Assembly: GCA_964234715.1 (NCBI GenBank)
Contig: OZ174291.1
DNA length: 64,000 bases
Reading direction: 5' to 3' (one strand)
Source of the DNA: Podarcis melisellensis
Taxonomy: Eukaryota
Positions 1 through 64,000 of the stretch are shown one piece after another. A model generated the notes under the pieces. It was not told where the DNA came from. It made no database searches and worked only from the letters and a program-made list of their open reading frames with translations. Position numbers and translations under genes: made by a program. How positions within the stretch are numbered: position 1 is the stretch's first letter; each line of letters begins with the position of its first letter.

Positions 1-535
1 TTATTATTTTAGAAAAGAACTAAGTCCCTATGAGTTCAATGGGATTTTTTCTCTGGAATGTTCCTGATCATTCTCAAAGTTTCTGTTGTTGTTGTTGTTT
101 CTTTTCCCCCCTGACAGGGACTCAAGGCAGCTCACAGCTACAATCTTATTCTGTTCCATTTATCTGTTGAAGGTGTTTCACATGATTCCTTCCCTCACAC
201 ATTTTTTCTTTTCAACAATCTTGCGAGGTAGATTTGGTGGAGAGGTTGTAATTGGCTCAAGGTGGCAGGTGTATATGACGCCTATCTGGGTGGGAGATCA
301 AACATGGGAGAAGCTTCCTGGTGTAGAATAGAACGTACCAATGTTCATCTGAGAAATGTTGGAGAGTATGCCATGGGGCTATATGGGCTTTTGGTCTGAA
401 CTAGCAGGCCTTTTCTCACATTTGTGAAGAGAATGCTGGGGTTGGAGAACCATAATGATGTAAAAGAGGCCAGCTAGATGAGTTGTAGCTTAGTGTTACC
501 TTGGGTAAACTATTTCTTCCAGGCTACTCTCTCCT

Positions 536-538
<3 letters not shown>

Positions 539-597
<59 letters not shown>
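539..597. repeat. (GA)n microsatellite; others at 1331-1378 (AAT), 20537-20596 (CT/GT), 36834-36888 (GA), 50959-50990 (GT)
   Basis: Directly visible. Confidence 0.95.
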
Positions 598-599
<2 letters not shown>

Positions 600-1330
600 A
601 CTCTGTCATTAACTTGATGCTGCCTTGACAGCTAAGTTGTAAGTGATAAAGATCAAGTCAACAGAGCATGATTTTGTCCCTTGTCTCTTCTCTCTCTCTT
701 TCACACATGCACACACACACACAAACACATCAAGACAAGCTGCTGATACACCGATTTGGGGAAATTAACATTAATCATTTTACATTTTGGGCAGGACAGG
801 TTTCTTACCAGTATAATTAGAGTGCTCATTCCCTTAATCGGGGTTCTGATCTCTCAAAATTAGTTTGACAGAAACAAGCAAATTAAACAGCAGGTATGTC
901 ACCATGTTTAAGCTCCAGGGCACCCCCAAACACGTGGATTGTCTGGGTTTGATTTTGTTTTGCTGAGAGTGAGAAAAGGAAATGAATGAAGAGGCAAGAT
1001 ATTTCGTGTGTGTGCTTTGCCCCCCAGTAGATGTGCCCCTCAAGATCTCCCACCCACACTATGCAAATTGGGCTTGTTTTATTTTATTTTATTTATTTAT
1101 TAAAAAATGAGTCCCTTTTATGGATGGGAGAGAAAATTGGCACAGATCACAATCAAAGGGAAGCCTACCTAAATTACATTGCTGAAACAATAAGCAAAGC
1201 ATACTCCGAAATTTGCACTTCTCTGAATTTTGCAGTGCTGTTGTAAAATTGTGTATATTGTATGTAAGTTCAGAGCAATGCTGATTAATTTTCCTGAAGG
1301 CGCTTTTTTAAATGATGATGATGTTAATTA

Positions 1331-1378
<48 letters not shown>

Positions 1379-2564
1379 TTCACAACTTTATATACAAATG
1401 TGGATAACGGAAGTTAACACTGGATAAAGGAGAGACTGAAATGGATAGCTTCACTTATCCCTAGAACTAATGAAGACTTACCCAGTGTAGACCCAGTGAA
1501 ATTGATTGATTACTCTGATGGCCCTGAGTACCTTGTCCACTTATGTCAGTATGTCTACTATGATTAAGACTTATTTGAATAAAAACCAATAATCTCCCTT
1601 CCATCATACATCTCTGTTGCTGCCACATAATACCTGTTTCACAGCTGTGAGAATTCTGGGATGTTGCCAAGAATCCTTTATTGTCCCCTATGCTCCATCA
1701 GCGCTGATACATTGTCAAGATGGATGCTCTCTCTGCCTTCCCTTATAGCTCAATCCTTAGAATGCCCAGGTAGGACTGGGGATTGTCACCTGCCTGAAAC
1801 CCTGGAGATGCCTGTCAATGTAATCAGCACTGAGCTATATGGACCCCAGTGTTCTGTCTTGGTAGAAAGCACTTTTCTACATTGGGAGCCAAGCTATGTT
1901 TCTCTGCTTCTAGAAAGATGCATTGCTGATCTCTTCAAAATGGTATCCATTGGGTATTATATCTGAATGAACTTCAACAAGGATATCTAGAGGTATCCAT
2001 GTCTTTAATGGCACATGCCAAATATTCTAAGGCAAACATAAAGCATAGAGCTGGAGAGAAGCCCGACTACTTCAATTATTTCAATTATATTTTCGTATGT
2101 TTTATTTGCATGTGTGTCAATGGGTCTTTATTCTCCTCCTACCACAAATATCAGTCTGGGTAGGCCAGCCAAGCAAAGCAAGGGGCCCTTAGGCAGACTG
2201 TTCCCACAGTCTCAAAGTTTCAAAGAAAAATGTTTATAGAAATATAGGAAGCTGCTTTAGATCAAGTCAGGCCATTGGTTCTAGCCAGGCCATTGGTTCT
2301 AGCTCGTATTGTCTATGTTGATTGGCAGTGTTGATTCAGGGTTCTGTATGGTGGTTTCTCTCAGCCCTACCTGGAAAAGTTAGGGGTTGAATCTGAGAGC
2401 TTCTGCATTCAAAGCATGTACTTGGCATTGGTGCTGGAAGATGGCACCAAATAGGGAGAGTTCTGGGAGCCAGACAGAGAGGCTGAGATGGCTACATTTG
2501 GCCCCTGAGATTTCCAGACCCTTGGTCTACACTGACCAGGAGCAACTGTCCAGGGTTTCAGAAT

Positions 2565-3185
2565 GGCAGTTAAGAAAAATGTACAAAACCGGTTCAAATT
2601 TGTGTTGGAAATGTAAGGAAAAAGAAGGGACTTTTTATCATATGTGGTAGGATTGTAGTAAAATTTTTTAAAAAATAGAGAAATGATATACAATGAGTTG
2701 AAGAAAATGTTCCAATTAACATTTGTAAAAAAAACCCTGAAGCTTTCTTGTTAGGGATTGTAGGAAAAGATCTGCCAAGGGAATTAAAAAAAAAATTCAT
2801 GTATGCGACAACGGCAGCAAGAGTCTTAATAGCACAAGGATGGAAAAATGAGGAAATCCTGCCTAAAGAACTGTGGCAAGAGAAATTGATGGGCTATGTG
2901 GAATTGGCGAAACTGACACATAAACTATGTGACAAGGATAACTGTGACTTTAAAGATGAATGGGAACCTTTTATGAAGTATTTAAAGAAACAACAAAATG
3001 AACTGGACTCCTTGGCAGGTTTTAAATAAACACTCACAAATTATTTATTGGTAACATACAGATAGATAAATTGAGGATCTTTACAATTTTATAACATGCA
3101 GAGGATAACATGTGCTGAGAAACCAGAGAGAGGAGCTGAGGGAAGTCTGTTGAAATCCCCAATAAAAAAAATATTTTTAAAAAAG
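2565..3185 (+). mobile_element. L1-clade LINE 3' fragment
   Basis: ORF2 C-terminal zinc-knuckle CWKCKEKEGTFYHMW, then YATTAARVLIAQGWK; aataaa and A-rich end. Confidence 0.8.
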
Positions 3186-3584
3186 ACAGAATGGACATTC
3201 CCATCCCTACCTGGAGATGCCAGGGATTGAACCTGGCAACCTTTTGCATGCAGAACAGGTGCTCTGCCACTGAACTATGACACCTGGAATGGTGGGACAC
3301 CAATGTTGATTCATGAAGATACATAATTGTTTCATAGCATTCGCCAGGAGGATCAGGTGATGGGGGGGGGGAGGAAAAAAAAGGACCAGAAATGCCCACA
3401 AGCCATTCTGGAAGGCGGGGGGGGGGGGAATCCACTGACAAGTTGTTAATTATTTCCCGTGCATGATGTGAGTAATAGCATTAACGAGATCTCATGACGC
3501 ATAAAAAGAAATTTGTTTGCCGCTGATTAAAGCCTCTGAGCGTCGTGGGGCGTTTCCTAACTGACACTGCTCCTGGAAAAATGG

Positions 3585-3671
3585 TATAAAAGCTCATGCC
3601 ATCCCAGGTTCTCTCTACAGCTTCACCTGACAAACCTTCTCATTCATCTCCAGCTCCTCCAAGAGACAGGT
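3585..3671 (+). promoter_or_regulatory. g1 TATA box, non-coding exon 1 and splice donor
   Basis: TATAAAA 3585-3591; cag|gtaagt donor at 3670. Same ~80-85 nt TATA-to-donor spacing as in the other eight genes. Confidence 0.8.
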
Positions 3672-5098
3672 AAGTAAGTCATCCTTAAGGGAAGGGCTGT
3701 AGCTCTGGGACAGAGTAGCTGCTGTGCTGGCAGAAGATTCCCAATTCAATCCCTGGCATCTCCAGGTAGTGATGGGAATGCCACCCTTTCTGAAACCTCA
3801 GTGAGGGCTATAGCTCAATGGTAGATCATCTGGACCAGGGGCATCTTCTTAGGTTCCATTCCTACCCTAGACTATTGTAGGGGTATTGCCAATGATCTCC
3901 TGAGGCCAGTTAATACATCTTAATGAAGCTTTTGCATAGCATGTAACTCCATTCTTTGCTGTGTTTTCGCCACTATCCTCACTGAAACACCTCAGTAAAT
4001 AGTCTGAACCTTGTATATGTTGCAAGCTTTAAGAAGAGCCTGTTGCATCAGGCAAATGGCCCATCTAGTTCAGCATTAGAGTTTTAAAATACTAATACAC
4101 ATTTATACTAAATCTCCATGGTGTATTTGTGCTACCTAGTTCCTTTGAAGTATATCTCTTAGACTTCCACACACATATCTAGCTCTTTTGAATTTCCAAC
4201 GTCTTTCAACAGTTAGCTGGGGATTTAGAATGCCACATTCTCAACATGTTTTACCCTATATGCTTGGAGAGTCTACCTATGATATAAACCTAAAACTGAT
4301 TTAGTATTTCTTCTCTCTTTGGAAACAGAGATGTAATTCTGTGTGTGAAGGGGTAGAGATTTCTTCCAAGATCCTCATCTAAATAGCAGTATTGGGAGCT
4401 GCTCTTGGACCAGGCAAATGGCCCATGTAGTTCAGCATCCTTTTCTCACACAGGCCAATCAGAGGCCTGTTGAAAGCCCATCTGTAAGATCCACATGCAA
4501 TGGCACTCTCCCCTTCTGAAGTTTCCAGCAGCTGGTATTCAGAAGCGTGATGCTTGTAACTGGTGAGGCAGAGCATAACAATCATGGGATTGGCCATTAG
4601 ATCACCTAGCTCAGAACTCCCTGCGTTTCAACCTTGTGTTTCAACCTTGAGTCCACAGTGTTTCAACCTTGGTAGTCCACAGGTGTTACCGAACTAAAAT
4701 TACGTCCCTGCCCCTTTTCCTGGTTCTTCAGATACGGCAGTCAATTTCTGATAGGTCACTTCTCCCATCCCTCCATGAGAACTATTGTCAAGAATAAAAT
4801 GTCCCTACTGGCCTCAAAAGACTGGCAACACCAGCTTTTGATCTAAGAAGTTGGGAAATAAAGTTGCTCATTACATGTTCTGGTCTATCCCTTGCTTGAT
4901 ATACTGTGCCACTGAGAATACATAGGGTGTATTCCATGTTCCATGTATTCAATGTTTTTTCCAGGTAGACCTATTTAATCAATGGACATGTCTACTCAGA
5001 TTGGTAGTTGGATGCAATCCATGGTTTTCATTGCTGTTGTGAATTACAATGTTTCTTGGCTATAATATGTGCCTGCCTATGTCTTTCCAGACTCAACC

Positions 5099-5614
5099 AT
5101 GGCTAACTGTGGACCTTCCTGCGCCGTCCCATCTTGTGCTTCCACCCCAGTCGTTGGCTTTGGATCAGCCGGTAGTCTTGGCGGTGGTCTTGGCGGTGGC
5201 CTTGGTGGCGGATTTGGCGGTGGATTTGGCTATGGTTCTGGCTATGGCTATGGCTCCGGTGCCCTGGTTGGATCCGGCGTCCCTTCTGCCAGTCTTGGTA
5301 TTCTTTCTGGAGTCCAGCCTTCATGCGTCAACCAGATCCCACCAGCAGAGGTCGTCATCCAGCCACCTGCCGCCATCGTGACCATCCCAGGACCCATCCT
5401 CTCTGCCAGTTGTGAGCCCGTGGCTGTTGGAGGCAACACCCCATGTGCTGCTGGTGGTTATGGATCCGGATTTGGCAGCGGATTTGGTGGTGGATATGGC
5501 AGAGGGCTCTATGGTGGTGCAGGTCTTCTGGGGTCTAGCTCTGGTGGTTTGGGGCGCCGTGGCCATTATGGGTTTGTGGGGCGTAGAGGCAGCATCTGCT
5601 ATACCCCATGCTAA
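5099..5614 (+). CDS. Corneous beta-protein (beta-keratin) g1, 171 aa, Gly-rich
   Basis: MANCGPSCAVPSCASTP start; core PSCVNQIPPAEVVIQPPAAIVTIPGPILSASCEP; C-terminus GRRGSICYTPC. Acceptor tctttccag ends at 5090, so ATG 5099 is the start rather than ORF start 5069. AATAAA at 6119-6124. Confidence 0.95.
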   Translation: MANCGPSCAVPSCASTPVVGFGSAGSLGGGLGGGLGGGFGGGFGYGSGYGYGSGALVGSGVPSASLGILSGVQPSCVNQIPPAEVVIQPPAAIVTIPGPILSASCEPVAVGGNTPCAAGGYGSGFGSGFGGGYGRGLYGGAGLLGSSSGGLGRRGHYGFVGRRGSICYTPC

Positions 5615-6689
5615 GCTCTCACAGTCTGTCAACAAGGAGGAAAGAAAAAGAGATCTGTGGTGGACTATTTTGGTCTGATTTTAGATATGCTGAGCACCCA
5701 AACTCTCTAGGCAATCCCAATGGGAGCTGGGAGAGTGTTCTGCATCCCTTGTAATCAGGCCCATCTAGAACATGCAGCTGTTTCCAGTTTAATTTTATCT
5801 CACTTTCCCCTGCTAGTTACTATGATATTTATTTGCCTATGTCTCTTTGAAACACACCAATTTGCATTGGGAAGAAAAGCACAAGATCCATTCCCTAACT
5901 CTATGAAATTAGCATGCAAGTGTAAATATGTGTAATTGGGACTTAATGTAAAGGAAGGTGGGAAGAATGTTCTATACATGTAGAACACCCTACTCTTCTT
6001 CCAGCCTGAAAAAATAATTCTAAAGGAGAAGCTGTTCACTGGAATGTGTTCTTTTTTGCTTTATTGTCTTCCAGTATGCCTAGTATTCACTTGAATACTT
6101 TTACTGTTTGAAATTCCCAATAAAACTTTTTCTGCATCATAGCAATGGCTTTCTGGTTTTCCTTTTATGTGGCAGCACAATGCTATACATATGTATCAAG
6201 AAATAAGTTCCTTTCAATACAGTTTAGTGCAACTTACTCAAAAGTAAGTAGGTTCAGGGTCACAACCTTAAGAACACAACACATATCCTCTTGGACTGGT
6301 TCAAGCATCCACCACCCTGTTAACAGTGCAGCAAGTATTTCCAGAACTTGCCACCTAGATATCATCAGAAGCCTTGAATGTTGGAGGAGGTGCAGGAGAT
6401 TTCACGGGGGTACTTAACAACAGAGAATATTGATAAGGCATAGAACCAATAAATCCAGAGAGAGGTATCACTGTTGTTTTAAGATGGTCTGCCCAGCAGT
6501 TGGAAGAAACTTCAAATTTGGATTTGAGGAACATTTACTGAACATTCCATTCATTTCTTAGATTCTGTAGAACAAATTGATTTACTGATACCAAATAACT
6601 ATAAAAATTGACCGCTGGTTTTTTTTAGTCTCAAAGGATTTAACCAATTGTTCTAGTACCTCTGGTGTCTTAGATGCTAGGAAGGCTGC

Positions 6690-7130
6690 CAAAGGCCTGA
6701 GAGAAGAGGAATGTTCTTGCCTGGCACTTAAAGATCTGTAATGAAGGCATCTATTGAACCTCCTTGGGGAGAGCAGTCCAAAAACAGAGAACCACAAAAG
6801 AGAATGACCATTTTCTTGTTGCTGTCCTTCAGACCTCTCATGGAGGAGGTACCTGAAGAAGGGTCTCAAATGGTGATCACATGGACTGGGTCAGTTCATA
6901 TGGGCAGAGGTGGTCCTTGAGATATTGCAGTCCTAAGCCATTTAAGGCTTTATTGGGTCAGGAAACTAATTAGCAGCCTGTGGAGTCAGGCAAGGATTGG
7001 TGTTATATGCTCAAACTGTCCTGCCCCAGTGAGCAACCCAGCCACCAAATTCTGCACCAGCCGATGCTTCTGAACTGTTTTCAGAGGCAGCTTCACATAC
7101 AATGCATTGCAGAAATCTCACCTAGTGGTA
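6690..7130 (-). mobile_element. Old L2-like LINE fragment
   Basis: Degenerate similarity to the L2 3' region at 62034-62468 (for example taaggcttta and gcattgcag motifs). Confidence 0.45.
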
Positions 7131-8068
7131 AAGGCAACAGAGGTTAGGCCAATGATGGCCAAACTTGGCCCTCCAGGTTTGGGACTACCATTCCCATCAT
7201 CCCTGACCACTGGTTCTGTTAGCTAGGAATCATAGGAGTTGTAGTCCCAAAACAGCTGGAGGGCCAGGTTTGGGCATCACTGTGTTAGGCTATCATTGTT
7301 CAGATAGATGCACAGCTGGGTCACCAGCCTAATCTTATGGAAGGCACTCCATGCCACCAAGGCCAACAGAACCTCAAGTGACAGCAGTGGAACCAGAAGG
7401 ACCCTCCAAGCTACGTGTCTGTTCCTTCGGGGGCTATGTAACCTCATCAAGAGCAGGCCACCTCCCATCTATCCAGTCTACGGACCACCCACTAACTGTA
7501 CCTCAGTCTTATCTGGACTGAGCTTCAGTTTGTTGGCTCTCATCCAGTCCATTACCAAGGAAGAAAACTGCCCAGCACATCCACTGACAAGCCTTGAGAT
7601 ATAAAAGAGAAGTAGAGCTGTGTGTCATCAGCATTTAGCATATTCGGCGTCGTGGTGAAAGGCTCCCCCTGGCACCCACCCCCATTGTTGACCTTTGTTG
7701 GGGGGAGGACAGCGCTGCCGGCGTGGCTGGAGGAGGCGGGCAGGGGCTGGAGGGCAGCTGATGACATACTCCAAAACTCCAGGTAACCCCCTCAGCAGTT
7801 TCATGTGGATATGAAACAGCATGAGGCATAAAATCAAACCCTTCATGGACCTCACAGAGCCAAAGAGCACTCCCCAAGCATCAGCTACTGGAAGCCTAAG
7901 TAGGACAGGAACCACTGCAGAACAGTGCCACTCACACTTAACTTAGGCTGGATCTAGACACATCAAAGAAGCGTTTCCGTGAAATGTGTTGCAAACTTTG
8001 CATGAGAAATTGGGTTGGCAAAAACAGGACTCCACAGCGCCATTTGGTGTCACAGTGTTAGAATGCAT

Positions 8069-8300
8069 TGTTGTTGTTTAGTCGTTTAGTCGTGTCCGAC
8101 TCTTCGTGACCTCATGGACCAGAGCACGCCAGGCACTCCTGTCTCCCACTGCCTCCCGCAGCTTGGTCAGACTCATGTTGGTAGCTTCGAAAACACTGTC
8201 CCACCATCTCGTCCTCTGTCGTCCTCTTCTCCTTGTGCCCTCAAACTTTCCCAACATCAGGGTCTTTTCCAGGGAGTCTTCTCTTCTCATGAGGTGGCCA
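8069..8300 (-). mobile_element. BovB (RTE) LINE 3' fragment
   Basis: GHLMRREDSLEKTLMLGKFEGTRRRGRQRTRW...VTKSRTRLND; (CAA)n tail. Confidence 0.9.
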
Positions 8301-8419
8301 TACATAATAAGACAATGACCTATCCCCCACAACAGCATATGAATCAACAGCAGTTTTCATGACACATGAAGGAAGATAATGACATGATAAAATTCAAAAC
8401 AGTAACTATTAATTACGTA

Positions 8420-8767
8420 AAGGTAAATATAACCTGACCATTAGGTCCAGTCGTGACCGACTCTGGTGTTGCGGCACTCATCTCACTTTATTGGCCGAGG
8501 GAGCCAGCGTAAAGCTTCCGGGTCATGTGGCCAGCATGACTAAGCCGCTGCTGGCGAACCAGAGCAGCGCACGAAACGCCGTTTACCTTCCCGCCAGAGC
8601 GGTACCTATTTATCTACTTGCACTTTGATGTGCTTTCGAACTGCTAGGGTGGCAGGAGCAGGGACCGAGCAACGGGAGCTCACCCCATCATGGGGATTCA
8701 AACTGCCGACCTTCTGATCAGCAAGTCCTAGGCTCTGTGGTTTAACCCACAGCGCCACCCGCGTCCC
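8420..8767 (-). mobile_element. Sauria SINE (Squam1), full length
   Basis: tRNA-derived head GGGACGCGGGTGGCGCTGTGGG and ACCTTT tail; TSD attaattac(g/a)ta at 8408-8419 and 8769-8780. Confidence 0.9.
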
Positions 8768-10190
8768 AATTAATTACATAGCTATATGGAAAATGCATCT
8801 GGAAGACAAAATGTATTGAGGAGGTAGTGATCTGACATGGAGCCATTCCTGCCTCTGTTCCTTCCCCCTCCCTCACTCTTGTTAAGTTTTTTGATGGTGT
8901 GAGAACAGTATTTAATGTCCTAAAAATGTTGGGAGGAGGTGACCCCTCCCCAAATGCCTTAATCAGTTGGGAGGATAATGCTGGGTACCTTCTTTGATGT
9001 TGAACATTGTTTTGAGGAAGTTAGGCATTGGGAGGGGGTGGCTATCTATAAAATCGGATGGTTTGGGCAGAGGTTTTTTTTTTGTAGCTCATGCATGGAC
9101 TGATTGGCCGCAGAGCCGTGCAAACTGAGGCTACTTGGAAGAGTCACTTCGCCGCTTCTTGAGGGCTTCCAAGTGGCAGATTGAAGTGCGTGCTTGCTGT
9201 TTTAGAACAAAATCTTTTAATCTTCTCACTCACTTGTGTAGTTTGCATTGCTTCTGAATCTCATTTTAAAAGAACCACCTTGCCTTTGGCAAGACAACAG
9301 CCTTTCAAAATCCTATTAAAACTATTTAGTTTAATTAATTCAACAACATTTATGAACTTGATCTAGGGATACCAGCTTTTTACAACCTGGTAATTACATC
9401 TCCAATGCCCCTCTGCTACCTGCTTGCCTTTTAGCACCTCCTTGGATTACCCCACTGCCTCCCTTGGGGTGATTCCACTCACTTTGGGAGTTATTGCTTT
9501 AGCATTGCAAGTTAGTAATTCTAACACTTGGAACAAAGAGACGGGATGTTTGTGTTTGGCTTTCTAGGGATGCAACTTTGGAATATATGAAAGTGTACTG
9601 TGGCCTGTGTGAGAACTGGTCAAGCCTGGGACCACCTACCCAACCTCCATCTTACTTGCCTGAGGCTGCAATCCTAACCCTGCTTACCTGGCAGTAAGCC
9701 CCATTGAATTCAATAGAACTTAGACTGATTTGGTTAGGGCTGTGCTGTAATTGGGACCATGGTAGACAAAGGATGTGAAAGCTGTGGTCCTCCAGCTATT
9801 GAACAACTACATATAGTACCCACCAGTCCCAGCAAGTATGTCTGTTGGTCCGGGTGCCAAACCAAGAGAGTTGATTCAGAATGAACTTTAATGGAAATAT
9901 GAAAAGTGTCAAGCAGGCAATTGTAAAAGAAGCAGGACAGGAACAAGGCAAAGGCACACAGTATACAATGTGGCTTTCAACTTCTTCTTGGTCTGGAGGC
10001 TTTCGGGACACATAGTGGGAAAGCAGGAGAAAGGAAAGATGGCAGAGACTCGTGTAAATGCTGTTGGCTTAGATGACGGTCCCAGAAATTCAGATTTTCC
10101 AGACTCCAAGGTGAGACGCTCAATAATGGATAGGCATTCAGGGTCATTCAAATCATCACCACACAGATTTTCTTCACAAGTTCAATAGGC

Positions 10191-10310
10191 CTAAAAGCAC
10201 ACACTGCCACGATGCCCCTGCAGAGCCCTCCTTCCAAAGAGCCCACCCCTTCTCAGACTATAGCCCCAAGAGCTTCCAAGGAGGCCATCCCCATAGCCCC
10301 ACCCACCATG
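10191..10310 (-). pseudogene. Orphan CBP C-terminal tail (displaced original 3' end of g2)
   Basis: Translates HGGWGYGDGLLGSSWGYSLRRGGLFGRRALQGHRGSVCF*, homologous to the g7 tail. Followed by a g7-like 3'UTR and ATTAAA at 9887-9892. No core box or start codon. Confidence 0.85.
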
Positions 10311-11373
10311 GTCAGGTTACATTTACCTTTACGTAATTAATAGTTACTGTTTTGAATTTTATCATGTCATTATCTTCCTTCATGCGTCATGAAAACTGCT
10401 GTTGATTTATATGCTGTTCTGGGGGATAGGTCATTGTCATATTATGCCATGTATGTATGGCCACCTCATGAGAAGAGATGTTTCCCCCTATTGCTGAGCA
10501 GACCATCTTAAAACAACAGTGATACCTCTCTCTGGATTTTTGCTTCTTAGCCTTATCAATATTCTCTGTTGTTAAGTACCCCCGTGATATCTCTTTCACC
10601 TCCTCCAACATTCAAGGCTTCTGATGATATCTAGGTGGCAAGTTCTGGAAATACTTGCTGCACTGTTAACAGGGTGGTGGATGCTTGAACCAGTCCAAGA
10701 GGATATGTGTTATGTTCTTAAGGTTGTGACCCTGAACCGACTTACTTTTGAGTAAGTTGCATTGAACTGTATTGAAAGGAACTTATTTCTTGGTAGATGT
10801 GTATAGGATTGTGCTGCCACATAAAGGGAAAACCAGAAAGCCAGTGCTATGATGCAGAAAAAGTTTTATTGGGAATTTCAAACAGTAAAAGTATTCAAGT
10901 GAATACTAAGCATACTGTAAGCCAATAAAGCAAAAAAGAACACACTCCAGTGAACAGCTTCTCCTTTAGAATTATTTTTCAGGCTGGAGGAAGAGTAGGG
11001 TGTTCTACATGTATAGAACATTCTTTCCACCTTCCTTTACATTAAGTCCCAATTACACATATTTACACTTGCATGCTAATTTCATAGAGATAGGGAATGG
11101 ATCTTGTGCTTTTCTTCCCAATGCGAATTGGTGTGTTTCAAAGAGACATAGGCAAATAAATATCATAGTAACTAGCAGGGGAAAGTGAGATAAAATTAAA
11201 CGGGAAACAGCTGCATGTTCTAGATGGGCCTGATTTCAAGGGATGCAGGACACTCTCCCAGCTCCCATTGGGATTGCCTAGGGAGTCTGGGTGCTCAGCA
11301 TATCTAAAATCAGACCGAAATAGTCCACCGCAGATCTCTTTTTCTTTCCTCCTTGTTGACAGACCGTGAGAGC

Positions 11374-11862
11374 TTAGCATGGGGTATAGCAGATGCTGCC
11401 TCTACGCCCCACAAACCCATAATGGCCACGGCCCCCCAAACCACCAGAGCTAGACCCCAGAAGACCTGCACCACCATAGAGCCCTCTGCCAAATCCGCTG
11501 CCAAATCCGGATCCATAACCACCAGCGGCACATGGGGTGTTGCCTCCGACAGACACAGGCTCACAACTGGCAGAGAGGATGGGTCCTGGGATGGTCAGGA
11601 CGGCAGGAGGTGGCTGGATCACAACCTCTGCTGGTGGGATCTGGTTGACGCATGATGGGGCAACTCCTGCCAGGACTCCGAGGTTGGTTGCTCTTTCAGC
11701 ACCTCCATAACCATAGCCGAGACCTCCGTAGCCATAGCCGAGACCTCCGTATCCGTAGCCAAGACCTCCATACCCATAGCCAAGACCTCTTGCTGATCCA
11801 AACCCAACAGTGGGAGTGGAAGCACAGGATGGGACAGCACAGGATGGACCACAGTCAGCCAT
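11374..11862 (-). CDS. Corneous beta-protein g2, 162 aa (type-B 5' part fused to g1-type 3' part)
   Basis: MADCGPSC start, GYGYGGL repeats and CBP core; C-terminus nearly identical to g1. Acceptor ggtttcag at 11881-11882; polyA signal at 10865-10870. Confidence 0.95.
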   Translation of the reverse strand: MADCGPSCAVPSCASTPTVGFGSARGLGYGYGGLGYGYGGLGYGYGGLGYGYGGAERATNLGVLAGVAPSCVNQIPPAEVVIQPPPAVLTIPGPILSASCEPVSVGGNTPCAAGGYGSGFGSGFGRGLYGGAGLLGSSSGGLGGRGHYGFVGRRGSICYTPC

Positions 11863-12731
11863 TGTTGTGTAGAGGTGAGTCTGAAACCAAGAAGACCATG
11901 GGACAAAATGAACATGTGGAATGCCACTTCAATGGGGAATGCAGGGGACATTTGAATCAGCTGCCTTTGACAGCTCTAACACTATGCCCTAATGCTTGGA
12001 TTCTTTATTGTCTTCTCTTTCTTTCACCACAGCCCTTCTCTTCATTGTGGGTCCCAAATCCAAATACTGGCAGCTCCAGGAATGTCTGAGAATGTCATCT
12101 ATCTGAAACTCTGGAGAATAGTTTCCAGTCAGTGAGGACAATACTGAACTAGGAGGTCCAATGGTCTGTCTTGGTAAAAAGCAACTCCCTAAGTTTCTAT
12201 TTAAACCAGACCTTTAGATGGAACAATGAATGCAGGAAACTTTTTTTCTTTCCTAGAGGAAGGGCCATTACTCACTGGCAGAACATATGTTTTGCATTCG
12301 ATCCCTAGAATCTGCAGGTTGGGCTAGGAATGAATGAACCCTGGAGAGCCTCAGACGATCAGAGAGGACAATACTGAACTACATGGATGAATTGTAAGGC
12401 AGCTTCCTATATTATTACTTTCTTCATCTGCCAAATCTTCCATGAAGAACAAATGTATATTAGCCTATGCAATAAATACTGTACTTCCCTTATGCTGACT
12501 TCTGTTATTTATCTTCCTGACTGAATTTTTGCTAAGGTTACATTGCTGGGGAAATATGAAAAACATTCCGTGGAATGCTGTCTTGTGTCTCAAGCCCAAT
12601 GCATGGAGAGTCATGAATGCTAAATTTGTACTTTACAATGAGGAAAGCTGGATTTGCACAACTTGTGATAGAATAAGACTCTCTCACCAGGAAAACAAAA
12701 ATGTCTAGTTTTAAAAGAATGCTATAAGATG

Positions 12732-12734
<3 letters not shown>

Positions 12735-12782
<48 letters not shown>

Positions 12783-13092
12783 TTATTATTATTTATACCC
12801 CACGCATCTGGCTGAGTTTCCCCAGCCACTCTAGGCAGCTCCCAATCAAGTGTTAAAAATACAGCATTAAATATTAAAAACTTCCCTAAACAGGGCTGCC
12901 TTCAGACGTCTTTTAAGATAAGATAGCTACTTATTTCCTTCACATATGAAGGGAGGGCATTCTGCAGGGCAGGCGCCACTACCGAGAAGGCCCTCTGTCT
13001 GGTTCCCTGTAACCTCACTTCTTGCAATGAGGGAACCGCCAGAAGGCCCTCAGAGCTGGACCTCAGTGTCCAGGCAGAACGATGGGGGTGGA
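12735..13092 (-). mobile_element. L2 LINE 3' fragment with (AAT)n tail, in g2 intron
   Basis: EVRLQGTRQRAFSVVAPALQNALP motif. Confidence 0.8.
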
Positions 13093-13361
13093 GAGGGCTA
13101 TAGTGAATTGTTAGAGCATCTTCTTTGCATGCAGAAGGTCCTGACTTCACTCCCCAGTATCTCCAGGTAAGGTTTGGAAGAAAAACCTTCCTTGAAGCCC
13201 TGGAGAATTGCAGCCAGTCAAACATTACAGTGCTGGATGGATGAACACTCTGGTCTCGGTGCAAGGCAACTTCCTAAAACATTTGTGTTCAGAAGAAATA
13301 CATAGAAAATAAGTCAGCCAAGAAAATGGAGTATGGAGGATTCCTGATGGAAGAGCAGCAT

Positions 13362-13711
13362 AAAGGTAAAGGGACCCCTGACCATTTGGTCCAGTCGTGA
13401 CCGATTCTGGGGTTGCGGGACTCATCTCGCTTTATTGGCCAAGGGAGCCAGCGTACAGCTTCCGGGTCATGTGGCCAGCATGACAAAGCCGCTTCTAGCA
13501 AACCAGAGCAGCGCATGGAAACGCAGTTTACCTTCCCGCTGGAGCGGTACCTATTTATCTACTTGCACTTTGACGTGCTTTCGAACTGCTAGGTTGGCAG
13601 GAGCAGGGACCGAGCAACGGGAGCTCACCCCATTGCGGGGATTCGAACTGCCAACCTTCTGATCAGCAAGTCCTAGGCTCTGTGGTTTAACCCAAAGTGC
13701 CACCAGCGTCC
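13362..13711 (-). mobile_element. Sauria SINE in g2 intron
   Basis: Collinear with the 8420-8767 copy. Confidence 0.9.
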
Positions 13712-13790
13712 AGCTGAACCCTCTAAGCAGTGCAAAAAAAAAAAAAGCACGTAAAGACAAGATCATAACATAAATGCACACATTTGACTT

Positions 13791-13879
13791 ACCAAAGTCT
13801 GTGAGGAGTAGAAATGGAGAGAAGGAGATCAAGTCAAGGAAAGCTGTTGGACTATCTCAGCCCAGGGAGCCCTTTTATA
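13791..13879 (-). promoter_or_regulatory. g2 TATA, exon 1 and donor (type B)
   Basis: Minus-strand TATAAAA 13873-13879; agactttg|gtaagtca donor at 13791-13792. Confidence 0.85.
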
Positions 13880-16583
13880 CTCTTTTGACTGTATCCCCTG
13901 ATGGCCCCACAGCTAGCTGGGATACACCCCCTTTCCCTGAGGCTTTAATTAGCAAGCAATTTATGAATTACATCATGCCCTCTAATTGTTTTAATAAGAA
14001 AGAAAAATGGGGCAAAAGACTTCGCATTTCCTCTGCTCCCCACAAAGCTTCTTTCCCATCCTCACCCTTTTGATCTTTGCATTCTCATTCTTCCACCAAA
14101 GGAGTTAATAAAAAAAAATTAAGAAAATGTAAAGATGCCTTTGTATGTTCATTTCGGACAGATCAACAGGTGCTATGGCTTTGAAGAGAATTAAAGTGGC
14201 TGGAATGGTTGGAGATTTTATCAGCAGCCTACTTGACTTCCATATCCAAGATTATCATTCCGTTCTCAGCACATAGCCAGGGTTCTCTGCCTCCAATGTC
14301 AGAGGTAGCATGCCTCTGAATACCAGTTGTTGGGAATCAGAATTGGGGAATGGGACATTGAGTTCCTGTCCTTCTTATGGGATTCCTATTGGTTGACCAC
14401 TTTGAGAACAGAATCTTCCTAATGCTCTAACCTTCACTGATGCAAGGATGTCATATACACATGTATGAATAAGTGTACCCAATAAAGCGAAAATGATTTT
14501 GAAGCGTTAGCAAAAAAATCACAATTATTTGAAGCCCACCTACCAAATAAAATGATTGAAGAAATAAAAGGATAATGTAGGCAGGGATGATAGGAGACAC
14601 CTATGTCCCAACCAGTCAGGGATCACATATTAAATTCACTTGTAATATTAGCAGCTCCTGGTTTCCTGAATTTCTAGCCCTCCTGTAACTTGTAATGTCA
14701 ATGTGGCTAACACAATGCAAGGGTAAAATTTAATAATGATGTTTAAAAAATCCTTCGATAGCTTCCTGTTTCCATCCATCTTTGAGATCAGCAAAGGAAA
14801 TCCTATCCACTGTTACATCAATATGCAAGATCAGGTGGGCAGATCGCCTTCATGGTGATCAGTTGAGATCTGTTGGTAGCCATCTATCTCCACTTACTGA
14901 AATGCTAAGGTTATTTTCAACTAGCCCATGTTAGACCTATTGAAAGCAATGGACAGGGGATGCCAGGAAACAGGGAATTATGTTCACATGTGGTGGGAGT
15001 GTAAATATGTACACATTTTTTTGGCAAAGGTTATTTAAGGAGATAACAGAAATCACTGGGCTACAGCTGACCGAAAGTCTAGCGGTAGCATGATTATCAA
15101 TTTACAATGGAGTGGCAGGTTTGCTGGCTATGAAGGACTTGCTCACAAATTTATTGACAGCTGCATGAATTATTATAGATAAGAAGTGGAAGGGGCAAGC
15201 AGAATATAAAATGGAATAATGGCATAAAGAGGTGTGGGATATAGCTGTTAAAAGATAAATTTATGTGCCATTGAGGTAAGATGGGAAATATGCAAGGGAA
15301 ATTATTTTTGAGGAGATATGGAGAGTGTTTGTAGAACTTGTACTGTTAAAACGGAAAAGGGTCAAACCATCATAAGAGGTGTTGAAATTTTGGAAGGCTG
15401 GATAGTTACAATGGGATGGTATCAGTGGTGGGGTGCACATTTTTATTCTTATTTATTTATGCTTATTACTTTATAAAAGAAGAAGAAAAAAGCAAGGGAC
15501 AAATCAGTCAACACCATGCATTTTGATGGAACTTTCCTGAGAATGAGTTTATTGGATGCAACCCATCATAATTTCAGCTATGTTTGTGTGTGGCTTGTCG
15601 CTCATAATTTAGCATGTTCTAAACTACAGATTTTGAATACATTTCATACGTTTTCTAGGCTTCCCAATATGCAAGTTTTAATTGCCTTTCTAAGCTGCCT
15701 GTTTAAAAAGAAAAAAAGTAGTGTTTTCTTTTTGGTTTCAACTTGGTACTGATTTTATATATCTGGTTTAGATGCTTAACATATTTTTGGTTGGTGTGGG
15801 GTTTTTTTAACCACAGACACCATCTTCTATTGAAGTTGGGACAGCCCCCTCCCACCTCTGCCACCCAGAAGACCACTCCAGATTAACTCTAGATTTTTGC
15901 CAGGCTGAAGGAAACATCTCTGACCTCCTAGGACCAGTGAAGAACATAACATATAATGAGCCCTGAAGCTGGATCAAACCAAAGGCCCATGTTGTCCAGC
16001 ATCCTCTTTCCTGCAGTGGTCAACCAGATGTAGTGGTCAACATAGGGACCATAGCTCTTTCTCACTATTGTTCTCTTCCAAGTGGCATTGGCGCTCTCAG
16101 GTCTCAATTGTGAGTTCCCCACTGAGGCTCTGCACTGTGTATGCAAGATGCTGAATTAGATGGGCCTTTGACCTCATCCAGCAGGACTTTTCTGATGTGC
16201 TCAAGGCATTCAAGGACACTGATTTCATCTGATACCGGAGATGTCTCAGAAGGTGTAAGCAGAAAGCTTTGATCATGTCCTAGAGTTCCCTACACTGATG
16301 AAAGAGCTTTGATGATCTCCATCTCCTCCCTCTGGGTGTTTCCGATTTAAAACAGCAGATAAACTAGAGCAATTTGACTTGAGGTCAGTAAAATTAAAAG
16401 GAAGGGAGAGGGGAACAAACCGGTGTCAAGACTATTTGTGTTGCATTATTGCAACCACTTAATTTTGTGACCTCCCTCTTTTGTGCTTAGTAAAGTATTT
16501 TGCACATGAAATTGTTGACAACTAAATAAAATGTTAGTTGGAAAGAGGCGGTCTCTTGGTCACAGGAGTGGTTGACAGAACTG

Positions 16584-16667
16584 TATAAAAACGGAAAATT
16601 CTCCCAGTTCCTCCAACAGCTTCATCTGACTCTCTTGTCTTCGTTCCATCTTCTCAAAGAAGCAGGT
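16584..16667 (+). promoter_or_regulatory. g3 TATA, exon 1 and donor (type A)
   Basis: TATAAAA 16584-16590; aagcag|gtaagt donor at 16666. Confidence 0.85.
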
Positions 16668-16820
16668 AAGTTCATTTTTTGGGGCGAATGTTTCTGAATT
16701 TATCAAAAAAAATCACATCAAATTAAGACTAGATGGATTTTCCAGCTTCATACTTTGTAAGTGCATTTAATATGATATTGCTAGAAGAAACTCTAATTAA
16801 GCATTTTTAAGGAAAGCTGG

Positions 16821-17070
16821 ACCTGCCAACCTAGCAGTTCGAAAGCACCTCCGGGTGCAAGTAGATAAATAGGGACCGCTTACCAGCGGGAAGGTAAACG
16901 GCGTTCCGTGTGCTGCGCTGGCTCACCAGATGCAGCTTGTCACGCTGGCCACGTGACCTGGAAGTGTCTGCGGACAGCGCTGGCTCCCGGCCTATAGAGT
17001 GAGATGAGCGCACAACCCTAGAGTCTGGCAAGACTGGCCCATACGGGCAGGGGTACCTTTACCTTTACCT
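16821..17070 (+). mobile_element. 5'-truncated Sauria SINE (second subfamily), g3 intron
   Basis: (ACCTTT)n tail; TSD ttaaggaaagctgg on both sides. Confidence 0.85.
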
Positions 17071-17213
17071 TTAAGGAAAGCTGGAAGGTGCCACCAGCTC
17101 TCTATCTTCTTCCTTCCTTCCTAAATGATATTTAGACAAACATATACACTTCTGTCTTTTACAGCACAAAACTCTGCATTTCACTCAGAAGTAAACCTGA
17201 ATGTGTTGTGCTT

Positions 17214-17460
17214 AAAGGTAAAGGGACCCCTGACCGTTAGGTCCAGTCGTGACCGACTCTGGGGTTGCAGCGCTCATCTCGCCTTATTGGTCGAGGGAGC
17301 CGGCATACAGCTTCTGGGTCATGTGGCCAGCATGACTAAGCCACTTCTGGCAAACCAGAGCAACACATGGAAACGCCATTTACCTTCCTGCTGGAGCGAT
17401 ACCTATTTATCTACTTGCACTTTGACGTGCTTTCGAACTGCTAGGTTGGCAGGAGCAGGG
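17214..17460 (-). mobile_element. Truncated Sauria SINE, g3 intron
   Basis: aaaggtaaagggacccctgacc...ctaggttggcaggagcaggg. Confidence 0.85.
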
Positions 17461-18323
17461 CTGTCTTATTTTTTTAAAGCTCATCCCCAACTTGCTAGAG
17501 AATGGTATACTGTGGTGCAGTATGTTCAAGATACATGTTGATAGCATTGTTGATAAAACATGCCTTTTCTTAAAAGAACCTTACTGGGTTATCTCATCAT
17601 TTTCTTATATTTCAGAACATCAGTACTGGGGTAGCCAACATAGCACCTTCCAGATGTTGTGGGTTAAAATGCCAAGAAAGGGGATCATTCCTTAGTGATA
17701 CAGCCCATACTTGGCATGCACAAGGTCCCAGGATCAGTCCCCTACATCTCCAGGTGGGGCCAGTAATGTCCCCTGTCTGGAACCCAGGAGAGTCATCAGC
17801 AATCAGTGTAGACCATGGGAGGGCAAACCCAAGCCCAGGGGCTGGATCCGGCCCAATCACCATCTAAATCCAGCCCACGGATGGTCCAGAATCAGCATGT
17901 TTTTACATGTGTCCTTTTATTTAAAATGCATCTCTGGGTTATTTCCTCCTGAAGCTTCCAAAGAAGAGGGAGACAGTATAGAATTACAACAGTGGTTTGC
18001 GGGAGGCCATAGCTCAGAGGCTGCAGAGGGGAGAAGCTGGGAAATATCGGGAAAGGAGCAGGAACAAGAAGAAGCACGAGGGGAGAGACAGCTGGCAGAC
18101 TGAGTGTCTTTAGAATGCATTCCAGACCCTTCTCTCTCCCAGAACCTGGCAGGCATTGAAAGTAGGAGAGCAGAGAGCTCAGAGGCAAAAGGCATAGAGA
18201 AGCCACCATAGGGAAGATGTATAATAGAAGAGACGGAGGGAGTGGGGTTTTCACTCGGAGCAACATCATTACTCTAAGAAGCAACATTTGTAAGCCTCTC
18301 TCTGTGAACATTGAATAAAATAC

Positions 18324-18567
18324 CCCCATCGTTCAGCCTGGACATTGAGATCCAGCGCCGAGGGCCTTCTGGCAGTTCCCTCATGTTGAGAAGTGAGGTT
18401 ACAGGGAACCAGACAGAGGGCCTTCTCGGTAGTGGCGCCCGCCCTGCAGAACGCCCTCCCTTCATATGTGAAGGAAATAAGTAGCTATCTTATCTTTAAA
18501 AGACGTCTGAAGGCAGCCCTGTTTAGGGAAGTTTTTAATATTTAATGCTGTATTGTTTTTAACACTT
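18324..18567 (+). mobile_element. L2 fragment in g3 intron
   Basis: Reverse complement of 12848-13088. Confidence 0.8.
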
Positions 18568-18810
18568 ATTGCTGGCAGCCTGCCGCGAGGGAGAGGGATC
18601 AGATTCCCTGAAGCCTGACACTTCCCTTCTTCTCTTTCTATGGTTCATTTTACATTTCTTATATCCCTGCATATCTTACAAAAACTATACCAATCGGTTT
18701 TCCATTATTACATCCATCAAAATATTATTTGCATTGCTGAATTTATCTTCATGCTGCCAGAGTTTCCAGCTGTACACATGCAATTTTATTTTTTAGATTC
18801 ATCTTCAGCC

Positions 18811-19320
18811 ATGGCTAACTGTGGCCCATCCTGTGCCGTGCCATCCTGTGCTTCCACCCCCACAGTTGGATTTGGATCTGCAGCTCTTGGTAGACGCGGA
18901 GGTCTTGGCTACGGATACGGAGGTCTTGGCTACGGCAATGGAGGTCTCGGCTACGGCTATGGAGGTCTCGGCTACGGCTATGGAGGTGCTGAAAGAGCAG
19001 CCAATCTCGGTGTCCTGGATGGAGTCATCCCTTCATGCGTCAACCAGATCCCACCAGCAGAGGTCGTCATCCAGCCACCTCCCAGTGTCCTGACCATCCC
19101 AGGGCCCATCCTCTCTGCCAGCTGTGAGCCTCTGTCTGTTGGAGGCAACACTCCATGTGCTGTTAGTGGTTCTGGAATCGTAGGAGGCTATGGCTATGGT
19201 GGGTGGGGCTATGGGTCTGGCCTCCTTGGAAGCTCTGGGGGCTGGGGCTATGGTTTGGGCTATGGGAGGGGAGCACTCCTTGGAAGGAAGTTCGGGCGTC
19301 GTGGTAGCATCTGTTCTTAG
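18811..19320 (+). CDS. Corneous beta-protein g3, 169 aa (type A, unrearranged start)
   Basis: Acceptor ttttag|attcatcttcagccATG (AG ends 18796); CBP core; tail GRGALLGRKFGRRGSICS; AATAAA 19546-19551. Confidence 0.95.
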   Translation: MANCGPSCAVPSCASTPTVGFGSAALGRRGGLGYGYGGLGYGNGGLGYGYGGLGYGYGGAERAANLGVLDGVIPSCVNQIPPAEVVIQPPPSVLTIPGPILSASCEPLSVGGNTPCAVSGSGIVGGYGYGGWGYGSGLLGSSGGWGYGLGYGRGALLGRKFGRRGSICS

Positions 19321-19934
19321 GCCAATTAAACCTAAGAAGCATATCCTGAACTGATATCCAGGGAACTTGATACCGATTCAATCGCCAAGGTTTAGAAGAC
19401 CTGCATCCAAGCAAACCGCTGCTGAAGTTGAACTCTCTTAATTCCCCCCTCTGTATTATGAAGTCGAGAAGACCAAGAACCTTCTACAATATGCAGCTTT
19501 TTTTGCCTATTGTACAACTACCCTTTCTTTTTCTTTGACCTTTTCAATAAAGCTTGTTCTGCATTCTGATAACATGTGTGTCTTTGTTTTTAAAACTCCA
19601 CCTCCAGTTTCTCATACGAAGGTGTCCAAGGTCTTAAACCTAATTTTGTCCCAATTAAAATTGGAGTATTGGGGGCCGTCTCTCTTGCACCCTGAAGGGT
19701 TTACATGGAGTGTGGGGAAAGTATGTTATATTCCTCTAGAAATACCATTCGCCTCTTATTCAACATGAGTACAGGATCTCTCTCCAGGGCACCCTGACTA
19801 GTTATTCATTCAGAGAAACAACTCATAGTCAGGGGTCAAATGCAACTTTTGCTGATCGCTAAAGGACCAGGAAGGATGGGTTAAATAGGTGCAAGGAAGC
19901 AGTTGTGCCCCTTCTCCTGATTCTTCTTTGCTGT

Positions 19935-20303
19935 CACTCCTGTCTTCCACTGCCTCCCACAGTTTGGTCAAACTCATGCTGGTCGCTTCGAGAACACTGT
20001 CCAACCATCTCCTTCTCTGTCGTCCCTTTCTCTTTGTGCCCTCCATCTTTCCCAACATCAGGGTCTTTTCCAGGGAGTCTTCTCTTCTCATGAGGTGGCC
20101 AAAGTATTGGAGCCTCAGCTTCAGGATCTGTCCTTCCAGTGAGCACTCAGGGCTGATTTCCTTCAGAATGGAGAGGTTTGATCTTCTTGCAGTCCACGGG
20201 ACTCTCAAGAGTCTCCTCCAGCACCAGAATTCAAAAGCATCAATTCTTTGGTGATCAGCCTTCTTTATGGTCCAGCTCTCAGTTCCATACATCACTACTT
20301 GGA
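19935..20303 (-). mobile_element. BovB LINE fragment
   Basis: YGTESWTIKKADHQRIDAFEFWCWRRLLRVPWTARRSN...LEKTLMLGK. Confidence 0.9.
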
Positions 20304-20534
20304 AGTATATAATAATAAATACTTAGCTAAGAAAAAGAAAAGGGGAAAAGAAAAGAGGGAGATAAAAAAGCATACCTTTAAATAAACTTTCTTATTTTAA
20401 AAATAAATTCATATCTATAGATACTCAAAAAACAAATAGCCATCTATATTAATATGAAAAAATATCTGTGGAAATCAATGTGGAGGAGCAGAAAATATAA
20501 ATTTCATACTTTGATTAATCACAGACATATTACC

Positions 20535-20591
<57 letters not shown>

Positions 20592-22019
20592 TGTGTAAAG
20601 TAAATTATACAGAGGAGTGTTTTCTTCAGCTTTCTTATCCCTCCCAAAAAATATTTAAAATGTTCCATCTTCTAACTATTTCCCCCCCCCCTCCTTGCTG
20701 GCCAACAAGAACTGTTCTCTGACAAGTTGCGTCAGTCAAAATGGCAGCTTGGAACTTCCTATTTTTCCAATTTTGATGCCTTGGCAGAGCCTTGACATGA
20801 CATGACTTCTGGTGCTTCGTAAGGACCTGGAAGTCATGTCAGAGGCATTGCGGTGCAGGTGCTGAGCACCCACAACAATGTTTTGTGGGTGCCCTGGCCC
20901 CCAAGAGTTGGTGCCAGTGCCTGGATGCTTTCCTTTGTTCTCTCGATCTCTCCCTTCCCGGCCTCTTACTCCGAGTCCTTCACCAACAATCCATCACTTT
21001 AATGTGTGCGTAATTCTTGGGTCCCAATCATGGCCCATAGCTGAGGACACCAAGGAAAACAAAAGGGGGCTGGGAGCCAGGAAAGAATATAAAAAGAAGA
21101 AAAGAAAGAAGAAAGAGAAAGGCACTTCCAATTTTCCATCTGCCCGTTACGTAACAGAAATTACTCAAAATATTCACTCCAAGAAAGCATGTTCTCCTTC
21201 ATGGAGAGCACATGTCGCGGTGGGGGCCGACAGGACACTCCAAAGTTGTGGGACAGGCTAATTGATCTTTGTCCACTGTTGTGATTGGGCTTCCCTTGTT
21301 GTTGGGAAGATGTTAATGTTGCCATTTGATGATTGACAGCCAGGAATGTTAAAACTCCCTGCACGAGGCGTAGAGCTTCCTCTTTTCGCTCCGTGCATCG
21401 GATTGCCCGTCCCCCCTCCCTATAATTAGGGTTGTTTGCTTTGACCTTGCTATGCCTGTCATGGGGTCATCTGCTCTTGGGGCAGGAGCCCAGTAGGAAT
21501 TTTGTCCATCTGGCTGATTGGCTGGGGCCATTTGGTTTTTGCCTACTGCGTAGCAAATCGTCACAACTTGTAAGGTTGCAGTTAGGCGTTGGTTTATGGT
21601 TTGGTTGGTTGAGGGGCATGGATTGGCTGTACCTGCTCCTCTAATGCTGCTGCTGCTGCAAGGAATTCCGTTAAAGGAATACAGGGGCTCATTATTGCTT
21701 TTGTCCGAACCCTGTCAGGGGGCTAGGGCCACGCAAAAGCCCCTGGTTGCATTTGGGGAAGGCTGAGGGCAGGTTTCCTGCTCCATCGCTACCCCCAAAT
21801 GTATTCCCCTTTTCTGACTTTCACAGGCTTGTGAAATGTCAGTCTGTCCCCCACTGGGGGGGCAGACAGTCGCAACCAATGCCTAAGCAACCACTCACAA
21901 TTTTTGTATTTTAATAAAGCTGTGGCCAAACTTATGTCAAAAAACCTTAAACAAAAATTCTGTGTGTTGTGTGAATTATTTGGGGTTGCCTGGGGACATC
22001 AACACACAAAACACCCAGC

Positions 22020-22590
22020 TGTTCTACTTTCTGCTAAGCAATATTTTCCTAATCTCCAGATTGTATAGTTTCAATATAGGGTTTTGTGCTAAGTATACAA
22101 TTCCTGGTAAAAGGTTTCTGCAATTTCTCTCATCTTTATCCTTATATTTAATTGATGGAATAAACATTTGTATCTGTTTATCTTTCAGATGTTTTGATAG
22201 TAATTTAGATGGTTTATTACTGTATTTCAACCATCTTTGATTTTTTTACAGTTGGCAAAGCATTCCAGTTTTTCGGCTTGCATATTTTGAATGTTCTCTG
22301 TTGTTCTTAACTTCACCATGTTTGCTTATGCTAATGTGTCTTTTCTTAATATTTAAACCATTTTTTTCTGCTTGAGAGAATCTCTTATACATCTCTGCTG
22401 CTGTTTTTGTTTTGTCAGAACACCTCTGATATTAGATTCAGTTTCATCCCATATATGGCCATTTTGTTTATGCCCTTTAAAAAAACAATCTAAATATTGT
22501 TCTATTTGTGTCTTTCTATCTCCTCTTACTGATAAACTGTTATTTATTCTCTAGAATTTACGATTAGAATTATTTGGCATTTTGATGTTC
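22020..22590 (-). mobile_element. Degenerate L1-like ORF2 fragment
   Basis: A-rich coding strand; KYSNKPSKLLSKHLK resembles the L1 ORF2 inter-domain motif. Confidence 0.5.
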
Positions 22591-23011
22591 AATAATCCCT
22601 TAAAGTTAGAGTACAAAACCTCCAAACATCTGTCAAATTTTTGTAGGCAAACATGCCTTGAGACACATTCCAGTTTTAATTTAGACAAAAATTCACTTCA
22701 GTCAGCTGGACAGCTTGCTGTGAGGAACTGAGACCAAGTGCTACAAAAACCAGCACACATGGGTTACTGTAATGCGCCAAAAGCTTTATTGAAAAGATTC
22801 AAGAAATGACATTGATAGCTGTATGAGAAATACAGAAGAAATTTAGCATATAAGCATCTTAGTTTTCTGGACTAAGCAAAGAGGTGGGGGATGAAGAGGG
22901 TTCAACTTCAGCAGTGGATCCTGGGATTTAGCCCTTTTGAACCACGACCAATGGATCTGTATCAAGTTCTCTGATTATCAGTTCATAATATGCTTCTCAG
23001 GTTTAATTGGC

Positions 23012-23521
23012 TTATGCACAGATGTTACCACGACGCCCGAACTTCCTTCCAAGGAGTGCTCCTCTCCCATAGCCCAAACCATAGCCAAAGCCCCCAGAGC
23101 TTCCAAGGAGGCCAGACCCATAGCCCAAGCCCCCATAGCCATAGCCTCCTACGATCCCGGAACCACCAACTGCACATGGAGTGTTGCCTCCAACAGCCAC
23201 AGGCTCACAGCTGGCAGAGAGGATGGGCCCTGGGATGGTCACAACGCAGGCAGGTGGCTGGACCACGACCTCTGCTGGTGGGATTTGGTTGATGCAGGAT
23301 GGGATAACTCCTGCCAGGACTCCGAGGTTGGCTGCTCTTTCAGCACCTCCATATCCATAGCCGAGACCACCATATCCGTAGCCAAATCCTCCATTTCCAT
23401 AGCCGAGACCTCCCAATCCATAGCCGAGACCACCATAGCCAAGACCTCCTGCTGATCCAAACCCAACAGTGGGGGTGGAAGCACAGGATGGGACAGCACA
23501 GGATGGACCACAGTCAACCAT
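23012..23521 (-). CDS. Corneous beta-protein g4, 169 aa
   Basis: MVDCGPSC start at 23521 after acceptor at 23540-23541; CBP core; tail GRKFGRRGNICA; polyA signal 22785-22790. Confidence 0.95.
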   Translation of the reverse strand: MVDCGPSCAVPSCASTPTVGFGSAGGLGYGGLGYGLGGLGYGNGGFGYGYGGLGYGYGGAERAANLGVLAGVIPSCINQIPPAEVVVQPPACVVTIPGPILSASCEPVAVGGNTPCAVGGSGIVGGYGYGGLGYGSGLLGSSGGFGYGLGYGRGALLGRKFGRRGNICA

Positions 23522-23699
23522 TGTTGGATGGAGGTGAGTCTGAAACCAAAAACACCAAGGTAACACAGTAAGCCATGGCTGAAGATGAATCTAAAAAATA
23601 AGGTTGCAGAACTGAGCAGAACATGGAGCATGAAAACCAAAAAACAACAGAGAATTATAAATTGTCAGATATGATGTATATGAAGGAGGCCCAGTGTTG

Positions 23700-24230
23700 C
23701 ATGCTTCAACCAGATGTAGACAGAACGTCCTATTGTCAAGGGTCATGACAATTGCAGTTCAACAACAATTGGAAGCCCAGTACTTATTCTCTACTCTCCG
23801 ACACATGTTCCAACCAATTAGGGTTCACATATTATAGGTTTATTGTCCAAACTCCATCTGTGAGGTTTTGTCCTCTTCCCAAAAATTACTACCTTAATTT
23901 TAGAATGGTTGACTGTTCACTGCTGTTTTGTGCAAAAGACATTCAACTTCCTCAAAAGTCTCTGCATCCCAATTAAGGTAGCAGAAATCAAAACAATATC
24001 GTTGGCATACAGAAGAACTGAGAGTTTGACTTCCTGAATAGAAACAGGAAAATATTCCAGGCCTCCTAGTTCTTGAACAATATCATTTATATAAAAATTG
24101 AAAAGAAAGGGTGCTAGGCAGCATCCCTGTCAGACTCTCCTCTCAGTAGGGATATTATCAGAAAGCAACCCATTTGCCACAAGTCTAACCCTAAGCAAAG
24201 TATGGCTATGCAGCAGTTTATACAACTATG
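23700..24230 (-). mobile_element. Non-LTR reverse transcriptase remnant in g4 intron
   Basis: Manual translation RV*QGCCLAPFLFNFYINDIVQEL...LSVLLYANDIVLISAT (QG motif and degenerate YADD). Confidence 0.75.
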
Positions 24231-24427
24231 AAGTAGGTATGATGAACTGTAGTCCTTCAGTTGTCACTGGACTTTAGTCCCCTCAGTCAGCAAGCCCAAA
24301 GGTCAAGCGTGACCAAAGGTCAAGGACCAAATGGTCTCATTCTTGCTCTAGTGGGAATATCAATCTAGCCTTCCACTGTCATAAACTTCTGATAAATTAC
24401 GAAGTATTTCCCCAAGAAATCAGACTT

Positions 24428-24511
24428 ACCTACTTCTTTGAGAAGATGTAGTGAAGACAGAAGAGTCAGATGAAGCTGTTGGAGGAAAGGAGAGAACTCT
24501 GAGCTTTTATA
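24428..24511 (-). promoter_or_regulatory. g4 TATA, exon 1 and donor (type A)
   Basis: Minus-strand TATAAAA 24505-24511; donor gtaagt at 24428-24429; exon homologous to g3 exon 1. Confidence 0.85.
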
Positions 24512-25127
24512 TAGTTCTGCCAGCTGCCCCTTTGACTCAGAAACCGCCTATTTCCTGCAAACATTTGACTTAGCTGTCACCAACGCAATATGCAAAATTA
24601 CTTTGCTAAGCACAAAAGAGGGAGGTCACAAAATTAAGTGGTTGTAATAATGCAACACAAATAGTCTTGACACCATGTTTTTCCCTCACTCATTCTTTTA
24701 ATGTTGCTGGCCTCAAGTCAAATTGCTCTAATTTATCTGTTGCTTTTAACCAGAAACACCCAGAGGGAGAGGATGGAGATTAAGGTGCCTTCATCAGCTC
24801 TGGGGACTCTCAGTCATTATCAAAGCTTTTTGCATACATATATGGGATTTTAGGACACCACCGATATTAGAGGAAGGCAGAGTCTTAAAATGATGTACAA
24901 ACATGGGAGAAGCTTTGCTGCATCAGGGAAAAGACCCAACTAACTCTGTTCTTGTAATGGCCAGACAGAAACAGGACCTGCGAACAATAGCAGGAAAGCG
25001 CTATGGCCCCAGTCTTCTACTTGTGGAATAACCAAGAAGCATCTGATTGGCCACTGTGGAAAAGATGATGCCTTTGCTCTAAAAAAAGTTAAGCAAACCA
25101 ACTAGAACTATAAGCTCCATGCAAATA

Positions 25128-25368
25128 CATTGGTGCCTTGGTTCTTGAACGTAATCCATTCCGGAAATCCATTCGACTTCCAAAACGTTTGAAAACCAAG
25201 GCGCAGCTTCTGATTGGTGCAGGCACCCTGGAAACAATAGCCGACAAGCACACTGGATGTTCAGCTTCCAAAAAAAGTTCCTAAACCAAAGCATTTACTT
25301 CTGGGTTTGTGGCGTTCGGGTTCCAATTGGTTCATCAACTAAGCCATTTGAGAACCAAGGTTCCACTG
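25128..25368. mobile_element. Tc1/mariner (Tigger/pogo-like) MITE
   Basis: Imperfect TIRs cattggtgccttggttct / agaaccaaggttccactg, flanked by TA. Confidence 0.7.
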
Positions 25369-26120
25369 TATATAAAATAAATACAATACATTTTTAAAAT
25401 CTGACACCAAAGGAAGGCACTGTTGTTGACATCTGCTCATCTTGAGAGACAATGGAGTGTGCCTATAGGTGTTAAGTCAAGCCACTGTGTTAGCAGCACT
25501 GAAGTGATCTCCCTGGGGCAAAAGCCTGGGCAGTGGGCATGGAGGTTTTGGCCAGCAGACAAATGAAAGTAGACCAATACGTTTGGCACCAGCTTGGCTG
25601 CATGAGTTGCTGGAAGGCAGCTTACAAGGCCCCATCCAACTGTCTTGGGGACTGTACTCCAGATTTGTGTAGTGTTTACTTGTTAGCCACTTCTTCATCT
25701 GAAGATATCCTGCAAGCCAGCAGAGGTTTAGGATCAGAGTTTTCCTTCTCCTTGATGGGCTACCTTCCCAGGTTGACAAGCACCATCTGCCCCACACTTC
25801 CCTAAACAACTCATGCAGAAACCACCTTCTTGATTGTTGGGCCCACTATTGGTCTCGTTAGCTCAATCCAAGCAGGGAAAGTCCCTAGCTCACCAAGGGT
25901 TTGAGGCCTATTGGCTACCCTCACTTGGTTTAGGGGGACAGTTGAAGCTGCTCCCGGGGTGTGGCCAATGTCTCATGCTGCCAGCTTCTGGGAGCCATCG
26001 GTGAGATTTGAGTGCAGGGTGGGGACCAAAGGTGGGCAAAATATCTGAAAAGGAGCATGTTGTGTCCCCAGACAGAGGCACTATCCCTCCCTGAACACCC
26101 TGAACACCCCAAAAGAATGC

Positions 26121-26214
26121 TATTATTACTATTACTATTACTATTACTACTATTACTATTATTACTATTATTACTGTTATTATTACTGTTACTATTACTA
26201 TTACTATTACTATT
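26121..26214. repeat. (TAT/TAC)n microsatellite
   Basis: Visible tandem triplets; explains the poly-L and poly-I/V ORFs. Confidence 0.95.
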
Positions 26215-26267
26215 CCCCAGTCGCTCTGGGCAGCTCCTAGCATCCTAGCAGAATATTAAAAACATGA

Positions 26268-26305
<38 letters not shown>

Positions 26306-27170
26306 GGAAGTTTTTAATGTTATATATATATATACCATATATATTTATGGTTAACAAGCAATTAGCAATCCCCCTTTCAGAAACTATCAAAACACTTTCA
26401 TTTATTAGCAACAAATCACAAACACAGATAGCTGAAATGATTATGATGGTGGATGTCATTCTTAGATTGCACCCATCAAAATCCATCAAGGGTGATGTCT
26501 GGCTTGTTCATTGTTTTCAGTTGGTCTACTCTCAGTATGGATAAACAACAGATCACCAAAAAGCTGCCATCTCTTCTATCGGCCCCATGCAATCTTGCAT
26601 ATTGATGGGACAGAGGATAGGATTTCTGATGCTTGTATAAGAATGAATATGGAAACAGGTGGCTATTCCAGGGTTTTATTACATCTTAGTTAAGTTTTGC
26701 ATTTTGTTGGCAACTTTGACATTATGAGTTGCAGAGAGATTGGAAATTCATGCAATCCGGGATGGCTGATGTAACAAGTGAATTTAATATTTGATCCCTT
26801 ATTTACTGGCACCATTTTCTAGTACAGGGCTGCTAAATCTGAAGTTCTCCAGATGTTTTGCTGGATCACAACTCCCATCATCACTGGTTACATCAAACCT
26901 ATTTCCCCCCAAAACGTTTTCTCACTAACACTGTCAAATAATGTTGCTTTAGTGGGTACCTGTATATATGATAACCTTGTGTCAATGAATATTAGAGCTT
27001 TACTTATACAGTTATTTTTTGAAACTGTATTTGAAGGGATCTCTTTTATTACAGGCAGGCGATGCAACCTGATTAAAAGCTAGCTTTACTTAATTTGTTA
27101 AGAGATGGCCATAAAAATTAAATGTGGAAGGATCTAGCAGTCTTTTTGTCTGCAGCTAGAAATTCATAAA

Positions 27171-27490
27171 GGGACGCGGTTGGCACTGTGGGTTAAACCA
27201 CAGAGCCTAGGGCTTGCTGATCAGAAGGTCGGCGGTTCAAATCCCCGCAACGGGGTGAGCTCCCGTTGCTCAGTCCCTGCTCCTGCCAACCTAGCAGTTC
27301 GAAAGCACATCAAAGTGCAAGTAGATAAATAGGTACCACTCTGGCAGGAAGGTAAACAGTATTTCCGTGCGCTGTCCTGGTTCACCAGAAGCGGCTTAGT
27401 CATGCTGGCCACATGACCTGGAAACGCCGCAACCCCAGAGTCAGCCACGACTGGACCTAATGGTCAGGAGTCCCTTTACCTTTACCTTTT
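27171..27490 (+). mobile_element. Sauria SINE
   Basis: gggacgcggttggcactgtggg head and cctttacctttacc tail; flanked by tagaaattcataaa duplication. Confidence 0.9.
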
Positions 27491-28411
27491 AGAAATTCAT
27501 AAACATAAAATCGGAAAACAGCAACTAGTTTAGCTACAGAAGCATGATGACTTTGGAACATAGCTCTTGTGGAGACACCAGTGAAGCATTTTAGAGCACC
27601 AAGGAACACAAAGACCAAAGATCATTTTGAAACTCTATGGTATATGTTAATCAACACAGTGGAAAGAACAATGCTGTTTCCTCACCACCAGCCACTCATT
27701 GCTCACTCTGGAACCATCAGTTAAGGCAAAGTGGAAGATACAAGTGATAAAAACCAACTGTAAACATTGAGACTAACCTGCTTAATATTTAACAGCACTG
27801 TCTGCATTGCTAATATGTGGAATGTTTCTTGGAAGGTGGGGGTACAAGAGGATTGTTTGTTTTTTAAAAAAAAATCAGAAAAATAAATAAAAAGAAAAAC
27901 CGCATCTAGTCCAGCATCCTGTGCCCAACCAGATTCAATGAAAAGCCCACAAGAAGGATGTGATTTTGATAGCCCTCTTCCCAATGGTTCACACTGCAGT
28001 GAAGGTAGAGAACGATGGCAATGTGTTGTGGCTGGAAAGATCAACTGAAATCCTGGATGTGAAAGTCAAGTAGCCCACTCTGAACACCCACGGCTACTTT
28101 AGCTATTTTGAAGAGAGAGAAATGGGGACAACGTATCTGTTGATCTGTCTGACAGAAAAGGAACATACAATCATTTCTTTTAACTTTGTTTTGCAGAGGA
28201 ATTAAGAAGCCAAGATCAAAAGTTTCAGAGTGGGAGAGACGCGTTGTGGGAAGTTGAGGAAATGCTAACACTTTTGTCTCATTTTTCATTCTTATTAAAA
28301 TAATTAGGAGGCCTGAGGCATATCACAAATTATTTGCTAATTCAAGCTTCAGAGGAACAGGGGGTGTATCCAAGCCAATTTTGGGGCCATTAGGGGATCC
28401 AGTCAAAAGAG

Positions 28412-28500
28412 TATAAAAGGGTTCCCTGGGCTGAGATATCTCAACAGCTTCCCTGAACTTCATCTCCTTCTCTCCATTTCTACTCTTCTGAGACTTTGGT
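28412..28500 (+). promoter_or_regulatory. g5 TATA, exon 1 and donor (type B)
   Basis: TATAAAA 28412-28418; agactttg|gtaagtca donor at 28499. Confidence 0.85.
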
Positions 28501-28511
28501 AAGTCACTTGT

Positions 28512-28644
28512 TCACTCGGTAGAGCATGAGGCTCTTAACCTCAGGGTCAAGGATTCGAGCCCCACACTGGGCAAAACGATTCCTGGATTGGTTGAGCTAG
28601 ATTACCCTCTTGTTCCCTTTCAACCCTACCATTCTATGAGTCTA
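28512..28644 (+). mobile_element. tRNA-Lys(CTT)-derived SINE in g5 intron
   Basis: tcggtagagcatgaggctcttaacctcagggtc..gattcgagccccac head; CR1-type attctatga 3' end. Confidence 0.7.
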
Positions 28645-29585
28645 CGCTGGGATCTTGCACTTGCATGATTCTTGCACTGGTCAGAGGGTTCAACTAACTG
28701 AATTCCAACTCTTTTATTCTGTGAGATGGATAGCTCTCCCCAGGGGTGCCAAATTGAATAAAATATGGGGGGCAGGTAAGCACGCCTACACCATTTGAAT
28801 GGCAATGCTAATCAACTTGGGGGGAGGGCAGCCCACTCAAATATTTTATGGGCTCGCCAAAGAGACCTTCAACCAGGAATCTTAATCCTTCATGTTGTTG
28901 GTTGGCTTCTTTTCTGTATCTATCTTATGAAATCATGTATTTAGCTGCCTTATAATAAGTTAGTCTCTTGGTCTATCCAAAGTGTTATCGTCTGCAATGA
29001 CCAGCTGTGACTCTCCAAAGTTTCAAGGAGGGGGCATTTACCAGCTCGACCTGCAGATTCCTGGAACTGAACCTGGCACTTTCTGCATGCAAACCATGCA
29101 TCCTGCCACTGAGCAATGACCCTATGACCCCTCCCATAGAAACAAAGAAAGAGCCTAGACTTCAAGGCTCTGTCTAAAGCGCTGACTTAAATAGAAGCAT
29201 ATGAAGTTGACCTGTACCATGTCAGACCACTGGCACCTAGTTCAGGATTGTCTACACTGACTAGAAGATGCTCTACACTGGACTTCAGGCAAGGGACATT
29301 CCCTGACATTCCTGGGACCATGAGGGATAAGATTTAGGACGCACAATGGAGAGAAAGGTTGTAGTGGACAATACAGAATGCATGAATCAGTGCTTAATGT
29401 TTGTTGAATAACAGAAAACAGCTGATTTTCAATCAAGGAGAAAAGAAGATGGTTTAAGGTGGGGAAAATGGGAATGGGGGAAATATCCTACTACCTCTGA
29501 CAGATTCCCTGCACTCCCAAGTGATGCACCCCACACTTATTTTCTCCCTTGGTGTTTTTGCTTTCAGACTCACCTCCATCCAACA

Positions 29586-30077
29586 ATGGTTGACTGTGGT
29601 CCATCCTGTGCTGTCCCATCCTGTGCTTCCACCCCCACTGTTGGGTTTGGCTCAGCAGGAGGTCTTGGCTATGGTGGTCTCGGCTATGGATTGGGAGGTC
29701 TCGGCTATGGAAATGGAGGATTCGGCTACGGATATGGTGGTCTTGGCTATGGAAATGGAGGTGCTGAAAGAGCAGCCAACCTTGGAGTCCTGGCAGGAGT
29801 TATCCCATCCTGCATCAACCAAATCCCACCAGCAGAGGTCGTGGTCCAGCCACCTGCCTGCGTTGTGACCATCCCAGGGCCCATCCTCTCTGCCAGCTGT
29901 GAGCCTGTGGCTGTTGGAGGCAACACTCCATGTGCTGTTGGTGGTTCCGGGATCGTAGGAGGCTATGGGGGCTTGGGCTATGGGTCTGGTCTCCTTGGAA
30001 GCTCTGGGGGTTTCGGCTATGGTTTGGGCTACGGGAGGGGAAGGAAGTTCGGGCGTCGTTTTAGCATCTGTGCATAG
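29586..30077 (+). CDS. Corneous beta-protein g5, 163 aa
   Basis: Acceptor AG 29566-29567; CBP core; tail GRGRKFGRRFSICA; AATAAA 30302-30307. Confidence 0.95.
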   Translation: MVDCGPSCAVPSCASTPTVGFGSAGGLGYGGLGYGLGGLGYGNGGFGYGYGGLGYGNGGAERAANLGVLAGVIPSCINQIPPAEVVVQPPACVVTIPGPILSASCEPVAVGGNTPCAVGGSGIVGGYGGLGYGSGLLGSSGGFGYGLGYGRGRKFGRRFSICA

Positions 30078-30493
30078 GCCAATTAAACCTAAGAAACATA
30101 TTATGAACTGATAATCAGAGAGCTTGATACAGATCCATTGGGTGTGGTTCAAAAGAGCTAAATCCCAGGATCCACTGCTGAAGTTGAACCCTCTTCTTCC
30201 CCCACCTCTTTGCTTTGAAGTCCAGAAAACTAAGATGCTTATATGCTAAATTTCTTCTGTATTTCTCATACAGCTATCAATGTCATTTCTTGAATCTTTT
30301 CAATAAAGCTTTTGGCGCATTACAGTAACCCATGTGTGTTGGTTTTTGTAACACCTGACCTCAGTTACACACAGCAAGCCATCCAGCTGACTGAAGTAAT
30401 TTTTGTCTAAATTAAAACGGGAATGTGTCTCAAGGCATGTTTGCCAACAAAAATTTGTCAGATGTTTGGAGGTTTTATACTTCAACTTTAAGA

Positions 30494-30634
30494 GATTCTG
30501 GGCTGGTAGGAAGCTATGGCTATGGGTCAGGTCTCCTTGGAAGACATTTTGGTGGCTACCTTGGAGGTCTGAGGAGGGGTGGGCTCCTTGGAAGGAAATC
30601 CCTGCTGGGATGTTGTGGTCATACATACTTTTAG
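30494..30634 (+). pseudogene. Orphan CBP C-terminal tail (displaced original 3' end of g5)
   Basis: DSGLVGSYGYGSGLLGRHFGGYLGGLRRGGLLGRKSLLGCCGHTYF*, collinear with the g7 tail. g7-like 3'UTR follows, with ATTAAA at 30932-30937. Confidence 0.88.
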
Positions 30635-31720
30635 ATATATTGAAGTCTTGAAGAACATATTTGTGATGATGACAGGAATGACCCTGAATGGGTGAAGATG
30701 ATGCAGTGTCTTGTCCTGGGACCATCCTAGAAGCCAACATCTTTTGCATGATTGATTGATTGATTGATTGATCTTTTGCATGAATTTCAGCCATGTTTCC
30801 TTCCTCCTTCTTTCCCCCTTGAAAGTATTTAATCCATGAATGAGTTCAGAGCTACATTGTACTAAATCCGCCTTTGCTTTGTTCATTTCTGCTATCTGTA
30901 CACTTGTCTACTTGACACTATCCATATTTGCATTAAAAAGCATTCTGTCATCGACTCGCTCCCTCTCCCTCTCTTGTTTGATTTGGCATCTTATGGTGAA
31001 AATTCCCCCAAAAAGAATACCAGGGTAGTCTCCCATGTTTGAAAAATCCTGGAATATGTTGGTCTAGAAGACCCTGAGCTAACTGAGAACTTAAGGGGCA
31101 CTTAATAGGTTCAGAAGGCAGTGCACGAGTGGGGAAACATTGGCCTTCCCGATATTGCTGACCACCACACCTGGCATTAGGTATATTTTGTTTCAGACCT
31201 CATAATTGCTATTTCTTTTTTAAAAAAACTTTTTAAATTCAAAATTAAAACAAAACATATTATCCAGAAACATATCATCCTTATTTTCCCCCCATTTTTC
31301 CTCCCTCCCCCCACCCTCCCGTACAAAACCTACCCACCCCCACCCCCCGGCTTCCCTCAGTTCCAGTCTTTGATTTCTCTGAGAATGCTGTTTTCTGCAT
31401 GTTACAAAGTTGTATAGATCCTCAAACTATTTAGCTGATTATTATAAATGGCAGCTGATTTTGCCATTTCAGCGTATTCTATCAGTTTCATAAGCCATTC
31501 CTCCTTAGTTGGTAATCCTTTCCAATCCACTTCTGACTTCCAACTCTACAACGATATGATTCTATGAATATGCACACCACTCCTCTCCTCATTTGAGTTT
31601 CCCAGACACTGGTATTCAGAGAGATATTAGCTGCAACAGTGTAAGGGGAATATAGTCATCATGACTAATGACCACTGATTGCCTCCCCACCCAACCAATG
31701 AATTTGCCTAATCCTCTCTT

Positions 31721-32069
31721 GTTGTTATTGTTTAGTCGTGTCTGACTCTTCGTGACCCCATGGACCAGAGCACGCCAGGCCCTCCTGTCTTCCACTGCCT
31801 CCCGCAGTTTGGTCAAACTTATGTTGGTAGCTTCGAGAACACTGTCCAATCCACTCCTTCTCTGTCGTCCCCTTCTCCTTGTGCCCTCCATCTTTCCCAA
31901 CATCAGGGTCTTTTCCAGGGGGTCTTCTATTCTCATGAGGTGGCCAAAGTCTTGGAGCCTCAGCTTCAGGATCTGTCCTTCCAGTGAGCACTCAGGACTG
32001 ATTTCCTTAAGAATGGATAGGTTTGATCTTCTTGCAGTCCACGGGACTCTCAAGAGTCTCCTCCAGCAC
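31721..32069 (-). mobile_element. BovB LINE 3' fragment with TSD
   Basis: BovB ORF end; TSD aatcctctctt at 31710-31720 and 32070-32080. Confidence 0.92.
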
Positions 32070-32379
32070 AATCCTCTCTTAGCAACATCCAAGTTGATGG
32101 CCATCTCTTTAATTGTTGTAGGAGGGAATACCATTATTCAAATATATTCTGTGTGAAGTCCCTCCCCGCTGGGTCCTAAATAGTTCAACAGTCAGTTCTA
32201 GTCTTATGAGAGAAGGAGACAAGCAAGGTGGCTTTCATGTCATGAACCACAAACAAACCAAACTATTATATGGGAGAAGCCCAAAGGATAAATGTTTATG
32301 GGATTGATGTTTTGTTCAGATATGTGTGTGCAACATGATTCAGCTAAGGTCATTAAAACATATTACTGAAAGAAAATCA

Positions 32380-34390
32380 TTGATATGGAAAATATCCATA
32401 TTGTTTCTATAAATGTATGAGGGCTGGGGGATGCCGTCAAATGATGGAGGGTCTCTGACTGTACTAGAGGCCCTACATTATTATTTTTCTATAACAGACA
32501 CCCCATGTGACCACTACTAATAGATTATTATCCCACTTCTACTTTGGTAGTAACTGTATGGCAGCTGGAAATAGGTATTCCAGAGGGGTGACCATATTTA
32601 TATTTCAGGTATAAAAATAAAAACCAAGACAGAGGGGGAAATATTTTTGCTGCTGGGGAACTATACAATCATCCCCTTACTTTCACATCTGTTTACTCTC
32701 GGAGTAGTAATCCACCCACTTTATAGCTCAAATGCTTAGGTGTTTGCAAAATAATAAAAAAAAAATTGGCGAGATTATATTTTCTTGGAATTTGAATGTT
32801 AATTGTAACAAACTTGTTCTCAACAGAATTTCCAGCACATCACTTGACCAGTAATCTGGAAAGAAGAGTATGTTCCCATTTTTGAACATGTGCAATTTAG
32901 TGGATGTGTGGCATTTTCTGAATTGGACAGCTGTAGAAAATACAGTGGTACCTCGGGTTAAGTACTTAATTCGTTCCGGTGGTCTGTTCTTAAACTGAAA
33001 CTGTTCTTAACCTGAAGCACCACTTTAGCTAATGGGGCCTCCTGCTGCTGCCGCACCGTCGGAGCACGATTTCTGTTCTCATCCTGAAGCAAAGTTCTTA
33101 ACCCGAGGTACTATTTCTGGGTTAGCGGAGTCTGTAACCTGAAACGTATGTAACCTGAAGCGTATGTCACCCGAGGTACCACTGTATTTTTTTTTTCTTC
33201 CAAGCTTCGGTTATTAACAGAAATTGCAAATATTCTAGTCTTTATATTGGAATTAAACATATTTAAATTGAAGCTATAATCCTATCAGATCATTCCCCTA
33301 TTATACCATGATATCTCAGAGGAGGCAAACCAAATGGCTATAACAAATTATTTCAACAGGAATGCCTCACCTGATGTCCAACACAATATTCTTGGGGATG
33401 TCTGAGGCATTTGCATTGTGGATGATACTAAAAGAAATTGAGCTCTCTTCCAAAGACACAAATCATGGCAGAATGCAAGATTTGGAATTAAAGCATAAAG
33501 GAGCTGGCCCCAATCATATACATGCCAAAATAATTGCCAAAAGAAAATAACTAGAGGCTCTCAAATTACACAAAATTGCTAAATCAATACTGTTCTTACT
33601 GTTCAATACTGTTCTTAAAACAGAACTATTATGAGGCAGGGTATAGAAACACTAAATTAATAGCAATTATTCCAACTATAAGAAAACTTAAATCTCACAT
33701 TACTGCTATAAATCAAGCAAATGTCCAATTGATGTATGACCCCAAAGAAATCAATATCCTTTTTTTTGCAAGCTACTATTTAAAGTTATATGGATAATCA
33801 CACCCCAAAGGGAAGATATTACTTATACTAATTACTAATGAAGCCAATTTTGCAGCCAATTGACCATACCTATAGAGAAGTTTTAAATTAGGAAATTTCA
33901 GGAGAAGAAAGTAAATATGCTACACAAAAGTTGGAAAAATGATAGAGCCCTGGGTCATCCATCATTTTATATATATATTATATTATATTGTGAGGAGGCA
34001 AAATCCCTGATACTTAGTTCTGCATCATAATCATTCCCAAGTCAGGGCATGGTTGGGAGGATGCAGATTCTTATTGACCCATAACCCTCTTAAATAGACC
34101 CCCCAAAAGTTCACATTTATTTTATTTCATGTTATTTATAGATCTACGATGTGAGGCATTCGACTGCCCTGAAAAGGATTGTTTTAAGACAGTTCTAGTT
34201 TATGGCCCTGGATTTAAAGTTTTAAGAACGGTAAAAAAACTATGAACCAAGGATTTTGCATCAATCTGGACAAATTCAGCTAATATTCTATACTGAAATA
34301 CTGTGAAAGCTGAAACAGAGATATCTGTTGCCTCCCTTTCTCATTGGAGACACTCACTGAAGCAATATGGAATAATCCAAACCTTTATGG
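32380..34390 (+). mobile_element. Highly decayed L1-like ORF2
   Basis: Remnant LKQNYYEAGYRNTKLIA motif and A-rich composition; interrupted by a MITE. Confidence 0.5.
32943..33184. mobile_element. Tc1/mariner MITE
   Basis: TIRs CAGTGGTACCTCGGGT / ACCCGAGGTACCACTG with TA duplication. Confidence 0.9.
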
Positions 34391-34494
34391 CTGGTGAGGA
34401 GAGGGTGGCGAATGGGGGTGGTGACTAGATTGTCAAAGTAGGACCTGGGAGACCAAGAGTTGAATACCCACTTGGCCATGAAGCTCACACACCT

Positions 34495-34641
34495 CTGCAC
34501 ACATTCCAGCGTGCCAATATCCTTCTTAAACTGGACACAGTATTCCAGGTGTGGTTAGACCAAGGCTGCATAGAGTGGTACTATTACTTCCCTTGATCTG
34601 GACACTAGACATCTGTTGGTGCAACCTAGAATAGCAATAGC

Positions 34642-34672
<31 letters not shown>

Positions 34673-34740
34673 CTGCTTCATCACACTGTTGACTCATGTT
34701 AAGCTTGTGGTCCACCAAGACTCCTAAATCCTTTTTACAT
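34495..34740 (-). mobile_element. CR1 LINE fragment
   Basis: actggacacagtattccag and cacactgttgactcatgtt...tccaccaaga match the CR1 ORF2 3' region. Confidence 0.65.
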
Positions 34741-34904
34741 GTGCAGTGGTACCTCTGGTTACGAACTTAATTCTTAGCTCCAGTTTCAAGGCAAGTTTCC
34801 CCCCTGAATGAATAACTATTCATGGCACTCTGAAGGATGACACTGCACTCGTGTTGAAAAAGAGGGAAATGTGAATTTTATCCAGATGACTATATCTTAA
34901 TTTA

Positions 34905-35450
34905 TTTCTTTTTTTTCTCCAAGTGAATTTTTATTGTTTTCCTTACATATTCTTTTCCAACAAATTGTAATAGCACCATACATTCCCTTTGACTCTGCCG
35001 AGTCGTGACCCCCCTCCCTCCCCACAACTGGTATATTTATCCTCTTTCCATTACACACATCATTCTCATATTAATACTATTATACATTGGAGGTATTATG
35101 TCAATCCTGCTAGTGTCTTGACCTCTTTACAATTCTTCTTTAAATATTCAATATATTTACTCCAGTTATTTTGGTATCTTTGATCTCCCTGGTCCCGGAT
35201 CCTCCCTGACAGTTTGGCAAGTTCTGCATATTCTGTCAACTTCGCCTGCCACTCCTGAATAGTTGGTATATCTTGTACTTTCCATCTTTGGGCCAGAAGG
35301 GTCCTCGCAGCAGCTGTAGCATACATGAACAAATTTTGATCTTCTATTTTAATTTCTGTTTCTATTAAGCCTAATAGACACGCTTCCGGTCTTTTGCGGA
35401 AAGTATATCTAAATATTTTTTTGAGTTCATTATAAATTGATTCCCAATTT
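34905..35450 (-). mobile_element. L1-clade LINE 3' fragment
   Basis: FMYATAAARTLLAQRWK...EWQAKLTEYAELAKL; poly-A end. Confidence 0.8.
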
Positions 35451-35834
35451 ATGGGAATCTATCTTAATTTATTTCCACATATAAGGAAAGCATTCAGGGT
35501 GCTAGAATGGAGGGCTTCCCCCCCCCCACACACCCCAGTTTTAATATGGGCAAAGGGGGCTTCACATACCTGAAGTCCTGAACAGCTTGCTATGAAGAAC
35601 TGAGGCTTAGTGTTCAAAAACCAAGACACAAACATTCTAAGAATGAAGAAGCTTTATTGAAAAGTTCAAGGAAATGGTACATAGAGTTGTAAAAGAAGCA
35701 AGGAAGACGAACAGTGTGGAAGGATCTTATTCTTCTCTACTTTAAAATAAAGGGGGGGGTGATTTTTCAGCCATGGTTATTTAGATTCAGCACTTGGATA
35801 TCAGTTCAGGATATGCTTCTCAGGTTTAATTGGC

Positions 35835-36338
35835 CTATGAACAGATGCTAAAACGACGCCCGAACCTCTTTCCAAGGAGTGCTCCCCTCCCGTAACCCAA
35901 ACCATAGCCGAAGCCCCCAGAGCTTCCAAGGAGACCAGACCCAAAGCCCAAGCCCCCATAGCCTCCTACGATCCCGGAACCACCAACGGCACATGGAGTG
36001 TTGCCTCCAACAGCCACAGGCTCACAGCTGGCAGAGAGGATGGGCCCTGGGATGGTCAGAACGGAGGCAGGTGGCTGGATCATGACCTCTGCTGGTGGGA
36101 TCTGGTTGATGCAGGATGGGGCAACTCCTGCCAGGACTCCGAGGTTGGCTGCTCTTTCAGCACCTCCATAGCCATAGCCGAGACCACCAAAACCGTAGCC
36201 GAATCCTCCATTTCCATAGCCGAGACCTCCCAATCCATAGCCAAGACCACCATAGCCAAGACCTCCTGCTGAGCCAAACCCAACGGTGGGGGTGGAAGCA
36301 CAGGATGGGACAGCACAGGATGGACCACAGTCAACCAT
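35835..36338 (-). CDS. Corneous beta-protein g6, 167 aa
   Basis: CBP N-terminus and core; tail GKRFGRRFSICS; acceptor 36357-36358; polyA signal 35653-35658. Confidence 0.95.
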   Translation of the reverse strand: MVDCGPSCAVPSCASTPTVGFGSAGGLGYGGLGYGLGGLGYGNGGFGYGFGGLGYGYGGAERAANLGVLAGVAPSCINQIPPAEVMIQPPASVLTIPGPILSASCEPVAVGGNTPCAVGGSGIVGGYGGLGFGSGLLGSSGGFGYGLGYGRGALLGKRFGRRFSICS

Positions 36339-36831
36339 TGTTGGGTGGAGGTGAGTCTGAAAGCAAAAACACCAAGGGACAGAATAAGTGTAGGGTACAT
36401 CACTTCAGTGGGGGTGGACCACAGTCAACCATGGCTGAAGAAGAATCTAAAGTATATAATTGAAGAACTGAGTTGAATATGGAGCATGGAAACCAAAGAG
36501 GACCAAATAATTATAAAAGCTGAGATATAAGGTACATCAGGGGGAGTCAGTGTGTAGTTTTTTCTGATGTTGCAGACTTCAACTCCCATCAGACCCAAGC
36601 AGCATGAACAACAGAGAAGGGTGATGAGACTATAGGAACCTCACTATAACTACTGAGTGAGAACTACACCCCTGTGGTAGAAAAATAAGAAAATACTCAT
36701 AGATATTGGAAGGATGATTCAGTGATGATGCTCTGAATTTTAAATAGCATGCTATGTCTACAATACAATCAAAAACATTTTTTTTTTGACATGCTGGAGC
36801 TCAATAAACCATTTTCTAGCATGGTAGGAAT

Positions 36832-36892
<61 letters not shown>

Positions 36893-37525
36893 CTGCAATC
36901 CTTTATCTATTTACCTGGGATTAAGCATCTGTGAACACAATAGGGCTTACATATCAGTAAAATGCAGATATTTTGTGCCACAAAATAGAGAAGTGTGCCT
37001 GTGTGCATGCGAGCACCTGTCTGTTTATCCCTGACTGTGTTTAAATTACATTCAGGGAGACAATGGAAATCTGGTGGTGCCTTCCAAATATCACAATTCT
37101 CCCCAACATATTTAGAGTTCATTAATATGAATTTCCCACTTTAGCCTTCCTAAATGTAAGGTGGCAGAGCCAGCCTCTAACTCCCATCTGCCTCAGCCAG
37201 CATGCCAAATGGCCAAGGATGATGGGAGTTTTGGCTCAACAACATGCGCAAGATTCCTCTTTCTCCTCTTTTCCCCTAGACATATGTCCCAACCAGCCAG
37301 GGATCACATATTAAATATAACTACAGAGGGTAAAGTAGGGTTGGGGAAATTGTGGCCCTCCAGTTGTTCAATATCCCAAGTCACCTTCGGCATCATTCCT
37401 GATGGTCAGGGATGATGTGAGCAACATCTCAAGGACCACAGGATAGCCATCCCTGTCCTAACTGGAAAGTCCATCTAGCCTATCCTTTGACAACTCTGGG
37501 AATATTCCACCTAGAAAATAGACTT

Positions 37526-37609
37526 ACCTGCTTCTTTGAGAAGATGAAGTAAAGATGGAAGAGTCAGATGGAGCTGTTGGAGGAACTGAAGGAAGTCTGA
37601 GCTTTTATA
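37526..37609 (-). promoter_or_regulatory. g6 TATA, exon 1 and donor (type A)
   Basis: Minus-strand TATAAAA 37603-37609; aagcag|gtaagt donor at 37526-37527. Confidence 0.85.
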
Positions 37610-38467
37610 CAGTTCTGCCAGCCTCCCCAGTACGTAAGGTGCTGCCCCTTTCCAGCTAATCGTTGTTGGCAATTGTTCTTTCATGTGCAAAAAAAAAAAA
37701 TCAGTTTACGAAGCACAAAGAGGGAGGCCACAAAATTAAACTGTGGTAACAGTGCAACATAATCATGACACCTATCCCTTTGTGCCTCCCTTCCTTTTAA
37801 TTTTGCTGACCTCGAGTCAAATAGCTCCACTTTGTCTGATGTTTTAAAGCAGAAACACCCCGAGGGAGGAGATGGAGATCATCAAAGCACTTTCATCAGC
37901 ACCGGGGTCTGTAGGACATCATCAAAGCTTTTTGCATATGCATACAGGATTCTGAGACATCTCCAGTAACAGTGGAAAACGGTGTCCTTGAATGCCACAG
38001 GTACATCAGAAGAGTCCTGCTGAACAAGGCCAAAAAGCCCATCAAATATGACATCCCTTTCTTTCACTTGCCCACCAGATCCCTTACCAAAATGCTAGCA
38101 AGCCGGACCTGAGTCCAGCAACACCAACACCAGTTGGAAGGAAAGAGTTGGAAAGAGCTACTTCCCCCATGCTTTCCTTCTGGGATAACCAAGAAGTATC
38201 TCGTTGTCCACTGTATGAAACAAGATGCTAGAGGATATAGCTGTTTGGTTTGAGCCAACTGCAATGCTCTTTATATTCTTATCTTCTCCATTTGAACTCG
38301 CTCTGGAATGTCAGAGATGTTTCCTTCAGCCTAGCAAAGTTTAGGGTTAATTTGAAGTGGTGTACTTCACAGCAGGAGCAGTCCTTATTTGAAAATAAGA
38401 GAAGTAGTAGTGTATGTTTGTATGTGTTTAAGAGATGTAGATACCCTCCCCCCACACACACACAAAC

Positions 38468-38469
<2 letters not shown>

Positions 38470-38516
<47 letters not shown>

Positions 38517-38826
38517 TTGTATCCCGCCTTCCCCGGCCAAAGCCGGGCTCAGAGCGTCTAACAACAGGTAAAAATAGTACAGTGTACATAAAATTGCACA
38601 GTCAATTAATTAAAATACATTCTAGAATCAATTCAGAATCAAATTAATGGCAACCATCGGGTTAGAGCTCTATGAAGATTACAGAAGGAGAGAGGGGGTC
38701 AGACTGTGCCTGGCGGAACAGCTCCGTCTTGCAGGCCCTGTGGAACGATGTCATGTCCCACAGGGCCCTAGTCTCTTGTGACAGAGCATTCCACCAGATT
38801 GGGGCCACGGCCGAGAAAGCCCTGGT
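38470..38826 (-). mobile_element. L2 3' fragment with (AAT)n tail
   Basis: Similar to the 61725-62170 L2 3' end (gccgggctcagagcgtctaaca, cagggcccta..gacagagcattccacca). Confidence 0.7.
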
Positions 38827-40083
38827 GAAAAACCCAAGGCAGTGCTCGACAGCTCTCTTTGGCTTCTGCAGCCCAGCCCTACTAAGGGAACTGAAGGATG
38901 GGAGAAAAAACTATTTCAGCGCCAAGAACCTCTTCCTCTGGGAATCAGTTTCATTGCAGATTCCAGACGCTGTTACGAAATTTGCTTCATGGAACCAAGT
39001 CCAAGCCAGAAATATAAAATCAGCAAAGATTTGAAATCAAAAGAAAATGGTGACATTCTTCTTTTTAAAAATGTCTTTTAAAAGGAATTAAAACTTTCAT
39101 ACTGGGAAGCCATGAAATGTATTCAAAGGCTGCAACTCAAAACAAATTCATTTACAGGCAGAAAATCACACACAAGCATAGCTGGATGGTGGTGACAGGT
39201 TGGTGGGTTTTACCTAAGAAAGTCATTCTCAGGTTACATCCATCAAAATCAATTGTGATCACTGACTTGCTGATTGCTTTCAACAGGTCTACTATCAGCA
39301 TGACTTTAGTTGGAAATAACTAGTATTTCTGCAAAAATCTAACAAGGGAGGTAGATGGATAGCTACAGATCTTTACTGAAGGCACCATCTCATCTATGTG
39401 TCCATTTGCTCTTGCATATCGATGGGCCAGATGAAGATAGGGTGATTTCAAAGTCGAATATGGAAACAGATGACTATTGAGGGCTTTTCTTACTTTTGCA
39501 TTGTGTTAGCTGCTTTGACATTACAACTTACAGGCAGTTTAAAAATTCACAAAATCACAGGCATCTAGTAATGTAAGTGAATTTGATATGTGATCTCTAA
39601 TTGGCTGGGACAGGTGTCTGGTGTGGCATCTGTTGCCCTCCAGATGTTTCTGGATCAAAAGTCTCACCATCCTTGCCTTCTATACCTTCATTACCTCATT
39701 TTCAAGAGAGGGGACTTCAAGTGATTGTGAACATTTGCAAACTCTTGCCAATCAGCTGGGAAGCCCACAAGATGGTCATGATTTCACTAGCACTCCCCCC
39801 GAACTTTGATTCCCAGCTACTGGTAAACAGAGGCATATTGTATCTGGCAGTGGAGGCAGAAAACAATGGCAATATTTTGTGCATGGGGTGTTCAGCTGAG
39901 ATCCTAAGTATGGAAGTCAAATAGCCTATTGAACCTATTTCCAGCTACTCCCGCATCTTTTAAGAGAATGAATGGGGCAGGGTATCTGTTGATCTATCAA
40001 TCAGTATGAAACATGTAGAAGCCTATTGTTGTTGCTGCTGCTGTTCTCCATTCCTTCCTCTTACAGTGGAGGTAGAAAACAAG

Positions 40084-40443
40084 GTAAAGGTAAAGGTACC
40101 CCTGCCCGTACGGGCCAGTCTTGACAGACTCTGGGGTTGTGCGCCCATCTCACTTAAGAGGCCAGGGGCCAGCGCTGTCCGGAGACACTTCCGGGTCACG
40201 TGGCCAGTGTGACATCGCTGCTCTGGCGAGCCAGAGCCGCACACGGAAACGCCGTTTACCTTCCCGCTAGTAAGCGGTCCCTATTTATCTACTTGCACCC
40301 GAGGGTGCTTTCAAACTGCTAGGTTGGCAGGCGCTAGGACCGAGCTGCGGGAGCGCACCCCACCGCAGGGATTCGAACTGCCGACCTTTCGATCGGCAAG
40401 TCCTAGGCGCTGAGGCTTTAACCCACAGCGCCACCTGCGTCCC
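40084..40443 (-). mobile_element. Sauria SINE (second subfamily)
   Basis: Full length; TSD agaaaacaag. Confidence 0.9.
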
Positions 40444-40544
40444 AGAAAACAAGAGTTTTGTTCAAAATAAAGATTTTAACCTCTGGGGAAAACTCTGGAA
40501 AAGTGATCTGAAGTTCACAGCATGTTATTCTTTGAAGGAGAACA

Positions 40545-41210
40545 ACCTGAAAATGATTTACTCTGAGTAGGCAAAGATGTATAAGACTGAATCAGATAAG
40601 TGCTGGAGATGCAAAGAGGCTGAGGGAACATTCTTTCATATGTGGTGGACTTGTAAAAGGGTAAAAGAGTATTGGGAAATGATCCATAATGAATTGAAAA
40701 ACATATTTAAAAGTACTTTAAAGTACTTTAAAGAGTCCTTTCTGTTGGGGATAATTCAGACTGAAATTCCCAGGTGTCAAAAATGTTATTTATATGCCAC
40801 TACTGTGGCCCGTGTTTTGTTAGCCCCAAAATGGAAAACTAACAAGGTCCTAACCAAAGAAGAATGGCAACTTAAGTTGGCAGAATATGTGCAGCTTGCA
40901 GACTTAACATATAGAATAAGAGAACAAGAAAAGCATATGTTTAGAGAAGATTGGGAAAAGTTTATTGAATATATGGGAAATAACAGTGGACAGGTGAAAA
41001 TGCTGGCAGCATTAAGATAAATTCAACAGTGTAAATAAGTTATGATGGATGTAATAATGGAATACTGAATGGTATAGTTTCTATAAAATATGCAGGGATT
41101 TATGATATGTAAAATGAATCATGGAAAGAGAAGAATGGAAGTCATTGATAGCTTAAGGATGTAAAAACTGAGTACTTTAAATTGTAAAGCAGAAAATTTA
41201 ATAAACATTA
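40545..41210 (+). mobile_element. L1-clade LINE 3' fragment
   Basis: CWRCKEAEGTFFHMWWTC zinc knuckle; ORF 40577-41020. Confidence 0.85.
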
Positions 41211-41213
41211 GGT

Positions 41214-41545
41214 TAAGGTAAAGGGACCCCTGACCGCTAAGTCCAGTCGTGGATGACTCTGGGGTTGTGTGCTCATCTCACTCTAGAGGCCGAGGGAGCC
41301 GGTGTTCGTCTGTAGACAGCTTCCGGGTCATGTGGCCAGCATGACTAAGCCGCTTCTGGTGAACCAGAGCAGTGCACAGAAACGCCATTTACCTTCCCAC
41401 CGGAGTGGTACCTATTTATCTACTTGCACTTTGACACGCTTTTGAACTGCTAGGTGGGCACAAGCAGAGACCGAGCAACGGGAGCTCACCCCGTCGCAGG
41501 GATTCAAACCGCCGACCTTCTGATCGGCTAACTAAGCTCTAGGCA
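41214..41545 (-). mobile_element. Sauria SINE
   Basis: Collinear with the other copies. Confidence 0.88.
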
Positions 41546-41955
41546 AAGAAAACAAGAGATTTGTTCTGTGTATGGACTGATCAACTGAAATCCTATGTCA
41601 GACAGTATCACAAGCTGCTGAGAAGATAGCCAGCTACTTCAGCTACTTTAGAGAGATTGAATAGGAACAGGGTATCTGCTGATCTGTCTGAAAGCAAGAA
41701 ACATGCAAGCAATTTTATGTTTCATTAAATCTGTTTAGCAGAAGAATGAAAATGCAAAGATCAAAAGTGTCAGAAAGGGCAAGGCGCATTGTGGGGAGCT
41801 GAAGAAATGCTAACGATTTTGTGTCATTTTTCTTTCTTATTAAAGTAATTAGGGGGCATGAGACATTTCAGAAACAGTTTGCTAATTAAAGCCTCGGGGT
41901 GAAGGGGGTGTATCCCAGCTAGCTGTAGGGCCATCAAAGGACACAGCCAAAATAG

Positions 41956-42044
41956 TATAAAAGGGCTCCTTGGGCTGAGATATCCCAACAGCTTCGCTTG
42001 ACTTTATCTCCTTGTCTCCATTTCTACTCTTCGGAAACTTTGGT
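41956..42044 (+). promoter_or_regulatory. g7 TATA, exon 1 and donor (type B)
   Basis: TATAAAA 41956-41962; aactttg|gtaagtca donor at 42043. Confidence 0.85.
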
Positions 42045-42145
42045 AAGTCAAGTCTACCTTTATATGTTAGAATGTTACCTTTAAATGATTCTTGCACTTT
42101 CAAGAGGTTCAGATTTCTGAACTCCAAGAGAACACCAAAATTCTA

Positions 42146-42339
42146 AACAAAAAAAATTCCTTCCAGTAGCACCTTAAAGACCAACTAAGTTAGTTCTTGG
42201 TATGAGCTTTCGTGTGCATGCACACTTCTTCAGATACGAAAGCTCATACCAAGAACTAACTTAGTTGGTCTTTAAGGTGCTACTGGAAGGAATTTTTTTT
42301 GTTTTGACTATGGCAGACCAACACGGCTACCTATCTGTA
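42146..42339. mobile_element. Penelope-like element remnant (inverted terminal repeat) in g7 intron
   Basis: Perfect 69-bp inverted arms 42145-42213 and 42236-42304; TSD accaaaattcta at 42134-42145 and 42340-42351; hammerhead-like core. Confidence 0.75.
42200..42237 (-). ncRNA. Minimal type-I hammerhead ribozyme motif (PLE-associated)
   Basis: Minus strand reads GUAU-CUGAAGA-A-GUGUG(CAUG)CACAC-GAAA-GC-UC^AUAC: core boxes, stem II, palindromic AGCU in place of stem III, and a 4-bp stem I. Confidence 0.6.
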
Positions 42340-42399
42340 ACCAAAATTCTATTAATCTTTGAGATGTGTAGAAATTGTGTGTTTGTATGTGTGTATACA

Positions 42400-42712
42400 G
42401 GGACACGGGTGGCACTGTGGTCGGCGGTTCGAATCCCCGTGACGGGGTGAGCTCCTGTTGCTCGGTCCCAGCTCCTGCTCACCTAGTAGTTCGAAAGCAC
42501 GTCAAAGTGCAAGTAGATAAATAGGTACCGCTCTGGCGGGAAGGCAAACAGTGTTTCCGTGCGCTGCTCTGGTTCGCCAGAAGCGGCTTGGTCGTGCTGG
42601 CCACATGACCTGGAAGCTGTACGCTGGCTCCCTCAGCCAATAAAGCAAGATGAGCGCCACAACCCCAGAGTCGGCCACTACTGGACCTAATGGTCAGGGG
42701 TCCCTTTACCTT
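42400..42712 (+). mobile_element. Sauria SINE (internally deleted) in g7 intron
   Basis: gggacacgggtggcactgtgg head, ccctttacctttt tail; flanked by tatgtgtgtataca duplication. Confidence 0.88.
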
Positions 42713-44245
42713 TTATGTGTGTATACACAGTCTTCTGAAAATTGGAAGTTGCCTTCTCCTAGCTTGCAGTGTTAGCCTGTTGAGCTCAGTATTACCTACA
42801 ATGACCACCAGTAAAGATCCAGGATTTCTGATCAGATTCCATGCCCAGCTGCACCCAGCCCATGACATTCTGCATGCAGAGCAGATGTTCTCCCAGTTAA
42901 CTACAGCCTCTCCCCCTGCCCGCCACCCATCTTATAGTATTTGAAACATGCTTTCAGAAGTAGGTATCTCTGTTTTCTTGGGAAGCTGGGATTCTGGGTC
43001 CCATTCTACCACACATTGTGGAAATCCAGCATTCATCATTACCGTGAGCAAAACTAGCCTCATATGCTTAAGTCTTTTTAATTCATGAAGGGGTTAAGAC
43101 CATAGAGTAAGCTGTCTTTCCAGGGTTAGCTCACCTTGAGAGGGGTTAGATAATCAAGGTTTTGTTCTTTCCCAGTCTAAGTGAAGATGCTAGGCTGGTT
43201 GATCCAGCTTCGCCGCATGGCTCTCACAAGCCACTCTTGAGTTCCCATAAAAAATAATTAGGAACTTTCATCATGCTGCAATTAAGCCCAGTACTGCCTG
43301 TGCAACTTGTCTGACTGATGTGTGGAAAAGCACATGAAACTGACCTTTGAAGGGTTTGTAAGTAAACCAATTTTAAAATTGCCAACCTTGTGCTCTTTTC
43401 CTATGCTCAGGAAGGAGGGAAGTTTTGAAACTTGCAAGGGCATGTTTCAAAGGTATAACAGTTTTTATGTCCATGCTCTATTTCCAGAAATTCTCTTTTA
43501 TACCTTTTTTTTTTTCATTGAACAAAAAAAAAATCTAGCACTCATCACTCTCTATGGTTGGATACCTTTCATATTTCACCAATCATGTAACCTTCACGAG
43601 AACTGACACCAGAGGGCAGCACAAACTAATATTAATGTGCTTTTTGTGGAACAAAATTTCATGGAAGACCTGTGTTTAAAAAGCAGGGTATTGGTCCATC
43701 TAACTCAGTATTGTGTACAGTTTATCTTGTGTATTTTATGAAGTCAAGTATTTAGCTGCCTAGTACTGAGTCAGACTCTTGGTCCATATAGCTTGCTATT
43801 GTCTACAACGACCAGCTGTGACTCTCCAGACCAGGTTTCAAAGAGGGAACATTTCTTAGCTCAACCTGGAGATTCCTGGGACTAAACATGAGACTTTCTG
43901 CATGCAAAACATATGTCCTTCCCCCAGAAAGTGATGGTCCTTCCCCTAGAAATAAAGAGCTCAGACCTCATGGCTCTGATCTTCCTGGAACCATGAGGGA
44001 AGAGAAGAGCTGTAGTGGCGACGTAGAGGACAATACAGAATACATGAATTAGGGCTTCATATTTGACGAATAACAGAAGACAGCTGATTTTCATTCAAGG
44101 AAGATGGTTTAAATTGGGTGAAATGGGATTAAGGGAAATATCCTAATACATCAGGCAGAAACCCTTCACTCCCCACTGAAGTGATGTACCCCGCACTTAT
44201 TTTCTCCCTTGGTGCTTTTGGTTTCAGACTCACCTCCACCCAACA

Positions 44246-44755
44246 ATGGTTGACTGTGGTCCATCCTGCGCTGTCCCATCCTGTGCTTCCACCCCCACTG
44301 TTGGGTTTGGTTCAGCAGGAGGTCTTGGCTATGGTGGTCTCGGCTATGGATTGGGAGGTCTCGGCTATGGAAATGGAGGATTCGGCTACGGATATGGCGG
44401 TCTCGGCTATGGCTATGGAGGTGCTGAAAGAGCAGCCAATCTCGGAGTCCTGGCAGGAGTTGCCCCATCCTGCATCAACCAGATCCCACCAGCAGAGGTC
44501 GTGGTCCAGCCACCTGCCTCCGTTCTGACCATCCCAGGGCCCATCCTCTCTGCCAGCTGTGAGCCTGTGGCTGTTGGAGGCAACACTCCATGTGCCGTTG
44601 GTGGTTCCGGGATCGTAGGAGGCTATGGCTATGGGTCTGGTCTCCTTGGAAGCAATTTTGGTGGCTTCCTTGGAGGTTCCCATTTTGGTCTGAGGAGGGG
44701 TGGGCTCTTTGGAAGGAAATCCCTGCTGGCACGTCGTGGTAGTGTGTGCTATTAA
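44246..44755 (+). CDS. Corneous beta-protein g7, 169 aa (type B with its own tail)
   Basis: CBP core; distinct tail GSNFGGFLGGSHFGLRRGGLFGRKSLLARRGSVCY; acceptor AG 44226-44227; ATTAAA 45055-45060. Confidence 0.95.
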   Translation: MVDCGPSCAVPSCASTPTVGFGSAGGLGYGGLGYGLGGLGYGNGGFGYGYGGLGYGYGGAERAANLGVLAGVAPSCINQIPPAEVVVQPPASVLTIPGPILSASCEPVAVGGNTPCAVGGSGIVGGYGYGSGLLGSNFGGFLGGSHFGLRRGGLFGRKSLLARRGSVCY

Positions 44756-45512
44756 GCCTACTGAACTTGTTAAGAAAAAATCTGTCTGATGATTATAGCC
44801 ATGACCCTGAATGGGTGAAGATGATGCAAATCTATTATTATTTAGTGTCTTGTCCTGAATTCTGAGCTTCTGGGACCATCCTAGAAGCCAATATCTTTTG
44901 CATGAATTCTAGCCATGTTTCATTTCTCCTTCTTTCCCCCTTGAAAGTATTTGATCCATGAATGAGTTCAGGGCCCCATTGTGCTCTGTGTTCCTTTGCC
45001 TTCCTCATCTCCTTCTTCTTGCACAATTGTCAACTTGATACTTTCCACCTTTTTATTAAAGCTCATTCTTTATTCTAATATGGCTCTCTCTTCATTTGGC
45101 ACCTTTTGGCAACAATTCCTCAGAGGAGGAAATCTTCCTCTTAATCTATAATAACATGGTCATTGATCAACATTACGAACACATTGTCCAGGAGTATTTA
45201 AAAAATGGGGGGGGGACACGAATAAAATAAAATAAATACAAGCAGCATGAAACAAAGTAAATACAAGCAGCTCAGAATTAAGTAAAATGCGCATCAACAT
45301 TTGAAACATCTAAATCATAGCACAAACTCCAAAGAGGAAAATTTCAGAACGTTAAATGTCAGTTCTTGGTGAATTTTGCTTGCTGCAGCACAATACATTT
45401 CTATGCTGAGAGTGATAGATGGGCTTTGATTTGAAATAAGTAGAATGGTAGTCTCTCACACCGGCACATTCTTGGAGTATGCTGGCCCAGAGAGACCCTG
45501 AATTATTCAATA

Positions 45513-45708
45513 AATGCAGAACCTTTCATTTATCCCTGTTGAAACTCATTTTGCTAGTTTGAGCCCAGCTCTCCAATCTGTTACAGTCATTTTGAATCCT
45601 GATTGTGTCTTCAGTGGTGTTACGTACCCCTCCCTGTTTGGTGCCATCTGCACATCTGATGAGCATCCACTCAGTTCCTTCATCCAAGTCATTTATAAAG
45701 ACGCTGAA
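45513..45708 (-). mobile_element. CR1 LINE reverse transcriptase fragment
   Basis: LFSVFINDLDEG...ADGTK..GV.NT.ED.IRIQND..RLESWA...KMSFNRDK. Confidence 0.85.
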
Positions 45709-46180
45709 CAACAACAACAACAACAACCTTCTTGACACATATAATCCAAAAATGGTTGTCACACATTATAGAAAAGATGGGGGTTAGAATTCTCCTTGGT
45801 TTCACAATCTGACACATCAGATTTTCAGCCAGGGCAATTGTCCAAGCTCTAGAATACCATGCTTTAATGTCCAAGCCCAAGGTAGTGCGCCATCACATGA
45901 CTATTTCCATGTGTGCCACTATGAGGAGAAACATAAAAAGTACTTTATGAGCAATTGTTGGAGAAGACATGCCCTTTATTTCAAGCAAAGCAAGTTGATG
46001 GGTAGGTTCATTTTGTATATTAAACTCAGTTCTTTAAATTCCAGAATCCAAAATGGATAAGCAGATTTGAAAAACCCCTACATATGTACAGTATTAAGAT
46101 CCAGTACTAAGATTGATGTCACCGCTGGTATCATGTGGGAAATACAGAAAAGGGTAAGAGACCAGCTATGTAAGAGTTTC

Positions 46181-46429
46181 AAGAAGAAGAAGAGTTTGGA
46201 TTTAATATCCCACTTTATCACTACCCGAAGGAGTCTCAAAGCAGCTAACATTCTCCTTTCCCTTCCTCCCCCACAACAAACACTCTGTGAGGTGAGTGGG
46301 GCTGAGAGACTTCAGAGAAGTGTGACCAGCCCAAGGTCACGCAGCAGCTGCATGTGGAGAAGCAGAGACGCGAACCCTGTTCACCAGATTATGAGTCTAC
46401 TGCTCTTAACCACTACACCACACTGGCTC
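46181..46429 (-). mobile_element. Squam3-like tRNA-derived SINE
   Basis: Head GAGCCAGTGTGGTGTAGTGGTTAAGAG; (TTC)n tail. An older related copy lies at about 58510-58727. Confidence 0.75.
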
Positions 46430-47197
46430 CATTACTTGGAGGATTCCATATACAGGGATTGGTTTTGCTCTCTGCAGTTTTCTTGAAATTGTCAGGAGGT
46501 GAAAATCATGTCCACTGTCCTCCTAGAAGGTCTAAAACCATTTTGGATTTCAGGAAGGGTAACCTCGGATATTGTTAGGAGATGGTTTGCTAAGATTCTT
46601 CAAGAATTTTGCCGGTCACAGATAATAAAAAGATGCCTTGATAGTTTCTGCAATTTGCTTTATCACCTTTTCTTAAAGAGATTGATAATTTTGGCATCCC
46701 TAAAGTCTGCTGGGATCTCTTCTCTCTCTCCCAGACTCTCCCCCCCCCCAATGAGCTTGTGATACCACACCCTTTGTTGTAGCAGGAGCATTCACCATAA
46801 GTTGTTCTAAAGCAGTCAACTCTCAGTCTGCTTAAATGGCTGTGCATGGTTTTAACAGAAAGAAAAACAACTGATTAAAATCAAACCATGGCCATGCTAC
46901 ACTAGGAGTTTTAGTCAAGAACTGTTCTTTACGTTGGGGAGGAACCAGTTACATAAAAAAAAAAAAACCTGAGTCTACATAGACCTGATTGTTCCCAGCC
47001 AGTGGCATAGATTGGAGTGGGGGAGTACAGCGGTGCTTCCCCGGGCACAAAATTGCTAGGGGTGCAAAATTTCAACACCTGGTGCTGCCTCAATACAGCT
47101 GTGCAATTCCATTGCTGGGCCCAGTTGAAAATGGCTTCTCTATGTGAAGCAGGAAGTGACTTCTCCAGAAAGTGACCTCTCCAATCAACAGAATGAC

Positions 47198-47200
<3 letters not shown>

Positions 47201-47241
<41 letters not shown>

Positions 47242-47580
47242 TCTGTTGGCTCCCAACGCAATATTAAAAACACGGTACAACATCAAACATTGAAAGCTTC
47301 TCAAAACATGACTGCCTTCAGATGTCTTCTTAAAGTCAGATAGTTGTTTATTTCTTTGACATCTGATGGGAGGGCAGGTGCCACTACCAAGAAGGCCCTC
47401 TTCCTGGTTCCCTGTAACCTCACTTCTCGCAGTAAGGGAACCGCCAGAAGGCCCTTGGTGCTGGACCTCAGTGTCCGGGCTGAATGATGGGGGTGGAGAC
47501 ACTCCTTCAGGTATTCTGGGCTGAGGCCTTTTAGGGCTTTAAAGGTCAGCACCAACACTTTGAATTATACTCAGAAACGT
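47201..47580 (-). mobile_element. L2 3' fragment with (AAT)n tail
   Basis: LVLTFKALKGLSPEYLKE...EVRLQGTRKRAFLVVAP. Confidence 0.8.
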
Positions 47581-48660
47581 GCTCTTATCTCTGTGGTTGC
47601 AATTTCCTGGGTGACGCGGACGCTGTTAGGTGGCTGAATGTGCACACATATTCGGTCCATTTAATCCCACTCTGTATGGCCCCAGGCTCTGGCAACCCAT
47701 GCTTTGCCACTGTTCCCACCCTTCCCAGTTCCTTGATCTTCTTAATACACAAAAGTTCTGCACACGGGATGTTTCATTAATTGTCACCTACACTTTTGGG
47801 AAACTACCATTTGTTGTAGTGCTTCACAACTCCCTAGGCATTCACAACCGACATAAAACCCCTTTCCCCAAAATACATTTACTCCATCAGTCAAAGGAAC
47901 TGCTTCAGATAATTTCCAATCTGCTGTCTATATTTACTTCCTTCATTTCAGCAAAGTCTGGTGAGGAGAGAGATGCTATTCTTGAATCCATCTCTTTCTG
48001 TATCTGCTTCATCACAAACTGAATTAGCTCCCTGCATATTAGACACGGACTCCGCCTCAACAGAAAACAGTCTCCAGGTTTGCTTACAGCAGCTTTTGCC
48101 TTTTGACTCCTAGTGACAGGGTAAACCTTCTCTCCGGCTCCCAGTATATTCTGCCTAAGAATTTTGGCACATCTTTCCCTCTCCAGTAAATCTTTGCCTC
48201 AGATACTGGGAGCTAATCTGGATGCCGTCGGTGACCTTTGCTGTTTCGTGAGGAAACATATTTGTGGAAGTATTTAGATCTTCTCTTAATAAACTTGTAC
48301 CTTGTAAACTTGTAAACTTGATTCTTGTACCTGTGTCTAGAGATGCCCAGTGTGTGTTGTTATTCATTAAAACTTTCTCCATTAACTCAGTGTCAAAGTT
48401 TGAAGCTTTCTCAAACCTCATTTTACAGAGTTTGACCTTTTGGGAGGGCTTGGACTGGTTTGGACTCAGTCTGACCCTTATGTTTCTCTCCCCTTATGGT
48501 TTTGATCTATGGGCTACTTTTAAAATGAGGCTGCATTTTAAATTGATTTTTAACCTGTATTTTAAATCTGGTTTTTTTTCTATTATGTTTTTATTGTAAT
48601 TTTACTGGTGTTAGCCGCCCTGAGCCCAGCTCTGAACGGGGAGGGCAGGGTGTAAATAAA

Positions 48661-48661
<1 letters not shown>

Positions 48662-48691
<30 letters not shown>

Positions 48692-48734
48692 CTTCTTCTT
48701 CTTCTTCTTCTTCTTCTTCTTCTTCTTCTTCTTC
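48662..48734. repeat. (TTC)n microsatellite at the tail of an L2-type 3' end (about 48450-48660)
   Basis: Directly visible. Confidence 0.9.
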
Positions 48735-49868
48735 AGGCGAGATGTCTACAGCTTTTGCCATTTTAACTGGGGAGCTGGGATACTAGGTGCTACTGACCTG
48801 ACTTCGCACCTTTCTCTGTGCAGTTTGCTTGCCTCTCTCCTCCTCTTCAAGACTAATTGGTCTGCTAACACAATCACCTTGTGGACATTCTGAGGATTTC
48901 TGTCTCTCAAAATTCGAGAAAATGTATAGAGAGACTTTTTTCTCCCTTTCTCATCTTGCTAGAAGCAGGGGTCATGCAGGGAACCAGAATCTTGCAGAAT
49001 TCAGTGGAAGTAAAAGGATATAGTTCTTCACAAAATGCATAAACTTCTAGATTCAGTACCAGAAGGTGTGGCGATTGCCACCAGCTTGGATGGCTTTAAA
49101 TGCAGATTACAAATAAAAAAATAAAGTCAAGGTTTAAATGTGCTTAATATATTTCTTTAACTCGTGTATGCAATAATTTAAAACTGCTATCAAAATACAG
49201 TATCTGACTGAAAGGCTGGATAATCCTGCAGCATTTGACTACATTATCTCCTATCAAAAATATGTTATTGTCTAAAGTCTTGTAACATATTGATTACAAA
49301 AGCTGTAGTCCACAATAAATTCCACACTGTGTACATATGCAAATGTTGCAAAACTACAAAAGATTATCCAGCTATTATGACTGTTGCTTCTCTGAATAAA
49401 TAATGGTTTGAGGCACTCTAAGAGGGGACTTGTTTTGAAAAAGGGGGAAAGGATAATTCTCTCAAGGCGAGAGAACTATAACCACATAGAACTATACCAT
49501 TCAGGGGGCCAGAGAGAAAGATGTCCTGCAAATGTTCCAATTTTAGTTTGGCCAAAAACTGCTTCAGACAGCTGAGGCCCTGGACACCTTGCTATGTGGA
49601 ACTGAGGCTTTACATTTAAAAACCAAGACAAACAGGTTATCAGAATGCAGAACAAGCTTTATTGAAAAGGTCAAAGTAAGAGCATTGAAAGGGGCAAAGA
49701 AGAAAATCGGTGTAGAAGGATCTTTTTTCTTCTGCACTCTGAAGCAAAGAACGGAGGATGAATTCCAGGAGTGATTGCTTGAATTCAGCTTTTCTGAACC
49801 ATGGCCGATAGATCTGTATCAAGCTCTCTGATTATCAGTTCAGGATATGCTTCTCAGGTTTAATTGGT

Positions 49869-50360
49869 CTATGAACAGATGCTAAAACGACGCCCGAACT
49901 TCCTTCCCCTCCCGTAGCCCAAACCATAGCCGAAACCTCCAGAGCTTCCAAGGAAACCAGACCCAAGGCCCAAGCCCCCATAGCCTCCTACAATCCCGGA
50001 ACCACCAACTGCACATGGAGTGTTGCCTCCAACAGCCACAGGCTCACAGCTGGCAGAGAGGATGGGCCCTGGGATGGTCACAATGCAGGCAGGTGGCTGG
50101 ACCACGACCTCTGCTGGTGGGATCTGGTTGATGGGTTTAGGGATAATCCCATCTAGGATGCCAAGGTTGGCTGCTCTTTCAGCACCTCCATTTCCATAGC
50201 CGAGACCACCAAATCCATAGCCGAATCCTCCATTTCCATAGCCGAGACCTCCCAATCCGTAGCCGAGACCACCATAGCCAAGACCTCCTGCTGAGCCAAA
50301 CCCAACGGTGGGGGTGGAAGCACAGGATGGGACAGCACAGGATGGACCACAGTCAACCAT
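49869..50360 (-). CDS. Corneous beta-protein g8, 163 aa
   Basis: CBP with variant core entry GILDGIIPKPINQIPP; acceptor 50379-50380; polyA signal 49658-49663. Confidence 0.95.
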   Translation of the reverse strand: MVDCGPSCAVPSCASTPTVGFGSAGGLGYGGLGYGLGGLGYGNGGFGYGFGGLGYGNGGAERAANLGILDGIIPKPINQIPPAEVVVQPPACIVTIPGPILSASCEPVAVGGNTPCAVGGSGIVGGYGGLGLGSGFLGSSGGFGYGLGYGRGRKFGRRFSICS

Positions 50361-50957
50361 TGTTGGATGGAGGTGAGTCTGAAACCAAAAACACCAAGGG
50401 ACAAAATAAGTGTGGGGTACATCACCTCAGTGTGGGTGGACCACAGCTAACCATGGCTGAAGAAGAATCTAAAGTATATAATTGAAGAACTGAGTTGAAT
50501 ACAGTATGGAGCATGAGAACCAAAGAGGGCCAAATAATTATAAAAGCTCAGATATAAGGTACTTCAGGGAGAGTCAGCGTGTAGTTTTTTCTGATGTTGC
50601 AGAATTCAATTCGCATCAGACCCAACCATCATGAACAATAGAGAAGGGTGATGAGACTATAGGAACTAGAGCCCTGTGGTAGACGCTGTAGAAAAAGAAG
50701 AAAATACTCACATACCTTTTTAGGTCTCCATGTTTCCATGATCGTGCTCTGAATAAAGAAGCTTGTTATGTCAACAATTCTATCAATCATTTTTTGACAG
50801 GCTGGACCACTATAAACTATTATCGCCCCAGGTGGGGATGAGTATGAAAAAATAAAGCTGCAATCTGTTATCTATTTACCTGGGGTTAAGCATTAGTGAA
50901 TACAATTGGGTTTACTTATTAGTAAAACGCAGAGTTTTGTGCTATAAAAGGCAGAAA

Positions 50958-50994
<37 letters not shown>

Positions 50995-51025
50995 GACATT
51001 TAGGAAGAGAGATAATAGAAACTGG

Positions 51026-51273
51026 TGCTCTATAAGACGCACCAGACCACAAGACGCACCTAGTCTTTGGAGGCGGAAAACAAGGAAAAAATATTCTGAA
51101 TCTCAGAAGCCAGATCAGCAAGAGGGATCACTGCGCAGTGAAAGCAGCAATCCCTCTTGCTGTTCTGGCTTTTGGGATAGCTGCGTAGCCTACATTCACT
51201 CCATAAGACGCACACACATTTCCCCTTACTTTTTAGGAGGGAAAAAGTGAGTCTTATAGAGCAAAAAATACGG
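51026..51273. mobile_element. Tc1/mariner-type MITE, left end truncated, in g8 intron
   Basis: gctctataagac...gtcttatagagc inverted ends; right terminus aaaatacgg followed by TA. Confidence 0.7.
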
Positions 51274-51709
51274 TATATTTAACAGGCATACATGACATTA
51301 CTATGGAGATCTTCTCCTACTATGTTTGCTAAATGGCACAGCCGGACTTCAAGTCCCATCTGCCTCAGCCACCATAGACAATGGCCATGGAATATAGGAG
51401 CTATAGTTCATAAACATCGGCAAAGCCCCTGGTTCTCCTTCCCGGTTCTAAACATATGTCCAAAGAATCAGGGATGATTTATTTTATAAACCTGCAGGGG
51501 GTGAAGGAGGGATGGGGAACCCGTGGCCCTGAAGTTGTTGGAGGATCCCAAGTCCTCTCAGCCAGCATTCCCAATGGACAAGAATGATGGAAGCAACATT
51601 GCAAGGACCTCAGGATACCCATCCCTGCTCTAATTGGAAGAGCCATCTAGCCTTACTTTAATGTGAACCTATGACAGGCTTGGAAATATCCCCCCAAGAA
51701 AATAGGCTT

Positions 51710-51793
51710 ACCTGCTGCTTTGGTGAGATGTAGTGAAGACAGGAGAGTCAGATGAAGCTGTTGGAGAAACTGGGAGAACGTTGAGCTTTTATA
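51710..51793 (-). promoter_or_regulatory. g8 TATA, exon 1 and donor (type A)
   Basis: Minus-strand TATAAAA 51787-51793; cagcag|gtaagc donor at 51710-51711. Confidence 0.85.
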
Positions 51794-52290
51794 CAGTTCT
51801 GCAACCGCCCCAGTGATCAAGGGACCGCCTCTTCTGACTAATATTTTATTTAGTTGTTGACAATTTAATGTGCAAAATTACTTCACTAAGCACAAAAGGT
51901 CACAAAATTAAGTGGTTGTAATAATGAAAGACTAATAGTCTCAACACCATTCCCACTCCCTTCCTTTTAATTTTGCTGACTTCGAGTCTGATGCTTGAAA
52001 CCAGATGCACCCAGAGGGAGCAGATAGAGATCTTCAAAGCTCTTTCATCAGCTTAAGGGACTCTAGGACATCATCAAAGATTTTGCATATGCATACTGGA
52101 TTCTAAGAGATCTCCAGTATCAGTGTCCTCACGAAAATCCATCAGCACACAGTTGTATTCAGTTTCCCCTCATCTACACATTACTGGAGTGCAATTCTCT
52201 TTAATATCATACATCGTTGTGCCTTCTTTTCTTTAAGATATGCATTTGTAGGCACAGTTTACTCCAATGTATTCATTTTGCTACCCATTA

Positions 52291-52519
52291 CAGTGCTACC
52301 TTGGTTCTCAAACGACTTAGTTGTCGAACAAATCAGCTCCCAAGCGCCAAAAACCTGGAAGTAAGTGTTCCAGTTTTTGAATGTTTTTTGAAGGCCAAAC
52401 ACCTGACACAACTTCCGCTTGACCGCAGGAAGCTCCTGCAGCCAATCGGAAGCCGCCCCTTGGTTTCCCAATGGTTTCGGGAGACAAATGGATTAAGTTT
52501 GAGACCCAAGATTTCACTG
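52291..52519. mobile_element. Tc1/mariner MITE related to 25128-25368
   Basis: TA-cagtgctaccttggttctcaaac ... gtttgagacccaagatttcactg-TA. Confidence 0.75.
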
Positions 52520-54712
52520 TACTTGGATAACTGCACTGGGAAATGCAGACAGCTACAGATTTTGTAGCACAGCAATGTTTCAGTTTGACATTGTTTCAAA
52601 AAGGGGTGAATAAATTTTATTTTTCTTTAAGGGTCAATTGAATTGAATTTCTCTCCCATTCCTAAACTCACCTGCCTCTGTCACTGAAAAAACTTCATTC
52701 CTGTTTCTACTTAAACTTACTCTACTTACTCTACTCTACTTACTCTACTTGGTCCTTGTTCCCTACTGTCATGGTAGTATATATGGTTCTGACAAGATAT
52801 CACTGCACTCCCATCAGCCCCAGCCAGCATGGCCAATAGTCAGAAATTATGTGAGTGAAATCCACAAAAACTAGGGGGAATCCTGTTGGCTACCTCTGCC
52901 CTGCTTAAACTAAGCCTAAAGCAAATACATCCAATCCAGGAGTGAGGAATCTGTGGAACCTCCTCTATTGCTGAGGTTCATATCCAAGGAAAAGTGTGCA
53001 CAGTTCCCTATTCAGACGCGCTTCTTGTCATTTTGTAAGAATGCCAGAGGCTGAGCTATAAATGGCCAATAGCTATGATAGCTGTGTTTGAAATTCACCA
53101 GGTGCCAGGCTCATTGGCCACTTGCGACCAAGTGCTGATGCCCAGGCACCAGGATGGTGCCTGATGTCTACACTATCTGGAGGTGCATGACTGGGGATCC
53201 ATGGATCTTGGCTCTTTTCATACTCTAGCAGCACATCCTGTAGAATTCTGTTATATTTTATCTGCAAAATCAGAATGAACTTCATTCTGTTCTCAGTCAC
53301 CAACTTCAGGAGCCAAAAGGTTCTATTGGAAAATACAACTTTTGAGCCATCTGGCCCCAAAATGGCAACTAGGCATTCCATTTTGGCAACTGTAACCCTG
53401 GTTTAAGGAGCCATAGGTCACCTAGCTTATATACCTGAGCTTCCAACACTGTATGCATGTTCTATTTCCACTATCAGAGACAGTAAGCCTCTGAATACCA
53501 GTTGCGGGGAATCTCAGGTGGTGACTGTGCTGTTGCATCCAGGTCTTGTTTTCAGACTTCCCATTAAGAGATCTGGTTGGCCACTGGGAGAATAGGATGC
53601 TGGGCTTAATGGGTCACATTTAGCCTGATCCAGAAGGATTTTTTTTTAGAACTGCATAAATTCATGGAGAATGAGGGTGTCAATGGTCACGAGCCATGAT
53701 GACTATGTTCAATAGCTACTGTCAGCACGCTTTTGTATACCTATTGCTGGAAATCACTGCTGTCGGATTCAGGCCATGATAATGAGCTTTCCATAGACAT
53801 GTGTGATAACAGAATGCTGGGTTAGATGGGCCTTTAGTCTGATCCAGTCAACCCTCTTTATGTCCTTAAATCCCTGGTTCTTTGAAAACAGCTGACACTA
53901 TACGAACCTTTTATTTCTTCAAATATCTTCTTTGAAAATAATTCCCAAATTCTCAAACGCTTCCTTGCTTTATTGCGTACACTTATCCATACCTCACTAT
54001 ATGGTACGTTTGCATCATTGAAGACTGGAAGAGCCTTGTTCTCAATGACCAACCAGATGTTTATGGGAAGCCCGACAAGCACGAACTGAGCTAACAGCAA
54101 CTCTTTCCCCAAAAAACAATATCCTTGATTGTAATGCATTTTTTGTATGTTATTTTCACTTAGTACAGTATGTCCATTCTTATACACAATTTTGTACACA
54201 TCACCTGGCTGCAGGACTGCATGGAAATTTTTGTGTAAGTGTGGATTTCATAGGATTACACTGCTTCAATTCCTATACCATTTCAGAAAACGCAACCTGG
54301 ATCAAATTTCTCCCCTAATCTTACCTCCAACAGTGGAGGTTAAACATAAACAAAACCTGCTATGTGTTGTGCACAGAATGACTAACTAAAATCCTGGGTA
54401 TTAAAGTCAATTAGACTTCTGAGAAAATCAACAACTATTTTGAAAATAATGAACGGGGACAAAACACCTTTTGATCTGCCTGCCAGGAGGAACAGACAAG
54501 AATTTTTATTTTTCTTAATCTTTTATTAACTTTGTCTTGTGGAAGAATAACAATGAGGAGAGTGGGGTGCTGTGAAAACACTTAACACTTTTGCCTCGTT
54601 TCTTAATTAGGGCCATGATGCATTCCAAAAACTGCTTACTAATTAAAGCCGGAGGGGAAAGGAGGTGTATCCAAGCTGGATGTGGAGCCACCAGCGGATA
54701 AAGATGAAATGG

Positions 54713-54801
54713 TATAAAAGGGCTCCCTGAGCTGAGATCTTCCAACAGCTTCCTTTGGCTTCATCTCCTTCACTTCGTTTCTACTCCTCTGAGACTTTGG
54801 T
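54713..54801 (+). promoter_or_regulatory. g9 TATA, exon 1 and donor (type B)
   Basis: TATAAAA 54713-54719; agactttg|gtaagtca donor at 54800. Confidence 0.85.
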
Positions 54802-55653
54802 AAGTCAAGTTTGTTCTCATATGATGTTATATTTGAATAATTCTTGCAGTGGTCAGAGCATTCAGGTAACTGAACTCCAAAAGAAGGCTAAAATTCTATT
54901 ACTCTGTGAATTGGGTAGATCTTCCACCAGGAACCTTACCCTCTTAAGTTGTTGGCTGGCTACTTTTCTATATGTACCTTATGAAATCAAGTATTTAGCT
55001 GCCTGATTCTGAGTGTTAGTCCATCTAGCTCAGTTTTGTCTACACTAACCAGCTGAAGTTCTCTGAGTTTCAAGAAGGGAATCTTTAGCAGCTCAATCTG
55101 CAGATTCCAAGGACCAAACCTGGGATGTTCTGAATGAAAACCACGTGTTTGGCCACTGAACAATTGTCCTCCCCCTAAAATTATAGTAAGGTTCTAATCT
55201 TCATGTTTCCAAATAAATACCTGACTCAAATGAGCATAGGGAGTTGTCCTGTACCATGACAGACCATTGGAATCCCTAGTTCAGTTTTACCTACTCAGAT
55301 TGGCCGTTGTTCTACAGGCCTTGAAGCAGGGGACATTCCTAGACTATCCTGAAATTATCAGGGATTGGATTTGGGATCCACAACGAAGAGAAGGGCTGTA
55401 GTGACAAAAGCAGAGAAGAATAAAGGTTTCAGGAATGAGGGCTTAATGTTTTCAGAATTATAAAAGACAGCTGATTTTCAGTGATGGAGAAAGGAAGATG
55501 GATTGAGTTCAGTGAACTGGGAATGGGTAAAATATCCTACTGCCACAGGATGATTATGTCTGAAATATTCTCCCCACTGTCCATTGAAGTGATGTACCCC
55601 ACACTTATTTTGTCCCTTGGTGTTTTTGGTTTCAGACTCACCTCCATCCAACA

Positions 55654-56145
55654 ATGGTTGACTGTGGTCCATCCTGCGCTGTCCCATCCTGCGCTTCCAC
55701 CCCCACTGTTGGGTTTGGCTCAGCAGGAGGTCTTGGCTATGGTGGTCTCGGCTATGGATTGGGAGGTCTTGGCTATGGAAATGGAGGATTCGGCTATGGA
55801 TTTGGTGGTCTCGGCTATGGAAATGGAGGTGCTGAAAGAGCAGCCAACCTTGGCATCCTAGATGGGATTATCCCTAAACCCATCAACCAGATCCCACCAG
55901 CAGAGGTCGTGGTCCAGCCACCTGCCTGCATTGTGACCATCCCAGGGCCCATCCTCTCTGCCAGCTGTGAGCCTGTGGCTGTTGGAGGCAACACTCCATG
56001 TGCAGTTGGTGGTTCCGGGATCGTAGGAGGCTATGGGGGCTTGGGCCTTGGGTCTGGTTTCCTTGGAAGCTCTGGAGGTTTCGGCTATGGTTTGGGCTAC
56101 GGGAGGGGAAGGAAGTTCGGGCGTCGTTTTAGCATCTGTTCATAG
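55654..56145 (+). CDS. Corneous beta-protein g9, 163 aa (protein identical to g8)
   Basis: ORF translation identical to g8; acceptor AG 55634-55635; AATAAA 56351-56356. Confidence 0.95.
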   Translation: MVDCGPSCAVPSCASTPTVGFGSAGGLGYGGLGYGLGGLGYGNGGFGYGFGGLGYGNGGAERAANLGILDGIIPKPINQIPPAEVVVQPPACIVTIPGPILSASCEPVAVGGNTPCAVGGSGIVGGYGGLGLGSGFLGSSGGFGYGLGYGRGRKFGRRFSICS

Positions 56146-57227
56146 ACCAATTAAACCTGAGAAGCATATCCTGAACTGATAATCAGAGAGCTTGATACAG
56201 ATCTATCGGCCATGGTTCAGAAAAGCTGAATTCAAGCAATCACTCCTGGAATTCATCCTCCGTTCTTTGCTTCAGAGTGCAGAAGAAAAAAGATCCTTCT
56301 ACACCGATTTTCTTCTTTGCCCCTTTCAATGCTCTTACTTTGACCTTTTCAATAAAGCTTGTTCTGCATTCTGATAACCTGTTTGTCTTGGTTTTTAAAT
56401 GTAAAGCCTCAGTTCCACATAGCAAGGTGTCCAGGGCCTCAGCTGTCTGAAGCAGTTTTTGGCTAAACTAAAATTGGAACATTTGCAGGACATCTTTCTC
56501 TCTGGCCCCCTTAATGGTATAGTTCTATGAGGTTAAAATAAGGTACATTCACATTGAGAGAATTATCCTTTCCCCCTTTTTCAAAACAAGTCCCCTCTTA
56601 GAGTGCCTCAAACCATTATTTATTCAGAGAAACAACAGTCATAATAGCTGGATAATCTTTTGTAGTTTTGCAACATTTGCATACGTACACAGTGTGAAAT
56701 GTATTGTGGACTACAGCTATTGTAATCAATATGTTACAAGACTTTGGACAATAACATATTTTTGGTGGGTGTTAATGTAGTCAAATGCTGCAGGATTATC
56801 CAGCCTCTCAGTCAGATACTGTATTTTGATAACAGTTTTAAATTATTGCATACACAAGTTAAAGAAATATATTAAGCATTTAAAGCTATCCAAACTAGTG
56901 GCAATCGCCACATCTTCTGGTACTGAATCTAGAAGTTTATGCATTTTGTGAAGAACTATATCCTTTTGCTTCCACTGAATTCTGCAAGATTCTGGTTCCC
57001 TGCATGACCCCTGCTTCTAGCAAGATGAGAAAGGGAGAAAAAAGTCTCTCTATACATTTTCTCGAATTTTGAGAGACAGAAATCCTCAGAATGTCCACAA
57101 GGTGGTTGTGTTAGCAGACCAATCAGCCTTGAAGAGGAGGAGAGAGGCAAGCAAACTGCACAGAGAAAGGTGCGAAGTCAGGTCAGTAGCATCTTAGTGC
57201 CCCAGCTCCCCAGTTAAAATGGCAAAA

Positions 57228-57362
57228 NNNNNNNNNNNNNNNNNNNNNNNNNNNNNNNNNNNNNNNNNNNNNNNNNNNNNNNNNNNNNNNNNNNNNNNNN
57301 NNNNNNNNNNNNNNNNNNNNNNNNNNNNNNNNNNNNNNNNNNNNNNNNNNNNNNNNNNNNNN
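57228..57362. other. Assembly gap (135 N)
   Basis: Run of N. Confidence 1.
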
Positions 57363-57859
57363 ACCCAACCAGAGCTGGGCTCAGGGCGGCTAACACCAGT
57401 AAAATTACAATAAAAACATACCAGAAAAAAACCCAATTTAAAATACAGGTTAAAATTCAATTGAAAATGCAGCCTCATTTTAAAAGTAGCCCATAGATCA
57501 AAACTATAAGGGGAGAGAAACATAAGGGTCAGACTGAGTCCAAACCAGTCCAAGCCCTCCCAAAAGGTCAAACTCTGTAAAATGAGGTTTGAGATAGCCG
57601 CAAACTTTGACACTGAGTTAATGGAGGAAATTTAATGAATAACAACACACAGTGGGCATCTCTAGACACAGGTACAGGAATCACTTTATTAAGAGAAGAT
57701 CTAAATACTTCCACAAATATGTTTCCTCACAAAACAGCAAATGTCACAGATGGCATCCAGATTAGCTCCCAGTGTCTGAGGGAAAGATTTACTGGAGAGG
57801 GAAAGAAGAGCCAAAATTCTTAGGCAAAATATACTGGGAGCCGGAGAGAATGGTTGACT

Positions 57860-58007
57860 GGTTCTGGGCTGGTAGGAGGCTATGGCTATGGGTCTCCTTG
57901 GAAGCAATATCGGTGGCTAGCTTGGAGGTTCCCTTTATGGTCTGAGGAGGGGTGGGCTCTTTGGAAGGAAGGCCCTGCTGGGATGTCATGGTAGTGTGTG
58001 CTTTTAG
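57860..58007 (+). pseudogene. Orphan, decayed CBP C-terminal tail (displaced original 3' end of g9)
   Basis: GSGLVGGYGYG, then a 5-nt deletion versus g7, then LLGSNIGG*LGGSLYGLRRGGLFGRKALLGCHGSVCF* (internal TAG 57918-57920). 3'UTR with AATAAA 58294-58299. Confidence 0.88.
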
Positions 58008-60969
58008 ATATATTGGACTCTTGAAGAACAAATGTGTGGTGATGACAGGAATGACACTCAACGGAAAAAGATGATGCAGATCCATTACTGAGTGTCTCAT
58101 TCTGGATTCTGAGCTTTTGGGACCATCATCAAGCCAACAGCTTTTAAATGGCTCTCAGCAACCTTTCCTTACTCCTTTTCAAGTCTTTCCTCAAAGTCTG
58201 TAGACCAGTAATAAGTTCAGAGCCACGTTCCATTGTGTGTGCCTTTTCCTTGTTCATGTCTGCTTCTTGTCCAATTGCCCACTCAATATTTTCAATAAAA
58301 CTCATTCTGAATTCAAATATTTCTCTCTTTCTTGGTTTGTTACCTGGTCTTATTTCTCAAAAGGAAGGGGGGGAGGGTATTATCTCGTGCTGGAACAGTT
58401 TTGGAGTATTTTGTCCTAGGGAGTTCCTGAGCTAACAGAGAACCGAAGGGAGGACATACTAGGCTCATAAGTTAGTGGAAGAGTGGGAAACTGCATGAAT
58501 TCAATATTTATCGCATTTGTATCCCACCTTTTCTTCAGGGAGCTCAAGGTAGAACATACAGTCCTCCTCCTCATTTTATCCTTACAACAATCCTGTGAAT
58601 TTTGTTAGGCTGAGAGTGAGTTGACTGGCACAAGCTCACCCAGTGACCTTCATGGCCAAGTGGGGCTTTGAACCCTATTTCCCCATGTCTTAGTCCAACA
58701 CTCTAATCACTACACAACACTGGCTCCTTGGGCTTCCCAAATGTTGCTAAGGTACAACTTCAACCATCCCTGGCCACTGGTTGTACTTTGTTTTGGACCT
58801 AATATTTCTTAAAGTCTAACAGGAACCAAGTTAAATCTTCTTTGGGGTGGAAGGCGGATGCTCTCTGTCTCTGTGTTACCTGTCCAAAGAGAGATCCTTA
58901 CTGTTGACTTAGGAGCATCCCTTCATTATTGAGGACTTGGAGGATAGGTATATAGGAAGCTGCTTTACACTGAATCACACTGTTGGGTCTATCTAGATCA
59001 GTGCTGTCTTTAGTGACCGGCAGTGGTTTTCCGAGCTCGACTTGGAGATGCCAGGGAGTGCCTTCTGCATGCAAAGCAGGTGCTCTACCATGGCAATATG
59101 GTCCTTCCTGTAGAAGTAAAATAGAATCTCAGTCCTTATGATTCTGAATAAAAGGCTGGTTTAAGTAGGGGCATCAGGAGCTACTTCGTATGGCGTGAGA
59201 CCATTAGTTCATACAGCTCTGTATTGTCTATGCTGACTGTCAGTAGCTATCCAGGGTTTCCGATAGGGTTCTTTCCCAGCCCTGGTTGGAGATGCAATGG
59301 ATTGAAACTTGGATATTCTGCATGCAAAGCAGGTACTCTGCAACTGATATGTGGCTCTGTGGAATCTTAGTCAAAGGCAAGTGGAACAAGGGGTCTTCTC
59401 ACTGCTCACGTCTCAGGGATTGTGCTGAGGAGGGCTGCACTGAGGAGCAATGGTGGGAGTCTCCCCCTCCCCCTGCTCCTGAATCTTCCCAGGAGCAGTG
59501 GGACAGTATATGTCAGGAGCGTAGCTGAGCCAAGAGATGAAGGAGATGGAAGAGAAACAGGGTTTGGCTCTCAATATGACAGCCTGCAATTAGAGTTGGA
59601 GGAAGTGGGCTCGGCCCCCCTTCCCCAAGTGTTCACTGAGTTAGTTAGAGCAGACACAGAAAGCTCGCAAGACGAGGGAGGGGAAGAGATAGACGGCACT
59701 GGAGGGGTTGCTAAGCAACAATCAGATAGGCAGAGGACTGAGAGTTCATCCTTGGACAGTGTAGATTTCCCCCTTCCCTCTGCTCACGTCCAAAGAGCTG
59801 AAAAGGTCAGATTGCAACAATAGTGCAAAAGGGGAAAGGTGGGACGTTGGCGTTTTTCCTGTTGTGACACAAGTGATTTCGCAGAGTGACCAGACGATTT
59901 TTATGGAGCAGAGGGCTGTAGCCATGCTCTGATTGTATTGTGAATAAATAAATGAACAGCTAGGAGGAGGAGAACTGGGAGAGAGAGAGAGTTAATGGAC
60001 TCTCTTTCACTGGAAAGCGTCCATCCGCTCAGCCAAAGGTCAAGGAGAGCAGATAAGGTGGCAGCACAGAAAGCAAAGTGGTTGTGAGATCAGGTTGCAA
60101 GACATGGATGTGACGTGGATGACAAGAGGGGAAGTGGGTGGAATCCTTAATTGGCAACACCTTCATTCCTAGAAATGGATTCTTTGTTCTTTCACTGTGA
60201 TCATTAAAGTTTCTAACTGGTAAGAGACTCCTTTTGCTTTGTTCTGCTTATCTGCTGCCAAAGGAGGGGGCGGGGAGCCAAGTCCCTGAAGTCTGACCAG
60301 GTCTGTAACCTGAGGTACCACTGTATATCTGTTCTCATATATATCCCATATATATTTTGAAAATGCAGATTTTTTACATTAATCCTGCTAATGTCTTCAC
60401 CTGTTTACAGTACGTTTGTAAATACTCAATAAACCATTTCTGTTCCTTTCTAAATATAGATCTATTTATATTGATTTCTTAATGATGCCTAATTTCAAGG
60501 CACCTCTACCGGTGATGGGTTCTGACACTTTTGGCATGTGTAATCTCCCTCCCCTGGCAGACTGCTGGGAGAAGGAAGGAGCTGTTGGCTGGTGCTTGCA
60601 TAGAAAAATGCCTGGGAAGCACTTGCATGCTGCCTTGCCTTCCACGATGGAAGAGAGGATGAACAGAAACACAATGAAACAAATGCTTCAAGTAATTTGC
60701 CCAGAATGCCCTAGCACAACGACACTTCATAATGACTTAGAGAGGAAGAAATCTTGCCACAATTTCTTTCGAGTAGCGCTCAGCACTAGCAGTGGCAAGA
60801 ACACAGCTTTCAGGTTATATCTTTTTCAGGGTGGTGGGTTATGTCTTGGTGGGGGTGTAGCTGATGCTCCAGATGCTTCAGCTGTTGGGTGGTCTCCTAC
60901 TGAGTTCACGGATGTATGCTAATCATGTAGGTTAATTTCAACTCGACACGTGGTGGATAATTGCTGAAT

Positions 60970-61306
60970 TTGTTGTTGTTCTTTAGTTGTTTAGTCGTGT
61001 CCGACTCTTCGTGACCCCATGGACCAGAGAACGCCAGGCACTTCTGTCTTGCGCTGCCTCCCACAGTTTGGTCAAACTCATGTTGGTAGCTTCGAAAACA
61101 CTGTCCCACCATCTCATCCTCTGTCGTCCCCTTCTCCTTGTGCCCTCCATCTTTCCCAACATCAGGGTCTTTTCCAGGGAGTCTTCTCTTCTCATGAGGT
61201 GGTCATACATAATAAGACAATGACCTATCCCCCACAACAGTCTTCTCTTCTCATCAGGTGGCCAAAGTATTGGAGCCTCAGCTTCACGATCTGTCCTTCC
61301 AGTGAA
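60970..61306 (-). mobile_element. BovB LINE 3' fragment with internal insert and TSD
   Basis: BovB ORF end; TSD ggata(a/g)ttgctgaat at 60955-60969 and 61307-61321. Confidence 0.9.
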
Positions 61307-61724
61307 GGATAGTTGCTGAATAGTGCTATACTATTTAAGCCTTGTGTATCATCATCATCATCATCATCAATTTTAATTTGTATAGCATCTTTCTATCTTA
61401 CAGTACCCAAGGTGGTTTACAAGCTGAAGAAACGAAGAATGTACACCTTATAACAATCTAATGCAATACAAAACTGTGTTAATGAAACATAACTTTAAAA
61501 TAAGCAACCTACATCAAATAAAGCAACATTCAACAATCATTAGAATAGTATAGAATGATATTAAGTATCAGCATATAAAAAATAATCAGAAATCTACGCT
61601 TAACAATTACAATAAATAATTTCTAAACTACAATCGATAAAACAACGGCCAGCCACGGTGCATAAAATAATACAAAACAAATTGAGAAGCAGAGACTGAA
61701 GGGTTGGGCAAAGCCTTATATTAA

Positions 61725-62470
61725 TAATAATAAATTTTATTTATACCCCGACCTCCCCAGCCAAGACCGGGCTCAGGGCGGCTAACACCAAATATAAAAA
61801 CAATTTATTGAAATACAGCTTAAAAACAATATTAAAATACATTAAAACATTAAAATGCAATCTCATTTCAGTGGAAACTCAACCAAAAACTTTTTGGGGG
61901 ATAAAAACGTCAAGTCTTCATCAAGGCTAACTATCCAGACTGGTCCTACATGGGCCAGAAAAAAGCCAGGGAAGTCCCCAAATAGGAGTTCCAACACAGA
62001 AGGAGAAAGGAAAAAAGAAAGAGGGGGAGGGAATCAAATTGATTCCAAGCCAAAGGCCAGGCAGAACAACTCTGTCTTATAGGCCCTGCGGGAAGAAATC
62101 AGATCCTGCAGGGCCCTGGTCTCATGAGACAGAGCGTTCCACCAGGCCGGAGCCAATGTTGAAAAGACCCTGGCTCTGGTTGAGGCTAATCTGACTTCCT
62201 TAGGGCCCAGGACCACTAGGGTGTTGTGATTTATGGACCTTAAGGTCCTCCGTGGGGCATACCAGGAGAGGCGGTCCCGTAGGTACGAGGGTCCCTGGCC
62301 GTGAAGGGCTTTAAAGGTCAAAACCAGCACCTTAAATCTGACCCTGTACTCCACCAGGAGCCAGTGCAGCTGGAAAAGCACTGGGTGAATATGCTCCCAT
62401 GGCAGAGACCCCGTGAGGAGCCTCGCTGCAGCATTCTGCACCCGCTGGATTTTCTGGGACAGCTTCAAGG
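61725..62470 (-). mobile_element. L2 LINE 3' fragment
   Basis: IQRVQNAAARLLTG...LHWL.V.YRVRFKVLVLTFKALHGQGPSYLRD. Confidence 0.9.
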
Positions 62471-62958
62471 GCTGTAATTTGCTTGCCTGATGAAGTCTCT
62501 CCCCTCAAACTATTGTGTACCTATTTACTGCATTCTTATCCGCTCTTCAGCTAAGACAGTTTGCAGAACAGCTTACTGAGATTATGAAGCCAGTCCCTGC
62601 CCTTGGGCTTAAAGCTAAAAAGACACAACACAAGTCAAAAGTTGCTGGCTCCAAGTGAGCTGATGGAGCGGTCCTGCTCCTGTTTCCTCCCTCCCTGCTC
62701 CTCCAGGAACCTGGTGGAGCTGCTCTCTCAATGGAACCAACAGAGAGGTTTTGCTTCCCTCCTCTTTCTCTCTGCTCCCTCGGCTGCATCCTGATGGAAT
62801 GGCATTGGTGGGCTGAAAGCTGATAGAGGGAGGACCCTAATGGAGCTGTCTCCTCAGCAGAGCTGAGGGAGTGACCCTGCTTCTGTGCCCCCACCTCTGC
62901 TGAAATGGCTGCTGCGAGATAACAAGTGAGGGAAAGGAAATGCCTGATGTAGCTGACA

Positions 62959-63312
62959 CAGGGGTCAGCAAACTTTTTCAACAGAAGGCCAGTCCACTGT
63001 CCCTCAGACCTTGTGGGGGGCTGGACCATAGCTGTCAACCTTTCCCTTTTCTTGTGAGGAATCCTATTCAGAATAGTGGAATTTCCCTTTAAAAAAAAGG
63101 CAAAAGTTGACAGCTCTGGGCCGGACTATATTTTGGGGAGGGGCAAAAATGAACGAATTCCTATCCCCCACAAATAACCCAGAGATGCATTTTAAATAAA
63201 AGCACACATTCTACTCATGTAAAATCACGCTGATTCCTGGACCATCCGTGGGCTGGATTTAGAAGGCGATTGGGCCGGATCCGGCCCCCAGGCCTTAGTT
63301 TGCCTAACCATA
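62959..63312. mobile_element. hAT-like MITE
   Basis: caggggtcagcaaact ... agtttgcctaaccat imperfect TIRs with GGCC-rich subterminal motifs. Confidence 0.6.
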
Positions 63313-63349
63313 AGTTGGCATCTCAGGAAAGCTGGTGGAATCATTTTAC

Positions 63350-63710
63350 AAATAGAATACTCATAATCCCCGAACTTCCCTCTACCCCTCCATGGTTTCC
63401 CAAGATCTTCTTTTCAAATTGCATCATATCATATTCTCCATATTTTCTTAAAACTCAGTTTTTATCATAGTTCTCGCTTCATTGCAAGTGTTGTTGTTGT
63501 TTTTAAAACCTGCCAATGTTTTTAATTGTTTACAGTGTTCTTTCAAGTGACTTATAAAATTTCCCCATTCTTTATTAAATTTATTGTCCTCTTAATCTCT
63601 GATTTTCCGGGTCACTTTTGCCATTTCGGCATCGTCCATCATCTTTATCAACCATTCTTCTTTTGTAGGTGGTTTGTCCTCCTTCCATCTTTGGGCAAGT
63701 AAGATCCGAA
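63350..63710 (-). mobile_element. L1-clade LINE 3' fragment
   Basis: Manual translation LAQRWKEDKPPTKEEW, same motif as the other L1 ends. Confidence 0.7.
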
Positions 63711-64000
63711 ATTTTTATTTGCATTCCGTAGCTCAGGACTGCAATACCCGAAGGACCACCTCTCTCCATATAAACTGACTCAGAAAACTGTGGCCCTCCC
63801 AATGATGATGGATTCCAACTCCCAATATCCCTGAGGGTGGACCACACTGGCTGATGAGGAGTTGGGAGTCCAATAAATTCTCTCCCATCCCCAATGAAGG
63901 GAATGGGGACATTTGCAACCTCCCTGAGAAGCCTGGCTGGGTTTGTACAGCTCATCTTTTAATGTCTCATCAAATTCTCTTGAAGAGGAACCTCCAGATT

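Follow-up and report, generated by a model that had tools for sequence, protein, structure and literature searches.

Repeated capture of paralog 3´ ends in a lacertid corneous beta protein cluster, probably by one-sided invasion and end joining

The corneous beta protein (CBP) cluster analyzed here comprises nine tandem genes (g1-g9) with uninterrupted ORFs in a 64,000-nucleotide stretch of lacertid (Podarcis-like) DNA, hereafter the window. Three of these genes, together with one gene of Lacerta agilis, appear to have taken their 3´ ends from a neighboring paralog. With a probability of roughly 0.7, we suggest that these are four independent captures that arose by one-sided invasion coupled to end joining. 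The earlier note on this DNA had reported an inverted copy of a neighbor's tail after g2, g5 and g9 and, directly behind each copy, a headless CBP tail of the g7 type that has kept a UTR and polyA signal; self-BLAST, alignments and tBLASTn bear this out. We refer to the events as J1 (g1 to g2), J2 (g4 to g5) and J3 (g8 to g9) in the window, and J4 (a1 to a3) in L. agilis.

As the comparison locus we used a collinear 63-kb L. agilis region that was assembled for this analysis (orthologs a1-a9) and in which gene number, order and strands are identical to those in the window. Scores against PF02422 are 33-37 bits for g1, g2, g5, g7, g8 and g9 (cut-off 25), and the closest proteins to the window CBPs are lacertid PF02422 proteins; the g7 protein is 92% identical to an L. 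agilis protein. All nine paralogs have in common a block of ~400 bp, 87-100% identical, which begins ~50 bp 5´ of the ATG, stops where the core ends, and whose identity is maintained by gene conversion. A conserved acceptor (..TTTCAG|ACTCACC..) lies 22 nt 5´ of the ATG in every B-type gene of both species. The pairs (g4,g5), (g6,g7) and (g8,g9) are tandem duplicate units.

Table 1. Genes, donor tracts, captured tracts and orphan tails in the window
Feature	Position	Strand	Basis
g1, C-type CBP (tail ..GRRGSICYTPC), J1 donor	5099..5614	+	ORF; PF02422 34 bits; ortholog a1 in L. agilis
J1 proximal donor tract: g1 core end, tail, 3´ UTR, flank	5375..6513	+	inverted match 11598-10477
J1 distal donor tract	8272..8441	+	91% match to 10486-10308
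Orphan 1, headless B-type tail and own 3´ UTR	9887..10307	-	tBLASTn; ortholog alignment; tree
Segment captured in g2: g1-derived core end, tail, 3´ UTR, flank	10308..11590	-	informative-site switch; junction alignments
g2, chimeric CBP: B-type upstream region, head and core, g1-type tail	11374..11862	-	ORF intact; PF02422
g4 (A-type, CDS 23012-23521) and 3´ flank, J2 donor arm	22594..23560	-	orthologous to L. agilis a4 and flank
g4-like tract in g5 (CDS 29586-30077, polyA signal 30302)	29547..30497	+	alignments; informative sites; contigs
Orphan 2, headless B-type tail and 3´ UTR	30498..30937	+	tBLASTn; alignments; flank orthology
g7, sole intact B-type gene in the window; B-type tail reference	44246..44755	+	ORF; PF02422
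g8 (A-type, CDS 49869-50360) and 1.75 kb of 3´ flank, J3 donor arm	48121..50432	-	alignments
g8-like tract in g9 (CDS 55654-56145, polyA signal 56351)	55582..57858	+	alignments; informative sites
Orphan 3, headless B-type tail and 3´ UTR	57859..58299	+	tBLASTn; ortholog alignment; tree

In J1, self-BLAST and base-level alignment match g1 5091-6513, inverted, to g2 11870-10477. The proximal donor tract differs from its copy by 2-7% substitutions and is the original, since orthologous sequence is present in L. agilis. The copy skips donor positions 6514-8271, an internal jump of 1.76 kb at an imperfect 10-bp microhomology, and goes on in a distal donor tract that holds the 3´ terminus of a BovB element and 25 bp from the start of a lineage-specific SINE; the copy contains this transposon sequence too, and L. 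agilis lacks it at that site. Junction A, where informative sites switch (120 of 127 consistent), is at 11598-11590, and junction B is at 10308/10307 with an AT microhomology. The captured segment has its polyA signal at 10870, beyond which the copy extends ~560 bp plus the distal piece. The upstream region of g2 is orthologous to L. agilis a2, as is orphan 1 to the a2 tail and flank (90%). This orphan retains 38 codons, with the frame still open, and a polyA signal at 9892. A 33-nt stretch of the recipient's own tail was lost at the junction, the expected outcome of non-homologous flap removal. It had been proposed that all three orphans begin a few codons after the NTPCAV end of the core; for orphan 1, compared with its true ortholog, the distance is ~12 codons.

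J2 and J3 extend further toward the 5´ end. The proposal that recipients gained a neighbor's C-terminus, 3´ UTR and flank stands for g2, but the donor-like tracts of g5 and g9 begin ~37-60 bp 5´ of the ATG and include all of the coding exon. These two events put the partner's entire coding exon and 3´ UTR behind a predicted B-type promoter and intron. The donor-like sequence 5´ of the ATG may reflect later conversion between the partners rather than the original event.

For J2, the same two methods match g4 22594-23560 to g5 30497-29547 at 93.7%. Junction A, at ~29546-29552, lies in the 3´ end of the predicted intron. At junction B (30497), donor and recipient share 2 bp, TT, and this overlap places the orphan 2 start at 30496-30498. 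The copy extends ~195 bp beyond its polyA signal. Orphan 2 has an open frame, an altered C-terminus and a polyA signal at 30932, and its flank (30630-31217) is orthologous to sequence 3´ of L. agilis a5. At 22593/22594, exactly at the tract end, the g4 donor arm lacks 125 bp relative to L. agilis, an indel that may be a loss in the donor or a gain in L. agilis. Simple copying from an untouched donor does not predict this difference, which counts against the explanation that we favor.

For J3, g8 48121-48634 and 48753-50432 match g9 57858-57370 and 57227-55582 by self-BLAST and base-level alignment, and the g8 and g9 proteins are identical. Junction A is at ~55588-55600 and junction B, at 57858/57859, is blunt. 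Donor and copy diverge by 0-1.3% up to ~56481 and by 4-7% thereafter (9.3% at the far end), and the copy extends ~1.5 kb beyond its polyA signal. The g8 flank is continuous across 48121 in L. agilis. An N gap (57228-57362) sits inside the tract, in non-coding captured flank, so that the reading frame is unaffected. On either side of the gap the sequence follows the g8 donor arm collinearly; the opposite interval is 118 bp in the donor versus 142 bp in the recipient, and the arm carries a (CTT)24 microsatellite there (48662-48734). Orphan 3 is decayed, with a 5-bp deletion and an in-frame stop, and has a polyA signal at 58294; the tail of L. agilis a9, with its flank, is its ortholog (88.8%), and the alignment begins exactly at 57859.

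The fourth event was found in L. agilis, where a3, the g3 ortholog, has captured a g1-type tail. Its donor, a1, is in direct orientation, so the inverted donor that the earlier note had built into its model is not a requirement. Junction A lies at LA 17512-17526, and junction B has a GTT microhomology.

The two junctions of each event differ in kind. In all four, the informative-site switch places junction A inside the block shared by donor and recipient, whereas junction B shows nothing beyond 0-3 bp of microhomology and lies no more than ~33 nt from the 3´ end of donor-recipient homology. The donors of J3 and J4 are continuous at the tract end relative to the respective other species. We rejected NAHR, whether by unequal crossing-over or inversion, because junction B is non-homologous and gene order, number and strands are as in L. 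agilis. Retroposition was also rejected; the copies run past the polyA signal, and none of the junctions carries an A tract.

We favor one-sided invasion with end joining, which fits products that have one end in core homology and a non-homologous join at the other. A break would occur at or just past the 3´ edge of the ~400-bp shared block, the head-side end would invade a paralog through this block, and synthesis would then continue into the paralog tail, 3´ UTR and flank for 0.5-3 kb. Because the tail-side end would share no homology with the new strand and could not capture it, the extended end would be rejoined to it by end joining. The recipient would retain its predicted promoter, exon 1 and intron, encode the donor tail or whole coding exon and use the donor polyA site, and its former tail and UTR would be left directly downstream as a non-functional orphan. 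This process is one-sided invasion, alias coupled homologous and non-homologous repair. A paper by Richardson and Jasin from 2000 is said to deal with such coupled repair of double-strand breaks. That a double-strand break started each event, and how its repair proceeded step by step, we infer from the structure of the products. One-sided invasion, as the earlier note proposed it, fits the junction anatomy; a template switch would leave the same signature, and no sequence feature tells two-ended break repair from template switching at a stalled fork.

It is possible, if rather unlikely, that the captures were replicative. A fork would stall at the start of the glycine-rich tail and, by FoSTeS/MMBIR or by the turning of a restarted fork at inverted repeats, the nascent strand would switch via the core, copy the paralog tail and flank, and return to the stall site by microhomology. 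As a fixed stall site would predict, the B junctions of J2, J3 and J4, three of the four, all fall within 5 bp of GGTGGTT|C at the core/tail boundary; they belong to three genes in two species. The 2-3 bp of microhomology at three of the four junctions and the second template jump in J1 also agree with a replicative switch. However, J3 is blunt, and J1 is 33 nt away from the cluster and has lost the same length of tail, for which flap removal at a broken end is the better fit. At GGTGGTT|C no unusual single-strand structure was found (z-scores -0.6 to +0.5), and the clustering is weakly significant under a random-break model (p ~0.07 with 65 nt allowed, 0.015 with 150 nt allowed). Random breaks, for their part, account only weakly for this clustering, a point against break repair as the best explanation.

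The L. agilis locus gives the events their direction. The orthologs of g2, g5 and g9 (a2, a5 and a9) are intact B-type genes there, and for this reason we regard J1, J2 and J3 as three independent lineage-specific insertions after the split from L. agilis. These are the pre-insertion orthologs that the earlier note had sought, and its claim of three independent events is upheld: alignments between the two species break at the orphan starts (10309, 30002/30630 and 57859) and resume in the recipient cores. The flanks of the donors g1, g4 and g8 have L. agilis orthologs, which sets the direction of copying. Donor and copy diverge by 3-6%, compared with 8-9% between orthologs, and share 28-89 derived sites relative to L. 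agilis; t/T is ~0.5 for J1, 0.7 for J2, 0.3-0.9 for J3 and 0.3 for J4. The tree has the predicted pattern. Every captured tail groups with the donor of the same species, orphans 1 and 3 are sister to the intact B-type orthologs a2 (99/97) and a9 (100/99), and the L. agilis orphan pairs with the intact ortholog in the window species (support 99-100). Together, these comparisons show how the structures and their junctions are built, that the events are independent, in which direction they ran and roughly how old they are.

Polarity could in principle be reversed, with old captures that L. agilis lost by precise deletion between short direct repeats, and we consider this very improbable. J2 and J3 are indeed flanked by a direct repeat of ~25 nt, GGTTCYGGG..GGCTATGG, and deletion there could restore an intact B-type gene; furthermore, the divergence of the J3 far end from the donor equals that between the donor and its own ortholog. 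Against this, three independent precise deletions would be needed in L. agilis, and an intact protein of the g2 type is found in Zootoca too (P0002, a g2-type head with an intact B-type tail). J1 has no flanking direct repeat and its 33 nt of lost tail make precise reversion impossible. The transposon sequence missing from L. agilis and the derived sites common to donor and copy also speak against old captures.

Could the orphans be something other than stranded tails? A tBLASTn search of the window recovers three headless tails and no more, each of them B-type (E 1e-14 to 1e-16), and finds no isolated heads or cores. The polyA signals of these tails are at about the same offset as in g7. The idea that the orphans are remnants of same-strand genes with deleted heads, or assembly artefacts, can draw on the gap inside the J3 tract and on read support that covers J2 alone, yet it is still less probable than reversed polarity. 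With nine genes in both species, there is no additional gene at the orphan positions. The head or core remnants of such genes are missing, collinearity with the donor arm holds on both sides of the gap, and the copies are 3-9% off their donors, as distinct loci and not mis-placed donor reads would be. Independent sequencing contigs support J2, whose junction at 30497 is spanned in four runs: in X1 (943 bp, 0 differences) and X4 (465 bp, 1 difference) from two individuals of the window species, and in X5 and X9 from two related species. Separate donor-type contigs stop at 30497. A single ancestral capture, followed by whole-unit duplication and homogenization of each inverted pair, would suit the starts of orphans 2 and 3 within 3 bp of each other and the tandem duplicate units, but it is refuted by the L. 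agilis locus, where the units, separate before the split, are intact, and it sits badly with donor-side sequences unrelated at the three junctions (A-type flanks are homologous between duplicate units over ~300-400 bp only) and with the different donor type and relative orientation of J1.

One-sided invasion, or coupled HR-NHEJ, was described by Belmaaza & Chartrand (1994), as cited in PMC4888836, and its products have been widely reported in plant gene targeting. The CBP events are alike in that one end lies in homology and the other is end-joined, adjacent donor sequence is copied in, and the donor is kept. Unlike those reports, which concern induced breaks and reporters or transgenes, the CBP products are natural, germline and fixed in species, they recur in one family, and the states before and after are visible across species. 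Long-tract gene conversion and aborted break-induced replication in mammalian cells (PMC4888836, PMC6067765) likewise involve kilobase-scale copying from a homologous template, and the J1 jump resembles the template switching known there. The usual template in those cells is the sister chromatid, whereas CBP tails were copied from diverged paralogs that lie at a distance of 2-15 kb, in either orientation, by synthesis that runs on beyond the homology. FoSTeS/MMBIR and coupled homologous and non-homologous recombination have been discussed for PLP1 (PMC2583991, with Woodward 2005 cited there). As at PLP1, homology or repeats mark one junction and microhomology the other, inverted insertions are possible, and breakpoints group near particular genome architecture; those rearrangements span 100 kb to megabases and cause disease, whereas in the CBP genes an insertion of 0.5-1.8 kb yields an intact gene again.

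Hybrid opsin, glycophorin and CYP21 genes arise from unequal crossing-over or inversion between paralogs. They, too, are chimeric genes with a switch point in conserved sequence, but both of their junctions are homologous, and the copy number or orientation of the whole interval changes. The CBP cluster has kept its gene order and gene number, each event has a non-homologous join at one end, and the displaced tail still lies next to its gene. Closest in family and clade is the work on concerted evolution by gene conversion in EDC/CBP families (PMC11431283, on Podarcis muralis; PMC7393497), of which the homogenized head and core block is the expected footprint. In these two papers conversion is invoked generally, and capture of non-homologous tails or flanks, or stranded tails, is not described.

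Of the module shuffling that the earlier note envisaged, new combinations of head and tail are seen in g2 and in a3 of L. agilis alone; J2 and J3 made no new proteins. We think it doubtful, though conceivable, that the CBP core/tail boundary GGTGGTT|C (codons GG after NTPCAV) is a preferred site of breakage or fork stalling. If it is, this site and the homogenized core would together make tails and 3´ UTRs exchangeable cassettes, a means of module swapping for single-exon structural genes.

The window holds nine intact genes for corneous beta proteins (CBPs, beta-keratins) in alternating orientation. Pfam PF02422 scored above cut-off in all six genes scanned (g1, g2, g5, g7, g8 and g9), and the closest proteins are lacertid: a Lacerta agilis protein is 92% identical to g7, and the g3 product is nearly identical to a Podarcis muralis protein, which marks the species as a Podarcis-like lacertid. 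Upstream regions and tails define three types, A, B and C, with the B type (g2, g5, g7 and g9) marked by a common upstream sequence and the tail ..LRRGGLFGRK..GSVC. A block that begins ~50 bp 5´ of the ATG and extends through the core is common to all nine genes and is 87-100% identical.

Coordinates of genes, captured tracts, orphans, alignments between the species and repeats (LA, position in the merged L. agilis locus; other positions are those of the window)
Feature	Position	Counterpart	Strand or orientation	Remarks
g1	5099-5614		+	CBP gene, sole C-type
g2	11374-11862		-	CBP gene, B-type
g3	18811-19320		+	CBP gene, A-type
g4	23012-23521		-	CBP gene, A-type
g5	29586-30077		+	CBP gene, B-type
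g6	35835-36338		-	CBP gene, A-type
g7	44246-44755		+	CBP gene, B-type
g8	49869-50360		-	CBP gene, A-type
g9	55654-56145		+	CBP gene, B-type
J1 copy	g1 5091-6513	11870-10477	inverted	self-BLAST, base-level alignment
J2 copy	g4 22594-23560	30497-29547		93.7%
J3 copy	g8 48121-50432	57858-55582
J4 copy	a1 + 748 bp flank, LA 2362-3637	LA 17248-18484	direct	89%
Orphan 1	starts 10307			runs to lower coordinates
Orphan 2	begins 30496-30498
Orphan 3	begins 57859
L. agilis orphan	LA 18484-18630			headless A-type tail, 3´ of a3 capture
g2/a2 alignment	11513-12733; 9853-10309	LA 10140-11349; LA 9650-10119
g5/a5 alignment	27707-30002; 30630-31217	LA 28036-30357; LA 30618-31191
g9/a9 alignment	53841-55577; 57859-58804	LA 57791-59487; LA 60114-61079
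Related SINE copies	13361-13711, 16822-17067, 17213-17460, 27172-27484, 40085-40442, 41207-41528, 42419-42713

Self-BLAST and base-level alignments bear out the three captured tails described in the earlier note, g1 to g2 (J1), g4 to g5 (J2) and g8 to g9 (J3), each followed by a stranded, headless tail (orphans 1, 2 and 3). When heads, cores and every tail type served as tBLASTn queries, these orphans were the only headless fragments, and all are B-type tails. Their polyA signals lie 416-436 nt past the orphan start (453 nt in g7), and every captured segment carries along the donor's own polyA signal, at 10870 in g2, 30302 in g5 and 56351 in g9. The reading frame remains open in orphan 1 and in orphan 2, where the C-terminus is altered; orphan 3 has a stop codon and a 5-bp deletion. 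An apparent 178-bp filler in J1 is a copy of 8272-8441, farther along the g1 flank, such that the J1 tract omits 6514-8271. Since the omitted DNA is mostly ancestral (also in L. agilis), an insertion into the donor does not explain the skip, which reflects either a template jump or DNA that the copy lost later. This skip of 1.76 kb sits at an imperfect 10-bp match (10477-10486 vs 6504-6513 and 8272-8281).

The L. agilis locus, merged without conflicts from stepwise-retrieved chromosome segments (63,269 bp), has nine genes, a1 to a9, whose order and strands match those of g1 to g9. The pre-insertion orthologs that the earlier note proposed to seek are present: a2, a5 and a9 are B-type and intact, each still with its own tail. 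Alignment with the window is unbroken over upstream region, head and core, then breaks, and resumes exactly at the orphans. L. agilis thus keeps the pre-insertion state of g2, g5 and g9. The Zootoca protein P0002 likewise combines the diagnostic g2 head with an intact B-type tail. The Zootoca vivipara locus L008 was discarded as a second genomic outgroup (~73% identity, CDS-only alignment, orthology not clear). The g1, g4 and g8 donor flanks also have orthologs in L. agilis, and the direction of copying follows from this.

A fourth capture (J4) occurred in L. agilis itself. There a3, the g3 ortholog, carries a g1-type tail (loci L003, L005 and L007), and the A-type tail stranded behind it is the ortholog of the intact g3 tail in the window. 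The process thus recurs in a second lineage and in another recipient type. The donor was an inverted neighbor in J1-J3, as had been described, but inversion is not a requirement, given that J4 drew on a donor in direct orientation.

The two ends of the captures differ. At the end within donor-recipient homology (junction A), the switch from ortholog-like to donor-like sequence falls inside the shared block in all four cases, at codons ~88-91 of g2, ~86-91 of a3, and ~37-60 bp 5´ of the ATG, at the 3´ end of the intron, in g5 and g9. The captured part had been taken to be the neighbor's C-terminus, 3´ UTR and flank; this is true of g2, but g5 and g9, with junction A 5´ of the ATG, now hold the partner's whole coding exon. 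The end adjoining the orphan (junction B) is non-homologous (AT in J1, TT in J2, blunt in J3 and GTT in J4). J2, J3 and J4 lie within 5 bp of GGTGGTT|C, two codons past NTPCAV, when positions are read from the true pre-insertion orthologs. The earlier claim that orphans begin a few codons past NTPCAV therefore stands for J2 and J3 but not for J1, which is 33 nt deeper in the tail; those 33 nt are missing from g2 and orphan 1 alike.

All four junctions are at most ~33 nt from the 3´ end of donor-recipient homology, and this homology edge approximately explains their clustering. An exact edge was rejected: C-type donors fit (J4 at the edge, J1 +33 nt), and A-type homology extends 22-28 nt more. 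The recurrent junction site is directly preceded in C-type genes by the octamer GCTGGTGG (g1 ~5440-5447, matching the g2 site; a1 and a3), in place of which A- and B-type genes have GTTGGTGG. GCTGGTGG is the E. coli Chi sequence, which is not known to function in vertebrates, and the match is a curiosity only. At 22593/22594, in the g4 flank and 0-3 bp from the J2 tract end, the window is without 125 bp found in L. agilis (LA 21942-22066). This difference could be a donor-side scar of J2, could come from DNA inserted in L. agilis, or could coincide with the tract end by chance. Such a scar is not a general feature, being absent from the J3 and J4 donors, and L008, aligned in the CDS alone, could not polarize the indel, P0002 being the only usable Zootoca sequence.

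We infer that the captures arose by one-sided invasion. In this model, the shared block would serve as portable homology. A break inside the block would be repaired by ordinary two-ended conversion, keeping the block homogeneous. After a break at its 3´ edge, one end could invade any paralog, and the other end would be unable to capture the new strand; synthesis would proceed into the donor tail and flank, and the extended end would then be rejoined by end joining. Such a filter at the homology edge would place junctions near the edge, account for the loss of a short flap in J1, and make donors usable in either orientation. The filter does not fully account for three junctions within 5 bp, for which simulation gave a chance of ~0.07 with 65 nt allowed and 0.015 with 150 nt. 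A site where stalls or breaks recur may thus be involved, as may a template switch during replication. DNA structure predicted at GGTGGTT|C is not unusual (100-nt windows, both strands, of g7, g3 and a5, folded as DNA; z -0.6 to +0.5), and we rejected hairpins and other structures as a reason for the clustering.

Several other origins were rejected, among them an assembly artefact. The read check covered J2, which contigs from public sequencing runs cross at 30497, with spans of 943 bp and no differences in X1 (the probable source sample), 465 bp and one difference in X4 (same species, independently sampled), and 324 bp in X5 and 115 bp in X9, both from related species. The donor-type contigs of X1 and X4 are separate from these and end precisely at 30497. 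J2 is therefore a real structure, one that predates the split of these congeners and postdates the split from Lacerta. A run of Ns at 57228-57362 falls within the non-coding captured flank of g9 and so poses no reading-frame problem. The g8 arm is collinear with the window on both sides of the run, with one J3 junction visible independently on each side. Opposite the run, the donor interval is 118 bp (recipient, 142 bp) and holds a (CTT)24 microsatellite, a typical source of assembly gaps. A single origin of all captures is rejected, since the three recipients were already separate, intact genes before the species split; the insertions are independent events, as originally suggested. Orphans as remnants of separate beheaded genes are rejected, because the nine-gene L. 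agilis locus has no additional gene at the orphan positions, as are NAHR or inversion, given the unchanged gene order and strands. Retroposition was also rejected as the origin of the captured tails.

For dating, the donor ortholog of the other species served as outgroup. Donors and copies are 3-6% apart and orthologs 8-9%, with many derived sites common to donor and copy, giving ages relative to the species split of ~0.5 for J1, ~0.7 for J2 and ~0.3 for J4. The g8 and g9 arms diverge by 0-1.3% in the CDS and 3´ UTR, 4-7% past the 3´ UTR and 9% at the far end, which suggests that J3 is old (age ratio up to ~0.9) and that its proximal part was homogenized later. A date for the middle of J3 was left out, the L. 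agilis alignment being unreliable there (apparent 17% divergence). The g8 and g9 proteins are identical (163 aa); a8 and a9 have 193 and 190 aa, with an expanded GLGSGFG head repeat in both. These divergent partners undergo concerted evolution inside each species. A BovB-like LINE fragment (8068-8335) and a ~350-bp SINE (8417-8768, flanked by a ATTAATTAC target-site duplication) are missing at the orthologous L. agilis site. The J1 copy holds the BovB 3´ end and the first 25 bp of this SINE, and J1 is thus later than these lineage-specific insertions.

In a maximum likelihood tree of tails and 3´ UTRs, every captured tail groups with its same-species donor, as predicted. The L. agilis orphan, like orphans 1 and 3, pairs with the other species' intact ortholog (support 99-100). 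Orphan 2 forms a long branch inside the B clade because the a5 tail was recently homogenized with a7, blurring its orthology with orphan 2 in the tail. a5 and a7 share 96.8% identity across 950 bp, from upstream region through tail (LA 29658-30602 vs 45443-46389; L001 and L004). These same-strand B-type genes seem to have recently undergone two-ended conversion of the ordinary kind.

Established processes include one-sided invasion, coupled homologous/non-homologous repair, long-tract gene conversion and FoSTeS/MMBIR. The first of these, which begins with homologous repair at one end and is completed at the other by end joining, has been seen chiefly at engineered breaks. Captured tails and orphans are not described in the searchable CBP and EDC literature, where gene conversion appears in general terms only. 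What we rate as new is a known repair outcome acting as a recurrent, fixed way to re-pair promoter, coding exon, tail and 3´ UTR in a structural gene family. Diversification, the earlier term, suits g2 and a3, which are new head/tail chimeras, but g5 and g9 duplicate the partner protein under a different promoter, and three of the four B-type tails have been lost in the window species.

The cluster offers four natural, fixed, base-resolved cases in vertebrate germlines, the pre-event allele being kept in the sister lineage each time. They show how a repair outcome can remodel genes in families with intronless coding sequences by re-pairing promoters with coding exons, tails and 3´ UTRs. No exon shuffling, unequal crossing-over or retroposition is involved, and the stranded tail remains as a diagnostic trace. 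As a result of tail capture, a CBP tree inferred from tails may not agree with one inferred from upstream regions. A headless tail immediately 3´ of paralog-derived flank is a signature that can be searched for. With it, the frequency of the process could be gauged in tandem families such as CBP and keratin-associated genes, and whether breaks concentrate at the core/tail boundary becomes a question of counting.

Follow-up and report, generated by a model that had tools for sequence, protein, structure and literature searches.

A corneous beta-protein gene of Podarcis melisellensis carrying the inverted 3' end and downstream flank of its convergent neighbour

One-sided invasion, or coupled homologous–non-homologous DSB repair, is described as SDSA that terminates in end joining (Belmaaza and Chartrand, 1994, cited in PMC4888836), and gap repair is reported to copy non-homologous sequence from ectopic sites (Nassif et al., 1994, as cited in PMC4888836). 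Such repair mechanisms are established, and template switching during BIR and gene conversion is cited alongside them (PMC4888836, PMC2621351). Reporter assays and the rearrangements of human disease have made ectopic repair with only one homologous end a familiar process, and old, fixed examples are rarer. Gene-bearing palindromes, such as the ampliconic ones of sex chromosomes, undergo arm-to-arm conversion.

A corneous beta-protein (CBP; beta-keratin, PF02422) gene, here termed g2, can be set beside these systems. It lies in a 64,000-nt stretch of the P. melisellensis genome (GCA_964234715.1, contig OZ174291.1), all of which was analysed and is referred to as the window. As in one-sided invasion, one of its junctions falls in homology, namely in the core box, and the other shows 2-nt microhomology; the tract extends into donor-specific flank, the donor is unchanged and an internal break lies at a 4-nt repeat. 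Unlike the one-sided invasion cases, which come from induced breaks in reporters or transgenes, g2 belongs to a natural gene family and records a germline event that is fixed, about 5% diverged and common to several organisms, with an intact chimeric gene as its product. The likeness to FoSTeS/MMBIR and DUP-TRP/INV-DUP rearrangements (PMC2621351, PMC11293582, PMC4352052) consists in a junction (J0) within inverted paralogous repeats followed by microhomology junctions and, for DUP-TRP/INV-DUP, in an inverted gain, several switches in cis and, perhaps, mutations near a junction. However, DUP-TRP/INV-DUP events span tens to hundreds of kilobases and are de novo and pathogenic, whereas the g2 event covers 1-3 kb, has no duplicated or triplicated flank, and is evolutionarily old and fixed. 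Especially uncommon are cases such as g2, in which one can read the donor and the recipient, every junction, the remnant left stranded and the intact versions of relatives.

The window holds nine CBP genes, with neighbours in alternating orientation. The reading frame is open in all nine, the core box (…IPPAEVVIQPP…TIPGPILSASCEP…) is flanked by Gly/Tyr-rich arms, and the coding sequence is a single exon, a defining character of corneous beta-proteins. PF02422 scores in Pfam are 34.2 bits for g1, 37.1 for g2, 38.7 for g3 and 35.5 for g7 (gathering cut-off, 25 bits), and the nearest database proteins to the window genes are squamate CBPs. The donor gene g1 is 74% identical over its full length to Lacerta agilis P0007, with the same C-terminal end. 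An Rfam scan of the whole window returned no match. The elements of g1 and g2 are as follows, in window coordinates:

5099..5614, plus strand: g1, the donor gene, 171 aa with the C-terminus ...GRRGSICYTPC; identified by ORF, core box and PF02422
5440..6513, plus strand: donor segment 1, comprising the g1 3' coding sequence, 3'UTR, AATAAA at 6119 and roughly 390 nt of further sequence
6514..8277, plus strand: stretch confined to the g1 side and passed over in the copy carried by g2, holding most of a BovB-like fragment
8278..8441, plus strand: donor segment 2, comprising a 23-nt BovB stub, 116 nt of unique flank in which the left TSD lies, and a 24-nt piece of the SINE tail
11374-11862, minus strand: g2, the chimeric gene, native (g3-like) down to about 11553
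11537..11862, minus strand: native 5' part of the g2 coding sequence, residues 1 to about 108, with outgroup identity holding to residue 112
11536..11553, minus strand: J0, homologous switch interval in the core box from the diagnostic-site table, equal to g1 5423-5440
10477..11536, minus strand: g1-derived block 1 in g2, with the new C-terminus, stop at 11374-11376, g1-type 3'UTR and a copy of the poly(A) signal at 10870-10865
10477..10480, minus strand: J1, the skip junction, with 4-nt microhomology (CTTC at both donor breakpoints, CATC now in g2)
10308..10480, minus strand: g1-derived block 2 in g2, with BovB stub, unique flank, left-TSD copy at 10341-10333 and SINE-tail stub
10307..10309, minus strand: J2, non-homologous outer junction, donor ...GACCAT versus native ...GGCTAT/GGTGGG, with 2 nt (AT) shared
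10191..10307, minus strand: orphan tail, coding, 38 open codons and a stop (GGWGYGDGLLGSS...RGSVCF-stop), the original g2 C-terminus
9874..10190, minus strand: orphan tail, native g2 3'UTR, with 66-72% matches to the g7 3' flank

The original prediction, made from the DNA itself, held that g2 is a chimera with an inverted copy of the g1 3' end, and alignments, diagnostic sites and partitioned trees bear this out to near base-pair resolution. An inverted-repeat search and a self-BLAST of the window recover 5091-6513 as the reverse complement of 10477-11870 and 8272-8441 as that of 10308-10486. No second full-length copy of either block is found elsewhere in the window by self-BLAST, and 8301-8417 and 5615-6513 have no further full copy there. 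In base-level alignment, donor segment 1 matches g2 11536-10477 and donor segment 2 matches g2 10480-10308, with one 9-nt insertion in g2. The proposed jump over 6514-8280, with copying resumed at 8281-8441, is thus located at the CTTC repeat as a skip of 1,768 nt (4-nt overlap counted; g1 6510/6514 to 8277/8281), and segment 2 begins at 8278. Overall divergence is alike in the two segments (4.1±0.7% and 4.8±1.7%), which were therefore copied at the same time. The left limit had been placed at about 11600 (g1 5380); this is only where core-box paralogy rises, and the true switch lies about 50-60 nt further in, the remainder of the predicted copy being upheld.

The diagnostic-site table defines J0 by the last native site (11553) and by the start of an unbroken run of donor sites (11536). 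Upstream, some 50 native sites stand against some 5 of donor type, and downstream about 75 consecutive g1-only diagnostic sites against a single native one, a pattern well outside what chance would give; an exact 40-nt match between g1 and g2 sits just upstream of the interval. Partitioned trees give the same division: the 5' part of g2 is sister to g3 (support 98/99), the 3' part groups with g1 on near-zero branches (support 100/100), and the orphan tail is placed with g7 in the other clade. At J1, whose microhomology was scored at 4 nt, six differences lie within 20 nt on either side (P=0.007 for this pre-specified window; not significant, at P=0.47, as an unplanned scan maximum), and the 9-nt insertion is 22 nt away. 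An enrichment beside J1 would fit error-prone synthesis at a switch; no excess of differences is present at J2. Native g2 resumes at 10307 (...CCTGACCAT/GGTGGGTGGGG), so that J2 sets the SINE tail against glycine codons. The junction does lie at the CAT to which the orphan tail had been predicted to join, but these three nucleotides are donor sequence rather than a 3-nt insert, and AT alone is shared with the native paralogue, giving J2 a microhomology of 2 nt.

The predicted g2 protein is accordingly a chimera of the native N-terminus and beta-sheet core with a g1 C-terminus ending in CYTPC, 49 of its last 50 residues being identical to g1, and the gene is now predicted to use a g1-type 3'UTR and poly(A) signal. 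The stranded C-terminal codons and 3'UTR of g2 lie about 560 nt past the new signal. Among RNA runs, none was found to contain the stretch. Comparison with other lacertids shows what was interrupted. Zootoca vivipara, Lacerta agilis and Podarcis lilfordi have uninterrupted g2-type proteins, including 12 residues lost in g2, which answers at the protein level the expectation of an intact g2 in related lacertids; orthology here is taken from best similarity in both halves and not from synteny. The outgroup proteins P0002, P0090 and P0091 each correspond to g2 residues 1-112, the 12-residue link missing in g2 and the orphan tail, and Zootoca P0002 sums exactly (112+12+38 = 162 residues). Identity in the N-terminal part is 102-108 of 105-112 aligned residues (108/112 for Zootoca P0002), and the 38 codons of the orphan coding tail match the C-termini of all three proteins at 32-33 positions. 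The chimeric g2 protein, and any exact g1 or g2 protein, is absent from the protein collection searched, for which an annotation gap in the assembly's organism or its close relatives is possible. Three short motifs do not occur in the supplement of the wall-lizard EDC paper, a result that says nothing on g2 of P. muralis.

The direction of transfer can be read from two transposable elements beside g1:

8068..8300, minus strand: BovB-like LINE fragment, 5'-truncated, with its 3' end at 8068 and truncation point at 8300
8417..8768, minus strand: complete Sauria-type SINE, with a 9-nt TSD (ATTAATTAC) at 8408-8416 and 8769-8777; aligned to four in-window copies

The BovB-like fragment has 90-94% matches to three further copies in the window, two of which run on past the position equivalent to 8300. 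The names BovB and Sauria SINE rest on resemblance; Pfam gave no match for the ORF of the BovB-like fragment or for four ORFs of the skipped stretch, and a tRNA scan of the SINE region found none. The two families are associated and are present in Podarcis (PMC13295347). Both elements are complete beside g1, and g2 carries a 23-nt stub of the first (8278-8300) and a 24-nt stub of the tail of the second (8418-8441), close to the roughly 20 nt each that had been noted. Retrotransposition cannot make such stubs, i.e., an internal LINE piece without the LINE 3' end and a SINE tail abutting coding sequence, and g1, the convergent neighbour, is therefore the donor, as originally proposed. Since stubs of both elements are included in the copy, the event is later than both insertions, again in line with the prediction. 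g1 keeps its own tail, a tail type found also in the g1 orthologues of Lacerta and Zootoca, so that the transfer was non-reciprocal and left the donor unchanged. Furthermore, the copy continues about 390 nt past AATAAA into the downstream transposable elements, without a poly(A) tract and without GT-AG at the skip in any of the five possible phasings, and thus arose at the DNA level and not from RNA.

Contigs from other sources carry the same structure. Single contigs span J2 in organisms B, D and E and, for organism A (the assembly's organism), in an independent individual, and the junction is hence present in four organisms. J1 is bridged outside the assembly in one run, by a contig of organism B. 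A contig of organism D, with 407 unlike bases, parts from the window sequence precisely at 10480. Contig depth is about 2x over 10740-11550 in B, D and E, where the g1 and g2 arms are not separable by depth.

Taken together, the locus probably reflects one non-reciprocal, DNA-templated repair event, consisting of a one-sided homologous invasion followed by end joining. Before the event, g2 would have been an ordinary gene for a 162-residue corneous beta-protein, tail-to-tail with g1 at a distance of about 4.6 kb. A break or collapsed fork in its glycine-rich C-terminal coding region would have started the process, upon which the g2 3' end with its core box would have invaded the homologous core box of g1 at J0. 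Synthesis would then have passed the g1 C-terminal codons, 3'UTR and poly(A) signal and continued toward g2 itself, until the new strand was released at g1 8441, within the SINE tail, and ligated to the opposite end of the break via the 2-nt microhomology of J2. About 36-50 nt of the g2 C-terminal coding region would have been overwritten with the inverted g1 3' end and its downstream flank. The break as trigger and the geometry of strand invasion are suggested by junction anatomy alone. The skip at J1 would be either a template jump during low-processivity synthesis or a deletion that the g2 copy underwent later through microhomology, and we infer, at slightly better than even chances, that it was a jump made during the event.

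The timing of the skip is where a competing account comes closest. The same founding event may instead have taken in all of g1 5440-8441 (about 3 kb) without a break, the skip being deleted later through microhomology, for which the chances are somewhat below even. The 4-nt microhomology at J1 suits MMEJ as well as a template switch, and the mutation cluster there would also fit a later polymerase-theta-type deletion, such joins likewise being known for locally raised mutation density; in addition, the instability of an inverted repeat of 3 kb around a 1.9-kb spacer perhaps favoured the loss. The organism D contig might represent an unskipped g2, but it carries g1-type states at 10539, 10543, 10548/9 and 10594, and the g1 locus must depart at 10480, so that it is more simply explained as the g1 locus of D. 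Wherever both can be tested, in the assembly of A and in organism B, J1 occurs together with J2, no carrier of an unskipped insert was seen among the contigs examined, and internal jumps are documented for low-processivity repair synthesis (PMC4888836). A replicative origin has a fair probability, though below even: a stalled or collapsed fork in g2 would have taken the inverted paralogue g1 as its template (FoSTeS/MMBIR) and, two switches later, would have come back through microhomology, in a kilobase-scale counterpart of inverted-repeat-mediated rearrangements. The junction grammar is that of human DUP-TRP/INV-DUP (PMC11293582; bioRxiv 10.1101/2023.10.02.560172; PMC2621351), with a nearby segment gained in inverted form, all three junctions sitting on a single molecule and a putative cluster of mutations at J1. 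SDSA-type repair predicts the same product, however, and sequence cannot tell the two apart. Furthermore, the window has one copy each of 8442-10307 and 6514-8277 and no interval is duplicated or triplicated, the single-copy state of the intervening 8442-10307 being unlike DUP-TRP/INV-DUP.

A history in two steps is very improbable. Here, a full inverted duplicate of g1 with its flank would have landed in or beside an old gene, its 5' half would have been converted by a g3-like neighbour, and the orphan tail would derive from another, destroyed gene. Such an account can draw on the clear gene conversion in the cluster and on the patchy donor-type sites upstream of J0, yet the outgroup proteins that best match the N-terminal part of g2 are also those that best match the orphan tail, as a single interrupted gene predicts, and at least two extra events plus a coincidence would be required. 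Trivial origins have a practically negligible probability, even though long-read assembly errors can produce inverted near-identical blocks and transposable elements are abundant in the window. An assembly chimera is rejected in view of the 1-6% difference between the arms and of the bridging of J2 by contigs of a second, independent individual and of three further organisms. Collinearity of the match to 8278-8441, together with the uniqueness of 8301-8417 in the window, disposes of the independent insertion of one dispersed repeat. A processed retrocopy of the g1 transcript is excluded by the passage beyond the poly(A) signal and by the absence of an A-tail, of a TSD and of GT-AG at the skip, the last of which also excludes a spliced intron. 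Finally, in a reciprocal NAHR inversion the g1 tail would not be present twice with the native g2 tail still on the g2 side.

Under the preferred reading of a single repair event, the two arms may have a subsequent history. Three isolated donor-type sites upstream of J0 (11604, 11584 and 11566) may represent patchy conversion and, together with the 2x contig depth, suggest later conversion from arm to arm; the present divergence and the position of J0 may consequently differ from those of the founding event. Divergence between g1 and g2 in segment 1 rises from 1.2% in the coding sequence to 3.1% in the 3'UTR and 5.7% past the poly(A) signal, and this gradient and the doubled contig depth in relatives are signs of continuing homogenisation of the new arms such as accompany ectopic (interlocus) gene conversion and concerted evolution in the epidermal differentiation complex. 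The non-reciprocal transfer between neighbouring CBP paralogues is a further likeness. Classical conversion has homology at both ends and does not change length, whereas the g2 event inserted 1.2 kb of foreign flank; it also crossed subfamilies, bringing a g1-type end into a g3/g7-type gene and creating a new C-terminal combination instead of homogenising. As in gene-bearing palindromes, the inverted arms carry the 3' parts of convergent genes with a spacer between them, and identity is higher near coding sequence. In contrast to sex-chromosome palindromes, the arms measure only about 1.2 kb, one of them is interrupted by the skip, and the present map gives a spacer of 3.8 kb (6514-10307, with the 164 nt of the second block subtracted).

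Elsewhere in the window, orphan tails similar to that of g2 are seen at g5 and g9. The orphan 3'UTR of g2 also has 66-72% matches to these displaced tails, and three of the four window genes of this native tail type have displaced tails. The process may for this reason be recurrent in the cluster. Identity is 94% over about 970 nt between g4 and g5 and 95% over about 1.7 kb between g8 and g9, and gene conversion is clearly active in the CBP cluster. It is conceivable, albeit unlikely on present evidence, that the alternating CBP array is a repeated birthplace of gene-bearing palindromes, through breaks in indel-prone glycine-rich C-terminal codons and one-sided invasion of the nearest inverted neighbour. 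If so, each round would capture the tail and flank of a neighbour and orphan the old tail, and the inverted arms would later homogenise; g1/g2 (1.2-kb arms, 1-6% divergence), g4/g5 (about 1-kb arms, 94% identity) and g8/g9 (about 2.3-kb arms, 90-95% identity) would be successive stages. C-terminal domains would then be shuffled among CBP subfamilies, a domain-swapping route to new scale proteins, and the cluster would form a natural series for the origin of palindromes and of chimeric structural proteins.

The class of mechanism is not new: g2 is a well-preserved natural example of a known outcome of error-prone repair and does not constitute a new kind of element. Its significance lies in the gene family, where a corneous beta-protein gene can take a C-terminal domain, a 3'UTR and a poly(A) signal across subfamilies in one step while its reading frame stays open. 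New proteins can thereby arise among the genes that build reptile scales, and the event shows at the same time an origin of inverted arms, or a proto-palindrome, between convergent genes.

The window holds nine paralogous corneous beta-protein (CBP, beta-keratin) genes, g1 to g9, whose orientation alternates strictly (+ - + - + - + - +):

5099-5614, + strand, g1 (donor)
11374-11862, - strand, g2 (chimeric recipient)
18805-19320, + strand, g3
23012-23521, - strand, g4
29586-30077, + strand, g5
35835-36338, - strand, g6
44246-44755, + strand, g7
49869-50360, - strand, g8
55654-56145, + strand, g9

Their products of 160-170 residues are rich in glycine and tyrosine, carry the core box IPPAEVVIQPP…TIPGPILSASCEP and score above the cut-off of Pfam PF02422 (sauropsid "Keratin," the corneous beta-protein domain). 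The closest database proteins are CBPs of lacertids and other squamates. Since the g3 protein and P0003 of Podarcis muralis are the same except for a few residues, the source is a lacertid and probably a Podarcis. An Rfam search of the window returned no match, and its sole run of N lies at 57228-57362. With strict alternation, any two adjacent genes form a pair of inverted repeats, which makes an inverted template the default choice.

An inverted-repeat search and a self-BLAST of the window recovered two collinear inverted matches, 5091-6513 against 11870-10477 and 8272-8441 against 10486-10308, confirming the original prediction that g2 holds the inverted 3' end of g1 together with a separate piece from further downstream. 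Self-BLAST detected no other full-length copy of either block within the window, and matches to the other paralogues are limited to the first ~370 nt, the 5' part of the CDS (75% for g1, 82-86% for g2). In base-level alignments, the identity between g1 and g2 is uneven.

Identity between g1 and g2 by region
N-terminal glycine-rich coding part: 68%
Core box: 91%
Remaining CDS: 98.8%
3'UTR: 96.9%
Beyond AATAAA at 6119: 94.3%
Second segment: 95.2%

Site-by-site comparison with g3-g9 identified ~50 sites at which g2 agrees with other paralogues and not with g1, all upstream of g2 position 11553, and from 11536 on an unbroken run of ~75 sites at which g2 agrees with g1 alone; the exceptions are one apparent site downstream and three isolated donor-type sites upstream (11604, 11584, and 11566). 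This pattern places the homologous switch in the core box (J0) between 11553 and 11536 (g1 5423-5440), directly preceded by a 40-nt exact match of g1 and g2. At the skip junction (J1), g2 copies g1 up to 6513 and resumes at 8278; 1,768 nt are absent from the copy and the microhomology amounts to 4 nt, both donor breakpoints reading CTTC (6510-6513 and 8278-8281) and g2 reading CATC (10480-10477). At the outer junction back to native g2 (J2), the g1 copy extends up to 8441 (…AACCTGACCAT) and is followed by GGTGGGTGGGGCTATGG…; since the equivalent motif in g3 is preceded by …GGCTAT, the microhomology with the donor end is AT only. The skipped stretch contains an imperfect palindrome at 7150-7282 (72% self-complementary over ~133 nt), which may conceivably have hindered repair synthesis.

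Beyond J2, the minus strand from 10307 contains an open fragment of 38 codons and a stop (GGWGYGDGLLGSSWGYSLRRGGLFGRRALQGHRGSVCF), which matches the C-terminal codons of g3 and g7 in a codon-by-codon alignment and is followed by a 3'UTR matching the 3' flank of g7. This fragment is the "orphan tail" noted earlier and represents the original end of g2. Native g2 has lost only ~36 nt (12 codons), which separated …NTPCA, its last residue of native type, from the orphan tail. Chimerism was tested with maximum-likelihood trees of two partitions. The 5' part places g2 as sister to g3 (support 98/99) and g1 on a long separate branch; the 3' part unites g1 and g2 as sisters (100/100) on a branch of almost no length and places the orphan tail in the other clade, with g7. 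Residues 113-162 of g2 are identical to g1 at 49 of 50 positions. At position 10133, the orphan 3'UTR is longer by 13 bases (GCATGATCTTCAC, + strand) in three other organisms (B, D, and E) than in the source organism (A). Further on, contig depth at 9663-9722 reaches hundreds to thousands and loose ends are numerous, which marks a high-copy short repeat; a related piece near 10793 (about 10790-10800) accounts for false "skips 1084" joints among the read-table entries.

An uninterrupted g2, sought in related lacertids, was found as proteins of Zootoca vivipara, Lacerta agilis, and Podarcis lilfordi, with orthology assigned by similarity. Over its full length, g2 is best matched in the database by Z. 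vivipara XP_034954763 (P0002, 162 aa), which is identical to g2 residues 1-112 at 108 of 112 positions and continues with 12 residues (VGGSGIVGGYGY) and then the orphan-tail sequence (GGWGYG plus 26/31, in total 32/38), its length being the sum of 112, 12, and 38. Its 90% cluster also holds L. agilis XP_033030764.1 (P0091) and P. lilfordi CAI5798429.1 (P0090). Each half of g2 finds its best matches in these three proteins: the N-terminal part is identical at 102-108 of 105-112 aligned residues, and the orphan tail at 32-33 of 38. As the 12-residue link is present in P0090 and P0091 and physically missing from the window, they are not gene models splicing over an insert. The window itself contains no uninterrupted g2-like copy, only the nine genes and three orphan tails. 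From these comparisons, the event appears to postdate the divergence from the P. lilfordi lineage.

Two repeats beside g1 reveal the direction of copying. A dispersed repeat at 8068-8300 (minus strand), which we take to be a Bov-B LINE, has its 3' end at 8068, and two of its three other copies in the window extend past the position equivalent to 8300, which is therefore its 5'-truncation point. The element at 8417-8768 (minus strand, 3' tail on the left, at least six other copies), presumably a Sauria SINE, has the 9-nt target-site duplication (TSD) ATTAATTAC in perfect copies on either side (8408-8416 and 8769-8777); both names are given by resemblance and not from reference sequences. A Pfam search of the LINE ORF returned no match. 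The two families are associated in squamates, Podarcis included (PMC13295347). Of the LINE, g2 has 8278-8300 only, 23 nt at the truncated 5' end and nothing of the element's 3' end, a stub that cannot be produced by retrotransposition. Of the SINE and its flank, g2 has the left copy of the TSD at 10341-10333 and no more than the final 24 nt of the tail, directly against glycine codons. Since the repeats are complete beside g1 and stubs in g2, the arrangement at g1 came first and g2 is the copy, made after both insertions, as had been proposed.

The copied tract overruns the AATAAA of g1 (6119) by ~390 nt and then takes in sequence 2.2 kb further downstream, has neither an A-tail nor a TSD of its own, and shows no GT-AG at the skip in any of the five possible phasings, which excludes a retrocopy or RNA-templated repair. 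Reciprocal NAHR inversion is likewise excluded, because g1 retains its tail and this tail is present twice. The anatomy comprises one junction in homology, a tract that reaches donor-specific flank, an interruption of that tract at a 4-nt repeat, an outer junction resting on 2 nt of microhomology, and an unchanged donor. These five features characterize one-sided invasion, in which homologous and non-homologous repair are coupled, and equally replicative template switching (FoSTeS/MMBIR); both processes are established (PMC4888836, PMC2621351). Human inverted-repeat-mediated rearrangements exhibit the same junction grammar on a far larger scale (PMC11293582, PMC4352052). The geometry fits a break in g2, which would have occurred in its glycine-rich C-terminal codons. 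The minus-strand 3' end, with core-box sequence at its tip, would then pair with g1 and be extended rightwards, in the direction of g2 itself, until the new strand, with 1.87 kb still to go to the break, dissociates in the SINE tail and undergoes end joining. The region where this break is placed, the glycine-rich repeat directly after the core box (11485-11492; g1 5485-5496), is indel-prone: 12 nt of g1 are absent in g2, and three different 12-nt inserts occur at nearly the same spot in contigs from A, B, and D.

For the skip, we lean slightly toward a jump during the event, internal jumps being typical of such synthesis, and assign a later deletion a little less than an even chance. J1 and J2 co-occur wherever both are testable, which speaks for a jump, and differences between g1 and g2 cluster at J1, with six within ±20 nt (P=0.007, pre-specified window) and a 9-nt insertion 22 nt away. 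Treated as a scan maximum, however, this cluster fails to reach significance (P=0.47), and the same picture would be expected after a later deletion of polymerase-theta type.

Contigs of four public runs were aligned to 9600-12200. Single contigs bridge J2 in an independent individual of A (run X4, 9600-10360) and in B (9683-10418), D (10260-10469), and E (9980-10418), making the event older than the split of these four organisms. J1 is bridged in B by a contig at 10389-10511 that extends 31 nt past the junction. A 712-nt contig of D fits 10480-10787 and continues with 407 unlike bases; as it has g1-type states at several sites and the g1 locus departs at exactly that base, it is most simply the g1 locus of D, the alternative being an unskipped g2. 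The divergence from g1 is equal for both copied segments (4.1±0.7% and 4.8±1.7%), which places their copying at the same time. At 10554-10669, the X4 individual has two contigs, one equal to the window (depth 6.3) and one with six differences in 116 nt (depth 10.8); the latter is common to D and E, does not equal the g1 of the window, and may represent either a g2 haplotype that has diverged strongly or an allele converted in a different way.

The ORF of g2 is intact (162 codons), and its predicted product fuses the native N-terminus and beta core to the C-terminal arm of g1 (…GRRGSICYTPC). It is followed by a g1-type 3'UTR with a copy of the poly(A) signal at 10870-10865; the orphan tail lies beyond this signal and is presumably untranscribed, its 38 open codons being unremarkable at ~5% divergence. 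The divergence of g1 and g2 climbs with distance from the CDS (CDS 1.2%, UTR 3.1%, distal flank 5.7%), which is compatible with either constraint or continuing arm-to-arm conversion. Over 10740-11550 (and g1 5430-6250), the arms of A differ by 1-3%, and contigs of B, D, and E show ~2x the single-copy k-mer depth. The contigs do not resolve the two copies, so this is no more than suggestive of arms nearly identical there in B, D, and E and of homogenization continuing in these lineages after the founding event.

Gene-relative comparison revealed that g2, g5, g7, and g9 have one native tail type in common, which is in place only at g7 and is displaced by ~0.55 kb behind g5 and ~1.85 kb behind g9. 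The displaced tails were located by tblastn at 30497-30610 (g5; locus 29586-30960) and 57854-58004 (g9; locus 55654-58312). The preceding blocks resemble the inverted head-to-head neighbors, g4 (94% over ~970 nt) and g8 (90-95% over ~2.2 kb), respectively, and are probably copies of them. Both orphans share their starting point relative to g7 (about +356 to +359) and may therefore derive from one ancestral event; the g2 orphan, with a different start and a different donor, is independent of them. A further Bov-B-like copy at 60973-61300 is 94% identical to the copy beside g1 (8068-8300) and continues with 35 nt identical to the unique flank of g1 (8301-8335), after which the element starts again for 24 nt (TCTTCTCTTCTCAT.AGGTGG.CA duplicated). 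The structure resembles the product of a one-sided conversion in which the g1 locus was donor to another LINE copy.

The inverted copy is confirmed, and the interpretation of g2 as a chimera with g1 as donor, formed after both insertions, is supported. No description of chimeric CBP genes or orphan tails was found in the literature, and a paper on the epidermal differentiation complex (EDC) of wall lizards addresses gene conversion in general terms only (PMC11431283). The event is ectopic one-sided repair or template switching of a known kind that yielded a chimeric CBP gene. While the mechanism is not new, g2 provides a very well resolved, natural, and datable example that is useful for understanding CBP evolution.

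Follow-up and report, generated by a model that had tools for sequence, protein, structure and literature searches.

Chimeric corneous beta-protein genes with a second, probably vestigial, splice acceptor and start codon in a Podarcis melisellensis gene cluster

Three neighboring genes for corneous beta-proteins (CBP; beta-keratin), g4, g6, and g8, each have an additional set of acceptor, 5'UTR, and ATG ahead of the working one, which raises the question of how the duplicate arose and whether it is used. The genes lie in a 64,000-nt stretch of Podarcis melisellensis DNA (the window), a cluster of nine CBP genes on alternating strands. Reptile scales and claws are the product of such genes, whose evolution proceeds by duplication and conversion. 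Matches to the Pfam PF02422 core reach 33-39 bits for g3, g4, g6, and g8 against a gathering cut-off of 25, and the closest relatives are lacertid CBPs. Exact-protein look-ups with g4, g6, and g8 gave zero matches, and the look-up with the L. agilis orthologue of g6 returned its own genome as the sole match. The genes have the single-coding-exon layout of the EDC, in which a TATA promoter and a non-coding exon 1 are followed by one 5'UTR intron and the entire CDS lies in exon 2. A run of N occupies positions 57228-57362 of the window. Two genes serve as references for what follows.

16584..19320, plus strand: g3, intact type-A reference gene (TATA 16584-16590; exon 1 end 16665; acceptor and start 18792-18814; CDS 18811-19320)
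54713..56145, plus strand: g9, type-B reference gene (TATA 54713-54719; exon 1 end 54799; acceptor before 55636; CDS 55654-56145)

P. muralis has a protein 98% identical to that of g3, and a spliced contig of g9 joins 54798 to 55635 with GT..AG ends. In g3, one AG precedes the ATG by 15 nt and another by 3 nt, and either may be the acceptor in use.

Two classes of promoter and exon 1 are found in the cluster, both of which keep a TATA box and a GT donor. Alignment of upstream regions and motif searches assign type A to g3, g4, g6, and g8, and alignment assigns the different type B to g2, g5, g7, and g9. As such, g4, g6, and g8 share with g3 its type of TATA promoter, non-coding exon 1, and donor, and the g6 exon-1 region is identical at 57 of 58 nt to that of its L. 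agilis orthologue.

24430..24511, minus strand: g4 type-A TATA and non-coding exon 1 (TATA 24511-24505; exon end 24430; donor GT 24429-24428)
37528..37609, minus strand: g6 type-A TATA and exon 1 (TATA 37609-37603; exon end 37528)
51712..51793, minus strand: g8 type-A TATA and exon 1 (TATA 51793-51787; exon end 51712)

The upstream set of each of the three genes is itself of type A. A 23-nt type-A block, comprising the acceptor, a 14-nt 5'UTR, and ATGG, has four matches in the window with at most one mismatch, at g3 (18792-18814, plus strand), g4 (23573-23595, minus strand), g6 (36429-36451, minus strand), and g8 (50451-50473, minus strand); it is absent from g5, g7, and g9. In a shuffle control, 0.01 matches were expected and no shuffle reached four.

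23564..23592, minus strand: g4 relic type-A head (AG 23592-23591, 14-nt 5'UTR, ATG 23576, 13 nt of old coding sequence)
36400..36448, minus strand: g6 relic type-A head (AG 36448-36447, 5'UTR, ATG 36432, uORF 36432-36400)
50422..50470, minus strand: g8 relic type-A head (AG 50470-50469, 5'UTR, ATG 50454, uORF 50454-50422)

The g4 relic is identical to the g3 head at all 23 nt. Relic and main ATG are 94 nt apart in g6 and in g8, where the relic ATG opens a uORF of 10 codons plus TGA, and 55 nt apart in g4, where it opens a 20-codon out-of-frame ORF whose stop overlaps the main ATG. The AG, ATG, and uORF coordinates given for the three genes by the initial annotation all hold, and its claim of homology between the upstream segment and the acceptor and start of g3 agrees with both the alignment and the block matches. 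The double-acceptor structure is not an assembly artefact, as the independently assembled genomes of P. muralis, P. raffonei, and L. agilis show it too.

What lies directly downstream of each relic is of the other type.

23012..23563, minus strand: g4 type-B part (3 junction nt, polypyrimidine tract, AG 23541-23540, 18-nt 5'UTR, CDS 23521-23012)
35835..36414, minus strand: g6 type-B part (about 57 nt of intron tail with candidate branch point, AG 36358-36357, 18-nt 5'UTR, CDS 36338-35835)
49869..50436, minus strand: g8 type-B part (intron tail, AG 50380-50379, 5'UTR, CDS 50360-49869)

Homology of this part to type-B genes ends abruptly in every case: 39 nt upstream of the main ATG for g4 compared with g5, g6, and g7, 75 nt upstream for g6 compared with g7, and at -69 to -72 for g8 compared with g9. 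In g6, type-A coding sequence gives way to type-B intron near 36414. The type-B part of g8 is the inner end of an inverted repeat shared with g9, the arms of which are 97% identical and the inner edge of which (50432/55582) coincides with the limit of g8/g9 homology. Coding parts are 93-97% identical, compared with 73-81% for promoters, with the sharp boundary by which conversion tracts are recognized. Because type-A promoter, exon 1, and relic head lie upstream and type-B sequence begins 39 or about 75 nt before the main ATG, alignment identifies g4, g6, and g8 as chimeras in which a type-A head has been placed on a type-B coding part.

The explanation that best accounts for these observations, and one we regard as fairly probable, is that each chimera was formed by a type-B copy tract that overshot the start codon and left the relic vestigial in the intron. 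The ancestral g4, g6, and g8 would have been type-A genes like g3, each arranged head-to-head with a type-B gene. A type-B copy would then have overwritten the coding part through what we infer to be template switching during replication or ectopic gene conversion, the inverted partners being the probable participants. Usually, such a tract would end inside homologous coding sequence and leave no scar, of which the L. agilis orthologue of g4 is an example. Twice, however, the tract appears to have gone beyond the start codon and entered the type-B intron, for which type A has no counterpart, and an illegitimate join would have sealed it. What remained of the old head would be its acceptor, 5'UTR, ATG, and 4-7 codons, followed immediately by an imported unit made up of a 3' splice site (branch point, polypyrimidine tract, and AG), 5'UTR, and CDS. 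Transcription would start at the type-A promoter, exon 1 would be spliced to the imported downstream acceptor, and the relic, presumably without function, would stay intronic. The lasting effect would be that type-A promoters drive type-B proteins. As to the donor of the g4 tract, g5, g6, and g7 are candidates of about equal fit; microhomology at the junctions amounts to only a few, ambiguous nt, with 3 unexplained nt in the g4 junction.

The strongest competitor, though improbable in our estimate, is that both acceptors are used and that choice of the upstream one adds a strong-context uORF (g6 and g8) or an overlapping out-of-frame ORF (g4), thereby tuning CBP translation. It draws on the survival of the relic AG, the Kozak-strong ATG (G at -3 and +4), and the uORF frame in g4, g6, g8, L. 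agilis, and the two other Podarcis species, that is, in all copies and species examined; in g4 the polypyrimidine tract survives as well, with a long T run and a relic acceptor that equals the working g3 acceptor over 23 nt. A 36-nt stretch over the relic polypyrimidine tract, AG, and 5'UTR is identical at 35 of 36 positions between g6 and L. agilis and at 36 of 36 between g6 and g8, slightly above the surrounding intron, which could hint at constraint, and two independent origins could reflect selection. Against this, the species compared diverge by 5-13%, at which a constraint test on the relic is underpowered and retention of AG and ATG carries no weight. The uORF itself, whose start and stop are kept, is identical at 29 of 33 positions between g6 and its L. 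agilis orthologue, compared with an intron background of 89%, so that it appears to diverge at the background rate and its peptide appears not to be conserved. In the older relic, that of g6, g8, and L. agilis, the polypyrimidine tract is interrupted relative to working type-A acceptors.

The RNA evidence, which is sparse and consists of assembled transcript contigs from four runs, also bears on this alternative. Contigs of g8 exon 2 end exactly at the downstream acceptor, 50379, and in run X8 the depth in bin 50348-50546 is wholly explained by contigs with that end. In addition, a single contig, with a 10-letter overhang, has a loose end in which the downstream acceptor is preceded directly by the final 13 nt of g6-type exon 1A. 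Among the contigs listed for the four runs, including a run with a depth of about 10^5, none uses the upstream acceptor and none spans the stretch between the two acceptors. In X5, the high-expression run and the best one, contig depth over g8's own exon 1 is zero, so g8 itself may be silent there. A Logan contig (L003) considered as a transcript was rejected, as it contains an intron end and is genomic DNA from another species. The proposal of the initial annotation that acceptor choice acts as a translational switch is thus left unsupported, with contigs showing the downstream acceptor only and a uORF that appears to diverge like neutral intron. As assembly drops rare isoforms and the contigs come from only four runs, the upstream acceptor may nevertheless be used at a low level or in particular tissues. 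It could be speculated, at rather long odds, that the upstream acceptor is used in particular stages or tissues (e.g., claw, embryonic, or regenerating epidermis) to yield stable but poorly translated uORF mRNAs, such that splice choice sets CBP dosage and the two origins reflect selection.

Far less probable is a single event, in which g4 had the 94-nt form and then lost 39 nt by a microhomology deletion. The g4 and g6/g8 structures can indeed be aligned with one 39-nt gap, and the gene pairs resemble duplicated units. The L. agilis locus (L001), which is syntenic with the window at 87-90% identity, contradicts it: its g6 orthologue already has the identical junction layout and 94-nt spacing, whereas its g4 orthologue has a single type-A head, with no duplicate, that leads into coding sequence that is type-A-like to about +70 and type-B-like thereafter. 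The latter represents the pre-event state of g4; for g6 and g8, none was found among the orthologues examined. The 55-nt form of g4 is found in three Podarcis species, namely, that of the window, P. muralis, and P. raffonei, and the g4 relic resembles g3 in its GCT second codon, 5'UTR, and T-rich tract and differs in these from the g6/g8 relic. The Zootoca locus (L006) covers the g1-g3 orthologues, the gene next to g3 running off its edge, and no g4 head lies within it. The orthologues thus confirm, at the level of sequence, two separate events, one shared by g6 and g8 (94 nt) and one in g4 (55 nt), as the initial annotation had held. That each gene merely duplicated its own head in tandem and then diverged, with no other gene involved, would explain the direct repetition of start codon and first codons and can practically be dismissed, as the downstream copy comes with 39-75 nt of intron 90-97% identical to type-B introns and its 5'UTR matches the upstream copy at only about 10 of 14 positions.

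Placing the chimeras in the context of known systems gives additional insight. Squamate CBP genes of the EDC have been described in Podarcis muralis as tandem paralogs for which gene conversion was suggested (PMC11431283), and they share with the genes studied here the PF02422 core, TATA box, short non-coding exon 1, 5'UTR intron, and single coding exon. That study makes no mention of two promoter/exon-1 classes in this subcluster, of chimeras between classes, or of vestigial intronic acceptors and start codons. Our literature search similarly found descriptions of general CBP gene structure and no account of double acceptors. Ectopic (interlocus) gene conversion and chimeric genes occur in other tandem families, such as globins, opsins, and palindrome arms. 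The present cluster resembles these in its patchwork identity, sharp tract edges, concerted coding parts with diverging flanks, and near-identical inverted partners. It differs in that the tract here ended in non-homologous intron and left, in place of a clean replacement, an insertion-like duplicate of 3' splice site and start codon, twice and with breakpoints that differ. A uORF can also be included or skipped through alternative 3' splice sites in a 5'UTR. As in such cases, a single 5'UTR intron has two acceptors, 51-90 nt apart, and upstream choice would add a strong-context uATG; unlike them, the upstream site is known here from the genome alone and the uORF bears no sign of constraint.

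The locus would provide a dated, base-level record of conversion tracts that overshoot a start codon, with pre- and post-event orthologues available for one of the two events. Promoter reassignment between gene types may be a simple route to regulatory diversification within a gene cluster. For annotation, a relic ATG with its acceptor is a hazard that can mislead gene models. Were the upstream acceptor used after all, the genes would form a natural system for uORF control via splice choice; current evidence points elsewhere.

A further detail concerns the branch point of the imported acceptors. At 28 nt upstream of the AG, all type-B acceptors have a candidate branch point of the form YTNAY, and this candidate is retained in the 75-nt import. 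The type-B motif has been lost from g4, in which codons 2-3 of the relic offer a candidate 29 nt upstream. It is conceivable, as a more modest proposal than stage- or tissue-specific acceptor use, that this relic start region now supplies the imported acceptor with its branch point.

Nine genes of the corneous beta-protein (CBP, "beta-keratin") family lie in the window on alternating strands, with main ATGs as follows.

g1 main ATG: 5099, + strand
g2 main ATG: 11862, - strand
g3 main ATG: 18811, + strand
g4 main ATG: 23521, - strand
g5 main ATG: 29586, + strand
g6 main ATG: 36338, - strand
g7 main ATG: 44246, + strand
g8 main ATG: 50360, - strand
g9 main ATG: 55654, + strand

The Pfam PF02422 cut-off is exceeded by g3, g4, g6, and g8. 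The closest protein matches are lacertid, a Podarcis muralis protein being 98% identical to g3, and at the DNA level the window shares 93-96% identity with P. muralis and P. raffonei. A study of the P. muralis EDC lays out how such genes are generally built and proposes gene conversion (PMC11431283); there is no mention of chimeric heads or of double acceptors in that study or in PMC11704414.

Two promoter and exon 1 classes are present. A type-A TATA box is conserved approximately 0.9-1.4 kb 5' of g4, g6, and g8 and 2.1 kb 5' of g3; the short exon that follows it closes with a CAG/GTAAG donor, and this TATA/exon 1 motif has no further occurrence in the window. A common TATA box, exon 1, and donor, distinct from type A, are found in g2, g5, g7, and g9; in g9, both type-B splice sites, donor and acceptor, are borne out by a spliced contig joining 54798 to 55635 with GT..AG ends. 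Because the type-A elements lie upstream of g4, g6, and g8 and the other class belongs to g2, g5, g7, and g9, the former three are mixed: type A from the promoter through exon 1, the intron, an acceptor, and a 5'UTR to the first codons, then type B from the intron tail through a second acceptor and 5'UTR to the CDS. The head of g1 is a third form, with a type-B-like acceptor and 5'UTR that are 10 nt shorter (5091-5110) and a candidate exon 1 donor at 3659-3675.

The initial annotation had described a second, type-A acceptor and start ahead of the main pair in these three genes, and its sites, spacings, and uORFs all hold on reading.

g4 relic: AG 23591-23592, ATG 23576, - strand; 55 nt from the main ATG, overlapping out-of-frame ORF
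g6 relic: AG 36447-36448, ATG 36432, - strand; 94 nt, uORF 36400-36432
g8 relic: AG 50469-50470, ATG 50454, - strand; 94 nt, uORF 50422-50454

A 23-nt type-A block (acceptor, 14-nt 5'UTR, and ATGG) occurs, with at most one mismatch, exactly four times in the window, in g3, g4, g6, and g8 (shuffled sequence, 0.01 matches), and is absent from g5, g7, and g9. The homology proposed between the relics and g3 is borne out further, as g3-like sequence reaches approximately 70-80 nt into the intron 5' of the relic acceptor. At g3 itself, an ORF (18640-19320) spans the intron end and acceptor and runs into the CDS; a 238-aa P. lilfordi database protein of the g3 cluster appears to be over-extended at the N terminus in the same way, which would make it an annotation artefact.

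Breakpoints were located by stepping upstream from the main ATG until type-B homology ends.

g4: -39 from the main ATG
g6 versus g7: -75 from the main ATG
g8 versus g9: -69 (ungapped), -72 by BLAST

Each chimera forms an inverted repeat with its head-to-head type-B partner, the inner edge being the type-A/type-B junction; for g8/g9 this edge coincides with the homology end.

22594-23560 versus 30497-29547: inverted repeat arms
35956-36416 versus 44628-44167: inverted repeat arms
49133-50432 versus 56884-55582: inverted repeat arms, g8/g9, 97% identical

Across g4-g9, coding parts are 93-97% identical and promoters just 73-81%, a pattern expected of concerted evolution by conversion.

The best reading is that the upstream acceptor and start codon in g4, g6, and g8 are vestigial and that splicing works through the downstream acceptor. 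A type-B conversion or template-switch tract, whose donor genes and molecular mechanism we infer, probably overshot the homologous region and stranded the relic acceptor and ATG in the intron.

Orthologs allow the events to be counted. A Lacerta agilis locus (L001) is syntenic with 20.7-39.3 kb of the window (non-coding identity, 87-90%) and contains g4, g5, and g6 orthologs. There, the g6 ortholog shares the double head, junction, and 94-nt spacing of the window gene and has a 10-codon uORF; the g4 ortholog has a single type-A head, with type-A diagnostic bases until about +70 of the CDS and type-B bases beyond. The 55-nt g4 form is found in both P. muralis and P. raffonei. These orthologs uphold the earlier separation of a 94-nt event common to g6 and g8 from the g4 form and refute a single event followed by a 39-nt deletion in g4. 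Because L. agilis g6 has the double head and L. agilis g4 a single one, the g6/g8 event is older than the Podarcis-Lacerta split, and the g4 event is later and independent, on the Podarcis branch. Probably a conversion tract in L. agilis g4 stopped within the coding sequence, leaving no scar, and one in Podarcis g4 passed the ATG by 39 nt, leaving the duplicate.

Codon 13, TGT in Podarcis, is TGG in the three L. agilis paralogs orthologous to g4, g5, and g6 (L001:10001-10045, L001:17175-17219, and L001:3008-3052), replacing a conserved Cys with Trp (PSWAS versus PSCAS); a derived codon shared in this way is a clear sign of concerted evolution. At the g5 position, the L. agilis protein (L001:10001-10510) is 93% identical to g7 and 81% to g5 (29586-30077), which fits a replaced g5 tail in Podarcis. 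In Zootoca vivipara (L006:1-456), the neighbor lying tail-to-tail with the g3 ortholog ends 3' like g1, so that Zootoca and Podarcis differ here in gene order or in gene tails.

A YTNAY motif lies 28 nt 5' of the AG at every type-B acceptor (CTGAT in L. agilis g6), together with a T-rich tract. The 75-nt import into g6 and g8 therefore carried a full 3' splice-site unit. The g4 import is just 39 nt and the type-B motif is lost; relic codons 2-3 provide a YTNAY motif 29 nt 5' of the new AG, and this motif may serve as the branch point. Compared with working type-A acceptors of four species, the older relic tract (g6, g8, and L. agilis) is broken by purines, whereas the young g4 tract remains intact.

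No clear sign of selection on the relic was seen between g6 and L. agilis, between g6 and g8, or among three Podarcis species, in what is a low-power test. Against 89% identity in the distal intron (g6 versus L. agilis), the relic polypyrimidine tract, AG, and 5'UTR exceed background only mildly (35/36 for g6 versus L. agilis; 36/36 for g6 versus g8). The corresponding values are 29/33 and 29/33 for the uORF, whose substitutions change its peptide, and 38/43 and 40/43 for the type-B intron tail. The g4 relic differs by approximately 5% among the Podarcis species, the background rate.

The relic ATG context is strong (G at -3 and +4). Were the upstream acceptor used, general knowledge of translation would predict partial re-initiation in g6 and g8 after the 10-codon uORF, which stops 61 nt 5' of the main ATG, and in g4 a block of most main-ORF translation by the overlapping ORF; because the uORF stops sit in the last exon, such transcripts would escape the usual exon-junction-dependent mRNA decay.

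The suggestion that acceptor choice acts as a translational switch finds no support in four runs, presumed to be RNA and available as assembled contigs, in which rare isoforms would be missed: among the contigs listed, upstream-acceptor use is not seen, g8 exon 2 contigs stop exactly at 50379, the downstream acceptor, and 50380-50470 has no coverage. In run X8, two such contigs wholly account for the depth in bin 50348-50546. Three overhangs at 50379 read as the type-B exon 1 end, probably g9, g5, or g7 mRNA placed on the near-identical g8. One reads as the type-A exon 1 end in its g6 form; counting three shared bases, 13 nt of the type-A non-coding exon 1 are here spliced onto the downstream acceptor. 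In run X5, where CBP depth is at least 10^5, exon 1 of g8 itself has zero depth. A contig from run X1 extends 188 nt 5' of the g9 exon 1 donor (54611-54798), through the TATA box, yet shows the exon 2 splice joint; transcription may have begun further upstream, or the assembly may have fused DNA with RNA. Overhangs in X5 at 55649 (55636-55653) bear a g2-type 5'UTR variant, and g2-like mRNA is therefore also abundant in that sample.
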